This document shows, piece after piece, positions 1 to 64,000 of a stretch of 64,000 nucleotides of DNA (position 1 is its first letter; each line of letters starts with the position of its first letter). The translations under genes were made by a program, and so were the position numbers. The notes under the pieces are model-generated. The model did no database searches. It worked only from the letters and a program-made list of their open reading frames with translations, and was not told the DNA's origin. The stretch spans positions 38,192,001-38,256,000 of the forward strand of contig NC_091283.1 of NCBI RefSeq assembly GCF_032444005.1, in the 5' to 3' direction. The DNA comes from Ranitomeya imitator. Its lineage: Eukaryota.

Positions 1-510
1 CTCCACAGGAAGTGATGGCGGGTTTTTCTCCACAGGAAGTGAGGGTGGGCCTTTCTCCACTGGAAGTGATGGCAGGCCTTTCTCCACAGGAAGTGAGGGC
101 GGGCCTTTCTCCACAGGAAGTGAGTGGACTTTTCTCTCTCCACAGGAAGTGATGGCGGGTTTTTCTCTCTCCACTGGAAGTGAGGGCAGGCCTTCCTCTC
201 CACTGGAAGTGAGGGTGGGCCTTTCTCCACAGGAAGTGAGGGCGGGCCTTTCTCCACAGGAAGTGAGGGCTGGCCTTTCTCCACAAGAAGTGAGAGGACT
301 TTTCTCTCTCCACAGGAAGTGAAGGTGGGCCTTTCTCTCTCCACAGGAAGTGAGGGTGGGCCTTTCTCTCTCCACAGGAAGTGAGGGCTAGTCTTTCTCT
401 CTCCACAAAAAGTGAGGGCGGGCCTTTCTCCAAAGTAAGTGATGGCAGGTCTCCACAGGAAGTGAGGGCTAGTCTTTCTCCACAGGAAGTGAGGCAGGTT
501 TTTGTCTCTA
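1..510. repeat. ~27-31 bp minisatellite (ctccacaggaagtgagggtgggcctttct), about 18 units, in the intron upstream of the gene A TM exon
   Basis: Direct tandem repetition; GGAAGTG is intact in about 15 units. Confidence 0.95.
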
Positions 511-661
511 CAGAGCAAGTGAGGATGAGTTGTTTTTATCCCTAGAGGTAGTGTGGGCAGGTTTTTGTCTCACTTTTTATAAGGTTGAGGAAGGAGGTGT
601 TGTTAATAAGAATCTAAGAGGGAACCATATTGAATTTGTAATATTTACTTTTTTTTCTCAG

Positions 662-772
662 GACGAGAGCATCAAGCACCACTGAAAATGTATATATTCT
701 CTGCTGTCATTGGAGCTGAAGCATGTGTTATAGTAATCCTGATTGCTGTGGTTATTAGGAATCATTCCCGAG
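662..772 (+). CDS. Gene A transmembrane exon (Ig-superfamily-type inhibitory receptor)
   Basis: Acceptor tttttttctcag|GA and donor CGAG|gtttgt, phase 1 at both ends. Translates (G)REHQAPLKMYIFSAVIGAEACVIVILIAVVIRNHSR: a ~23-residue hydrophobic stretch followed by basic residues. Confidence 0.8.
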
Positions 773-870
773 GTTTGTATGAATGTACATGTGGAAGTCA
801 GAAATAATAATTTCCATGATTTACAAGCGTACATTCTGTCACATATTGGTAAAAGTAGACAGCATGGCGA

Positions 871-961
871 TGGGCTGGATGTTATATACCATAGTGGTGA
901 GGGGCTATATGTTATACACCATGGTGGTGAGGGGCTGGATGTTATACACCATGGTGGTGAG
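871..961. repeat. 30-bp minisatellite, left part (split by the hAT insertion)
   Basis: Three units of gttatacaccatggtggtgaggggctggat, the same unit as at 9014 onward. Confidence 0.95.
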
Positions 962-2819
962 TAGGGTTGAGCGACCTTGACTTTTTTAGAGTCGAGTCGG
1001 GTTTCGCAAAACCCGACTATCTCAAAAGTCGGGTCGAGTGAAATCGGCCGATTATGTCGAAAAGTCGGGATCGACCGAAACACGAAACCCAATGCAAGTC
1101 AATGGGGCAGCATAGTCGGCAGTGAGTGGGGGGCCAGGAAAACACCTAGAGTGCCCATTTTAATGGCAAAAACATCCATTCTTCTTAATGAAGCTTGTCA
1201 ATCTTAATTTCCCTTATAATAATAGTTAGGCATTGGAAATTGGGGGTCATTTGGCTAAAGTTGTTGGGGGTAGGGCTGGTTCAAGTATTTTGTGGGCCCA
1301 GGAAATCTGGACCACGTCACGGCAGTGGAGCAGGGCGAGGTAAGTATTTAAACTTTGCAAGTGCTGTGATCCTGAGCAAGCAGGGGGGGGGCACTGTTTG
1401 GCATTGGCACTGGCACAGGGCCCCTCAAAGTACGGCGGTGTGTTTGCACGGCGGGGGCACCTCCCACCGGCAGCGACACTTTTGTGTACTATGAGGGGCC
1501 CTGTGCCAGTGACGTCGCCAACGAGTATCCCCCCCACCTGATGAAGGAACCTGCACTTTCATCTGCACCTTCCTCTTTGTCCCCTTGAAAGGTGGTATAG
1601 TATGTGGGAAGGGGAACCTGAATTTTAGCAGGGTCAGATTCTGGCTGTGTAGCGTGCAAGGGGAATGTAGTGGTCTGGGGCAATGTACCAGCAGACTCAT
1701 CTATCACTGGCTGGGCAATGGGCAGGATGAGGAGGAAACACAGATATAGGCCCAAATAATAAAGTGGGCTAAATGCAGTTCAAAATTGAAAGGCAAGTTT
1801 AGGACCTGGTATAAGAGAGATGCCGTAAAGTGGCTACCAGGTACACATAAAATTGGCCATTTTTATGCGCTAAACGCTCTCATTTTTCATATTTCTAGTG
1901 CAGTAATACAGTTCAATTTTCGTGTTTTATGTTTGTATGTTTTAGCGCTGCAGTGTGGTGCCTTATTTATTTGACTATATATGAGTTGGCGACTCTAGGT
2001 TCAGCACCTGTTCACACTTAGTCTATGTTTGGATGTGACGGTCAGTCTTTTGAAACAAATCAGTAAGTAGGCTAAATGCAGTTCAAAATTGGAAACAGAA
2101 GTAAACAGGCGGCACTGGTTTGTTCAGTGGAGAACAGCAAGGAGCGGCAGACACTGTTAGTAGGGCCAACAAAACAAGTAGGCCAAATGCATTGTTATAT
2201 TACAAAATTTAACGAGAGCCTCAAAATTGAAGCTAAGGAAAGGCAACCTGGAGAACACCTTGGAGCGGCAGACACCGTTTCTAGAACCCAACCAAACAAG
2301 TAGGCCCACTGCAGTTTTTAAATAAAAAAAAAACTCTTCAACGAGAGACTGAAAATTGAAGCTCAGAGGAGGACCGCTGTATTGAGTGGCGTAGACACAC
2401 AGGTAGTAGGCCTTAAACAAAAAATTTGTCTCAATGCAGTTTAAAAAAAGGTTACAGGGGTACACAGGCAGCATTGGTGTGGTCAGCGGAGGACAATTTA
2501 AATTAGGGACTGCAGACAGACTTAGTAGGATGTCCCCTGTGGACCATGCATCCACCACATTAACCCAGTGCGCCGTAATGGACACGCAACCTTCCGTGGA
2601 CATGCCTACTGGTCCATGCGTCTGTTGTCAGGTGCACCTTTGTACTCACAGATTGCCTGAGTGCATGGACGATGCGGTCTTTTACATGCTGGTGGAGGGC
2701 TGGGATGGCTTTTCTCGCAAAAGAAGTGTCGACTGGGTAGCTCGTACCGTGGTACAGCGTAGTCCATCTGGGCTTTATAAATATAAAATAAAGAAAAAAA
2801 GTAGGCTCTATGCACTTTC

Positions 2820-3310
2820 AACTAGGTTCCAGGGGTACACGGCCAGCATTGGTCTGGTCAGTGGAGGACAATTTCAATTATGGACCGCAGACAGACTTAG
2901 TACGCCTACAATTAAAAAAAGGATGCTCTATGCAATTTAAAATAGGTTCCAGGGGTACACGGCCAGCATTGGTCTGGTCAGTGGAGGACTATTGGAAGGA
3001 GGGTGTAGGCACTTTAAAATAGGTTCCAGGGGTACACGGGCAGCAGTGGTGTGGTCAGTGGAGGACTATTGGAAGGAGGGACCGCAGACAGACTCAGTAC
3101 TAGGCCTAACATAACAAAAGTAGGCTGTAGGCAATTTAAAATTGGTTCCAAGGGTACACGGGCAGCAGTGGTCTGGTCAGTGGAGGACTAGTGGAAGGAG
3201 GGACCGCAGACAGGCTTAGTAGGCCTAACATAACAAAAGTAGGCTCTATGCACTTGGAATTATCTTGCAGGGGTACACAGGCAGCATTGGTGTTGTCAGC
3301 GGAGGCCGAT
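2820..3310. repeat. Internal imperfect tandem repeats of the hAT element (ggttccaggggtacacgggcagcagtggtctggtcagtggaggact...)
   Basis: About five imperfect copies visible. Confidence 0.8.
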
Positions 3311-3976
3311 TGTAAGGAGTGTCTGACAGTTAGTACTCACAAAAAATAAATAGATGTTAATGTCTCGCAATACAACAAAACCAAAAAACAAAAGGGTGGC
3401 ATACTTAGGTACAGGGGTGGGCTCCTCTGCTGAGTTTCAGACCTAGTAATTTGGCGCTAAGTATTTACTGGTGTAAATATAGGACACTGCCCCTGACTAT
3501 TTTAAGTAGCATCATACATGTCAACACATTGGTATTGTCAGTGCCAGGCATTGAAGGATGTCAGCGCATAGACTAAACATTGGTGGAGCTGTGAGAGATA
3601 ATTTTGCAAATCGTAGAGCACTGTTTGAGCTGGGGGGGGGAACTGTCTTGTGGCCGGCGGTACAGGCCCTGGGCCCCTCATGTTACAACAGTGTGTCTGA
3701 CGTTGGTTGCGCGCCACCACCGCCAGAGACACTTTATTGTACTATGAGGGACCCAGTGGCAGTGCCGTCGACCAAAAGCGTGCACACCCACCTCTTCAGA
3801 CAAACGGCACTCTCACGGGTGCTTGCGCCAAGTTGCGAGACCACGGCCCCGCGGGGGGAGTTTGCCCATTTAGGGAGGTGTAAACATGTCATATGCTGGA
3901 CAAACAGCTGCTGCAAATTACGAGATTGGAAAACTCAGTCAGACCAGTCCACAAGCAAGACCTTTTCATAGGAAAG

Positions 3977-6900
3977 CTAGGTGTCAGCCGGGAAAGGTGG
4001 GGCAAAAGAATTCGAAATCCAGGAGTGGTTCATTTTAATGAAGGTTAGATCATCAACATTTTGGGTAGCCAGACGAGTCCTTTTTTCGGTTAATATTGAA
4101 CCAGCAGCACTGAATACTCTTTCTGATAGCACACTAGCTGCTGGGCAAGCAAGCTCCTGCAATGCATATTCTGCCAATTCTGGCCAGGTGTCTAATTTGG
4201 ATGCCCAGTAATCAAATGGGAATGACGGTTGAGGGAGAACATCGATAAGGGATGAAAAATAGTTAGTAACCATACTGGACAAATGTTGTCTCCTGTCACT
4301 TTGAATTGATGCTGCAGTACCTGTCCTGTCTGCGGTCATAGCAAAATCACTCCACAACCTGGTCAGAAAACCCCTCTGTCCAACGCCACTTCTGATTTGT
4401 GCACCTCTAACACCTCTGGTCTGCTGCCCCCTGCAGCTCGTGTGAGAACCATCACCGGCGCTGTGTGCTGGGAATGCCTGAATCAAACGGTCAACAAGAG
4501 TTGATTGTTTGGTTGCTAATATTTGTTCCAGGTTCTCATGTGGCATAATATTTAGCAATTTGCCTTTATAGCGAGGATCAAGGAGGCAGGCCAACCAGTA
4601 ATCGTCATTGGTCATCATTTTAATAATGCGTGGGTCCCTTTTGAGGATACGTAAGGCATAATCCGAAATGTGGGCCAAAGTTCCAGTTGTCAAATCTGCG
4701 GATGTGCTGGGTTGAGGGGCAGTTACAGGCAAATCTACGTCACTTGTGTCCCTCAAAAAAACAGAACCCGGCCTTGCCACGCCACCAATTTCCATTGGCC
4801 CCGGAGAAGCTTCCTCATTAAAAAAAAGTCATCCCCATCATCCTCCTCGTCCTCCTCCTCCTGTTCGCCCGCTACCTCGTCCTGTACACTGCCCTGACCA
4901 GACAATGGCTGACTGTCATCAAGGCTTTCCTCTTCCTCTGCTGCAGACGCCTGCTCCTTTATGTGCGTCAAACTTTGCATCAGCAGACGCATTAGGGGGA
5001 TGCTCATGCTTATTATGGTGTTGTCTGCACTAACCAGCCGTGTGCATTCCTCAAAACACTGAAGGACTTGACACATGTCTTGTACCTTCGACCACTGCAC
5101 ACCTGACAACTCCATGTCTGCCATCCAACTGCCTGCCCGTGTATGTGTATCCTCCCACAAATACATAACAGCACGCCTCTGTTCGCACAGTCTCTGAAGC
5201 ATGTGCAGTGTTGAGTTCCACCTTGTTGCAACGTCGATGATTAGGCGATGCTGGGGAAGGTTCAAAGACCGCTGATAGTTCTGCATACGGCTGGAGTGTA
5301 CGGGCGAACGGCGGATATGCGAGCAAAGTCTGCGCACTTTGAGGAGCAGGTCGGATAACCCCGGATAACTTTTCAGGAAGCACTGCACCACCAGGTTTAA
5401 GGTGTGAGCCAGGCAAGGAATGTGTTTCAGTTGGGAAAGGGCTATGGCAGCCATGAAATTCCTTCCGTTATCACTCACTACCTTGCCTGCCTCAAGATGT
5501 ACAGTGCCCAGCCATGACTGCGTTTCTTTCTGCAAGAACTCGGACAGAGCTTCTGCGGTGTGTCTGTTGTCACCCAGACACTTCATTGCCAATACAGCCT
5601 GCTGACGCTTGCCAGTAGCTGCCCCATAATGAGACACCTGGTGTGCAACAGTGGCAGCTGCGGATGGAGTGGTTGTGCGACTGCGGTCTGTGGACGAGCT
5701 CTCGCTTCTGCAGGAGGAGGAGGAGGAGGGGGGGCGAACGGCTAAAGCCAACTGTTTCCTAGACCGTGGGCTAGGCAGAACTGTCCCAATATTGCTGTCC
5801 CCTGCGGACCCTGCATCCACCACATTCACCCAGTGTGCCGTGATGGACACGTAACGTCCCTGGCCATGCCTACTGGTCCATGCATCTGTGGTCAGGTGCA
5901 CCTTTGTACTCACAGATTGCCTGAGTGCATGGACAATGCGCTCTTTAACATGCTGGTGGAGGGCTGGGATGGCTTTTCTCGAAAAGAAGTATCGACTGGG
6001 TAGCTCGTAGCGTGGTACAGCGTAGTCCATCAGGGCTTTGAAAGCTTCGCTTTCAACTAACCGGTAGGGCATCATCTCTAACGAGATTAGTCTAGCTATG
6101 TGGGCGTTCAAACCCTGTGTACGCGGATGCGAGGCTAAGTACTTCCTTTTTCTAATGAGAGTCTCGTGTAGGGTGAGCTGGACTGGAGAGCTAGAGATTG
6201 TGGAACTAGCGGGGGTGCCGGTGGACATGGCAGACTGAGAGACGGTTGGAGACGGTATTCTTGCCGGTGCCCTACATGCAGTGTTTCCTACTACGAAACT
6301 GGTGATTCCCTGACTGCTTTGGCCTGGCAACGAAACCTGCACAGATACTGCAGGTGGTGCGGGAAATGGTGGCCTTACAGTGACGGAAGGGATGTAGCGT
6401 TGCTGACTAGCTTCATTGGCCGAGGGTGCTACAACCTTAAGGGACGTTTGGTAGTTAGTCCAGGCTTGCAAATACATGGTGGTTAAATGTCTATGCATGC
6501 AACTTGTATTTAGACTTTTCAGATTCTGACCTCTGCTTAAGGTAGTTGAACATTTTTGACAGATGACTTTGCGCTGATCATTTGGATGTTGTTTAAAAAA
6601 ATGCCAGACTGCACTCTTTCTACCATCGGATACCTTTTCAGGCATTGCAGACTGAGCTTCTTTAACCAGATGGCCACGCTGTCCTCCAACAGGTTTTGGC
6701 TTTGCCACGCGTTTTGGGCCAGATACGGGCCCGGCAGATGGAACCTGTTGCGATGTTGATGCCTGCTGCGGCCCCTCCTCCTCCGCTTCAGAACTGCCGC
6801 CTGCACCCTGTTCCCCCAATGGCTGCCAATCGGGGTCAACAACTGGGTCATCTATGACCTCCTCTTCTATCTCGTGTGCAACTTCGTCTGTGTCACCGTG

Positions 6901-7517
6901 TAAGCCGGTGGTATAGCGTTCGTGACGGGGCACCATAGTCTCATCAGGGTCTGATTCTGGATTAGTACACTGCGAGGGCAATGTTCTGGTCTGAGTCAAA
7001 GGAACAGCATAGTAGTCTGGCTGTGGCTGTGCTTCTGTGCACTCCATGTCCGATTCAACTTCTAATGGGCATAGCCTGTTAACTGTTTCACTTTCTAAGT
7101 CAGGAACGGTATGTGTAAAGAGCTCCATGGAGTAACCCGTGCTGCATTCTTCTCTGTTGTTGTTTTTGATGAAGAGGACAAGGAAGTGACTTGTCCCTGA
7201 CCGTGAACATCCACTAACGACGCGCTGCTTTTACATTTACCAGTTTCAGAAGAGGAGGCGAAAGAGCTAGAGGCTGAGTCAGCAAGGAAAGCCAAAACTT
7301 GCTCTTGCTGCTCCGGCTTTAAAAGCGGTTTTCCTACTCCCAGAAAAGGGAGCGTTCGAGGCCTTGTGTTGCCAGACGATGACGGTGGCTCCACAACTCG
7401 AAACTTAGCTGCTATATTGCTCTTCCCACGACCACCTGATGCTCCACCACCACTACCATCATTACCAGCTGGCAATGACCGCCCACGGCCACGACCTCTT
7501 CCACCAGACTTCCTCAT
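3977..7517 (-). pseudogene. hAT (ZBED/Ac-like) transposase with two frameshifts
   Basis: ATG at 7517 (MRKSGGRGRGRG); BED finger AVWHFF..CQKC; catalytic motifs TTDAWTS, VSDNGRN, SERVFS; C-terminal hAT dimerisation segment WPELAEYALQELACPAAS. Frame changes near 7130-7145 and at the A8 run at 4820-4827. Confidence 0.9.
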
Positions 7518-7629
7518 TGTTTGCAAAACGTAACCAAAGTAACGGTATTTGTTACTGTAAAACAACTTACAAGGTGAACTCAAACTTCTGTAGGATTTAG
7601 ATATCCCTTTATAGGTGGGTGAGACTGCA

Positions 7630-8230
7630 AGGAAAATCAGGCACAATGTTACACACTAGGTTTTCTGTGGCACAAAATGAGAGAGATGCCACACACGCAG
7701 GACTGTCACTCAAGCACAAATGCCAATATTAATCTCCCACTAATTTTTTTTTTTCAGGGAGAATTAAAAAAAAACAAAAACAAAAAAAACAGTATTATAG
7801 ACACTAGGCTTTCTGTGCCCCACAATTTGAGAGAGATGGGACACACGGCTGGCACTCAACCACAAATGCCAATATTAATCTCCCACTATTTTTTTTTTTT
7901 CAGGGAGAATTTAAAAAAAAAAAAAAACAGTATTAGACACTAGGCTTTTTGTGCACCAAAATTTGAGAGAGATGGCACACACAGCACTGGCACTGAAGCA
8001 GAAATGCCAATCTTAATCTCCCACTATTTTTTTATTATTTCTGGAAGAATTGGCAAGAAATCTGGCCCACTCTTGGACTGTATGTTTTCTGTGCCAGAAA
8101 ATGAGACACAGATGCCACACACAGGACTGCCACTGATGCAGATTTGCCAATTTTAATCTGCACCCTTTATTTTTTTTTTCCTTCAGGGAGACGTGAATAA
8201 ATCTGGGCCACTGTATTAGAGTATATTTTC
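7630..8230. repeat. ~135-bp imperfect tandem repeats upstream of the hAT transposase
   Basis: The block gacactagg(c/t)tttctgtg...aatgccaatattaatctcccac...cagggagaatt recurs about four times. Confidence 0.8.
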
Positions 8231-9013
8231 TGTGGCAGAAAGTGGCTTGAAGAGATATAACGAAACAAAGAAAAAAAAAAACAGGGAGTGTCCTTCAATT
8301 ACTATCTCCCTGCCTGCAGTAATCTCAGCCAGGTATGGCAGGCAGCAATAAGGAGTGGACTGATGCACAAATTAAATAAAAAGTGTGGACAAACAAACAA
8401 GATGGCTGTGCAGAAAGGAAGGAACAAGAGGATTTGTGCTTTGAAAAAAGCAGTTGGTTTGCACAGCGGCGTACACACAGCAATGCAGCTATCAGGGAGC
8501 CTTCTAGGGCAGCCCAATGAGCTACAGCGCTGAGGGGGAAAAAAAAAAAAAAAAAACTTCCACTGTCCCTGCACACCGAGGGTGGTGTTGGACAGTGCAA
8601 ATCGCTGCAGCACAAGCGGTTTTGTGGTTAATGGACCCTGCCTAACGCTATCCCTGCTTCTGACAAAGCGGCAGCAACCTCTCCTTATGCTCAGATCAGC
8701 AGCAGTAAGATGGCGGTCGGCGGGAACGCCTCTTTATAGCCCCTGTGACACCGCAGACAGCAAGCCAATCACTGGATTGCCCTTCTCTAAGATGGTGGGG
8801 ACCAGGACCTATGTCATCACGCTGCCCACACTCTGCGTCCACCTTCATTGGCTGAGAAATGGCGCTTTTCGCGTCATTGAAACGCGACTTTGGCGCGAAA
8901 GTCGCGTACCGCATGGCCGACCCCACACAGGGATCGGATCGGGTTTCATGAAACCCGACTTTGCCAAAAGTCGGCGACTTATGAAAATGAACGATCCGTT
9001 TCGCTCAACCCTA

Positions 9014-11150
9014 GTGGTGAGGGGCTGGATGTTATACACCATGGTGGTGAGGGGCTGGATGTTATATACCATGGTGGTGAGGGGCTGGATGTTATACACC
9101 ATGGTGGTGAGGAGCTAGATGTTATACACCATGGTGGTGAGGGGCTGGATGTTATACACCATGGTGGTGAGGGGCTGGATGTTATACACCATGGTGGTGA
9201 GGGGCTGGATGTTATATACCATGGTGGTGAGGGGCTGGATGTTATACACCATGGTGGTGAGGGGCTGGATGTTATACACCATGGTGGTGAGGGGCTCGAT
9301 GTTATACACCATGGTGGTGAGGAGCTGGATGTTATACACCATGGTGGTGAGGGGCTGGATGTTATACACCATGGTGGTGAGGAGCTGGATGTTATACACC
9401 ATGGTGGTGAGGGGCTGGATGTTATACACCATGGTGGTGAGGAGCTGGATGTTATACACCATGGTGGTGAGGGCCTGGATGTTATACACCATGGTGGTGA
9501 GGGCCTGGATGTTATACACCATGGTGGTGAGGGGCTCGATGTTATACACCATGGTGGTGAGGGGCTCGATGTTATACACCATGGTGGTGAGGGGCTCGAT
9601 GTTATACACCATGGTGGTGAGGGGCTGGATGTTATACACCATGGTGGTGAGGGGCTGGATGTTATACACCATGGTGGTGAGGGGCTGGATGTTATACACC
9701 ATGGTGGTGAGGGGCTGGATGTTATACACCATGGTGGTGAGGGCCTGGATGTTATACACCATGGTGGTGAGGAGCTGGATGTTATACACCATGGTGGTGA
9801 GGAGCTGGATGTTATACACCATGGTGGTGAGGGCCTGGATGTTATACACCATGGTGGTGAGGGCCTGGATGTTATACACCATGGTGGTGAGGGCCTGGAT
9901 GTTATACACCATGGTGGTGAGGGCCTGGATGTTATACACCATGGTGGTGAGGGCCTGGATGTTATACACCATGGTGGTGAGGGGCTCGATGTTATACACC
10001 ATGGTGGTGAGGGGCTGGATGTTATACACCATGGTGGTGAGGGGCTGGATGTTATACACCATGGTGGTGAGGGGCTGGATGTTATACACCATGGTGGTGA
10101 GGGCCTGGATGTTATACACCATGGTGGTGAGGGGCTGGATGTTATACACCATGGTGGTGAGGGGCTGGATGTTATACACCATGGTGGTGAGGGCCTGGAT
10201 GTTATACACCATGGTGGTGAGGGCCTGGATGTTATACACCATGGTGGTGAGGGCCTGGATGTTATACACCATGGTGGTGAGGGCCTGGATGTTATACACC
10301 ATGGTGGTGAGGGCCTGGATGTTATACACCATGGTGGTGAGGAGCTGGATGTTATACACCATGGTGGTGAGGGCCTGGATGTTATACACCATGGTGGTGA
10401 GGGCCTGGATGTTATACACCATGGTGGTGAGGGCCTGGATGATATACACCATGGTGGTGAGGGCCTGGATGTTATACACCATGGTGGTGAGGGCCTGGAT
10501 GTTATACACCATGGTGGTGAGGGCCTGGATGTTATACACCATGGTGGTGAGGGCCTGGATGTTATACACCATGGTGGTGAGGGGCTGGATGTTATACACC
10601 ATGGTGGTGAGGGCCTGGATGTTATACACCATGGTGGTGAGGGCCTGGATGTTATACACCATGGTGGTGAGGGCCTGGATGTTATACACCATGGTGGTGA
10701 GGGGCTGGATGTTATACACCATGGTGGTGAGGCCTGGATGTTATACACCATGGTGGTGAGGGCCTGGATGTTATACACCATGGTGGTGAGGGCCTGGATG
10801 TTATACACCAGAGGCAACAGGGATGGCTGTTATACACTCAGGGGAGGTGACCAGATTTTATACACTGGAGTCTGAGGGGCTGGATGTTACACACCGGGGG
10901 GCAAAGGGCCGGATGTTATACACTGAGGAGGGGTGAGAGGCCAGATCTTAGAAACCGGGGTGGGTGAGGGGCTGCATGTTAGATGTTATGCACCAGGGAG
11001 TGAGGGGCTGGATGTTGCACACCGGGGGCAATGAGGCCAGATATTATACTACGGGAGGTAAGGGACCGGATGATATACACAGGAAATGAGGCCAAATATT
11101 ATATACAGGGTGCTGGATGTTACACGCAGGGGGGCAACAGGGATGGATGT
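9014..11150. repeat. 30-bp minisatellite, about 60 near-perfect copies to ~10800, then degenerate
   Basis: Unit gttatacaccatggtggtgaggggctggat with the internal palindrome caccatggtg; accounts for the long low-complexity ORFs here. Confidence 0.97.
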
Positions 11151-11524
11151 TCTAACCCGAGGGCAATAGGGATGGATGAGGACATAGATTTAATTATTAA
11201 GTAGTATGTGTCCAATACTTTTGTCATTACTGTAGGTTTGGAGAGCAGGGCTTCTGGAAATAATTTTACAATTAATATAGTTACTGCTGGAAACAGTCAA
11301 CAAGCATGTGCACAGACTCTTCCTATAACATCTGAGCTATTGTTCCCAGCTGCATTGCATTCTGGGAGGGATAATCTTTTCCTTATTAGTTCCTTGGTTC
11401 TTTTCCTGGTGAACAGAAAGCAGAGTCCAGATGTCAGGTGTGATGTAAGATTATATTATTACTACTGATGTAAATGTAATTCAATGATATAAAATGTAAC
11501 CAACTTCTTTTGCTTTCTTCACAG

Positions 11525-11547
11525 GTTTATCGAGATCTAAAGATCAG
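11525..11547 (+). CDS. Gene A 23-bp cytoplasmic exon
   Basis: Acceptor cttcttttgctttcttcacag|GT and donor CAG|gtgtgt. Phase 1 in and phase 0 out link the TM exon to the ITIM exon; encodes (G)LSRSKDQ. Confidence 0.65.
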
Positions 11548-11764
11548 GTGTGTGGACCGTCATTGTAATAATACTGTACTTGGGTGATGTGAGGAGCAGA
11601 CGTTATACAGTGTATATATATATATATATTTGCTTTACATCATCTATGGGGACAATAAGGATCTAACAGCTTGGATTTCACACTCTAATACCACAGATGT
11701 GGCTGACAATCATCTTTATGTCCCATCAATATAATATGCTGGATCTGCCATGGGAAAGGGTTAA

Positions 11765-12153
11765 AAAGTATCTGTCAGCAGGTTTTTACTATGACAGGAG
11801 CATGATTTAGGAATAGAGACCCTGATTCCAGCGATGTGTCAGTTTCCTGGGTGCAGCAGTTGTGATACAGTCACAGAATGCTAAGCTCTGTATAACCCCG
11901 CCCACACCACTGATTGGCTGATTTCTGTGCACACTGTGTCTTGACAGCTGCCAATCAGCGGTTGCAGGTGTGGCCGGACTAGGAAGCACAAGACACCTAG
12001 TCCAGCAGTGACAATCTGCTGCTGATAAAACATTGATTTTATTTAAACAGCAGAATACATCCTAGTAAGTGACAAATCGCTGGAATCAGGGTCTATGCCC
12101 CTACATCATGCTGCTCTCAGAATACATTGCAAAACTGTGCTGACAGATTCTCT
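11765..12153. mobile_element. TTAA-flanked MITE (T2/Kolobok-like)
   Basis: TTAA at 11761-11764 and 12154-12157; imperfect TIR aaagtatctgtcagca / tgctgacagattctct; internal inverted repeat gaccctgattccagcgat / atcgctggaatcagggtc. Confidence 0.8.
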
Positions 12154-13616
12154 TTAAAAACAGAGGGCTTATGCTACGTGTACTCAGGTGGACACGTTAT
12201 GGACTTCCTTTATTAAAAACTGGCCTTGCGACCATCGCATCCATTTCCATCCTCGTCTATTACTTCCGTGTCCCCGGTAGGGTATTTGTATGATGCCCAT
12301 TATTCTTTCACATGTCTTTATCATGGAAAACAGCGAGCTGTCAGTTGATTCCATCTCTTTTCAGCAGTGGTTGTTCAGCTTCCAGTTCTGTGACAGCTTA
12401 GAGCGTCTCTGACGGTGTAAACTATAATAAATCCGTTGGTCTCGCTCCCTCCTAAGCTCCATCTGCTGTGGTGAGAACCGGTGCAAAAATTGAAAAAAAG
12501 TGGAAAACCTTTTTCGCCACTCTGGCTTGTGCTAAAATTTGAGATGGTGAAAAGTCAGTAATAAATTCCCCCCTATATGTTTTGTAAATGTATTACTTTA
12601 CACCGAGGACGAGGCTAAGTTCTGGGTAGGTGGGCTTCAGTAAGGACTATACAGTCATCAGTACAGTTTCCCAAACAATTAGATTAAAGATTCCACCAAT
12701 TACAGCCATCTAATGTGTACAAGAGCCTCCCAAATTAATTCAGACACTCAATGCTTTTGTCCTCTGAGAAATTCCACCAATATTCTTGGTCAGTAGAGCG
12801 GGCCATACACAATAGATGACTGTTGGCCAAACGATGCTGATCGTTTGGCCAAACACTCCTTCATATACTGTACATGAGCGAGTATCACTTAGTTGGCCGA
12901 GCGCTTCTGTCCTCTCTATGAGAAAAAAATGCGCAAATAGGATCTTATCTGAGTAAATGAATGAATTAATAATTAAGGTTATGCTCACCTAATGAGGTTC
13001 TGAACACACAACCATGTAAAGGCGTAGACCGGTTTTCAACATCTCTTCCGATGATCAGTCGGCCGGTGTCCCCATCCATGCTAGACAGTTGGCTGAACCC
13101 ATAGATACCGGCGGGTTCAGCTGACATTAGTCTGTGTTTAGGGACCTTAAGAGTTCAATTTCCCTGAATCGGCATCACAGGGGAAACTAAAGATTAGGCA
13201 GTGCCCGCTCAAGTCAATGGTTTGTCTACAAGATACAGGACAGATCCTCCAGCGCGAGAGACGGTCTTTGATGATGCTCTTCATTCTGCCTAGAGATAAG
13301 GATCCTGGACGTGATATCTCCCTAAAATATCACAAATGGAAAAGGGTTTTCAAATCCATAGAAATATTTTAATTTCGAGGTTGGACCTCTACCTGGAGAG
13401 AAAACAGGGGTCTGGTGACCTCGTAAAACAATCTAAAGTCCCCATCAGCAGAGAATACGGTGAAGACAGCATGGATACGTTGAGTTTGCGCCATGCTCTC
13501 TCCATTACAGCTGACCCAGTTTGGTCGCCTATTCCCACAGCCCCCATAGATGACGCCCGGCTCTCCCCATTGTATTCTGCGTGATATAATGTGGTGTATG
13601 ATAACTATTTTTGTAG

Positions 13617-13778
13617 AATCCGCAGTTGGATCCTTCAGGCCTTCAGTACGCCGAGATCGCTAAGAAAAGTTTCCATAAACGGTCAAGACCTAGAGTCGAG
13701 GTGGATGCCGTCACCTACTGCGCCGTCAAGGTCAACCGCGAAGAACATTCAACCAATCTTGACTGCGAATTATATTAA
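13617..13778 (+). CDS. Gene A terminal exon with two ITIMs
   Basis: Acceptor tatttttgtag|AAT, phase 0. Translates NPQLDPSGLQYAEIAKKSFHKRSRPRVEVDAVTYCAVKVNREEHSTNLDCELY*; LQYAEI (13641-13658) and VTYCAV (13710-13727) fit (I/V/L/S)xYxx(L/V/I). Confidence 0.8.
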   Translation, partial: NPQLDPSGLQYAEIAKKSFHKRSRPRVEVDAVTYCAVKVNREEHSTNLDCELY

Positions 13779-15403
13779 ATGGTCTTTAATGAAAAAATCT
13801 GGTCAAAGCCAAGGCCTGAAGAGGACCAATAGTATCAAGTAGAGGATGTGTAGCGATTTACCCGGACGTCTGCCTTTTAAGAACATATTGTACCTTTCAT
13901 TTACATGTTTTGCTTTATTCATCTTCACAGGTTTAACCCCTCTGTGACCTTAGACGTACTATCCCGTCGAGGTGCCCTGGGCTTATCTGACCCTGGACGG
14001 GATAGTACGTCATAGCCGATCGGCCGCGCTCACGGGGGGAGCGCGGCCGATCGCGGCCGGGTGTCAGCTGCTTATCGCAGCTGACATCCGGCACTATGTG
14101 CCAGGAGCGGTCACGGACCGCCCCCGGCACATTAACCCCTGGCACACCGCGATCAAAGATGATCGCGATGTGCCGGCGGTGCAGGGAAGCACCGCGCAGG
14201 GAGGGGGCTCCCTGCGGGCTTCCCTGAGCCCCCCGCAGCAACGCGATGTGATCGCGTTGCTGCGAGGGTCTCCTCACCTCCCTCCCTGCTCGAGCCCCGG
14301 ATCCAAGATGGCCGCGGATCCGGGTCCTGCAGGGAGGGAGGTGGCTTCATAGAGCCTGCTCAGAGCAGGCACTGTGAAGCAGCCTGCACTCCTATCAGAT
14401 CAGTGATCTGACAGAGTGCTGTGCAAACTGTCAGATCACTGATCTGTGATGTCCCCCCCTGGGACAAAGTAAAAAAGTTAAAAAAAAATTTTCCAAATGT
14501 GTAAAAAAAATAAAAAAAAATATTCCAAAATAATGAAAAAAAAAAAAAAATATTATTCCCATAAATACATTTCTTCATCTAAATAAAAAAAAAAACCCAA
14601 TAAAAGTACACATATTTAGTATCGCCGCGTCCGTAACGGCCCGACCTATAAAACTGGCCCACTAGTTAACCCCTTCAGTAAACACCGTAAGAAAAAAAAA
14701 AAAAAAACGAGGCAAAAAACAACGCTTTATTATCATACCGCCGAACAAAAAGTGGAATAACACGCGATCAAAAGGACAGATATAAATAACCATGGTACCG
14801 CTGAAAGCGTCATATTGTCCCGCAAAAAAAGAGCCGCCATACAGCATCATCAGCAAAAAAATAAAAAAGTTATAGTCCTGAGAATAAAGCGATGCAAAAA
14901 TAATTATTTTTTCTGTAAAATAGTTTTTATTGTATAAAAGCACCAAACCATAAAAAAATGATATAAATGAGGTATCGCTGTAATCGTACTGACCCGAAGA
15001 ATAAAACTGATTTATCAATTTTACCAAACGCGGAACGGTATAAACGCCTCCCCCAATAGAAATTCATGAATAGCTGGCTTTTGGTCATTCTTCCTCACAA
15101 AAATCGGAATAAAAAGCGATAAAAAAATGTCACGTGCCCAAAAATGTTTTCAATAAAAACGTCAACTCGTCCCGCAAAAAACAAGACCTCACATGACTCT
15201 GTGGACCAAAATATGGAAAAATTATAGCTCTCAAAATGTGGTATTGCAAAAAATATTTTTTGCAATAAAAAGGGTCTTTCAGTGTGTGACGGCTGCCAAT
15301 CATAAAAATCCGCTAAAAAACTCGCTATAAAAGTAAATCAAACCCCCCTTCATCACCCCCTTAGTTAGGGAAAAATAAAAAAAAATGTATTTATTTCCAT
15401 TTT

Positions 15404-15679
15404 NNNNNNNNNNNNNNNNNNNNNNNNNNNNNNNNNNNNNNNNNNNNNNNNNNNNNNNNNNNNNNNNNNNNNNNNNNNNNNNNNNNNNNNNNNNNNNNNN
15501 NNNNNNNNNNNNNNNNNNNNNNNNNNNNNNNNNNNNNNNNNNNNNNNNNNNNNNNNNNNNNNNNNNNNNNNNNNNNNNNNNNNNNNNNNNNNNNNNNNNN
15601 NNNNNNNNNNNNNNNNNNNNNNNNNNNNNNNNNNNNNNNNNNNNNNNNNNNNNNNNNNNNNNNNNNNNNNNNNNNNNNN
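15404..15679. other. Assembly gap
   Basis: Run of N. Confidence 1.
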
Positions 15680-15820
15680 GGGGCTAAAGTTAGGGTTAGG
15701 GTTTAGATTACATTTACAGTTGGGAATAGGGTTGGGATTAGGGTTAGGGGTGTGTCAGGGTTAGAGGTGTGGTTAGGGTTACCGTTGGAATTAGGGTTAG
15801 GGGTGTGTTTAGATTAGGGT
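15680..15820 (+). repeat. Degenerate telomere-like (TTAGGG)n tract inside the piggyBac-like element
   Basis: Repeated ttaggg/gttaggg hexamers directly after the N-gap at 15404-15679. Confidence 0.75.
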
Positions 15821-15849
15821 TTCAGTTATAATTGGGGGGTTTCCACTGT

Positions 15850-17640
15850 TTCGGCACATCAGGGGCTCTCCAAACACGACATGGCGTCCGATCTCAATTC
15901 CAGCCAATTCTGCGTTGAAAAAGTAAAACAGTGCTCCTTCCCTTCCGAGCTCTCCTGTGTGCCCAAACAGGGGTTTACCCCAACATATGGGGTATCAGCG
16001 TACTCAGGACAAATTGGACAACAACTTTTGTGGACCAATTTCTCCTGTTACCCTTGGGAAAATACAAAACTGGGGGCTAAAATATAATTTTTGTGGAAAA
16101 AAAAATATTTTTTATTTGCATGGCTCTGCGTTATAAACTGTAGTGAAATACTTGGGGGTTCAAAGCTCTCACAACACATCAAGATGAGTTCCTTAGGGGG
16201 TCTACTTTCCAAAATGGTGTCACTTGTGGGGGGTTTCTACTGTTTAGGTACATTAGGGGCTCTGCAAACGCAATGTGACGCCTGCAGACCATTCCATCTA
16301 AGTCTGCATTCCAAATGGCGCTCCTTCCCTTCCGAACCCTCCCATGCGCCCAAACGGTGGTTCCCCCCCACATATGGGGTATCAGCGTACTCAGGACAAA
16401 TTGGACAACAACTTTTGTGGTCCAATTTCTCCTGTTACCCTAGGGAAAATACAAAACTGGGGGCTAAAAAATAATTTTTGTGGGAAAAAAATTTTGTTTT
16501 ATTTTTATGGCTCTGCATTATAAACTTCTGTGAAGCCCTTGGTGGGTCAAAGTGCTCACCACACATCCAGATAAGTTCCTTAGGGGGTTTACTTTCCAAA
16601 ATGGTGTCACTTGTGGGGGTTTCAATGTTTAGGCACATCAGTGGCTCTCCAAACGCAACATGGCGTCCCATCTCAATTTCTGTCAATTTTGCATTGAAAA
16701 GTCAAACTGCGCTCCTTCCCTTCCGAGCTCTCCCATGCGCCCAAACAGTGGTTTACTGCCACATATGGGGTATCAGCGTACTCAGGACAAATTGGACAAC
16801 AACTTTTGAGGTCCAATTTCTTCTCTTACCCTTGGAAAAATAAAAAATTGGGGGCAAAAATATAATTTTTGTGAAAAAATATGATTTTTTATTTTTACGG
16901 TTCTGCATTATAAACTTCTGTGAAGCACTTGGTGGGTCAAAGTGCTCACCACACCTCTAGATAAGTTCCTTAGGGGGTCTACTTTCCAAAATGGTGTCAC
17001 TTGTGGGGGGTTTCAATGTTTAGGCACATCAGTGGCTCTCCAAACGCAACATGGCGTCCCATCTCAATTTCTGTCAATTTTGCATTGAAAAGTCAAACTG
17101 CGCTCCTTCCCTTCCGAGCTCTCCCATGCGCCCAAACAGTGGTTTACTGCCACATATGGGGTATCAGCGTACTCAGGACAAATTGGACAACAACTTTTGA
17201 GGTCCAATTTCTTCTCTTACCCTTGGAAAAATAAAAAATTGGGGGCAAAAATATAATTTTTGTGAAAAAATATGATTTTTTATTTTTACGGTTCTGCATT
17301 ATAAACTTCTGTGAAGCACTTGGTGGGTCAAAGTGCTCACCACACATCCAGATAAGTTCCTTAGGGGGTCTACTTTCCAAAATGGTGTCACTTGTGGGGG
17401 GTTTCAATGTTTAGGCACATCAGTGGCTCTCCAAACGCAACATGGCGTCCCATCTCAATTCCTGTCAATTTTGCATTGAAAAGTCAAATAGCGCTCCTTC
17501 CCTTCCGAGCTCTCCCATGCGCCCAAACAGTGGTTTACTGCCACATATGGGGTATCAGCGTACTCAGGACAAATTGGACAACAACTTTTTGGGTCCAATT
17601 TCTCCTGTTACCCTTGGTAAAATAAAACAAATTGGAGCTG
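15850..17640. repeat. ~390-bp tandem repeat (about 4.5 copies) inside the piggyBac-like element
   Basis: The anchor tcagcgtactcaggacaaattggacaacaac recurs near 15995, 16381, 16772, 17163 and 17556. Confidence 0.9.
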
Positions 17641-18271
17641 AAGTAAATTTTTTGTGTAAAAAAGTTAAATGTTCATTTTTATTTAAACATTCCAAAAATT
17701 CCTATTAAACACCTGAAGGGTTAATAAACTTCTTGAATGTGGTTTTGAGCACCTTGAGGGGTGCAGTTTTTAGAATGGTGTCACACTTGGGCATTTTCTA
17801 TCATATAGACCCCTCAAAATGACTTCAAATGAGACGTGGTCCCTAAAAAAAAATGGTGTTGTAAAAATGAGAAATTGCTGGTCAACTTTTAACCCTTATA
17901 ACTCCCTAACAAAAAAAAAAATTGGTTCCAAAATTATGCTGATGTAAAGGAGACATGTGGGAAATGTTACTTATTAAGTATTTTGTGTGACATATCTCTG
18001 TGATTTAATTGCATAAAAATTCAAAGTTTGAAAATTGCGAAATTTTCAAAATTTTCGCCAAATTTCCGTTTTTTTCACAAATAAACGCAGGTACTATCAA
18101 AGAAATTTTACCACTATCATGAAGTACAATATGTCACGAGAAAACAATGTCAGAATCACCAGGATCCGTTGAAGCGTTTCGGAGTTATAACCTCATAAAG
18201 GGACAGTGGTCAGAATTGTAAAAATTGGCCTGGTCATTAACGTGCAAACCACCCTTGGGGGTAAAGGGGTT

Positions 18272-18277
18272 AATAAA
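18272..18277 (+). terminator. AATAAA overlapping the TTAA target site; probable original poly(A) signal of gene A
   Basis: Removing the element reconstructs gtTTAATAAActt about 157 nt after the gene A stop codon. Confidence 0.5.
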
Positions 18278-18789
18278 CTTGTACAAGGAAACATTATTTT
18301 CTTCAATATTTACAGATATAAGTGGCCTAGTCTCTAGTTTAGGATATGCTTTAAAGGATATGGACACCTTTTGAGGGCACTTTTTACATAAATACATTCA
18401 TTTTTGTCATTAGGTTTCGTTAAGAATGTTGAACTATTTGGTTTCTGCAGCCTTTATGTATCACAGTACATAGCACACTGCAGAATAAGTTACCAGTGCA
18501 TCTACCATTCTGATGTAGTGTTTGGGGGAAATAAGACGCAGCAGTTTTTCTTTAAATCATTTACTAGGAACACTGCAACCATGAGAGGTTGAAGGGAGGT
18601 CCAACTGGTCAGAGCCACATTGTTTGAATGATTATCATTCAGCCAATGGATAGTTGATCGTTTTTTTTCAAGCCAGAATACTTCTTTGATCCAAAGGAAC
18701 TTGAACTCTAGAGCCACTACTAGAAGTAGCAATCTTAAAAGTCAATATCAACCCTTTAACAAATCTTGACACATGACTTGAGAAAAAAG

Positions 18790-19252
18790 CCATTTTCCGG
18801 AAGCTGAGTTCGCATCTCGGCTTCAGGAAAATGTCCGCCGCGATCTCCATCTGCGCACGCGCGGCATCCCGCGGCCATTTTCCTGAAGCCCCTGGAAGCC
18901 GAGAAGTACTATCTGCGCACGCGCGGCCTCACAAAGATGGCCGCGCCCACCAATAAACCGCGGAATAGCGCAGATCGTGCTTTTTTCCCTCACCTGCGCA
19001 CTGGATTCACCTGCTGGGCATGCGCACACCACTACGCCACCAACGGAGATCTGGGGGAGAAACAGCGCTGTCACCACGCCCATATGACCAGACCAGCATG
19101 AGTGACAGCCCAAAACGGCAACTTTACAAAGGTATTTCGGCAGCATAGGTGGGGAATAAAGGCTCCAAAAATACACTAATTTAAAGCACAGCTCTGCCCC
19201 TATTTAGCGCTATTTTTATATCATCTTGAAAAAACGGGGTGACAGGTTCCCT
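18790..19252. mobile_element. Partial T2/Kolobok-like MITE (right end only)
   Basis: Ends tgacaggttccct|TTAA; GC-rich, partly palindromic interior; left TIR not found. Confidence 0.5.
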
Positions 19253-19659
19253 TTAAAGTGAATGAATAATCAAAAAATGATCTAGCGTTTAAATCTGTTT
19301 TTTGTATTATATGTATACTTATTTAAACATTTTCAGCAATTTGTTTTCCATATCACAATCTGTATTAAAAAAACAAAATTGGAAAACTTGCAAATTTCAC
19401 TCTGACCGCCAGGATTATTTTAGACTTCCTGTTCTGCATATGTGACTTTTCCTGAGGCTACAGCTATCAGTATTTGTGAGGAAGAATCGGAGAAAACGTA
19501 GAACAGAAACTCGTCGCCACTTCTGCATTTTTGACGCACTCCTGGTTTTGGCTTACAAATACTGATGTGAAATACTGAGCAAATACTGATAGTGTAACCA
19601 TAGCTTAAGGCTCATTATCATCACAGACAGGATTGCAATGAAAAATAACACCTGTATAT

Positions 19660-22600
19660 ACAATAGATAACAAAGCATCCACCATTCACAATAGGTGATG
19701 TCACAGCTCACCTCCTCCTCCTGTACAATGACTGATAACATCTCTATATACAGGAGACAACACAGGATCCACTATTTACAATAGGTGATGTCACAGCTCA
19801 CCTCCTCCTCCTGTACAATGACTGATAACACCTCTATATACAGTAGACAACACAAGATCCACCATTCACAATAGGTGATGTCACAGCTCACCTCCTCCTC
19901 CTCCTGTATGACTGATAACACCTCTATATACAGTAGATAACATAGGATCCACCATTCATAATAGGTAATGTCACAGCTCACCTCCTCCTCCTGTACAATG
20001 ACTGATAACACCTCTATATACAGTAGATAACACAGGATCCACCATTCATAATAGGTGATATCACAGCTCACCTCCTCCTCCTGTACAATGACTGATAACA
20101 CCTCTATATACAGTAGATAACACAGGATCCACCATTCATAATAGGTGATATCACAGCTCACCTCCTCCTCCTGTACAATGACTGATAACACCTCTATATA
20201 CAGTAGATAACACACGATCCACCATTCACAATAGGTGATATCACAGCTCACCTCCCCCTCCTGTACAATGACTGATAACACTTCTATATACATTAGATAA
20301 CACAGGATACACCATTCACAATAGGTGATGTCACAGCTCACCTCCTCCTCCTGTACAATGACTGATAACACCTCTATATACAGTAGGTAACACAGGATCC
20401 ACCATTCACAATAGGTGATGTCAGAGCTCACCTCCTCCTCCTGTATAATGACTGATAACACCTCTATATACAGTAGATAACACAGGATCCACAATTCACA
20501 ATAGGTGATGTCACAGCTCACCTCCTCCTCCTGTATAATGACTGATAACACCTCTATATACAGTAGATAACATGGGATCCACCATTCACAGTAGGTGATA
20601 TCACAGCTCACCTCCTCCCCCTCCTGTACAATGACTGATAACACCTCTATATACAGTAGATAACACAGGATCCACCATTCACAATAGGTGGTCACAGCTC
20701 TCCTCCTCCTCCTATACAATGACTGATAACACCTCTATATACAGTAGATAACACAGAATCCACCATACACAATAGATGATGTCACAGCTCGCCTCCTCCT
20801 CCTGTATAATGACTGATAACACCTCTATATACAGTAGATAACACAGGATCCACCATTCACAATAGGTCATGTCACAGCTCACCTCCTCCTCCTGTACAAT
20901 GACTGATAACACCTCTATATACAGTAGATAACACAGGATCCACCATTCACAATAGGTCATGTCACAGCTCACCTCCTCCTCCTGTACAATGACTGATAAC
21001 ACCTCTATATACAGTAGATAACACAGGATCCACCATACACAATAGGTGAGGTCACAGCTCACCTCCTCCTCCTCCTGTACAATGACTGATAACACCTCTA
21101 TATACAGTAGATGACACAGGATCCACCATTAACAATAGGTGATATCACAGCTCACCTCCTCCTCCTGTACAATGACTGATAACTCCTCTATATACAGTAG
21201 ATAACAGGATCCACCATTCACAATAGATGATGTCACAGCTCACCTCCTCCTCCTCCAGTACAATGACTGATAACACCTCTATATACAGTAGATAACATGG
21301 GATCCACCATTCACAGTAGGTGATATCACAGCTCACCTCCTCCCCCTCCTGTACAATGACTGATAACACCTCTATATACAGTAGATAACACAGGATCCAC
21401 CATTCACAATAGGTGGTCACAGCTCTCCTCCTCCTCCTATACAATGACTGATAACACCTCTATATACAGTAGATAACACAGAATCTACCATACACAATAG
21501 ATGATGTCACAGCTCACCTCCTCCTCCCTCTCCCGTACAATGACTGATAACACCTCTATATACAGTAGATAACACAGGATCCACCATACACAATAGGTGA
21601 TGTCACAGCTCACCTCCTGTACAATGACTGATAACTCCTCTATATACAGTAGATAACACAGGATCCACCATTCACAATAGGTGATGTCACAGCTCACCTC
21701 CTCCTCCTGTACAATGACTGATAACACCTCTATATACTGTAGATAACACAGGATCCACCATTCACAATAGGTGATGTCACAGCTCACCTCCTCCTCCTCC
21801 TGTACAATGACTGATAACACCTCTATATACTGTAGATAACACAGGATCCACCATACACAATAGGTGATGTCACAGCTCACCTCCTCCTCCTGTACAATGA
21901 CTGATAACACCTCTATATACAGTAGATAACACAGGATCAACTATTCACAATAGGTGATATCACAGCTCACCTCCTCCTCCTGTACAATGACTGATAACAC
22001 CTCTATATACAGTAGATGACACAGGATCCACCATTAACAATAGGTGATATCACAGCTCACCTCCTCCTCCTGTACAATGACTGATAACTCCTCTATATAC
22101 AGTAGATAACACAGGATCCACCATTCACAATAGATGATGTCACAGCTCACCTCCTCCTCCTCCAGTACAATGACTGATAACACCTCTATATACAGTAGAT
22201 AACATGGGATCCACCATTCACAGTAGGTGATATCACAGCTCACCTCCTCCCCCTCCTGTACAATGACTGATAACACCTCTATATACAGTAGATAACACAG
22301 GATCCACCATTCACAATAGGTGGTCACAGCTCTCCTCCTCCTCCTATACAATGACTGATAACACCTCTATATACAGTAGATAACACAGAATCCACCATAC
22401 ACAATAGATGATGTCACAGCTCACCTCCTCCTCCCTCTCCCGTACAATGACTGATAACACCTCTATATACAGTAGATAACACAGGATCCACCATACACAA
22501 TAGGTGATGTCACAGCTCACCTCCTGTACAATGACTGATAACTCCTCTATATACAGTAGATAACACAGGATCCACCATTCACAATAGGTGATGTCACAGC

Positions 22601-23510
22601 TCACCTCCTCCTCCTGTACAATGACTGATAACACCTCTATATACTGTAGATAACACAGGATCCACCATTCACAATAGGTGATGTCACAGCTCACCTCCTC
22701 CTCCTCCTGTACAATGACTGATAACACCTCTATATACAGTAGATAACACAGGATCCACCATACACAATAGGTGATGTCACAGCTCACCTCCTCCTCCTGT
22801 ACAATGACTGATAACACCTCTATATACAGTAGATAACACAGGATCAACTATTCACAATAGGTGATATCACAGCTCACCTCCTCCTCCTGTACAATGACTG
22901 ATAACACCTCTATATACTGTAGATAACACAGGATCCACCATACACAATAGGTGATGTCACAGCTCACCTCCTCCTGTACAATGACTGATAACACCTCTAT
23001 ATACAGTAGATAACACAGGATCCACCATTCACAATAGGTGATGTCACAGCTCACCTCCTCCTCCTGTACAATGACTGAAAACACCTCTATATACAGTAGA
23101 TAACATGGGATCCATCATTCACAATAGGTGATGTCACAGCTCACCTCCTCCTGTACAATGACTGATAACTCCGCTATATACAGTAGATAACACAGGATCC
23201 ACCATTCACAATAGGTGATGTCACAGCTCACCTCCTCCTCCTGTACAATGACTGAAAACACCTCTATATACAGTAGATAACACAGGATACACCATTCACA
23301 ATAGGTGATTTCACAGCTCACCTCCTCCTCCTGTACAATGACTGATAACACCTCTATGTACAGTAGATAACACAGGATCCACCATTCACAATAGGTGATG
23401 TCACAGCTCACCTCCTCCTCCTGTACAATGGCTGATAACACCACTATATACAGTAGATAACACAGGATCCACCATTCACAATAGGCGATATCACAGCTCA
23501 CCTCCTCCTG
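19660..23510. repeat. 90-bp satellite, about 42 copies
   Basis: Unit cacaataggtgatgtcacagctcacctcctcctcctgtacaatgactgataacacctctatatacagtagataacacaggatccaccatt; gives the 30-aa periodic spurious ORFs. Confidence 0.97.
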
Positions 23511-23714
23511 TCGACACTGATGAATTGGAGTTTCAAAAGATTCACTCATTTCTACACTGATTTATTTTTTGTATGTCTTTGTAGTCAGGTTTTTGGCATT
23601 GGGTCATGTTTTGATATTGCACTTTCAAAAATAGAAGAGCCGGTCAGAGTTTATGACGCACCAAAAAGAAGACAAGCCATAATATTTCTGCTATGTTCCG
23701 ACCCACAGGCGCGT

Positions 23715-23773
23715 GGGCGGCGAGACACCGTATATAAAGTACCGTAGGTGCGCCCAAAACTCACACAGGAAAT
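23715..23773 (+). promoter_or_regulatory. Putative gene B core promoter: GC box, TATA-like box and ETS motif
   Basis: GGGCGG at 23715-23720, TATATAAA at 23731-23738 and ACAGGAAAT at 23765-23773, 70-130 nt upstream of the leader ATG. Confidence 0.45.
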
Positions 23774-23841
23774 GGCTGTCCGCAGCCTAAGATACAGAAA
23801 TAAAATGTGTTGTAGCGACCGTCCAGCTATAATCAAGGAAG

Positions 23842-23905
23842 ATGAAGGCGTCAGCTCTTCTCGTGGTCAGCCTGGTCCTGATCCTGGTGGTTCACACGAG
23901 CACAG
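23842..23905 (+). CDS. Gene B signal-peptide (leader) exon
   Basis: aagATGA context; MKASALLVVSLVLILVVHTST; consensus phase-1 donor CAG|gtaaga, typical of IgSF leader exons. Confidence 0.85.
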
Positions 23906-24346
23906 GTAAGAAACACTGGCATCAATAATATCTATGAATGTGGGGATAATATTCAGTCGCTCGTTAATAAATAAAGGGAAATTTAGTGTAAATGCAAACA
24001 TCGTTTCCTAAAAGTTTAGGATCTGCCCTTAATATGGACATACGGTAAGTAAAAAAAAAATCACAGCTAATTCACACTTGTATTAAAAGCTTTGTTAGAT
24101 TTTGTGGACTCCATGATGCCACTTGACGGAGCTCATTAAACAGATCTTACTGAAGAGACGCACATTTTAATATGTAAAATAAAATACTACCGTTAGGATG
24201 AAAATGAAAAATAGGACATTGAAAAAAATAAAAAACAAAAAAAGAACCAAAGGCACTAGCTCAACATTTATTTAGTTCTCAAAAACTATGTCACAGAATA
24301 ATATATAATTATAATTCAATATTTACATTATTAGATAGATAATCAC

Positions 24347-25247
24347 NNNNNNNNNNNNNNNNNNNNNNNNNNNNNNNNNNNNNNNNNNNNNNNNNNNNNN
24401 NNNNNNNNNNNNNNNNNNNNNNNNNNNNNNNNNNNNNNNNNNNNNNNNNNNNNNNNNNNNNNNNNNNNNNNNNNNNNNNNNNNNNNNNNNNNNNNNNNNN
24501 NNNNNNNNNNNNNNNNNNNNNNNNNNNNNNNNNNNNNNNNNNNNNNNNNNNNNNNNNNNNNNNNNNNNNNNNNNNNNNNNNNNNNNNNNNNNNNNNNNNN
24601 NNNNNNNNNNNNNNNNNNNNNNNNNNNNNNNNNNNNNNNNNNNNNNNNNNNNNNNNNNNNNNNNNNNNNNNNNNNNNNNNNNNNNNNNNNNNNNNNNNNN
24701 NNNNNNNNNNNNNNNNNNNNNNNNNNNNNNNNNNNNNNNNNNNNNNNNNNNNNNNNNNNNNNNNNNNNNNNNNNNNNNNNNNNNNNNNNNNNNNNNNNNN
24801 NNNNNNNNNNNNNNNNNNNNNNNNNNNNNNNNNNNNNNNNNNNNNNNNNNNNNNNNNNNNNNNNNNNNNNNNNNNNNNNNNNNNNNNNNNNNNNNNNNNN
24901 NNNNNNNNNNNNNNNNNNNNNNNNNNNNNNNNNNNNNNNNNNNNNNNNNNNNNNNNNNNNNNNNNNNNNNNNNNNNNNNNNNNNNNNNNNNNNNNNNNNN
25001 NNNNNNNNNNNNNNNNNNNNNNNNNNNNNNNNNNNNNNNNNNNNNNNNNNNNNNNNNNNNNNNNNNNNNNNNNNNNNNNNNNNNNNNNNNNNNNNNNNNN
25101 NNNNNNNNNNNNNNNNNNNNNNNNNNNNNNNNNNNNNNNNNNNNNNNNNNNNNNNNNNNNNNNNNNNNNNNNNNNNNNNNNNNNNNNNNNNNNNNNNNNN
25201 NNNNNNNNNNNNNNNNNNNNNNNNNNNNNNNNNNNNNNNNNNNNNNA
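24347..25247. other. Assembly gap in gene B intron 1
   Basis: Run of N. Confidence 1.
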
Positions 25248-25799
25248 AACAAAATATCTTTCCTGCTAAACCAGTTGAAATACAGGAAGGCAAAAATGTT
25301 TTTTTTATTTTTTTTTTTACTTATTTTTATATGTTCTGTCTTTTTTTTATTGAATTTTTAACATTTATAAATATAATAATCTAACATTTTAATAAAGTAA
25401 ACCTATCAGACACAACCAGTTTGTTTAGAAAAATCCTATTACATTTTAATGTTTTATAGGTGTTGTCATTTTTTTAAAATAACCTTTAAAATAATAATTT
25501 TCTGAAAAGCTTTTAGTCTTGTAATTGAAGGATGGAACATGAAGCACAACTTAAAACAGTAGCGTCATTTTGTGAAGATAAGTTCCTTGATTTTTATGAT
25601 TATTTTATAAATAATGTAATGCATCCTTTGGTTCCTTAATATTATGTAATAAGCCGAGGTGCTGTGGTTGTGGCCTCTGAGCCAGAGGGGGCCAAAAAAA
25701 GTGACCCTTCCCCATGTGAGAAGACTAGTGAGTCCTAAGAGGTTTCCCTTCTTCCAAGAGCCACCTAGCCATATAAACATATAAAGGCTTATGGGTTTT

Positions 25800-26440
25800 G
25801 TTTTGTTTTTATTTGCAGGAGAAGTTTTAGTTTTTTATGACAACATTCATTTTACCATATATTGTCCTAAAAAAACAAGAAAATAAAAAAAAATAAAATG
25901 GTGAAGAAATCCTGACATTCTTTTCTTTGGGTTATGTTTTTACGGTGTTCACTGTTTGCTAAAAATGACCTGACACCATGGTTTTAGAGGTCAGTATGTA
26001 TACTGTTTTTATTTAAATTTGTTTTTAAAAAAATTTGTACTTTGAAAGAAAAAAATTGGTTTGAGTCGCCATTTTCTGCAACATGCAACTTTTTAATTTT
26101 TCCATCGATGGAGCTGTATGAGAGCTTGTTTTTGTAAGTGGCAAGCAATAAGGTTAATATAATATTATGATCGCTTTTTATTTTTTTATATTTTTTTGTT
26201 CGTTTCGTAAATATATATAATTTATGCTGAATATATTTTTTAGTCCAACTAAAGTCCAAACTGAACTTGTTGACTGTAACATCAAAATGGTTAAATAAAT
26301 AGCAGCACTCCGAGTTTGCTCCAGTTGTTGCTGTTAGAAGCAGATTTTGGCTGTATAACACCACCGGCTTCGGCTGTACATGGAGCGGGCTCAGCTCCTG
26401 AGCCCGCTCCATCCACACACACAGGACTGCTGACGTACTG
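25800..26440. mobile_element. AT-rich MITE-like remnant in gene B intron 1
   Basis: A/T homopolymer-rich body ending in a 15-bp hairpin atggagcgggctcag / ctgagcccgctccat near 26381-26413; ends not defined. Confidence 0.35.
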
Positions 26441-26643
26441 TATCTATGGGTCTCAGGTTGTCCCGTCCCGAGAGTGACAGCTGCATAGAAATATCACTCA
26501 GGTCGGGAGAGCCGATGGCAAGTTCCAAGTATTGCGTTGCGATCCTCATCCGAGTTATATGGTCATCTGACTCTTTCCTAAAGAAAAGGGTTTGATCAAG
26601 GATTAATCACCAGGTGATTAATGGACTTCTCTCCGTTTGTTAG

Positions 26644-26865
26644 GTGCTCAAAAAAATCTATTGGTGAGGCAACCATTGTTCATCAAGACAAAAGTTGGGG
26701 AATCGGTGACCATTTCTTGCTTCTTTGCAACGAGGTCGCCTTCGTTTACTGTGAAGTGGATGTTATTTTACCAGTTGACGTCTCTTCTTGAGCATCAAAG
26801 TTACAGAGACAGAATAACCCTGAGCTCAACCTTGTTGCACGTTGCTCCAGTCGTGCAGGTGGAAG
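26644..26865 (+). CDS. Gene B V-type Ig domain exon (NKp30/XMIV-like pattern), short and lacking the F-strand Cys
   Basis: Acceptor ttctctccgtttgttag|GT and donor GAAG|gtaatt, phase 1 at both ends. Translates GAQKNLLVRQPLFIKTKVGESVTISCFFATRSPSFTVKWMLFYQLTSLLEHQSYRDRITLSSTLLHVAPVVQVE with V-set hallmarks VxQP, GxSVTISC, C-strand W and RxRI; no DxGxYxC. Confidence 0.8.
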
Positions 26866-27231
26866 GTAATTTTTTTTTTATCAGATTTTTAAATATTTTG
26901 GGGTCATTGATCCCCCAAGCAATACTAATTTCCCACTATTTGTAGAGCTGGTCTGTGGTCAATCAATGGTCCCTAGAAAATAAGCACTAAGGCAAGACAA
27001 GGACCACAGATAGGTGAGAAAGGAAAATACTTTGGCCTCCAATTAGAAAGGGAAAATTTTACCTTCATGATGCAGAGATGGTTGTAAAATCTGGAGGTGG
27101 TTGTCTACTCCAGGTACTAGGTGCCTTGCCTGTAGGTTGTCTCTCTGACTAGGGCACATTTTATCAGACACCTCCTCCTCTTTCTCTCTATCATCCACAG
27201 GAACCAATCATATGTACACCGTCCCCTCCAG

Positions 27232-27432
27232 AGACCCAGCCGCAGCAGCACAAAGGATGTCAGGAGAGCAAAGCTAGCCGCAGCAGCACAGAGAATGTCA
27301 GGAAAGGCCCAGCGACAGCAGCACAGAGAATGTCAGGAAAGGCCCAGCGACAGCAGCACAGAGAATGTCAGGAAAGGCCCAGTGACAGCAGCACAGAGAA
27401 TGTCAGGAAAGGCCCAGCGACAGCAGCACAAT
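27232..27432. repeat. 35-bp minisatellite (gcccagcgacagcagcacagagaatgtcaggaaag), about 5 copies
   Basis: Direct repetition with period 35. Confidence 0.9.
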
Positions 27433-29161
27433 GGCACAAAAATGTGAATTGCCACCTATCCCCGTTCCAACGATGAGTAGAGCAGTTCCCCACTGTAGCG
27501 ACATCATTGTGCCTCCCATACTGAGCCTCAGATGGCATAGATGAGTAGTGGAGAGGGGGTGAATGATTCATGCTCCTTCGTTATATTCAACTGTCCCTCC
27601 CGAGACAGCTAGCCAAATCCTGGACTGTATCGCTGGATCCAGGACGGTTGGGAGGAATGCCATGCAAAGATTTTACTGACTGGAGGACAATAATCTCCTG
27701 AACCAAGGATAGTGATTATGGAGGGGGGAAGAGTGAGGATGGCAAGTGCCTAGGGCACCAATGCTTAGAGTTTCATTGTATAACTGTATAGAAAGGACGA
27801 AATTGGTTGTCACAAAATATCTCCCAAAGATGGAGGTGAGGGAGAGGAGGGGGATGGAGCTGCGGCTGATGTTCATCACAGTGTAACAGCATGGGGAGGG
27901 GATGACAGTGGTTGTAGCCAAACATGACCTCAGCTCTTACCCAACACTACACACTTACGCTGTAAACTACAGATGAACCACAATGGATAAGTGATAGAAT
28001 TGCGAAACAGCTCTGAATGTGGCTGGAGAAAACGAGTAGACGAGAATGATGTTCTTCCAAATCATTACAAAATAAGTTAAGTAAAAAGCTTGATTTCCTC
28101 ACTTAGATAGGTCTTCCTGTCTTTGGTCAAGTGGTCAGGGCAGCGCGCTACCCATTTAGCAGCCGATAGAGACCATGATGAGTACAGACATGGTCCTTAC
28201 ACATATATTGAAAGTTCTATATACAGAAGGGGGTGGCTGTTGTGAATTCTGTGGCAGAGCTCCCTCCTGTGGTCACAAGTGGTACTTCGACTGATTCTCT
28301 CTGGGAGCTTCCGTTTGTGGAGGAAAGTGGTACTGCGGCTTCTGAGTTTCCTCCCTCAGGTGATCTGGTGAGGTCGTTAGGTGCTTCTCTACTTAACTCC
28401 ACCTAATGCTTTGATCCTGGCTTCCTGTCAATGTTCCAGTGTTGGACTTGTTTATCCCTGGATCATTCCTGTGGCCTGCCGCTCTGCATAGCTAAGTTCT
28501 TCTTTGCTATTTGTTTGCTATTTTTTCTGTCCAGCTTGTCTAATTTGTTGCTGTAAGCTCTGGGACGCAAAGGGTGTACCTCCGTGCCGTTAGTTCGGTA
28601 CGGAGGGTCTTTTTGCCCCCTTTGCGTTTTTTTCTTTAGGGTTTTGTGTAGACCGCAAAGTTATCTTTCCTATCCTCGTTCTGTTAAGAAAGTCGGGCCT
28701 CACTTTGCTGAATCTATTTCATATCTACGTTTGTCTTTTCATCTTAACTCACAGTCATTATATGTGGGGGGCTGCCTTTTCCTTTGGGGTATTTCTCTGA
28801 GGCAAGGTAGGCTTATTTTCTATCTTCAGGCTAGTTAGTTTCTCAGGCTGTGCTGAGTTGCATAGGCAGAGTTAGGCGCAATCCACGGCTGCCTCTAGTG
28901 TTGTTTGGAGAGGATTAGGGATTGCGGTCTGCAGAGTTCCCACGTCTCAGAGCTCGTTCTATGATTTTGGGTTATTGTCAGATCACTGTATGTGCTCTGA
29001 CCTCTATGTTCATTGTGGTACTGAATTGCCTCATATAACAGTACAGGAAGCCAAAAGTACTAATGATTCTCAATAGAGGGAAAAAAGAAGTTCTGAGACC
29101 ATTTTTTTTTCTTTGCACTGTGTTTTGCCTTTTTTTTCCCCTAGACATTAGGGTGGTTCAG

Positions 29162-30041
29162 CAGTGGCGTAGGAAGGGGGGTGCGGGGGGGGCGGTCCGC
29201 CCCGGGCGGCACAATGCGGGGGGCGGCCGGCGCTGCAAGAGAAGAAAAAAAAAAAAAAAAAAGACGCCCCTTTAAATCTTCGGGCGGCGCCGTTCGCCGC
29301 CACGACCAGCTCCCCCCACCCCCGCCCCCCGCTCCCGCCCCCCGCTCTCCGCTCTAAAATACTCACCTCTCCTGGTTCCTGCGGCTTCAGCATCCTCTGA
29401 CTCTGCGACGTCTCAGAGCAGAGGGCGCGATGACGTCACTACTGTGCGCGCCGCTCTGCCTCTCTGTCCTGAGCATCGCAGAGCCGGAGAGACGCTGACT
29501 GCACCGGACCTGCGCTAGGAACGGGAGAGGTGAGGATTTTACTTTTTTTTTTCTTTATGTCTGACTGTCTGGGGGCAATGCTGGACACACTGGGGCAATA
29601 CTGGAGAGCATGGGGCAGATTGCTGGACACACTGGGGCAATACTGGAGAGCATGGGGCAGATTGCTGGACACACTGGGGCAATACAGGAGACCATGGGGC
29701 AGATTGCTGGACACACTGGGGCAATACAGGAGACTATGGGGCAGATTGCTGGACACACTGGGGCAATACTGGAGACCATGGGGCAGAATGCTGGACACAC
29801 TGGGGCAATACTGAAGACCATGGGGCAGATTGCTGGACACACTGGGGCAATACTGGAGAGCATGGGGCAGATTGCTGGACACACTGGGGCAATACTGGAG
29901 ACCATGGGGCAGAATGCTGGACACACTGGGGCAATACTGGAGAGCATGGGGCAGATTGCTGGACACACTGGGGCAATACTGGAGACTATGGGGCAAACTC
30001 GGGAACAGCCCCGGGCGGCAATAGCTCTAGCTACGCCTCTG
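29162..30041. mobile_element. Non-autonomous hAT-type MITE nested in the 5' UTR of Gypsy 1
   Basis: TIR CAGTGGCGTAG...CTACGCCTCTG; 8-bp TSD TGGTTCAG at 29154-29161 and 30042-30049; internal 42-bp tandem repeat (~10 copies, ~29570-29995). Confidence 0.92.
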
Positions 30042-30064
30042 TGGTTCAGTACACAGGTGTAGCG

Positions 30065-33000
30065 ATGGACATTAGAAGTCTGTCTTCATTTGTGGATCAG
30101 CTCTCGGCAAGAGTACAAAAGATTCAAGACACTATTGATCAGAAATCTATGTTAGAACCAAAAATTCCTATTCCTGATTTGTTTTTTGGAGATAGAACTA
30201 AGTTTCTGAGTTTCAAAAATAATTGTAAGCTATTTCTGGCCTTGAAACCTCGCTCCTCTGGTGATCCAGTTTAACAGGTTTTGATTATTATTTCTTTTTT
30301 GCGCGGCGACCCTCAGGACTGGGCATTTTCTCTTGCGCCAGGAGATCCTGCATTAAGTAATATTGATGCGTTTTTCCTGGCGCTCGGATTGCTGTACGAT
30401 GAGCCTAATTCAGTGGATCAGGCAGAAAAGAATTTGCTGGCTCTTTGTCAGGCTCAGGATGAGATAGAGGTATATTGTCAGAAATTTAGAAAGTGGTCCG
30501 TTCTCACTCAATGGAATGAATCTGCGCTGGCAGCTATGTTCAGAAAGGGTCTCTCTGAAGCCCTTAAGGATGTCATGGTGGGATTTCCTATGCCTGCTGG
30601 TTTGAATGAGTCTATGTCTTTGGCCATTCAGATCGGTTGACGCTTGCGTGAGCGTAAATCTGTGCACCATTTGGCGGTATTACCTGAGCTTAAACCTGAG
30701 CCTATGCAGTGCGATAGGACTTTGACCAGAGTTAAACGGCAAGAACACAGACGTCTGAATGGGCTGTGTTTCTACTGTGGTGATTCCACTCATGCTATCT
30801 CTGATTGTCCTAAGCGCACTAAGCGGTTCGCTAGGTCTGCCACCATTGGTACGGTACAGTCAAAATTTCTTCTGTCCGTTACCTTGATCTGCTCTTTGTC
30901 ATCGTATTCTGTCATGGCATTTGTGAATACAGGCGCTGCCCTGAATTTGATGGACTTGGAGTATGCTAGGCGTTGTGGGTTTCTCTTAGAGCCCTTGCAG
31001 TGTCCTATTCCATTGAGAGGAATTGATGCCACGCCTTTGGCCAAGAATAAGCCTCAATACTGGACCCAGCTGACCATGTGCATGGCTCCTGCACATCAGG
31101 AGGTTATTCGCTTTCTGGTGTTGCATAATCTGCATGATGTGGTCGTGTTGGGGTTGCCATGGCTACAAGCCCATAATCCAGTATTAGATTGGAAATCCAT
31201 GTCAGTGTCCAGCTGGGGTTGTCAGTGGGTACATGGTGATGTTCCATTTCTGTCAATTTCGTCATCCACCCCTTCTGAGGTTCCAGAGTTCTTGTCTGAT
31301 TACCGGGATGTATTTGATGAGCCCAAGTCCGATACCCTACCTCCGCATAGGGATTGTGATTGTGCTATCAATTTGATTCCTGGTAGTAAATTCCCAAAAG
31401 GTCGACTGTTTAATTTATCCGTGCCTGAGCACGCCGCTATGCGCAGTTATGTGAAGGAATCCCTGGAGAAGGGGCATATTCGCCCGTCATCGTCACCATT
31501 AGGAGCAGGGTTCTTTTTTGTAGCCAAGAAGGATGGTTCGCTGAGACCTTGTATAGATTACCGCCTTCTTAATAAGATCACGGTTAAATTTCAGTACCCC
31601 TTGCCATTGTTATCTGATTTGTTTGCTCGGATTAAGGGGGCTAGTTGGTTCACCAAGATAGATCTTCGTGGTGCGTATAATCTGGTGCGAATCAGGCGAG
31701 GCGATGAATGGAAAACTGCATTTAATACGCCCGAGGGTCATTTTGAGTATCTAGTGATGCCATTCGGACTTGCCAATGCTCCATCAGTGTTTCAGTCCTT
31801 TATGCATGACATCTTCCGAGAGTACCTGGATAAATTCCTGATTGTGTACTTGGATGACATTTTGATCTTCTCGGATGATTGGGAGTCTCATGTGAAGCAG
31901 GTCAGAACGGCTTTTCAGGTCCTGCGTGCTAATTCTTTGTTTGTGAAGGGATCAAAGTGTCTCTTTGGTGTGCAGAAGGTTTCATTTTTGGGGTTCATCT
32001 TTTCCCCTTCTACTATCGAGATGGATCCTGTTCAGGTCCAAGCCATCCATGATTGGACTCAGCCGACATCTCTGAAAAGTCTGCAAAAGTTTCTGGGCTT
32101 TGCTAATTTTTATCGTCGCTTCATCTGCAATTTTTCTAGTATTGCCAAACCATTGACCGATTTGACCAAGAAGGGTGCGGATTTGGTCAATTGGTCTTCT
32201 GCTGCTGTGGAAGCTTTTCAGGAGTTGAAGCGTCGTTTTTCTTCTGCCCCTGTGTTGTGTCAACCAAATGTTTCTCTTCCGTTCCAGGTCAAGGTTGATG
32301 CTTCTGAGATTGGAGCAGGGGCTGTTTTGTCGCAGAGAGATTCTGATTGCTCAGTGATGAAACCATGCGCTTTTTTTTCCAGGAAGTTTTCGCCTGCTGA
32401 GCGAAATTATGATGTGGGCAACCGAGAGTTGCTGGCCATGAAGTGGGCATTTGAGGAGTGGCGTCATTGGCTTGAAGGAGCTAAGCATCTCGTGGTGGTA
32501 TTGACTGATCATAAGAACTTGACTTATCTCGAGTCTGCTAAGCGGTTGAATCCTAGACAGTCTCGTTGGTCGCTGTTTTTTGCCCGTTTTGACTTTGTGG
32601 TTTCGTACCTTCCGGGCTCTAAAAATGTGAAGGCGGATGCTCTGTCTAGGAGTTTTGTGCCCGACTCTCCGGGTTTGTCTGAGCCGGCGGGTATCCTCAA
32701 GGAAGGAGTAATTGTGTCTGCCATCTCCCCTGATTTGCGGCGAGTGCTGCAAAAATTTCAGGCTAATAAACCTGATCGTTGTCCAGCGGAGAGACTGTTT
32801 GTCCCTGATAGGTGGACCAATAAAGTTATCTCTGAGGTTCATTGTTCGGTGTTGGCTGGTCATTCTGGAATCTTTGGTACCAGAGAGTTGGTGGCTAGAT
32901 CCTTTTGGTGGCCGTCTCTGTCGCGGGATGTGCGTGCTTTTGTGCAGTCCTGTGGGACTTGTGCTCGGGCTAAGCCCTCCTGTTCTCGTGCCAGTGGGTT

Positions 33001-34282
33001 GCTTTTGCCCTTGCCAGTCCCGAAGAGGCCTTGGACACATATCTCTATGGATTTTATTTCAGATCTTCCCGTTTCTCAAAAGATGTCAGTCATTTGGGTG
33101 GTCTGTGATCGCTTTTCTAAGATGGTCCATCTGGTACCCTTGTCTAAATTGCCTTCCTCCTCTGATTTGGTGCCATTGTTCTTCCAGCATGTGGTTCGTT
33201 TACATGGCATTCCAGAGAATATCGTTTCTAACAGAGGTTCCCAGTTTGTTTCGAGGTTTTGGCGAGCCTTTTGTGGTAGGATGGGCATTGACTTGTCTTT
33301 TTCCTCGGCTTTCCATCCTCAGACTAATGGCCAGACCGAACGAACCAATCAGACCTTGGAAACATATCTGAGATGCTTTGTTTCTGCCGATCAGGATGAC
33401 TGGGTGTCCTTTTTGCCTTTGGCTGAGTTCGCCCTTAATAATCGGGCCAGCTCGGCTACCTTGGTTTCGCCATTTTTTTGCAATTCTGGGTTCCATCCTC
33501 GTTTCTCTTCAGGACAGGTTGAGTCTTCGGACTGTCCTGGTGTGGATACTGTGGTGGACAGGTTGCAGCAGATTTGGACTCCTGTAGTGGACAATTTGAC
33601 CTTGTCCCAGGAGAAGGCTCAACGTTTCGCTAATCGCAGACGCCGTGTGGGTCCCCGACTTCGTGTTGGGGATCTGGTTTGGTTATCTTCTCGTCATATT
33701 CCTATGAAGGTTTCCTCTCCTAAGTTTAAACCTCGTTTTATTGGTCCGTATAGGATTTCTGAGGTTCTTAATCCTGTGTCTTTTCGTCTGACCCTCCCAG
33801 ATTCTTTTTCCATACATAACGTTTTCCATAGGTCATTGTTGCGGAGATACGTGGCACCTACGGTTCCATCTGTTGACCCTCCTGCCCCGGTTTTGGTGGA
33901 GGGGGAATTGGAGTATATTGTGGGGAAGATTTTGGATTCTCGTGTTTCAAGACGGAAACTCCAGTATCTGGTTAAATGGAAGGGTTATGCTCAGGAAGAT
34001 AATTCCTGGGTTTTTGCCTCTGATGTCCATGCTCCCGATCTTGTTCGTGCCTTTCATGTGGCTCATCCTGGTCGGCCTGGGGGTTCGGTGACCCCTCCTC
34101 AAGGGGGGGGTACTGTTGTGAATTCTGTGGCAGAGCTCCCTCCTGTGGTCACAAGTGGTACTTCGGCTGATTCTCTCTGGGAGCTTCCGTTTGTGGAGGA
34201 AAGTGGTACTGCGGCTTCTGAGTTTCCTCCCTCAGGTGATCTGGTGAGGTCGTTAGGTGCTTCTCTACTTAACTCCACCTAA
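30065..34282 (+). pseudogene. Gypsy 1 single-frame gag-pol with two in-frame stops
   Basis: ATG at 30065; TAA at 30272-30274 and TGA at 30638-30640; protease motif reads VNTGA where elements 2 and 3 have VDSGA; chromodomain ILDSR...QYLVKWKGY. Confidence 0.92.
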
Positions 34283-35099
34283 TGCTTTGATCCTGGCTTC
34301 CTGTCAATGTTCCAGTGTTGGACTTGTTTATCCCTGGATCATTCCTGTGGCCTGCTGCTCTGCATAGCTAAGTTCTTCTTTGCTATTTGTTTGCTATTTT
34401 TTCTGTCCAGCTTGTCTAATTTGTTGCTGTAAGCTCTGGGACGCAAAGGGTGTACCTCCGTGCCGTTAGTTCGGTACGGAGGGTCTTTTTGCCCCCTTTG
34501 CGTGGTTTTCTTTAGGGTTTTGTGTAGACCGCAAAGTTATCTTTCCTATCCTCGCTCTGTTAAGAAAGTCGGGCCTCACTTTGCTGAATCTATTTCATAT
34601 CTACGTTTGTCTTTTCATCTTAACTCACAGTCATTATATGTGGGGGGCTGCCTTTTCCTTTGGGGTATTTCTCTGAGGCAAGGTAGGCTTATTTTCTATC
34701 TTCAGGCTAGTTAGTTTCTCAGGCTGTGCCGAGTTGCATAGGCAGAGTTAGGCGCAATCCACGGCTGCCTCTAGTGTTGTTTGGAGAGGATTAGGGATTG
34801 CGGTCTGCAGAGTTCCCACGTCTCAGAGCTCGTTCTATGATTTTGGGTTATTGTCAGATCACTGTATGTGCTCTGACCGCTATGTTCATTGTGGTACTGA
34901 ATTGCCTCATATAACAGCTGGCAATCACTTACAGAGGGTGATGGTCTCGATCTGAAAAATCATTTCTGACCAATGTATAATAATATAGATCAATCTGCAG
35001 CTACCCTATAAGCTAACTGCAGATAGGCAACCCTCTCTCTTAGGGTATCACAAAAAGCTGTCATGCATACACTTGAGAAAAATAAGTATTCACACCCCA

Positions 35100-35730
35100 A
35101 TGTTTCTTGTGCGATGTGTTTTTTGTAGCTTTGTCAGTCTGCAGGCTCAAATCCTGTAGTTCTTTAGCTCATCTCCAGAAGAAGACTGTCACAACTCATT
35201 TTTGGAGTCATCACAGCCTGGTTCTGCTTTAATTCAAACATGGTTGTTACTTTTGGGCCAGCAAGAGTTAATGTCAATGTCCTTGCTGGCAGCTGCTGTG
35301 TTGCTGGTCAGCTGATGTGGGTTGTGACCTTTCCCACCATCCTTTAAATAGTCACATGATGCATCAGCTGACTGTTGGTAATAGAGTTTATCTCTGGAGA
35401 CCATCCTAGGAGTTGGGAGCTCTCTGGTGCCAGAAGTGTATCAGCTTCTTCGGTGGAGTTGGAGGTCCTGGTTCAATGTCCTTTGCTGTGTGGAGCTTTG
35501 CAGCAGAGGCTTGAGCTAAGTTATCGTTGTCTGTCTGGTGCTTGTCACTACCCCCTGTCTTTACCATGTGCAGTGATGAGTCTAGCGTCCGTGCCTGTCA
35601 GTGCACTAGCCAGGGTTTAGTGAGGTGACAGCTAGAGACTAGGCATTTGACGGTGACGGGGGAAGGACCCGTATAGGGCATTAGGGGAGCTTAGGGATAG
35701 GCACAGGCTGTGTTAGGAGGTGCCTCATCC
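35100..35730 (+). mobile_element. Degenerate LTR-like fragment
   Basis: Starts TG; central tttaaatag; 3' part (agggcattaggggagcttagggataggc) resembles the 3' ends of the LTRs in this window; no clear CA end or TSD. Confidence 0.35.
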
Positions 35731-35920
35731 CTTGTGGGGAAATTTTGCTACAGAAAACACTAAGTAATGTTTCTGTGTAATTAAATTCCTGAAGGAGATG
35801 CTTTAAAACATTCCCAATAATGTTTCAGTGAGTGCAGAGATTCTTGTGTGAGCACAAACAATTCAATAGCCAAGTACAGGGCAGACAGGCAATTTTTTGG
35901 AACCAAGTTATGTTGATATA

Positions 35921-36161
35921 NNNNNNNNNNNNNNNNNNNNNNNNNNNNNNNNNNNNNNNNNNNNNNNNNNNNNNNNNNNNNNNNNNNNNNNNNNNNNNNN
36001 NNNNNNNNNNNNNNNNNNNNNNNNNNNNNNNNNNNNNNNNNNNNNNNNNNNNNNNNNNNNNNNNNNNNNNNNNNNNNNNNNNNNNNNNNNNNNNNNNNNN
36101 NNNNNNNNNNNNNNNNNNNNNNNNNNNNNNNNNNNNNNNNNNNNNNNNNNNNNNNNNNNNN
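35921..36161. other. Assembly gap in gene B intron 2
   Basis: Run of N. Confidence 1.
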
Positions 36162-36682
36162 AAGAGACCACCACATCAAACCTCTGTCATTGGCAGCCCA
36201 ATCTCCAGACCTGAACCCCATTGAGAAGCTCTGGAATGTAATCAAGAGGACGATGGATAGTCACAAGCCATCAAGCAGAGAAGAACTGCTTACATTTTTG
36301 CGCCAGAAGCCGTGTGACAGACTGGTGGAAAGCATGCCAAGACCCATGAAAGCTGGGATTAAAAATCATGGTTATTCCACAATATATTGATTCCTGAACT
36401 CTTCCTGAGCTAAAACATTAATATTATTGTTTCTAAATGATTATGAACTTGTTTTCATTACATTATTTGACGTCTGAAAGCACCGTTTTATTTTTTAATT
36501 TTGACCATTTTTCTTTGTCAGAAAAAAAATACAAAATTTATTTCTTGGAAATTTAGAGACATCTTGTCAGAAGTTTATAGCATAAAAGAACAATTTATAG
36601 TTTACTCAAAAATATACCTATAAAGAGAAAAATCAGAGAAACTGAACATTTTGCAGTGGTCTCTTAATTTTTGCCAGAGCTG
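36162..36682 (+). mobile_element. Tc1/mariner 3' fragment
   Basis: Translation AQSPDLNPIEKLWNVIKR matches the Tc1 SPDLNPIExxW motif; terminus ...ttgccagagctg|TA; 5' part lost in the gap. Confidence 0.85.
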
Positions 36683-36822
36683 TATATATATATATATGTA
36701 TAGATAAATATATATAATAAAATAATACGATCTATTATTTCCACATGTTTACAAGTGGTTCATATAAGCTACTATAAAAAACTTCATATCAGGTAGTAAT
36801 TTTTACCTTTTTTGATTCACAG

Positions 36823-36926
36823 AATATTTTTCTCAAACCGTCTGTATCGTGATAGAGGTCGTCCGCATGACAGTTCTTACCATCATCATCATCCTGCTAA
36901 GTGTAATAATCAAGAAGCTGCCTTAA
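36823..36926 (+). CDS. Gene B transmembrane/terminal exon with intramembrane Arg and very short tail (activating-type)
   Basis: Acceptor ttttaccttttttgattcacag|AA, phase 1 matching the V exon donor; (E)YFSQTVCIVIEVVRMTVLTIIIILLSVIIKKLP*. Confidence 0.8.
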
Positions 36927-37044
36927 ACAGACTGTTGCTGATATGAAGACACCTGCAATATCCAATATCCATCCTAGTTCAGAGCTGCATACTCAGTTCG
37001 GCAAGCTTCAGAGCTGAAATCCTTTATCATTCCTAAGCATTCCA

Positions 37045-37462
37045 CCCATCAAAGTTTCTCTCTTATTATATTGCAGTCATCATATTGTACAGCACTGTGT
37101 GCTTACAATTGCTCATTTTGCCTTCCAACCTAGATAATTATTCTCTTTTCTCAGCTCCATGTAGAAAATAAAAGTCTCTTGTCCCTGCATTTATCATCCT
37201 CCTCCCTAACTCTTGACCCAGCTGCTCCCTCTTCACCCATGTTAGGGACTTTTGCAGTGACTCATGCAGGGAAAATTAACCTCCTGTCTTTAAATAGAGC
37301 TTAGAAGGATTCAGCTTGTGAGTTTTTAATCATGTGATATCATAGACCTAAGGGAAAAGAGAAGAATTAGCTGGGTAGGAAGGCAAAATGAGCAATTGTA
37401 AGCAGACGGTGCTATATAATAAGATGATTGCTATATATTAAGAGGATACAAACTTTGATGGG
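37045..37462. mobile_element. Foldback MITE with ~100-bp imperfect TIRs
   Basis: Ends cccatcaaagttt...aaactttgatggg; inner gcttacaattgctcattttgccttcc pairs with ggaaggcaaaatgagcaattgtaagc. Confidence 0.8.
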
Positions 37463-37514
37463 AGGAGGAGAAGGAAGAGGAGGAAGAGGAGGAGGAAGAG
37501 GAGGAAGAGGAGGA
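37463..37514 (+). repeat. (GAG/GAA)n purine microsatellite
   Basis: aggaggagaaggaagaggaggaagagg... Confidence 0.85.
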
Positions 37515-38159
37515 GTGCTTATATAATGTCTGCATCCTTGTCTGTATTCTGTGAAGTGCAGGCATTATAGGACCTGGATTACTGGGTATGCAAATATAAG
37601 CCTTAGGAATTCTGCCCCTGATTTTTTTTTTTAGAACCCTGTGGGGTCCCGTTTGTGAGACCCCCGTCTATCAGGTGAATGGGAGTCCCCTCCTTTTTGC
37701 CGATGGAAAGTGCACGCCAGTGATTGGTCCTTTCTGTAACTTCCATAGAATATAATGCAAAGCAGATGAGGTTGACAACTTTGTTGAATTGTCAAAAAGT
37801 GGTCGATCTTATGATACATAGGGATCTCATTTCACCACTGAGCTGAAAAGCAGAAATTGACTCCTTGGGGATCTATTTCTGTTGATGCATAGAGGTTTAA
37901 AGGGGGTGTCCATTTTCAGGAACTGTGTAAAGTACCTAAAATAGCAAACTCAGTAGGTGATCACCCTCCCTAGGTCCAGCCCAGCCCCTCATCACTGCTT
38001 TGATACTGGTGTTTTCGCTGCAGCGCTGACATCGTGTCCACAGCGTGTGTCACCGATCTAGAAAGTCTGTGAGCTTAACGGCTCGTGCGCTGAGCTCAGA
38101 GATGTGCACCCTCAACACCTGCTAGAGCGGTGGCGCATGTTGTTGACGTGACGCCAGTG

Positions 38160-38404
38160 ATGTAGCCAAAACCTTAGATTAATGTTTGTGTCCCCAGAGC
38201 TGCATGATGTGCGGCTGCTAGACTACCTGAACACATGCAGGTATTGCCTGTTAGGGAATCCCCATATGTATTCAGGCTGTCTAGCAGCCGCACATCATGC
38301 AGCTGTAGGGACTCAAACATAATATACGAGCATGCCCAAAATACTCGGAGAACACTCAAGCATGCTCGGAAAACTCGAGTAACGAGCACACTTGCTCATC
38401 AGTA
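38160..38404. mobile_element. Degenerate hAT MITE related to the one at 50393-50701
   Basis: Right end ctcgagtaacgagcacacttgctcatcagta resembles ctcgaataacgagtatattcgctcatcacta. Confidence 0.5.
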
Positions 38405-40477
38405 CTAAGGATACCATCCTATTCATGGCACTAGATATACACCTGAATGTTGAATATTCCCTGTCCCCCCCAGGTAGAAGTCCTGTTAACGGAAGAGCAT
38501 ATTTAGAGCCCAGCATGATATAATACAAGCTTCATAGAAATAGAACGAATAGCTTAGTCACTTTGCTTGTTGGCTGCTTTGTTGCTGTGAACGTCCCCAT
38601 TAATCTTAACCTGTGGTTTTGGCTTTTGTGCTGAGTGTAAAACCTCAGACAAGATTCGGCTATCCTTCTCAGGTGAGACGTATGTTCATACTTATGCTTC
38701 TTTGTTATGTGATATCCTGTTGTAGCCACTGCGCTCGCTATAATAAGTGTGTCATGCCGCATACAGTATACGGACACTGGGGAGCAGGTACTTGGCTGAA
38801 CCAGAAGCGTGTGAACTAATTGCCTCCGGATTGAATGTCCATTTAATACACTGATTATTACTTACATTTTTAATAACTCGAGAGCTGCACCATCAACAAC
38901 TACTTCAATCCCGAGGGGCCCAATAGAAAATCTGGAAGGAAACTCCCAACTACCATAATTTACATATAGAACGAACTTCATCTAGGACAGAGGGGTCTTT
39001 GGGGCCTCCATGGGCTCTAGGGCTCCAATGTGACTACGCCTTCTTCAACTCCCGTAATTATATCCCTGTATTCGCCTGAAGAACTAAATTTTTGCAAACC
39101 TATTCAAAGATGAGACATTTAGAACAGTGCCTAATCTTTATAATGTTTTGTGTATACATCTCATATGGAGAACTATGTATCTCCATGGTAACAGACTACA
39201 ACGCTCCCCTGTGTAGTCTGATCCATTAAACTCCCTCTACGCTTCACTTACTAATCTACCAAATGCCATGTGTACTAATTTATTTTTATGTTCTAGATGA
39301 AAATCGAGTTTACAATTCACAAGTAGTTAAAAAATGTTTTTTTTAGGCATGAGTGAGTTATAAATAACAAACAGAGGCTTGGTCACTTTTTGTTAACGCC
39401 ATGGATCAGGGCTGCCACCAGGAACTTCAGGGCCCCACACAGGCAAAATTTTCAGGCCCCCTTGAGACTCCGCCCAGGCTCCACCTCCTCCCCTCGAACC
39501 TTCTGTAGTCCCACCGCCCACTCTTGGAAAAACTCCACTTCTGCACCACACCCTCACCAATCACACATTAATAGTTCCCATCGAATATCATATCACATAC
39601 ATTGCCATCATCCGCTTTTGTTTTGGCCAAAATATTTTTTTAAGCTGCCACCATGACAAGATAGACTTTTTGAGCCAGGCCGCACTCTACTCTAAACCTA
39701 TTAAACATTTCTTATAATATCCAATACTCTTTTTAGGTATATTTTTATTTATTTTTCCTTAAGGGAATGTGTCACATACATTTTTTTAAAATGGCCAATA
39801 CTACCACATACAAGGAACAAATACTGGCACACCATGATCAGACCACATATTACTACCACATAGTGACCAAATACCACATACAAGGAACAAATACCGTCAC
39901 ACCATGACCAGACCACATATTACCACCTCATAGTGACCAAATAATACCACATACAAGTAACAAACACCATCACACTATGGAGAGACCACATATTACTACC
40001 ACACAGTGACTGAATACTACAATACTGAATAGTAATAGAAAAAAATCCACAATACTACTATAACCATAAGTGCCATTATACACAGAAGCTCTGTACATAG
40101 TATACAGTGTATAGTGTCAGTGTACAGGTAATACAGTGATCACCAGTGAAATGATGCACAGGAGCTCTGTATATAGTGTACAGGTAATACAGGGATCACC
40201 ATTGACATTATATATAGGAGCTCTGTAAATTGTGTTACTGTACAGGTAATACAGGGATCATCAGAAACATTATACACAGGTGCTCTGTATATAGTGTCAG
40301 AGTACAGGTAATACAGTGATCACCAGTGACATTACACACAGGAGCTCTGCATATAGTGTCAGTGTACAGGTAATACAGTGATCATCAGTGACATTACACA
40401 CAGGAGCTCTGTATATAGTATATAATGTACAGGTAATACAGGGATCATCAGTGACATTATACACAGGAGCTCTGTAT

Positions 40478-41234
40478 AATACAAGGATAAGGGTATTCAA
40501 TAGCAACATCACTGAAACAGAGTCTATATTAATCTGTTGCTTCTATAGGGGATTAAATTCAAACCAAGCTGTACAACAGCATATAAGTAGAGGTGTGGAA
40601 ACCACATAAAACGACCAAAACTGGAAACTCAATTCTATAAATAATTTTATTGAACATATAAACATATAAAATATTACACATAGAAAAAATCAGGACATGA
40701 ATGGTACAAAATGGGACCATGGTACGAGACACCGCACAGAGGTGTAATTGTGTCAGCGGATGGAGAGACACAGACTCCTAATAATAAAAGATGGCCGTAT
40801 AGAGGAGAGGACACTAGAGTATGGATATCAATCCTAAGGCTATGGGGCAAAAACAATACTAAACCCAAGTCCTAGAGTGTGGGCACTACAATGTGCTAAT
40901 ATTTATAATGTATAACACATAGGGTTTAATGCAATAAGTATCTGTAGCCCAACGACACATACACATCCCTAGGAAAATCAAGTGGGGAAGACAATAAAGG
41001 TGCACCATACACCTAACCTAACTAGTTCCCCCCATAGTAAAGGTAGACAAAATATAATGAGAGTCTAACTGTGGCTCCATGGGCTAGCGGCCGCTCAGCC
41101 CATATATATATTACCTCTCAAGAAAGGGGGGAAGGTACTCCGGTGTCCCTGGGTCCGGTCCGCTGGTCACCCGACGCGCGTTTCGGAGCCCGCAAACTCC
41201 TTCGTCAGGCCCCGCACGCCCCCTGACGAAGGAG
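40478..41234 (-). mobile_element. Penelope-like element pseudo-LTR remnant
   Basis: Non-satellite insert ending in a hammerhead motif plus a short inverted copy; AATAAA on the minus strand near 40646; no ORF. Family assignment rests on the ribozyme signature only. Confidence 0.55.
41168..41209 (-). ncRNA. Minimal type I hammerhead ribozyme motif
   Basis: Minus strand C-CUGACGA-A-GGAG(UUUGCGGG)CUCC-GAAA-CGCGCG-UC-GGG: core boxes, 4-bp stem II, palindromic stem III and a GUC cleavage triplet. Confidence 0.7.
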
Positions 41235-41392
41235 GAATCACCAGCAACATTATACACAGGAGCTCTGTATATAGGGTCAGTGTACAGGTAATACAGTGAT
41301 CACCAGTGACATTATATATACGAGCTCTGTATATAGTGTTGAGGTAATACAGTGATCACCAGTGACATTATACACAGGAGCTCTGTATATAG

Positions 41393-41912
41393 TGTCAAGG
41401 TGAAAATATATGTCTTTATACACTTTTGTACTTTTATATATTCTTATGCTGTGAAACAATAAGTTTTTCCCTTCATACTTGCCAATGCAAATTTAACTGT
41501 ATTTAAGATGGCTGCCAGTATTCACCTTTGCCTTAGTTTTTGTACTTGCCAAGAATCTACTTTCGTTTCTGAAGCTAAAGTATCGTTTCTGGAGAAATGG
41601 AAACTTAAAGTGACGTGGAGGAAGGAGGATCCATCATATGATGTCAGGCCAACCAGAGGGACTGAATACTAGATACATTGCTTAAACCCCGCCTAACCCC
41701 GCCCTCTGCACACCTTCCCCCAATAAGTCATATAATGTTGTGTATTTGGAAATAAACCAGTTGCTGTGAGGTTGCCACTACGTGTGGAAGCATAAGCAGA
41801 CACTGAGTTTGAACCAGCTTTTGTCTGACTCATTCTTCACTCCGGTACCACTGCTTTAAATTTGATTTGGAATGACTGGTGGATGAAGGGTATTGTCGTG
41901 ACGACCCCGACA
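41393..41912 (+). mobile_element. Solo LTR, 520 bp
   Basis: TGTC...GACA termini; 4-bp TSD ATAG at 41389-41392 and 41913-41916; internal AATAAA; the satellite register resumes across it. Confidence 0.85.
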
Positions 41913-43785
41913 ATAGTGTACAGGTAATACAGTGATCACCAGTGATATTATACACAGGAGCTCTGTATATAGTGTCAGTGTACAGGTAATACAGGGATCA
42001 CCAGCAACATTATACACAGGAGCTCTGTATATAGTGTCAGTGTACAGGTAATACAGTGATCACCAGTGACATTATACACAGGAGCTCTGTTTATAGTGTC
42101 ATTGTACAGGTAATACAGGGATCACCAGCAACATTATACACAGGAGCTCTGTATATAGTGTCAGTGTACAGGTAATACAGATATTACCATTGATCAGCTC
42201 ATGTTGTAGCATTATTGCGTAGGGGTCTCAGAAGCTTAAAGTTGAAAGAGGTTAAAGTTGTACATTCTCGGGGTGGCTTCGGTGCTGATGGAGAAGCACC
42301 TGTGAAGAGGGAGCTCCTGGGGTTTTGTCCCAAATAATCTACATTCACCGCATGAAGGAGACCCCCACGCCACAAAGACCCTTTATAACACCAGCTGATG
42401 CACCAGAGACCCCCTCCAACCAAGTTCCGGGGCAACATTTCCACATTTAGGGCTCCAAAGCCCCAAAGCTGCACCAGCACATCTAGGCCTCAGGCCTGCC
42501 GCTGCCCGGCGGATTAATCCGCGCTGTGTAAGGAGGTTTCTGCCTCCTGCACCTAGGAACACATCCCAGAAAAGGCTCATCTAAGGCTCATCTACGCCTT
42601 CCGGGGTCCCCCTGACCGACCCCCCTGCATAGTCAAGCGCAGAGTAAAGCACCAAGCATCTGGGACCCCAGCTTTACCAGAAGAACACAGCCAAAATAGT
42701 ACCAGCCCTCAGGCCTGCAGCGCCGCCGGAGATCCGCCCTCAGCGGCCGCTATCCACGGGCGGCGAGGGCGAAGCTGCAGCAGCACCTACAAGCAAGTAC
42801 CAGCCGACCAGGAAGCCGAGGATTTCCGGCCGTCTGCTCCGTGAGAAGACCCGGCGCTTATCCTCAGACAGCCGGCACCGGAGCGTCGGCGACAGAAGAA
42901 GGAAGAAGACTCCTCCCACCTCAGGCACAGCACCGCCGGGACCCCATCGCCAACGCCTGACAGGCGCTGACAACCAGTGCAGAGCCACAGAGGCTCTGCC
43001 GCGCACCAAGAATTCCCCGCAGCTGCGGGCAGAAGACCCCCCCCGGCCGACACTCCAGGGTAGGAAGTCCCGGAACGCAGCAAACACCGGAGCTCGGGTC
43101 TCGGACGGAGACCCGAAGCTCCGCCCCAACCTCTCAAGACCGCGGCGCCGCTGAGGACATCTTCAGCCACATCGGACTGCGCTGGTGAGCACGGAGCTGC
43201 AGCGGCACGGATCCAGGTAACCGCCCCAGCTCCTGACCCCCCATCGGGCCCTGACACGCTGTGCCGACTCTCCTGAAGGCTTGCCTATCAGCGGTGCTGC
43301 CGATTTACCGGCACCGCTCCATACCCCTAAGCTCTCACTCTCCCCAGTAACCCCGGACCTATCGGGCAATCCTTGGGGCACATTTCCACAGCGCAGCTCC
43401 GGTGGGTCACTGGTTTGATCCCCCTCCACCTCTCCTTCCTACTAATATTTAAGATCCCAAATCAGCTGCCTATGGGAAGTAGTCCCGGCAATATCTCCCA
43501 GGAATTCATACGCAGGGGCCTTTTTGCTGTTTGCTCCTTACAACTGACAACAGAGAACAACAGCTCTAAATTCTAAGCTCTTTACCAAAACTATAAAAAA
43601 TTTTCCTGTCCAGAGACTCTTACAGTATTTTCTCTCCTGACTTCTTATAATAAGGAGCTTTATTTCCTACATTAACAGATAACTAAGGGGAAAAGGTTGA
43701 AACTCAGTGCCACTGCATTCAACTCAAATACATCAGTATAAATTTAGCCAAGGTACCAACGGCTCATACGCCTTTATCTGCCAAT

Positions 43786-44946
43786 ATGAGCGGCACTAAA
43801 CCCAAAGGAAAAACCGCCCTGTCCGCGACACTTAGATCCCAATACAGCCAGAAACAGGAGAAAACCCTAAGTCGCAGAGACCAGGAAAAAACCAGACACA
43901 ATTCCTTCTCCTCTCCCAGGCCCAGATCTAGGTCCCCAAGGAGAGACCTACCTAACTTTCTAGAATACGAATCTTTTAGCAAGTCTCCAACCAGTAAACC
44001 TTCCCCAATAAAAATGGACTCATCGTCTAGCCTAAAAAGATCGAACCCAGGCGCAATAAGTGAGAAATACACATCTACGGAAAATTACTCTGGAGTAGAA
44101 GACGAGATTGACTCTAGTGACACCTCTCCAAATCCAACCCCCATGAAGAGCAAAATTAAATACGCTAACCCAGGCCCCTTCGTAAGCTCTAATCCGCCAG
44201 ACTACGAAGATTTACTTAATAAACTAGCATCAAAAATAGACGAAAGGTTGAATATCGCCGTCAAAACACTAAAGACGGAAATGGATATTAACTTCCAAAA
44301 ATACTGTGACAAATTAGACGATAAAATAGACAACTTAGACAGACAACTATCCAAACATGAGGAAAGGATCAACAGGCTCGAACACAGGTCATCAATGTCA
44401 TTTGACGAACTTGACCGAGTTAACATTGAATTGAAAAACTTACGCTCCAAGATGGCCGACTTGGAGGACAGAAGTAGAAGAAATAACTTAAAAATCAGAG
44501 GTATCCCTGAAGATGTGCCTCAAGATCAGTTATCTCATCATATAAAAGACATATTCAAATCAGCCTTGCCCGATCTATCAGACCTAGACCTAACAATTGA
44601 CAGGGCCCACCGACTGCCAAAACCTCCTAAGGTCCCCGCTGATCTACCTAGAGATACTATTCTCAAAGTTCATTTTTTCAAGACTAAAGAAGCCATTCTC
44701 TCTTACCTGAGGGACAAAAAATCCTTCCCAGACCCCTACAAAAATCTGAAGGTTTTTCCCGATTTTTCCAAAGACACCCTGGAGGGTCGCAGAGAGTTCA
44801 GGCCTGTCACATCAGCCCTCCGCGACAGAGGCATTAAATATAGATGGGGCTTCCCGCTCAAACTTCTAGTCTCCTTCCGGGAAAAAATCATCCCGATCTA
44901 CTCGGTCGAGGAAGGAATGGACTTCGTCAGATCATTGGGCCGTTGA
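43786..44946 (+). CDS. L1 ORF1p (386 aa)
   Basis: Basic/Ser-rich N-terminus, coiled coil, RRNNLKIRGIPE, IDRAHR and YRWGFP motifs. Confidence 0.93.
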   Translation: MSGTKPKGKTALSATLRSQYSQKQEKTLSRRDQEKTRHNSFSSPRPRSRSPRRDLPNFLEYESFSKSPTSKPSPIKMDSSSSLKRSNPGAISEKYTSTENYSGVEDEIDSSDTSPNPTPMKSKIKYANPGPFVSSNPPDYEDLLNKLASKIDERLNIAVKTLKTEMDINFQKYCDKLDDKIDNLDRQLSKHEERINRLEHRSSMSFDELDRVNIELKNLRSKMADLEDRSRRNNLKIRGIPEDVPQDQLSHHIKDIFKSALPDLSDLDLTIDRAHRLPKPPKVPADLPRDTILKVHFFKTKEAILSYLRDKKSFPDPYKNLKVFPDFSKDTLEGRREFRPVTSALRDRGIKYRWGFPLKLLVSFREKIIPIYSVEEGMDFVRSLGR

Positions 44947-45160
44947 TCGTTTATGTTCCATATATGTGGCTAAGCTTTATTATAAGGGGTCTCCTTTTCC
45001 TTTCTCTTCCTCACCATATTTTGGGATAAACCCCTTATTCCCGTCCACGTGTACTAACCCCCTCTCCTTTTCTCCTAGGTAGCTCTGCCGACCTACCAGT
45101 TTTGTTCTAATTTTTCTTCTCCCTAGGTTACATCAGCCCTTTTTGTTCTACGTTGTAAAT

Positions 45161-48100
45161 ATGTCATTCAAGTTACTCTCCTATAATGTTAGAGGGCTGA
45201 ATAGCCCACAAAAAAGACATGCTTTGTGGAGAGAGTTGATCAGCCTTCAGACAGACATTGCATGCCTACAGGAGACAAAATTCCTGGCGGGGAATCACCC
45301 CTACTTTAATCATCGTAGCTTTCCTCATATTTTTGAGGCCTGTAATTCCAGCAAAAAGGCGGGGGTGATTACCCTGATCAGGAATAGTGTACCTTTCGAG
45401 TTCACTGAGGAATATGCTGATCCAAAAGGCAGATACCACATCCTGATATGCAATATTAACGGCCAAGAATGTACTATAATCAACACATACGCCCCAAACA
45501 AAAACCAGATTAGTTTTTTGTCCAAGCTTCTGAAGAAAATTAACAAGGTTAAGAAGGGTAACCTCATCTTCCTAGGTGACTTTAATGCCACCCCTGACAA
45601 AACGCTCGACTCTTCCTCCGGCCTGAGACCAGCCTCAGAGGACCTGAATTGGTGGCTGGATAAAAGTGAGCTCTACGACACCTTTAGATGTCTTAATTCC
45701 ACATCAAGAGAATACACTCACTTTTCTTCGGTCCACCATTCAGCATCCAGGATTGATCTGATATTGTCAGACATTTTCTCTCTCGAAAAATTCAAAAAGG
45801 TGGACATAGGGGACAGGACACTGTCGGATCATTCCCCTGTAACTGGAGAAGTTAGCCTTGGCCCCTCCCTAAAAAACTCTAAAGCATGGAAATGCAGCTC
45901 ATTTATCATCCATGATTCTATCCATGCGACAACGATTCGTAATAATATCTCCCACTACTTCAATGAAAACCCTCCAGAAATCACCAATCCCGCAACCAAT
46001 TGGTGCGCCCATAAAGCTGTTATTAGAGGCACCCTAATAAGCATATCCTCTAAAATAAAAAGGGAAAAAAGAGCAAAAATTAAAAAACTTCAAAAAGACA
46101 TTCGTGACTTGGAAAAATCCTTAATTAGCCTCCCTTCCCCCTCATCTAAACTCCAAACAGACTTAAACTCCCTTAGACAAGACCTAAGATCCCTCCTCTT
46201 CTCACCCTACGAAGCAGCCCTCAATTCCTCCAAATTTAAGGTATATTCCTCCCTGAACAAGCCAACCAAATATATGGCAAATAGAATAAAAAAATTTAGA
46301 ATACACAACAAAATTAACAGAATTTCTTCCCTCTCTGACAATACCACCTTGTCTCATCCCCAAGATATAGTTAATGAATTTTCCAAATATTATTCTAAAC
46401 TATATAACTTAAATCTAGACCCATCATCCCCCCCACCAAAAGATTCGGACATCAAAGCCTATCTCGCCAATATCAACCTCCCTTCCCTTACAAAGGAAGA
46501 AATTGAATCTCTATCAGCTCCTTTCTCCTCCTCAGAAGTTGAAGAGGCCATCAACCACCTTAAATCGCAAAAATCCCCAGGGCCAGATGGCTTCTGTAAT
46601 TCTTATTACAAAGCCTTCGGAACAAACTTAATACCTCACCTGGTAAAACTATTTAACTATGCATCCAATTCGGGTTCCTTCCCTCCAGAAATGTTGGAGG
46701 CCTCAATCGTCCTTATCCCAAAGCAAGCGGCTAACCCTATGGCTACTAGTAGTTATAGGCCTATATCTCTTCTGAACACAGACATCAAATTGTTCTCAAA
46801 AATTTTGGCCAATAGACTTAGCGTCATCCTCCCCAGACTAATAGTCAATGATCAAATGGGGTTTATTAAAAATAGGCAACCAGCTGACGCCACCAGAAGG
46901 ATTCTGAACCAAATTAAACTCACCAATAAATTCAAAACCCCTACAGTTTTTGTTTCCTTAGACGCTGAAAAGGCCTTTGATCGTATAGATTGGAGCTTCC
47001 TCAAACACACACTTCAAAAATTTGGTTTTAATGACAAACTCATCTCCTCATTTATGACATTATATCAAGGCCCTACAGCTAAAGTAACCTGCAATAACCA
47101 TATCTCTGACCCCTTCCATATTAACAACGGCACTAGACAAGGTTGCCCCCTATCCCCTTTACTTTTTAATTTGGCTCTTGAACCCCTGGCAGAACACATT
47201 AGACAAAATTCTTCCATTACAGGCATATTCACCAACAAACGTCACCATAAACTCAGTTTATTTGCAGATGACATAATTTTAACCCTCACCAACCCAGCTG
47301 TCTCCACCCTAGAAACTATCAAAGAACTTGAAAACTTTGCATCTCTTTCCAAATTCAAAATTAACGGTTCAAAATCCAACATCCTACCCATCCACCTCTG
47401 CAAAAAGGAAATCAATTCCTTGAAAAAAGTAATATCATTCAGGTGGTGCATTGAAGAATTCCCATACTTAGGGATCATAATTAACAAAAACCTTGATAAG
47501 ACTGTCTCCTCAAACCTGAGAAAGATAGACGAAATACTTAAAAAAGATTGCACCACTTTTAATGATAAAAGTTTGTCCTGGTGGGGGAGAAACCTAACAG
47601 TTAAGATGTTCACCCTTCCAAAAATTTTATATATTCTTAGATGTATTCCCCTTCCCATCTCCGCATCTCTCCTGCGGAAGATCCAAACAAGGCTAAATAA
47701 ATTCATTTGGAATGATAAAAAGCCCAGAACAAATACCAGATCCCTTTACAAAACAAAAATCCACGGAGGAATAGATCTCCCAAATATTACGGCCCACTAT
47801 AATACGCTCCTACTAAAACAAAGCTCACCCTGGTGGTCAGACCAGAATGAGCCTGCATGGCTCGACTTGGAGGAAGAGATCAACGGAAGAAAACCCCTTA
47901 AATCCATCATTCTCAAAGCTATTTCCAGTTCCCCCAACAAAATTCATAACCACCCAATTTTTCAGGCGATTTCCCTCACATGGTCTTCTACTTTAAAAAA
48001 GAGGGATAGTGATCAAAACAGTTCCGTTCTTCTCAAATTATCCTTATCATTTATCTACTCAATTCTGAATCTTATCCTACCCCCTGTATGGGCTGATTTA

Positions 48101-48931
48101 AAAATTCAAACACTTGGCGACATTTACACTGGGCCTAAATTCATTGACTTCAGTTCACTAAAAAGCAAATTTAATGCCCCCTCATCTCTCTTCCTTGAAT
48201 ACATGATCCTGAGGGAAAACCTAAGCCTTTTTCTTAACCTCAAACTGAAACTCTCGGAGTTTTCTTCAAAAATCCTTTCTAATCCAAATCACTCAATTTT
48301 CTGGAGTCACAAGTTCATTTACAACAGTTTCAATAAAGATGAATCATTGGCTAAAAGCGCAGCTCTCATAACCTGGGAGAAATCCTTAGGTCTCTCCGCC
48401 TCCATAGACGATTGGGAGGAGGCCTTTTCGGCTTCATACCAATCAACAATTTCAATGTCCCTTCTGGAGTCGCACTTCAAGGTGTGCTCCAGGTGGTATT
48501 ACACCCCAGCAAGACTGTCCCACTTCAGCCCATCCAACTCCTCCCTATGTTGGAGAAACTGTGGACATAAAGGCGACCTATTACATATTTTTTGGAGCTG
48601 CCCCACTGCGGCCCTCTTTTGGCTGGAAATCTCTTCAATCATCTCTAAATTGTCAGGATCCCCTTTTACACTCTCCCCACAACTAGCCCTTCTCTCCTTG
48701 GACACCAACCTTATCGACAGACCCTTATTGCGCATAATCTTGCATATCTGCTTGGTAGCTAAAAAATCCATTGCCTGTCATTGGAAAAAGGCCACTCTGC
48801 CCAATGCAGCTTTTGTCATCAAGTTAATGATGCAGCATAGAGAGCTTGAGCTCAAATTTGCCTTGCTCAATAATGAGTTTAGCAGATTTTACCAAAAGTG
48901 GCATATATGGGAGCAGCATTATCCTCCTTGA
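45161..48931 (+). CDS. L1 ORF2p (APE endonuclease, reverse transcriptase, Cys-rich C-terminus), 1256 aa from the ATG
   Basis: SYNVRGLN, CLQETK, GDFN, SDH; PGPDGF, YRPISLLN, LDAEKAFD, GTRQGCPLSP, FADD; CWRNCGHKGDLLHIFWSC; no internal stop. Confidence 0.96.
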   Translation: MSFKLLSYNVRGLNSPQKRHALWRELISLQTDIACLQETKFLAGNHPYFNHRSFPHIFEACNSSKKAGVITLIRNSVPFEFTEEYADPKGRYHILICNINGQECTIINTYAPNKNQISFLSKLLKKINKVKKGNLIFLGDFNATPDKTLDSSSGLRPASEDLNWWLDKSELYDTFRCLNSTSREYTHFSSVHHSASRIDLILSDIFSLEKFKKVDIGDRTLSDHSPVTGEVSLGPSLKNSKAWKCSSFIIHDSIHATTIRNNISHYFNENPPEITNPATNWCAHKAVIRGTLISISSKIKREKRAKIKKLQKDIRDLEKSLISLPSPSSKLQTDLNSLRQDLRSLLFSPYEAALNSSKFKVYSSLNKPTKYMANRIKKFRIHNKINRISSLSDNTTLSHPQDIVNEFSKYYSKLYNLNLDPSSPPPKDSDIKAYLANINLPSLTKEEIESLSAPFSSSEVEEAINHLKSQKSPGPDGFCNSYYKAFGTNLIPHLVKLFNYASNSGSFPPEMLEASIVLIPKQAANPMATSSYRPISLLNTDIKLFSKILANRLSVILPRLIVNDQMGFIKNRQPADATRRILNQIKLTNKFKTPTVFVSLDAEKAFDRIDWSFLKHTLQKFGFNDKLISSFMTLYQGPTAKVTCNNHISDPFHINNGTRQGCPLSPLLFNLALEPLAEHIRQNSSITGIFTNKRHHKLSLFADDIILTLTNPAVSTLETIKELENFASLSKFKINGSKSNILPIHLCKKEINSLKKVISFRWCIEEFPYLGIIINKNLDKTVSSNLRKIDEILKKDCTTFNDKSLSWWGRNLTVKMFTLPKILYILRCIPLPISASLLRKIQTRLNKFIWNDKKPRTNTRSLYKTKIHGGIDLPNITAHYNTLLLKQSSPWWSDQNEPAWLDLEEEINGRKPLKSIILKAISSSPNKIHNHPIFQAISLTWSSTLKKRDSDQNSSVLLKLSLSFIYSILNLILPPVWADLKIQTLGDIYTGPKFIDFSSLKSKFNAPSSLFLEYMILRENLSLFLNLKLKLSEFSSKILSNPNHSIFWSHKFIYNSFNKDESLAKSAALITWEKSLGLSASIDDWEEAFSASYQSTISMSLLESHFKVCSRWYYTPARLSHFSPSNSSLCWRNCGHKGDLLHIFWSCPTAALFWLEISSIISKLSGSPFTLSPQLALLSLDTNLIDRPLLRIILHICLVAKKSIACHWKKATLPNAAFVIKLMMQHRELELKFALLNNEFSRFYQKWHIWEQHYPP

Positions 48932-49963
48932 AAAACCAACATTCCTAAATTGGTTTATGTCTACGTAAATGTTCACAAGATCTTCTCTCTCCTTCCCTTC
49001 CCACACTAAACTTTGGTTTTGTAGTTGCAGTTACTTGATATTAACAAGTTTTCCACAAGGGCCGTCCCCTGGCATTGTTTTGAAACATTGTTGTTGATTC
49101 ATATTCTGCCTATATGCCTCTCAAGGGCTACGTCCCTTGCACTACTCTACGTTGAATTGTTATTACTCTTCAAAAGTTTTGCTTGTTATGTATTGTCTTT
49201 GCCCTCCCATATTTCCCTTACTCGTATCCTCCCCTCCTCCCCTCCTCCCCTCCTTTTATTCCCTGCCCCTCCTCTCCAGGTTAAGACACAAAATTCCAAT
49301 AAAGTTCTTTGGAAAAAAAAAAAGTTGTACATTCTCCTCATGTTTTGTGTATTTCCAATAAAAAAAAGTCTCTATAAAGAATTTGTACTAGTATTTATGT
49401 GTTTGAGATATTTGGGCATGGACTAATTGTGGTGCCGAGGACCAGTCACTTCCATAAATGTCATTTTTACCTGGTGTAAATGAAGTGATGCACCTGAATC
49501 TGGCATCATTTTTCTTTTGTTCCTGTGCCTCTCCATTACTAATATAAGGTCCCTGTTCCCTCATTATAAATCTAATCCATCCTTTTTGCCAAGTGGGCAT
49601 GGTCCTAAGAAGAAGCCCGCAGAAAAGTATTGAGAACCATGCCTAATTGGCTAAAGAGACTACATTTATAGTATATACAGAAACAATGGAAATAAAATAA
49701 AAATGTATCTCAGCGTTTTTGTAGATTTTATGTATTACAATGCACCTACAGTAAAAGTATTGTTTTTATAACTTTACATTGTAAAATATTCCCTCTCTTG
49801 ATTAATTCTCAATATTTTACCCGCCTCGAAAAAAAAATCAAATTTGTGGATTAAAGATGCCACCTAAACAGAATGTTCCATCAATTATCTTATATTGGCA
49901 AATAAATGAAAACTGAATTTTATTTCCTGTCACTTAACCAGTTTTTTTTTCCTGTGAGCATAT

Positions 49964-49995
49964 AGCGCCCCCTAGTGCCTGCATCTGGAACTTCA
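49964..49995 (-). promoter_or_regulatory. Candidate CTCF site with upstream motif
   Basis: Minus strand TGAAGTTCC-N8-GCACTAGGGGGCGCT resembles TGCAGTNCC...CCACTAGGGGGCGC. Confidence 0.5.
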
Positions 49996-50199
49996 GTACA
50001 ACCTGATTTGTACTTGCCTTACCGCAGAGAGTCGGTATGTTGGTGAGACACGACTTATCTTTCAGGAATGCTGGTCGTCATTTATTATATTACTCTCTGC
50101 AATATATCTGTGCAGGTTAGCTCTGATAATGTCCTCAAAAACTTTGCACACTACTGATGTCAGACTCACTGGATGGTAGATGCCTGGATATACCTTCTT

Positions 50200-50790
50200 A
50201 CTTTTCTTAAATATCGGTACCTCGTGAGCCATCCTCCAATCCTATGGCACCAGCCCTGTTGCAAGAGAGTCTAAGACTATGAGATACAGTGGTCTGTCAA
50301 TTACTGAGCTCAACTCCCTCAATATCCATGGGTGAATGCCATCTGGTGTGCGGACTTTATCAATATCTAATTTTGTAATATTGGGTGGTAAATAGTGATG
50401 AGCGAATATACTCGTTACTCGAGATTTCTCTAGCACGCTCGGGGGTCCTCCGAGTATTTTTTAGTGCTCGGAGTTTTAGTTTTCTTCACCGCAGCTGAAT
50501 GATTTACATCTGTTAGCCAGCATAAGTACATGTGGGGTTGCCTGGTTGCTAGGGATTCCCCACATGTAATCAAGCTGGCTAGTAGCTGTAAATCATTCAG
50601 CTGCGGTGATGAAAACTAAATCTCCAAGCACTAAAAAATACTCGGAGGACCCCGAGCGTGCTCAGGAAATCTCGAATAACGAGTATATTCGCTCATCACT
50701 AGTGGTAAACTTTGATTTCTACCTTGCTGAATGCTACCTAGTGCGGGCAGAAGTGCATGTCTACTATCTCAGCCTACTCTTTGTCCTCTA
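50200..50790 (-). mobile_element. Old CR1 fragment interrupted by a hAT MITE
   Basis: Translation DIDKVRTPDGIHPWILRELSSVIDRPLYLI is similar to the CR1 at 58144-60411 (KIDKSPGPDGIHPRVLRELSNVIDKPLFLI). Confidence 0.75.
50393..50701. mobile_element. hAT MITE, 309 bp, palindromic
   Basis: TIR TAGTGATGAGCGAATATACTCGTTA / TAACGAGTATATTCGCTCATCACTA; 8-bp TSD GTGGTAAA on both sides. Confidence 0.93.
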
Positions 50791-50823
50791 GAATTTTATA
50801 ACTAGGATCAGATTTTTCTTTCT

Positions 50824-50925
50824 TTCTCTGTGGCTATCCTTTATTTTGTTTCTCTGTGGCTATCCTTTATTTTGTTTCTCTGTGGCTAGCCTTTATTTTG
50901 TTTCTCTGTGGCTATCCTTGCTAGT
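50824..50925. repeat. 26-bp tandem repeat (tttctctgtggctatcctttattttg), about 4 copies
   Basis: Direct repetition. Confidence 0.85.
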
Positions 50926-51194
50926 TTCAGACCTCAGCACCTTCTCTTTCATAATAGCTGGATCACCTCTGTCGACTCAAGAAGTGCTTTGGAGTTGGAT
51001 CAGTTTGTAAGAAATATGAAATGTATTTATTTATTTTACAGATCATTTTCCTTATTAAAAAACAATACTCATCCATTTTCTATACTTTCGACTAGGCACA
51101 GACATTAGCAGCAATAGATTGACAAAAACCCTATTTAGTTACATAGAACTTTAAACAGGGCATGCTCTAATATGGATAAAGGTCGTTGTACAGG

Positions 51195-51520
51195 AAGGGG
51201 AGGAGGTGAGCTGTGACATCAACTATTGTGAATGGTGGATCCTGTGTTATCTACTGTATATAGAGGTGTTATCAGTCATTGTACAAGAGGAGGAGGTGAG
51301 CTGTGACATCACCTAATGTGAATGGTGGATCCTGTGTTATCTACTGTATATAGAGGTGTTATCAGTCATTATACAGGAGGTGGAGGTGAGCTGTGACATC
51401 ACCTATTATGAATGATGGATCCTGTATAATCTACTGTATATAGAGGTGTTATCAGTCATTGTACAGGAGGAGGAGGTGAGCTGTGACTTCACCTATTGTG
51501 AATGGTGGATCCTTGTTATC
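51195..51520. repeat. 90-bp satellite, reverse orientation to 19660-23510, left part
   Basis: Reverse complement of the same unit. Confidence 0.93.
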
Positions 51521-54500
51521 TGTTGTGAATTCTGTTTTCGAACTCCCTCCTGTGGTCATGAATGGTACTTCGGCGAGTTCTGTCCATGGACTCCCTCTGG
51601 TGGCTGTGAGTGGAGCTGCTGCTTCTGAGGTTCCTTCCACAGGTGACGTAGTTTATTCGTTGGCTGGCTGTTCTATTTAACTCCACTCAGATCGTTACTC
51701 CATGCCAGCTGTCAATGTTCTTGTACTGGTTCAGTTTGCTCCTGGATCTTTCTGGTGATCTGTCTACTCCAGCAGAAGCTAAGTCCCTGCTAGTTATTTA
51801 TTTGTTCATTGTTTCCTTGTCCAGTTGGCTATCATGATTTTGTCTTGCTAGCTGGAAGCTCTGGGATGCAGAGTGGCACCTCCGCACCGTGAGTCGGTGC
51901 GGAGGTCTTTTTGTACACTCTGCGTGGTCTTTTGTAGTTTTTTGTGCTGACCGCAAAGATACCTTTCCTATCCTCAGTCTGTTTAGTAAGTCTGGCCTCC
52001 CTTTGCTGAAACCTGTTTCATTTCTGTGTTTGTGACTTCATCTTAACTCACAGTCAATATATGTGGTGGGCTGCCTTTTCCTCTGGGGAATTTCTCTGAG
52101 GCAAGGTAGGCTTTATTTTCTATCTTTAGGGCTAGTTAGCTCTTAGGCTGTGAAGAGGCGTCTAGGTCGTGTTAGGTACGCTCCACGGCTATTTCTAGTT
52201 GTGTGATAGGATTAGGGGTTGCGGTCAGCAGAGTTCCCACTTCCCAGAGCTTGTCCTGTGTGAGTTTAACCAACAGGTCGTTCCGGGTGCTCCTAACCAC
52301 CAGGTCCATAACAGTACAGCTGGCCCAAAGTATTAATGCATCTCAATAGAGGGATAAGAGAAGTTCTGAAACCATTTTTTTTCTCTGCAGTGTTTTTTGT
52401 CTTTCTTTTCCCCTTAACCTCTGGGTGGTTCTGGACACAGGTGTAGATATGGACATTCAGGGTCTGTCCTCTTGTGTGGATCATCTCACGGCAAGGGTAC
52501 AAAACATTCAAGATTTTGTGGTTCAGAATCCGATGTTAGAGCCTAGAATTCCAATTCCTAATTTGTTTTCTGGGGATAGATCTAAATTCCTGAATTTCAA
52601 AAATAATTGTAAACTGTTTCTAGCTTTGAAACCCCGCTCCTCTGGTGACCCCGTTCAACAAGTAAAAATCATTATTTCTTTGTTGCGTGGTGACCCTCAA
52701 GACTGGGCATTTTCCCTTGCGCCAGGAGATCCTGCATTGTGTGATGTAGATCCGTTTTTTCTAACGCTTGGAATGCTTTATGATGAACCAAATTCAGTGG
52801 ATCAGGCAGAGAAAATATTGCTGGCTTTGTGTCAGGGTCAGGATGAAGCGGAGGTGTACTGTCAGAAGTTTAGAAAGTGGTCTGTGCTTACTCAGTGGAA
52901 TGAGTGTGTCCTGGCGGCAATGTTCAGAAAGGGTCTTTCTGAAGCCCTTAAGGATGTCATGGTGGGATTTCCCATGCCTGCTGGTCTGAATGAGTCTATG
53001 TCCTTGGCCATTCAGATCGATCGGCGCTTGCGTGAGCGCAAAGCTGTGCACCATTTGGCGGTATTCTCTGAGCATAGGCCTGAGCCTATGCAATGTGATA
53101 GGACTTTGACCAGAGCTGAACGGCAAGAACACAGACGTCGGAATGGGCTGTGTTTTTACTGTGGTGATTCCACTCATGCTATCTCCGATTGTCATAAGCG
53201 CACTAAGCGGTTCGCTAGGTCTGCCACCATTGGTACGGTACAGTCGAAATTTCTTTTGTCCATTACTCTGATTTGCTCTCTGTCGTCCTATTCTGTTATG
53301 GCATTTGTGGATTCAGGCGCTGCCCTGAATTTGATGGACTTGGAGTTTGCCAGGCGCTGTGGTTTTTTCTTGGAGCCCTTGCAGTATCCTATTCCATTGA
53401 GAGGAATTGATGCTACGCCTTTGGCCAAGAATAAGCCTCAATACTGGACTCAATTGATCATGTGCATGGCTCCTGCACATCAGGAGGATATTCGCTTTTT
53501 GGTGTTGCATAATCTGCATGATGTGGTCGTTTTGGGGTTGCCATGGCTACAGGTCCATAATCCAGTATTGGATTGGAAATCTATGTCTGTGTCCGGCTGG
53601 GGTTGTCAGGGGGTACATGGTGATGTTCCATTGCTGTCAATTTCGCCTTCCACTCCTTCTGAAGTCCCTGAGTTTTTGTCAGATTACCGGGATGTATTTG
53701 AAGAGCCCAAATCCGGTGCCTTACCTCCTCATAGGGATTGCGATTGTGCTATTAATTTGATTCCTGGTAGTAAGTTTCCTAAGGGCCGACTGTTTAATTT
53801 ATCTGTGCCAGAGCACGCCGCTATGCGGAGTTATATAAAGGAATCCTTGGAGAAAGGTCATATTCGCCCGTCGTCATCACCGTTGGGAGCAGGGTTCTTT
53901 TTTGTGGCCAAGAAGGATGGCTCTTTGAGACCTTGTATTGATTACCGCCTTCTTAATAAGATCACAGTCAAATTTCAGTACCCTTTGCCGCTGCTGTCTG
54001 ATTTGTTTGCTCGGATTAAGGGGGCTAGTTGGTTCACCAAGATAGATCTTCGAGGGGCGTATAATCTTGTGCGAATTAAACAGGGCGATGAATGGAAAAC
54101 AGCATTTAATACGCCCGAGGGCCATTTTGAGTACCTGGTTATGCCATTCGGGCTTTCTAATGCTCCATCTGTGTTTCAGTCCTTTATGCATGACATCTTC
54201 CGAGAGTACCTGGATAGATTCATGATTGTATATTTGGATGATATTTTGGTCTTTTCGGATGATTGGGAGTCTCATGTGAAGCAGGACAGAATGGTGTTCC
54301 AGGTCCTTCGTGCGAATTCCTTGTTTGTGAAGGGGTCGAAATGTCTCTTTGGGGTTCAGAAGGTTTCATTTTTGGGTTTCATTTTTTCCCCTTCTACTAT
54401 CGAGATGGACCCTGTTAAAGTTCAGGCCATTTATGATTGAACTCAGCCGACATCTGTGAAGAGCCTGCAGAAGTTCCTGGGCTTTGCTAATTTTTACCGT

Positions 54501-57302
54501 CGCTTCATCGCTAATTTTTCTAGTGTTGCTAAACCATTGACTGATTTGACCAAGAAAGGTGCTGATGTGGTCAATTGGTCTTCGGCGGCTGTAGAGGCTT
54601 TTCAGGAGTTGAAGCGTCGTTTTTCTTCTGCCCCTGTGTTGTGCCAGCCAGATGTTTCGCTCCCGTTTCAGGTCGAGGTTGATGCTTCTGAGATTGGAGC
54701 AGGGGCTGTTTTGTCGCAAAGAAGTTCTGATGGCTTGGTGATGAAACCATGTGCCTTCTTTTCTAGAAAATTCTCGCCTGCTGAGCGCAATTATGATGTT
54801 GGCAATCGAGAGTTGTTGGCCATGAAGTGGGCATTCGAGGAGTGGCGACATTGGCTTGAAGGAGCCAAGCATCGCGTGGTGGTCTTGACGGATCACAAGA
54901 ATTTGACTTATCTCGAGTCTGCCTAACGGTTGAATCCTAGACAGGCTCGATGGTCGCTGTTTTTCTCCCATTTTGATTTTGTGGTTTCGTACCTTCCGGG
55001 CTCTAAGAATGTGAAGGCTGATGCCCTGTCAAGGAGTTTTGTGCCTGACTCTCCGGGTGTTCCTGAGTCGGCGGGTATTCTCAAAGAGGGGGTAATTTTG
55101 TCTGCCATCTCCCCTGATTTGCAGCGCGTGCTGCAGAAGTTTCAGGCTGATAGACATGACCGTTGTCCAGCGGAGAAACTGTTTGTCCCTGATAGATGGA
55201 CTAGTAGAGTTATCTCTGAGGTTCATTGTTCGGTGTTGGCGGGTCATCCTGGAATCTTTGGTACCAGAGATTTGGTGGCTAGATCCTTTTGGTGGCCTTC
55301 TTTGTCACGGGATGTGCGTTCTTTTGTGCAGTCCTGTGGGACTTGTGCTCGGGCTAAGCCCTGCTGTTCTCGTGCCAGTGGGTTGCTTTTGCCCTTGCCG
55401 GTCCCGAAGAGGCCCTGGACGCATATTTCCATGGATTTTATTTCAGATCTCCCTGTCTCTCAAAGGATGTCGGTCATTTGGGTGGTTTGTGATCGCTTCT
55501 CTAAGATGGTCCATTTGGTACCCTTGTCTAAATTGCCTTCCTCCTCTGATTTGGTGCCATTGTTTTTCCAGCATGTGGTTCGTTTGCATGGCATTCCGGA
55601 GAACATCGTCTCTGACAGAGGTTCTCAGTTTGTTTCGAGGTTTTGGCGGTCCTTTTGTGCTAAGATGGGCATTGATTTGTCTTTTTCTTCGGCTTTCCAT
55701 CCTCAGACAAATGGCCAAACTGAATGAACTAATCACACTTTGGAGACATATCTGAGATGCTTTGTTTCTGCTGATCAGGATGATTGGGTGTCCTTCTTGC
55801 TTTTGGCTGAGTTCGCCCTTAATAATCGGGCCAGCTCGGCTACTTTGGTTTCGCCTTTTTTCTGTAATTCTGGTTTCCATCCTCGTTTCTCTTCAGGGCA
55901 GGTTGAGCCTTCGGACTGTCCTGGTGTGGATACGGTGGTGGACAGGTTGCAGCAGATTTGGACTCATGTGGTGGACAATTTGACATTGTCCCAGGAGAAG
56001 GCTCAACGTTTCGCTAACCGCCGGCGCTGTGTTGGTCCCCGACTTCGTGTTGGGGATTTGGTTTGGTTGTCATCTCGTCATGTTCCTATGAAGGTTTCCT
56101 CTCCTAAGTTTAAGCCTCGTTTCATTGGTCCATATAAGATTCCTGAAGTTCTTAATCCTGTGTCATTTCGTTTGGACCTTCCAGCTTCTTTTGCCATCCA
56201 TAATGTGTTCCATAGGTCGTTATTGCGGAGATACGTGGCGCCTATGGTTCCCTCCGTTGATCCTCCTGCCCCGGTGTTGGTCGAGGGGGAGTTGGAGTAT
56301 GTGGTGGAGAAGATTTTGGATTCTCGTATTTCGAGATGGAAACTCCAGTACCTGGTCAAGTGGAAGGGTTATGGTCAGGAAGATAATTCCTGGGTTTTTG
56401 CATCTGATGTTCATGCTGCCGATCTAGTTTGTGCCTTTCATTTGGCTCGTCCTGATCGGCCTGGGGGCTCTGGTGAGGGTTCGGTGACCCCTCCTCAAGG
56501 GGGGGGTACTGTCGTGAATTCTGTTTTCGAACTCCCTCCTGTGGTCATGAATGGTACTTCGGCGAGTTCTGTCCATGGACTCCCTCTGGTGGCTGTGAGT
56601 GGAGCTGCTGCTTCTGAGGTTCCTTCCACAGGTGACGTAGTTTATTCGTTGGCTGGCTGTTCTATTTAACTCCACTCAGATCGTTACTCCATGCCAGCTG
56701 TCAATGTTCTTGTACTGGTTCAGTTTGCTCCTGCATCTTTCTGGTGACCTGTCTACTCCAGCAGAAGCTAAGTCCCTGCTAGTTATTTATTTGTTCATTG
56801 TTTCCTTGTCCAGTTGGCTATCATGATTTTGTCTTGCTTGCTGGAAGCTCTGGGATGCAGAGTGGCACCTCCGCACCGTGAGTCGGTGCGGAGGTCTTTT
56901 TGCACACTCTGCGTGGTCTTTTGTAGTTTTTTGTGCTGACCGCAAAGATACCTTTCCTATCCTCAGTCTGTTTAGTAAGTTTGACCTCCCTTTGCTGAAA
57001 CCTGTTTCATTTCTGTGTTTGTGACTTCATCTTAACTCACAGTCAATATATGTGGGGGGCTGCCTTTTCCTTTGGGGAATTTCTCTGAGGCAAGGTAGGC
57101 TTTATTTTCTATCTTTAGGGCTAGTTAGCTCTTAGGCTGTGTAGAGGCGTCTAGGTCGTGTTAGGTACGCTCCACGGCTATTTCTTGTTGTGTGATAGGA
57201 TTAGGGGTTGCGGTCAGCAGAGTTCCCACTTCCCGGAGCTTGTCCTGTGTGAGTTTAACCATAAGGTCGTTCCGGGTGCTCCTAACCACCAGGTCCATAA
57301 CA
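51521..57302 (+). mobile_element. Gypsy/chromovirus LTR retrotransposon 2, full length, inserted in the satellite
   Basis: 793-bp LTRs at 51521-52313 and 56510-57302; GTTATC duplicated at the flanks; polypurine tract before the 3' LTR. Confidence 0.97.
52449..56669 (+). pseudogene. Gypsy 2 single-frame gag-pol with three nonsense mutations
   Basis: The ORF pieces share one frame; stops at 54438, 54924 and 55725; CCHC knuckle, DSG protease, YLDD, integrase and chromodomain. Confidence 0.93.
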
Positions 57303-57920
57303 GTTATCTACTGTATATAGAGGTTATCAGTCATTGTACAGGAGGGGAGGATGGGAGCTGTGACCACCTATTGTGAATGGTGGATCTTGTGTTATCTACT
57401 GTATATAGAGGTGTTATCAGTCATTGTACAGGAGGAGGTGAGCTGTGACATCACCTATTGTGAATGGTGGATCCTGTGTTATCTACTGTATATAGAGGTT
57501 ATCAGTCATTGTACAGGAGGGGAGGAGGGGAGCTGTGACATCACCTATTGTGAATGGTGGATCTTGTGTTATCTACTGTATATAGAGGTGTTATCGGTCA
57601 TTGTACAGGAGGAGGAGGTGAGCTGTGACATCACCTATTGTGTATGGTGGATCCTGTGTTATCTACTGTATATAGAGGTGTTATCAGTCATTGTACAGGA
57701 GGAGGAGGTGAGCTGTGATATCACCTATTGTGAATTGTGGATCTTGTGTTATCTACTGTATATAGAGGTGTAATCAGTCATTGTACAGGAGGAGGAGGGG
57801 AGCTGTGACATCACCTATTGTGAATGGTGGATCCTGTGTTATCTGCAGTATATAGAGGTGTTATCAGTCATTGTACAGGAGGAGGAGGTGAGCTGTGACA
57901 TCACCTATTGTGGATGGTGG
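57303..57920. repeat. 90-bp satellite, right part, between Gypsy 2 and Gypsy 3
   Basis: Same unit continues after the Gypsy 2 3' LTR. Confidence 0.93.
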
Positions 57921-58039
57921 TGTTGTGAATTCCGCTCTTGGGCTCCCTCCGGTGGTTGTAAGTGGCACTTTTGTGAGTTCTGCTCTTGGGCTCCCTCTTG
58001 TGATTTCTAGTGGTATGGCTGCTCCTTGGAGTTAGCTGT

Positions 58040-60424
58040 AACATAGTAACATAGTTAGTAAGGCCGAAAAAAGACATTTGTCCATCCAGTTCAGCCTATA
58101 TTCCATCATAATAAATCCCCAGATCTACGTCCTTCTACAGAACCTAATTGTATGATACAATATTGTTCTGCTCCAGGAAGACATCCATGCCTCTCTTGAA
58201 CCCCTCGACTGAGTTCGCCATCACCACCTCCTCAGGCAAGCAATTCCAGATTCTCACTGCCCTAACAGTAAAGAATCCTCTTCTATGTTGGTGGAAAAAC
58301 CTTCTCTCCTCCAGACGCAAAGAATGCCCCCTTGTGCCCGTCACCTTCCTTGGTATAAACAGATCCTCAGCGAGATATTTGTATTGTCCCCTTATATACT
58401 TATACATGGTTATTAGATCGCCCCTCAGTCGTCTTTTTTCTAGACTAAATAATCCTAATTTCGCTAATCTATCTGGGTATTGTAGTTCTCCCATCCCCTT
58501 TATTAATTTTGTTGCCCTCCTTTGTACTCTCTCTAGTTCCATTATATCCTTCCTGAGCACCGGTGACCAAAACTGGACACAGTACTCCATGTGCGGTCTA
58601 ACTAGGGATTTGTACAGAGGCAGTATAATGCTCTCATCATGTGTATCCAGACCTCTTTTAATGCACCCCATGATCCTGTTTGCCTTGGCAGCTGCTGCCT
58701 GGCACTGGCTGCTCCAGGTAAGTTTATCATTAACTAGGATCCCCAAGTCCTTCTCCCTGTCAGATTTACCCAGTGGTTTCCCATTCAGTGTGTAATGGTG
58801 ATATTGATTCCTTCTTCCCATGTGTATAACCTTACATTTATCATTGTTAAACCTCATCTGCCACCTTTCAGCCCAAGTTTCCAACTTATCCAGATCCATC
58901 TGTAGCAGAATACTATCTTCTCTTGTAGTAACTGCTTTACATAGTTTTGTATCATCTGCAAATATCGATATTTTACTGTGTAAACCTTCTACCAGATCAT
59001 TAATGAATATGTTGAAGAGAACAGGTCCCAATACTGACCCCTGCGGTACCCCACTGGTCACAGCGACCCAGTTAGAGACTATACCATTTATAACCACCCT
59101 CTGCTTTCTATCACTAAGCCAGTTACTAACCCATTTACACACATTTTCCCCCAGACCAAGCATTCTCATTTTGTGTACCAACCTCTTGTGCGGCACGGTA
59201 TCAAACGCTTTGGAAAAATCGAGATATACCACGTCCAAAGACTCACCGTGGTCCAGCCTATAGCTTACCTCTTCATAAAAACTGATTAGATTGGTTTGAC
59301 AGGAGCGATTTCTCATAAACCCATGCTGATATGGAGTTAAACAGTTATTCTCATTGAGATAATCCAGAATAACATCCCTCAGAAACCCTTCAAATATTTT
59401 ACCAACAATAGAGGTTAGACTTACTGGCCTATAATTTCCAGGTTCACTTTTAGAGCCCTTTTTGAATATTGGCACCACATTTGCTATGCGCCAATCCTGC
59501 GGAACAGACCCTGTCGCTATAGAGTCCCTAAAAATAAGAAATAATGGTTTATCTATTACATTACTTAGTTCTCTTAGTACTCGTGGGTGTATGCCATCCG
59601 GACCCGGAGATTTATCTATTTTAATCTTATTTAGCCGGTTTCGCACCTCTTCTTGGGTTAGATTGGTGACCCTTAATATAGGGTTTTCATTGTTTCTTGG
59701 GATTTCACCTAGCATTTCATTTTCCACCGTGAATACCGTGGAGAAGAAGGTGTTTAATATGTTAGCTTTTTCCTCGTCATCTACAACCATTCTTTCCTCA
59801 CTATTTTTTAAGGGGCCTACATTTTCAGTTTTTATTCTTTTACTATTGATATAGTTGAAGAACAGTTTGGGATTAGTTTTACTCTCCTTAGCAATGTGCT
59901 TCTCTGTTTCCTTTTTGGCAGCTTTAATTAGTTTTTTAGATAAAGTATTTTTCTCCCTATAGTTTTTTAGAGCTTCAATGGTGCCATCCTGCTTTAGTAT
60001 TGCAAATGCTTTCTTTTTACTGTTAATTGCCTGTCTTACTTCTTTGTTTAGCCACATTGGGTTTTTTCTATTTCTAGTCCTTTTATTCCCACAAGGTATA
60101 AACCGCTTACACTGCCTATTTAGGATGTTCTTAAACATTTCCCATTTATTATCTGTATTCTTATTTCTGAGGATATTGTCCCAGTCTACCAGATTAAGGG
60201 CATCTCTAAGCTGGTCAAACTTTGCCTTCCTAAAGTTCAGTGTTTTTGTGACTCCCTGACAAGTCCCCCTAGTGAAAGACAGGTGAAACTGTACAATATT
60301 GTGGTCGCTATTTCCTAGATGCCCGACCACCTGCAGATTTGTTATTCTGTCAGGTCTATTAGATAGTATTAGGTCTAAAAGTGCTGCTCCTCTGGTTGGA
60401 TTCTGCACCAATTGTGAAAGATAA
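58040..60424 (-). mobile_element. 5'-truncated CR1 LINE inserted in the Gypsy 3 LTR
   Basis: Open frame at 58144-60411 with the end of the endonuclease (LDLILSN, SDHN) and RT (PGPDG, LDFSKAFD, GVPQGSVLGP, FADD); 3' (AACATAGT)n-type tail. Confidence 0.95.
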
Positions 60425-61259
60425 TTTTTTTTTTTTTGTCATCAGCTGCCTCCACTTATCGTCTCTTCTGCTCGGCTATTTAAGTCTGGCTCTATCTCCA
60501 GCCAGTGCCACTTGTAAATGGTTCCTGGTTGGATTCACATCTCTTTGGAGTTCCCTGTTATCCTGACCAGTTCAGCTAAGCTAAGTTTTTGCTTGCCCTT
60601 TTCTGTCCATAGATTGTGGACTTATCCATTCTGTGCTTTCTATGTTTGTCCAGCTTATCAGTGTAAATTAATTCTGTCTTGCTGGAAGCTCTGGGAGGCA
60701 GATTTGCCCTCCACACCTTTAGTCAGGTGTGGAGATTTTTTGTAAACTCTGCGTGGATTTTTGTAGTGTTTTATACTGACCACACAGTATTCCATCCTGT
60801 CCTATCTATTTAGTTAGACTGGCCTCCTGTGCTCATCCTGCTTTCATTCTGTGTATGTCTTTTCCCTCTCCACTCACAGTCATTATTTGTGGGGGGCTAA
60901 TCTATCCTTTGGGGATTTTCTCTGAGGCAAGATAGCTTTCCAGCTTCTATCTTTAGGGGTAGTTAGCTTTTAGGCTGCGACGAGGTGCCTAGGGAGAGTT
61001 AGGAGCATTCCACGGCTACTTCTAGTGTTGTGTTGAGCTTAGGGACTGCGGTCAGTACAGTTACCACTTCCTTCAGAGCTCGTTCCATGTTGCTCCTAGA
61101 CCACCGTATCATAACAGTACAAGTGGCCAAAAATGAATTAAATGCATCTCAAAAGAAGGAAAAGAAAGTTCTGAACCATTTTTTTTTCTGTGCTCTAGTT
61201 TGTCTTTTTTTTTTTCTTTTCCTCTTGATATCTGGGTGGTTCAGGATATATGCTTTGGC

Positions 61260-64000
61260 ATGGATGTTCAGGGTTTGTTTTCTCGTGTGGATCAACTTGC
61301 TGCAAGAGTACAGAGTATCCAGGACTATGTTGTCCAGACTCCGGCTTTAGAGCCCAGAATTCCTACTCCTGATTTGTTTTTTGGGGACAGATCCAAGTTT
61401 TTGAACTTTAAAAATAACTGCAAATTGTTTTTTGCTTTGAAACCCCTTTCTTCTGGTGATCCCATTCAGCAAGTAAAAACCATCATATCCTTGCTGCGTG
61501 GTGACCCTCAAGACTGGGCTTTTTCTCTTGAAACAGGGGATCCGGCATTATTGAATGTAGATGCATTTTTTCAAGCGCTCGGATTATTGTATGACGAACC
61601 TAATTCTGTGGATCATGTGGAAAAAACCCTGTTGGCCTTGTGTCAAGGTCAGGAAGCGGCAGAGTTATACTGCCAGAAATTTAGAAAATGGTCTGTGCTC
61701 ACTAAATGGAATGAAGAGGCTCTGGCTGCTATTTTCAGAAAAGGTCTTTCTGAAACCCTTAAAGATGTTATGGTGGGCTTTCCTACGCCTGCCGGTTTGA
61801 GCGAATCTATGTCTCTAGCCATTCAGATTGATCGGCGTCTGCGCGAGCGCAAAGCTGTGCACCGTATGGCAGTATCCTCTGAGCAAAGTCCTGAACCTAT
61901 GCAATGTGATAGGATTTTGACTAGAATAGAACAGCAGGAATTCAGACATCAGAATAGGCTGTGTTTTTACTGTGGTGATTCGGCTCATGTTATCTCTGAT
62001 TGCCCTAAGCGTACTAAGAGAGTCGCTAGGTCTGTTACCATTAGTACAATACAGCCTAAATTTCTCTTATCTGTGACCCTCATTTGCTCATTGTCGTCCT
62101 TTTCTGTCATGGCATTTGTGGATTCAGGCGCTGCCCTGAACTTAATGGACTTAGAATTCGCCAGGCGCTGTGGTTTTTCCTTGCAGCCTTTGCAGAGCCC
62201 TATTTCTTTGAGGGGCATTGATGCTACACCCTTGGCCAAGGATAAACCTCAGTACTGGACACAGATGACTATGTACATGGCTCCTGCACATCAGGAAGAT
62301 TGCCGTTTTTTGGTGTTGCATAACCTGCATGATGTTGTTGTACTGGGATTTCCATGGTTACAGGAACATAATCCGGTGCTGGATTGGAAAACTATGTCGG
62401 TGACTAGTTGGGGTTGTCGAGGAGTACATAGTGACGTTCCTTTGATGTCAATTTCCTCTTCCCACTCTTCTGAGGTCCCTGAGTTTTTGTCGGATTTCCA
62501 GGATGTATTTGATGAGCCCAAGTCCAGTTCCCTTCCTCCGCACAGGGACCGTGATTGTGCTATTAACTTGATTCCTAGTTGTAAGTTCCCTAAGGGGCGA
62601 CTTTTCAATCTGTCTGTGCCAGAGCATGCCGCCATGCGGAGCTATGTTAAGGAATCTTTGGAGAAAGGGCATATTCGGCCCTCTTCGTCACCATTTGGAG
62701 CGGGTTTCTTTTCTGTTGCTAAGAAGGATGGCTCCTTGAGACCCTGTATTGATTATCGTCTTCTTAATAAGATCACGGTCAAATTCCAATACCCCTTGCC
62801 TTTGCTTACTGATTTGTTTGCTCGGATTAAGGGAGCTAGTTGGTTTACTAAGATTGACCTCCGAGGGGCATATAATCTTGTTCGTATTAAACAGGGTGAC
62901 GAATGGAAAACTGCATTTAATACGCCCGAAGGCCATTTTGAATACCTTGTGATGCCATTTGGGCTCTCTAATGCTCCATCTGTGTTCCAGTCTTTCATGC
63001 ATGATATTTTCCGCAATTATCTTGATAAATTCATGGTCGTATATTTGGATGATATTTTGATTTTTTCCGATGATTGGGAGTCTCATGTGAAGCAGGTCAG
63101 GATGGTGTTCCAGATCCTTCGTGATAATGCTTTATTTGTGAAGGGGTCTAAGTGCCTATTCGGAGTTCAGAAGGTCTCTTTTTTGGGTTTTATTTTTTCT
63201 CCCTTGTCTATAGAAATGGATCCTGTTAAGGTCCAAGCTATTCATGACTGGATCCAACCCACATCTGTGAAGGGTCTTCAAAAATGTTTGGGTTTTGCTA
63301 ATTTCTATCGCCGTTTCATTGGCAACTTTTCCAGTGTGGTTAAGCCCCTTATTGATTTGACGAAGAAAGGCGCTGATGTGACGAATTGGTCCTCTGAGGC
63401 TGTTGAGGCCTTTCAGGAGCTTAAACGCCGATTTACTTCTGCCCCGTGTTGCGTCAACCGGATGTTTCTCTTCCTTTTCAGGTTGAGGTCGACGCTTCTG
63501 AGATTGGGGCAGGGGCCGTTTTGTCTCAGAGGGAGTCTGATGGTTCTTTGATGAAACCGTGTGCTTTTTTTTCCAGAAAGTTTTCGCCTGCGGAACGCAA
63601 TTATGATGTCGGCAATCGAGAGTTGTTGGCTATGAAGTGGGCGTTTGAGGAGTGGCGACATTGGCTTGAGGGAGCTAAACACCGTGTTGTGGTCCTGACC
63701 GATCATAAGAATCTGATTTACCTCGAGTCGGCCAAGCGGCTGAATCCTAGACAGGCTCGACGGTCCCTGTTTTTCTCCCGTTTTGACTTTGTGGTCTCGT
63801 ATCTTCCGGGATCTAAGAATGTTAAGGCTGATGCCCTCTCTAGGAGTTTTTCGCCTGATTCTCCTGGAGTCCTTGAGCCGGTTGGCATTCTTAAGGAGGG
63901 GGTGATTCTTTCTGCTATCTCCCCTGATTTGTGGCGGGTGCTTCGGGAATTTCAGGCTGATAGGCCTGACCGCTGTCCAGTGGGGAAGCTGTTTGTTCCT
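61260..64000 (+). pseudogene. Gypsy 3 gag-pol, frameshifted near 63445
   Basis: ATG at 61260. The frame diverges at gccccgtgttg, where elements 1 and 2 have gcccctgtgttg (1-nt deletion); RNase H sequence continues in another frame. Confidence 0.9.

What the first reader, a model, noticed from the sequence alone, without database searches (positions are those of the whole stretch)
662..36926. Hidden inhibitory/activating receptor pair, probably an unannotated amphibian paired Ig-receptor cluster
Seen: six small exons buried in transposons join with matching phases into two tandem + strand membrane proteins. Gene A ends in two ITIMs; gene B is leader, V domain, then an Arg-containing TM with a 4-residue tail. 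Established: ITIM-tailed receptors next to charged-TM short-tail receptors define paired immune receptor families (KIR, LILR, SIRP, CD300, fish NITR), and Xenopus has expanded V-domain families of this kind (NKp30 homologues, MHC-linked XMIV). Inference: this is a lineage-specific paired V-type cluster. Gene A's ectodomain lies upstream of the window, so homology between A and B cannot be seen here.
Basis: partly seen in the sequence, partly recalled or inferred. Interest (0 to 1): 0.82.

Follow-up and report, generated by a model that had tools for sequence, protein, structure and literature searches.

The report
Frog inhibitory receptor plus damaged activating paralogue
The window holds the tail end of an already annotated inhibitory immune-receptor gene of the poison frog Ranitomeya imitator and, 10 kb downstream, an unannotated activating-type sister gene that has lost the core of its binding domain; this is an ordinary, if uncharacterised, paired-receptor family next to an MHC class III marker gene.

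Summary
All six exons and four junctions are real. Gene A (662-772, 11525-11547, 13617-13779) is 100% identical to the last 100 residues of RefSeq XP_069602608.1, "immunoglobulin superfamily member 6-like" of Ranitomeya imitator. So the window is that frog and gene A is already annotated. It is a leader, VJ-type V domain, TM and two-ITIM receptor.

Gene B (23842-23905, 26644-26865, 36823-36926) is not in the protein collection. Its orthologue in Anomaloglossus is a 164-aa leader, V and ExxR-TM protein. Against that protein and the intact Engystomops exon, the window's V exon has a clean in-frame 102-bp deletion. It removes strands E and F, the second cysteine and the G bulge. The remaining part of the exon has changed unusually fast (16 unique changes against 2, p = 0.001). 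B is therefore most likely a decaying or Ig-less gene.

A and B V domains are homologous but only about 35-40% identical. A closer activating twin of the A type exists in R. variabilis.

The order GPANK1-like gene, then A, then B is seen whole in Anomaloglossus and in part in three other hyloid frogs, which points to the MHC class III region. The three N gaps lie in intergenic or intron sequence and touch no exon.

The parts
662..772 (+). Gene A exon encoding the stalk end and TM helix (...MYIFSAVIGAEACVIVILIAVVI RNHSR). It enters in phase 1. The leader and V exons lie upstream of the window.
   Evidence: Acceptor and donor read. 100% identical to P0002 residues 148-184. The TM is a helix at residues 152-180 in the AlphaFold model.
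11525..11547 (+). Gene A 23-nt micro-exon (G-LSRSKDQ).
   Evidence: AG/GT borders. The residues are present in P0002 and conserved across the family.
13617..13779 (+). Gene A last coding exon. It holds ITIM 1 (LQYAEI) and ITIM 2 (VTYCAV), with the tyrosines 23 residues apart, a C-terminal ELY and the stop TAA at 13777-13779.
   Evidence: 100% identical to P0002 residues 192-244 (E = 1.5e-27). Both ITIMs are conserved in 12 family members.
23842..23905 (+). Gene B leader exon, from the ATG (A at -3) to a phase-1 donor.
   Evidence: It aligns with the leader of P0001.
26644..26865 (+). Gene B V exon, truncated. It keeps strands A' to D and G. The 102-bp in-frame deletion has its junction at 26833/26834, inside an ACCTT microhomology. 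A separate 3-bp deletion lies at 26769/26770 and removes one of two adjacent Cys codons.
   Evidence: DNA alignment with the intact Engystomops exon L001:45631-45966. Protein alignments. Strand mapping on the P0001 model. Relative-rate test.
36823..36926 (+). Gene B last exon: TM helix with Glu-x-x-Arg (IEVVRM), tail KKLP, stop TAA at 36924-36926. An AATAAA lies at 37167.
   Evidence: 29 of 34 residues identical to P0001 residues 131-164. Helix at residues 133-162 in the P0001 model.
15404..15679 (.). Assembly gap between gene A and gene B (intergenic).
24347..25246 (.). Assembly gap in gene B intron 1.
35921..36161 (.). Assembly gap in gene B intron 2. Its right flank is the C-end of a Tc1-type transposase.

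Best explanation
The region carries two tandem members of a hyloid-frog multigene family of single-V-domain (VJ-type) membrane receptors. The family lies directly downstream of the GPANK1-like gene, and therefore most likely in the MHC class III region.

Gene A. This is the 3' part of the annotated R. imitator gene for XP_069602608.1, an inhibitory receptor. Inferred mechanism: after ligand binding, the two conserved ITIM tyrosines, 23 residues apart, are phosphorylated. They then recruit tandem-SH2 phosphatases (SHP-1/SHP-2) and damp ITAM signalling.

Gene B. This is the R. imitator copy of an old, syntenic paralogue with an activating-type build: leader, V domain, TM with a conserved Glu-x-x-Arg, and a 4-residue tail. 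In its intact form it would signal through an ITAM adaptor such as FcR-gamma, CD3-zeta or DAP12.

Damage to gene B. In this genome the V exon has lost 102 bp in frame by a microhomology-flanked deletion. That removes strands E and F, the CDR3-like loop and the disulfide cysteine. The rest of the exon has since changed abnormally fast. Gene B is therefore most likely an early-stage pseudogene, or at best an Ig-less remnant.

Shown versus inferred. The gene structures, the homology, the synteny, the deletion and the rate acceleration are shown. The signalling partners, the expression and the loss of function are inferred.
For: - Gene A exons equal P0002/XP_069602608.1 at 100%. Its gene spans 33.2 kb, with an Ank + G-patch gene just upstream. 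The same neighbour is seen in R. variabilis, Engystomops and Anomaloglossus.
- Gene B equals the orthologue P0001 over its full length (E = 7.6e-46).
- Anomaloglossus has the order GPANK1-like, then a 245-aa ITIM gene, then 9.55 kb, then the 164-aa B gene, then a 175-aa V-set gene.
- Engystomops has an intact B-type V exon 8 kb downstream of its A orthologue.
- The 102-bp deletion with ACCTT at both ends, and the retained splice sites, are seen.
- The deletion maps to strands E and F, the F-G hairpin and Cys103/104 of a confident model (pLDDT 84.6).
- Relative-rate test: 16 unique changes against 2, p = 0.001, for the B V exon. Gene A shows 17 against 14, p = 0.72. The B terminal branch is long, 0.69 against 0.057.
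- The family V domain is of VJ type. It aligns through the G-x-G-T-x-L-x-V motif with TCR and Ig V-J regions and folds as a V domain.
- The ITIM pair is conserved in 12 members.
- The activating twin P0018 has VEILRI in its TM and a KKSC tail.
- An N-terminal polar-x-x-Arg TM motif (NxxR) marks FcR-gamma-coupled receptors in Xenopus XFL and in mammalian LILRA2, NKp46, OSCAR and Fc-alpha-R (PMC2413239).
Against: - Gene B still has an open frame over all three exons, intact splice sites, a good start context and a poly(A) signal. Its TM exon is 85% identical to the orthologue. A truncated product may therefore still be made and used.
- dN/dS of the retained V part against Engystomops is 0.28, no higher than gene A's tail at 0.31. 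That path is, however, mostly pre-deletion history.
- No expression data could be consulted.
- The deletion could be an allele or an assembly error.
- MHC linkage rests on one neighbouring gene recognised by its Pfam domains.
- No Xenopus, ranoid or non-frog relatives were recovered. Placement relative to XMIV/NKp30, IGSF6 or other class III IgSF genes is therefore open.
Confidence: 0.72

Rival explanations
1. Gene B is still functional in R. imitator as a truncated protein. It would be a short, non-Ig ectodomain stub on a conserved ExxR transmembrane helix. Such a protein could bind or sequester an ITAM adaptor, or pair with another family member, without binding a ligand itself.
For: - The frame is open across all three exons and the splice sites are kept.
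- Both deletions are in frame, 102 bp and 3 bp.
- The TM exon is 29/34 identical to Anomaloglossus.
- The start context and AATAAA are present.
Against: - Only 129 codons need to stay open, which is easy by chance soon after a deletion.
- The retained ectodomain changes about 8 times faster than its orthologue, as expected for relaxed constraint.
- Neither this 129-aa product nor a near relative from R. imitator or R. variabilis is in the protein collection.
Confidence: 0.17
2. The 102-bp deletion is not fixed biology. It is either a null allele on the assembled haplotype or an assembly collapse at the ACCTT repeat, and an intact gene B exists in the species.
For: - The deletion is flanked by a 5-nt direct repeat.
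- The region has three assembly gaps within 13 kb.
- Immune receptor clusters commonly carry presence/absence variation and null alleles (general knowledge).
Against: - The deletion lies in uninterrupted sequence, 1.4 kb from the nearest gap.
- The same exon also carries a 3-bp deletion, the loss of the family's conserved extra cysteine, and 16 lineage-specific substitutions. An assembly slip would not produce these.
Confidence: 0.1
3. The exons are chance open frames among transposons, and no genes are there.
For: - The window is dominated by hAT, Ty3/gypsy, LINE and Tc1 remnants and by satellites.
- The exons are 23-222 nt long.
Against: - Gene A is 100% identical to a RefSeq protein.
- Gene B matches an orthologue at E = 7.6e-46.
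- Synteny is conserved across species.
Confidence: 0.01

Closest known systems
NKp30 (NCR3) and the V-type IgSF genes of the Xenopus MHC class III region (XMIV)
   Same: - A single non-rearranging VJ-type V domain, a TM and a tail.
- Location next to a class III marker gene.
- Arg in the TM of the activating form.
- According to the abstract of Ohta et al. 2006 as I recall it (my own knowledge; the paper could not be read here), some Xenopus members carry ITIMs.
- VJ genes in the MHC are noted in PMC10751288.
- NCR3 is prone to lineage-specific loss or pseudogenisation (PMC1654159), as gene B seems to be here.
   Different: - No sequence-specific affinity was seen. NKp30 is absent from the best 60 profile hits against PDB, which are led by TCR gamma/delta V, SIRP, V-NAR and Ig light chains.
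- In Foldseek, NKp30 ranks 10th with scores like those of SIRP-alpha and CD79b.
- No Xenopus protein was recovered.
- The TM motif here is Glu-x-x-Arg. The inhibitory forms carry a conserved Glu in their TM.
SIRP-alpha / SIRP-beta, KIR, LILR, CD300 and fish NITR (paired inhibitory/activating IgSF receptors)
   Same: - ITIM-tailed and charged-TM short-tailed members with related ectodomains, clustered in tandem.
- Birth-and-death evolution with pseudogenes.
- SIRP V domains are among the best sequence and fold matches.
   Different: - One V domain only.
- A different genomic region.
- The A-B pair in this window is only 33-40% identical in V. The close twin of the A type (P0018, 72-85% identical to the dendrobatid ITIM forms) lies elsewhere.
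Xenopus FcR-like receptors (XFL)
   Same: - An amphibian-expanded paired family.
- The activating forms have a polar-x-x-Arg motif at the N-terminal end of the TM, linked to FcR-gamma use (PMC2413239).
   Different: - XFLs are built from C2-type domains D1-D6 and use NxxR.
- This family has one VJ-type V domain and ExxR.
IGSF6 (the name RefSeq gives gene A)
   Same: Size of about 240 aa and the build leader, single V, TM, tail.
   Different: - The name is an automatic '-like' label.
- The similarity was not tested here.
- Mammalian IGSF6 is not MHC-linked (my own knowledge), whereas this gene sits beside a GPANK1-like gene.

Membership tests
Paired inhibitory/activating IgSF receptor family (functional class) | One form carries ITIM(s), (S/I/V/L)xYxx(I/V/L), in its cytoplasmic tail | tested here: met
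   LQYAEI and VTYCAV in window 13617-13779. Both are conserved, 23 residues apart, in 12 family members.
Paired inhibitory/activating IgSF receptor family (functional class) | The other form has a basic residue in its TM and a short tail without motifs | tested here: met
   Gene B has ...CIVIEVVRMTVLT...KKLP*. The same build is seen in P0001 and P0018. The TM is a helix in the model.
Paired inhibitory/activating IgSF receptor family (functional class) | The ectodomains of the two forms are homologous | tested here: met
   The window V exon against P0002 V gives E = 7e-10 at 40% identity. The pair is loose, at 33-40% identity. P0018 is 72-85% identical to the dendrobatid ITIM forms.
Paired inhibitory/activating IgSF receptor family (functional class) | Tandem genomic clustering | tested here: met
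   A and B lie 10 kb apart on the same strand. The same order is seen in Anomaloglossus and Engystomops.
Paired inhibitory/activating IgSF receptor family (functional class) | Both members have an intact ligand-binding Ig domain | tested here: not met
   Gene B lacks strands E and F, the F-G loop and the second Cys through a 102-bp deletion.
Paired inhibitory/activating IgSF receptor family (functional class) | SHP-1/2 recruitment by the ITIM form and ITAM-adaptor association by the charged-TM form | not testable with these tools
   Needs biochemistry.
NKp30 (NCR3) / Xenopus XMIV | A single VJ-type V domain encoded in one exon, with the J-like G-x-G-T-x-L-x-V motif | tested here: met
   GTGTGTRLEV in P0002 and GVGNGTLLEV in P0001. 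They align to the TCR/Ig J motif. A single V exon is seen in L001.
NKp30 (NCR3) / Xenopus XMIV | Location in the MHC (class III) | tested here: inconclusive
   The immediate upstream neighbour has Ank + G-patch, the GPANK1/BAT4 architecture, in four species. No further neighbours could be read.
NKp30 (NCR3) / Xenopus XMIV | Closer in sequence or fold to NKp30 than to other V domains | tested here: not met
   NKp30 is not among the best 60 PDB profile hits. Its Foldseek ranks are 10, 21 and 35, with target-normalised TM-scores of 0.70-0.72. SIRP scores 0.61-0.69, CD79b 0.71 and Lrig3 0.75-0.79.
NKp30 (NCR3) / Xenopus XMIV | Orthology or monophyly with Xenopus XMIV genes | not tested
The XMIV papers are not held in the library.
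IGSF6 | Sequence orthology to vertebrate IGSF6 | not tested
   Only the RefSeq '-like' label exists. No IGSF6 reference sequence was available from a tool.

The most novel reading that the evidence does not exclude
The GPANK1-adjacent family could be a separate, hyloid-frog-specific MHC class III paired-receptor system, not orthologous to NKp30/XMIV. It would have its own signalling grammar: Glu-x-x-Arg in the activating TMs, a conserved Glu in the inhibitory TMs and a C-terminal ELY. In R. imitator, the B lineage would persist as an expressed Ig-less stub that tunes adaptor availability rather than binding a ligand.
Probability: 0.1. Interest if true: 0.55.

Novelty: new member of a known kind. 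Interest (0 to 1): 0.36.

Why it matters
- It corrects the annotation picture. Gene A is already a RefSeq model under an uninformative 'IGSF6-like' name. Gene B is missing from the protein sets of R. imitator, and it is damaged.
- It shows that hyloid frogs carry a conserved block, GPANK1 then an ITIM receptor then an activating-type receptor, made of VJ-type IgSF genes. These are candidate NK or myeloid paired receptors in or near the MHC class III region. They could be compared with the Xenopus class III V-type IgSF genes when studying how MHC-linked non-rearranging V genes evolved.
- The gain is incremental. It adds a new family instance and a lineage-specific decay event, not a new principle.

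Tried and rejected
1. I looked for a second half of the V domain, or for paralogous exons, elsewhere in the window. I used tblastn with the exon peptides and with all 18 family proteins, and motif scans for C..W..DxGxYxC and DxGxYxC. Nothing was found beyond the six exons.
2. An Rfam scan of the window gave no matches.
I did not send it elsewhere, and used the exon 3 reference instead.
4. P0001 as a query found only itself. NCBIfam was uninformative.
5. P0005, a hit of the tail search, is a 1312-aa tandem-repeat artefact and was rejected as a chance match.
6. Literature on XMIV: the term is not in the searchable library, and PMC4594805, PMC3709836 and PMC403804 are not held. What I say about XMIV therefore rests on my own recollection.
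I used ORFs instead.
8. I reconstructed the two-exon, 350-aa GPANK1-like CDS of Engystomops in order to walk further upstream. I did not submit it, because that would have meant typing a long sequence.
9. A resemblance to the class III ITIM receptor G6b-B was considered. My first count of the tyrosine spacing (26) was wrong. It is 23, and no sequence test was possible, so I make no such claim.
10. Look-ups for R. variabilis, Anomaloglossus and Bufo returned no DNA, and for P0015, P0016 and P0018 no neighbours either.

Full report

I read the six claimed exons directly and spliced them in a script. Every exon has an AG acceptor and a GT donor, and the phases match.

Gene A (662-772, 11525-11547, 13617-13779) gives a 97-residue open frame. 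It holds a hydrophobic segment (MYIFSAVIGAEACVIVILIAVVI), then a tail with LQYAEI and VTYCAV, then a stop.

Gene B (23842-23905, 26644-26865, 36823-36926) gives a 129-residue protein. It has a leader, a 74-residue exon with the first-half Ig signature (VGESVTISC ... VKW), and a hydrophobic segment with Glu and Arg (CIVIEVVRM...), and it ends in KKLP.

The middle exon is not a whole V domain.
- Pfam gives only sub-threshold Ig hits, covering profile positions 5-40 of 81.
- There is no second cysteine motif in that exon, and no other Ig exon anywhere in the window.

**2. The gaps**

The window has three N runs.
- 15404-15679 lies between the stop of A and the ATG of B.
- 24347-25246 lies in B intron 1.
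- 35921-36161 lies in B intron 2.

None is closer than 441 nt to an exon, so no reading frame crosses a gap.

The flanks do not prove continuity.
- Gap 1 has an A-rich tail on the left and a degenerate TTAGGG-like tract on the right.
- Gap 2 is AT-rich on both sides.
- Gap 3 has a Tc1-type transposase C-end (DDE_3) on the right only.

Indirect support for the scaffold comes from the orthologous locus of Anomaloglossus.
- The A-to-B distance there is 9.55 kb, against 10.06 kb here.
- The B gene there spans 11.8 kb, against 13.1 kb here.
- Every residue of the orthologous B protein is accounted for by the three exons, except a block whose absence lies in uninterrupted sequence.

The look-ups on the same genome returned no DNA.

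**3. What gene A is**

A full HMMER scan with the last exon (53 aa) found a 244-aa protein that is 100% identical over residues 192-244. tblastn shows all three window exons at 100% identity to it. It is XP_069602608.1, 'immunoglobulin superfamily member 6-like' of Ranitomeya imitator.

The R. variabilis orthologue is only 85-92% identical over the same exons. The window is therefore R. imitator.

Gene A is already annotated. Its gene spans 33.2 kb on an 854-Mb chromosome.

The full protein is leader, V domain, stalk, TM and a two-ITIM tail. AlphaFold with the family alignment gives a confident V fold (pLDDT about 88-95 over residues 30-140, lower in one loop), a TM helix at 152-180 and a disordered tail.

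**4. What gene B is**

The spliced product hit a single protein in 5.8 billion. This is P0001 = KAM4019585.1, an 'uncharacterized protein' of 164 aa from the frog Anomaloglossus baeobatrachus. The match covers the full length at E = 7.6e-46.

The alignment is collinear through leader, V and TM. This confirms both B junctions. The exception is a block of 34 residues (TFQDIT...GVGNG) that the window lacks.

Engystomops pustulosus has an intact orthologous V exon (L001:45631-45966, 74% identical to P0001), 8 kb downstream of its gene A orthologue. The DNA alignment against it shows four things.
- A clean 102-bp deletion in the window, with junction at 26833/26834.
- ACCTT at both ends of the deleted block.
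- A separate 3-bp deletion at 26769/26770 that removes one of two adjacent Cys codons.
- Both splice sites conserved.

On a confident model of P0001 (pLDDT 84.6), the lost block covers:
- strand E (residues 88-91);
- strand F (residues 101-108);
- the F-G hairpin;
- the G bulge;
- Cys103/104, which includes the partner of Cys47.

What remains cannot form an Ig sandwich.

The exact 129-aa product is not in the 15-billion-sequence collection. The homology search returned no R. imitator or R. variabilis relative of it. Gene B is therefore unannotated as a protein.

**5. Is gene B decaying?**

I ran a relative-rate test over the 73 retained V codons, with Engystomops as outgroup.
- The window has 16 unique amino-acid changes. 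Anomaloglossus has 2 (binomial p = 0.0013).
- The same test on gene A gives 17 against 14 (p = 0.72).

In the V-domain tree, the window's B branch is 0.69, against 0.057 for Anomaloglossus.

The conserved extra cysteine of the family (W-x-x-G-C) is also gone.

Against decay:
- all three exons are still open;
- the splice sites, the start context and a poly(A) signal are present;
- the TM exon is 29/34 identical to the orthologue;
- pairwise dN/dS against Engystomops is 0.28, about the same as gene A's tail at 0.31, although that path is mostly pre-deletion history.

I conclude that an early pseudogene or an Ig-less remnant is the most likely state. A still-used stub or an allele/assembly artefact remain as rivals.

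**6. The family**

P0002 as query returned 13 proteins, all from hyloid frogs: Ranitomeya, Phyllobates, Dendrobates, Anomaloglossus, Rhinoderma, Engystomops, Leptodactylus and Pristimantis. The tail search added Bufo.

Most are 234-264-aa ITIM forms. Both ITIMs and the 23-residue tyrosine spacing are conserved.

One member, P0018 (R. variabilis LOC143809441, 179 aa), has a V domain 72-85% identical to the dendrobatid ITIM forms. It then has a TM with VEILRI and a KKSC end. This is a classical activating twin. It shares the Glu-x-x-Arg motif and the Lys-Lys-x-x end with gene B.

The B lineage (window, Anomaloglossus, Engystomops) forms its own clade (SH-aLRT 97). It is only 33-40% identical to A-type V domains. 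The homology is still significant (E = 7e-10 to 8e-13).

So the family is paired. The two genes in this window are old paralogues rather than a tight twin pair.

**7. Genomic setting**

Immediately upstream of gene A, on the same strand, lies a gene whose 346-372-aa product has ankyrin repeats plus a G-patch. This holds in R. imitator, R. variabilis, Engystomops and Anomaloglossus.

That architecture is the one of GPANK1 (BAT4), a human MHC class III gene. This identification is established knowledge on my part, not tested here beyond the Pfam domains.

In Anomaloglossus the order is GPANK1-like, then A (245 aa), then B (164 aa), then another V-set gene (175 aa).

It also fits my recollection that Ohta et al. 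2006 reported V-type IgSF genes, some with ITIMs, in the Xenopus class III region. I could not read that paper.

Papers I could read state that:
- non-rearranging VJ genes such as NKp30 reside in the MHC (PMC10751288);
- NCR3 is repeatedly lost or pseudogenised (PMC1654159);
- a polar-x-x-Arg motif at the N-terminal end of the TM marks FcR-gamma-coupled receptors in Xenopus and mammals (PMC2413239).

**8. Which known family?**

The V domain is of VJ type. The G-x-G-T-x-L-x-V motif aligns with the J region of TCR and Ig chains.

A family profile against PDB sequences is led by TCR gamma/delta V, then pIgR, V-NAR, SIRP and Ig light chains. NKp30 is not in the best 60.

Foldseek puts CD79b, Lrig3, SIRP-alpha and NKp30 (ranks 10, 21 and 35) at similar scores.

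Membership in NKp30/XMIV is therefore neither shown nor excluded. 'IGSF6-like' is only RefSeq's automatic label.

Functionally the genes work like any ITIM / charged-TM pair.

**9. Mechanism**

This section is inferred.

Gene A's product would bind an unknown ligand through its V domain. It would be phosphorylated on Tyr202 and Tyr225 and recruit SHP-1/SHP-2.

Intact B-type and P0018-type proteins would pair through the TM arginine with an Asp-bearing ITAM adaptor. The N-terminal position of the Arg favours FcR-gamma or CD3-zeta over DAP12, by analogy with the NxxR class.

In R. imitator, gene B cannot bind a ligand through an Ig fold.

**10. Verdict**

It is wrong in two respects: gene A is not hidden, and gene B is not intact.

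This is a new member of a known kind and of moderate interest. Its main use is for annotation and for comparative MHC/NK-receptor studies in frogs.

Noticed in passing
window 19645-23509; also 51195-51521 and 57303-57920: A 90-bp satellite array of about 43 copies ends roughly 330 bp upstream of gene B's leader exon. The same unit occurs inverted in two shorter arrays downstream.
   Followed up: no
window 9014-10981 and 865-961: A 30-bp minisatellite of about 66 copies (94% matches) fills part of gene A's intron. A 3-copy array of the same unit sits just after the TM exon. The long array produces the overlapping ORFs on both strands at 8890-10875 (the + strand one has no Pfam hit).
   Followed up: partly
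window 15680-15830 and 15833-17663: A degenerate TTAGGG-like (interstitial telomere-like) tract lies directly right of gap 1. It is followed by a 391-bp satellite of 4.7 copies.
   Followed up: no
window 3977-7128 (-), 30644-34282 (+), 45143-48931 (+), 52425-54440 (+), 58144-60411 (-), 61200-63551 (+), 36163-36390 (+): Long transposon ORFs are present:
- hAT transposase (zf-BED plus the hAT dimerisation domain);
- an apparently complete Ty3/gypsy pol of 1212 aa inside gene B intron 2;
- a LINE ORF2 of 1262 aa;
- three more RT-bearing ORFs;
- a Tc1-type DDE_3 C-end at the edge of gap 3.
   Followed up: partly
family proteins P0002-P0019 (gene A TM exon, window 662-772; tail exon, 13617-13779): The inhibitory forms carry three conserved features I cannot explain:
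- a Glu inside the TM (VIGAEACVI);
- a C-terminal E-L-Y;
- an extra cysteine pair in the V domain (W-x-x-G-C ... P-C-Y).
   Followed up: no
L001 20394-20512 and 21244-21477: Inside the Engystomops gene A orthologue there is a second, diverged TM-like exon (72-89% identical over two short pieces) and a tail-like exon (57% identical). This is either an alternative 3' end or a relic of a partial duplication.
   Followed up: no
window 655-661: The polypyrimidine tract and acceptor before gene A's TM exon, read in frame, spell F-S-G. These are the same three residues that end the upstream V exon in XP_069602608.1. This made tblastn extend the hit 7 nt beyond the true acceptor. It is a coincidence and not an exon extension: there is no Cys codon and no AG further upstream.
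   Followed up: yes
window 1-524: A 27-bp / 170-bp nested tandem repeat (CTCCACAGGAAGTGAGGGCGGG...) occupies the first 500 bases, just upstream of gene A's TM exon.
   Followed up: no
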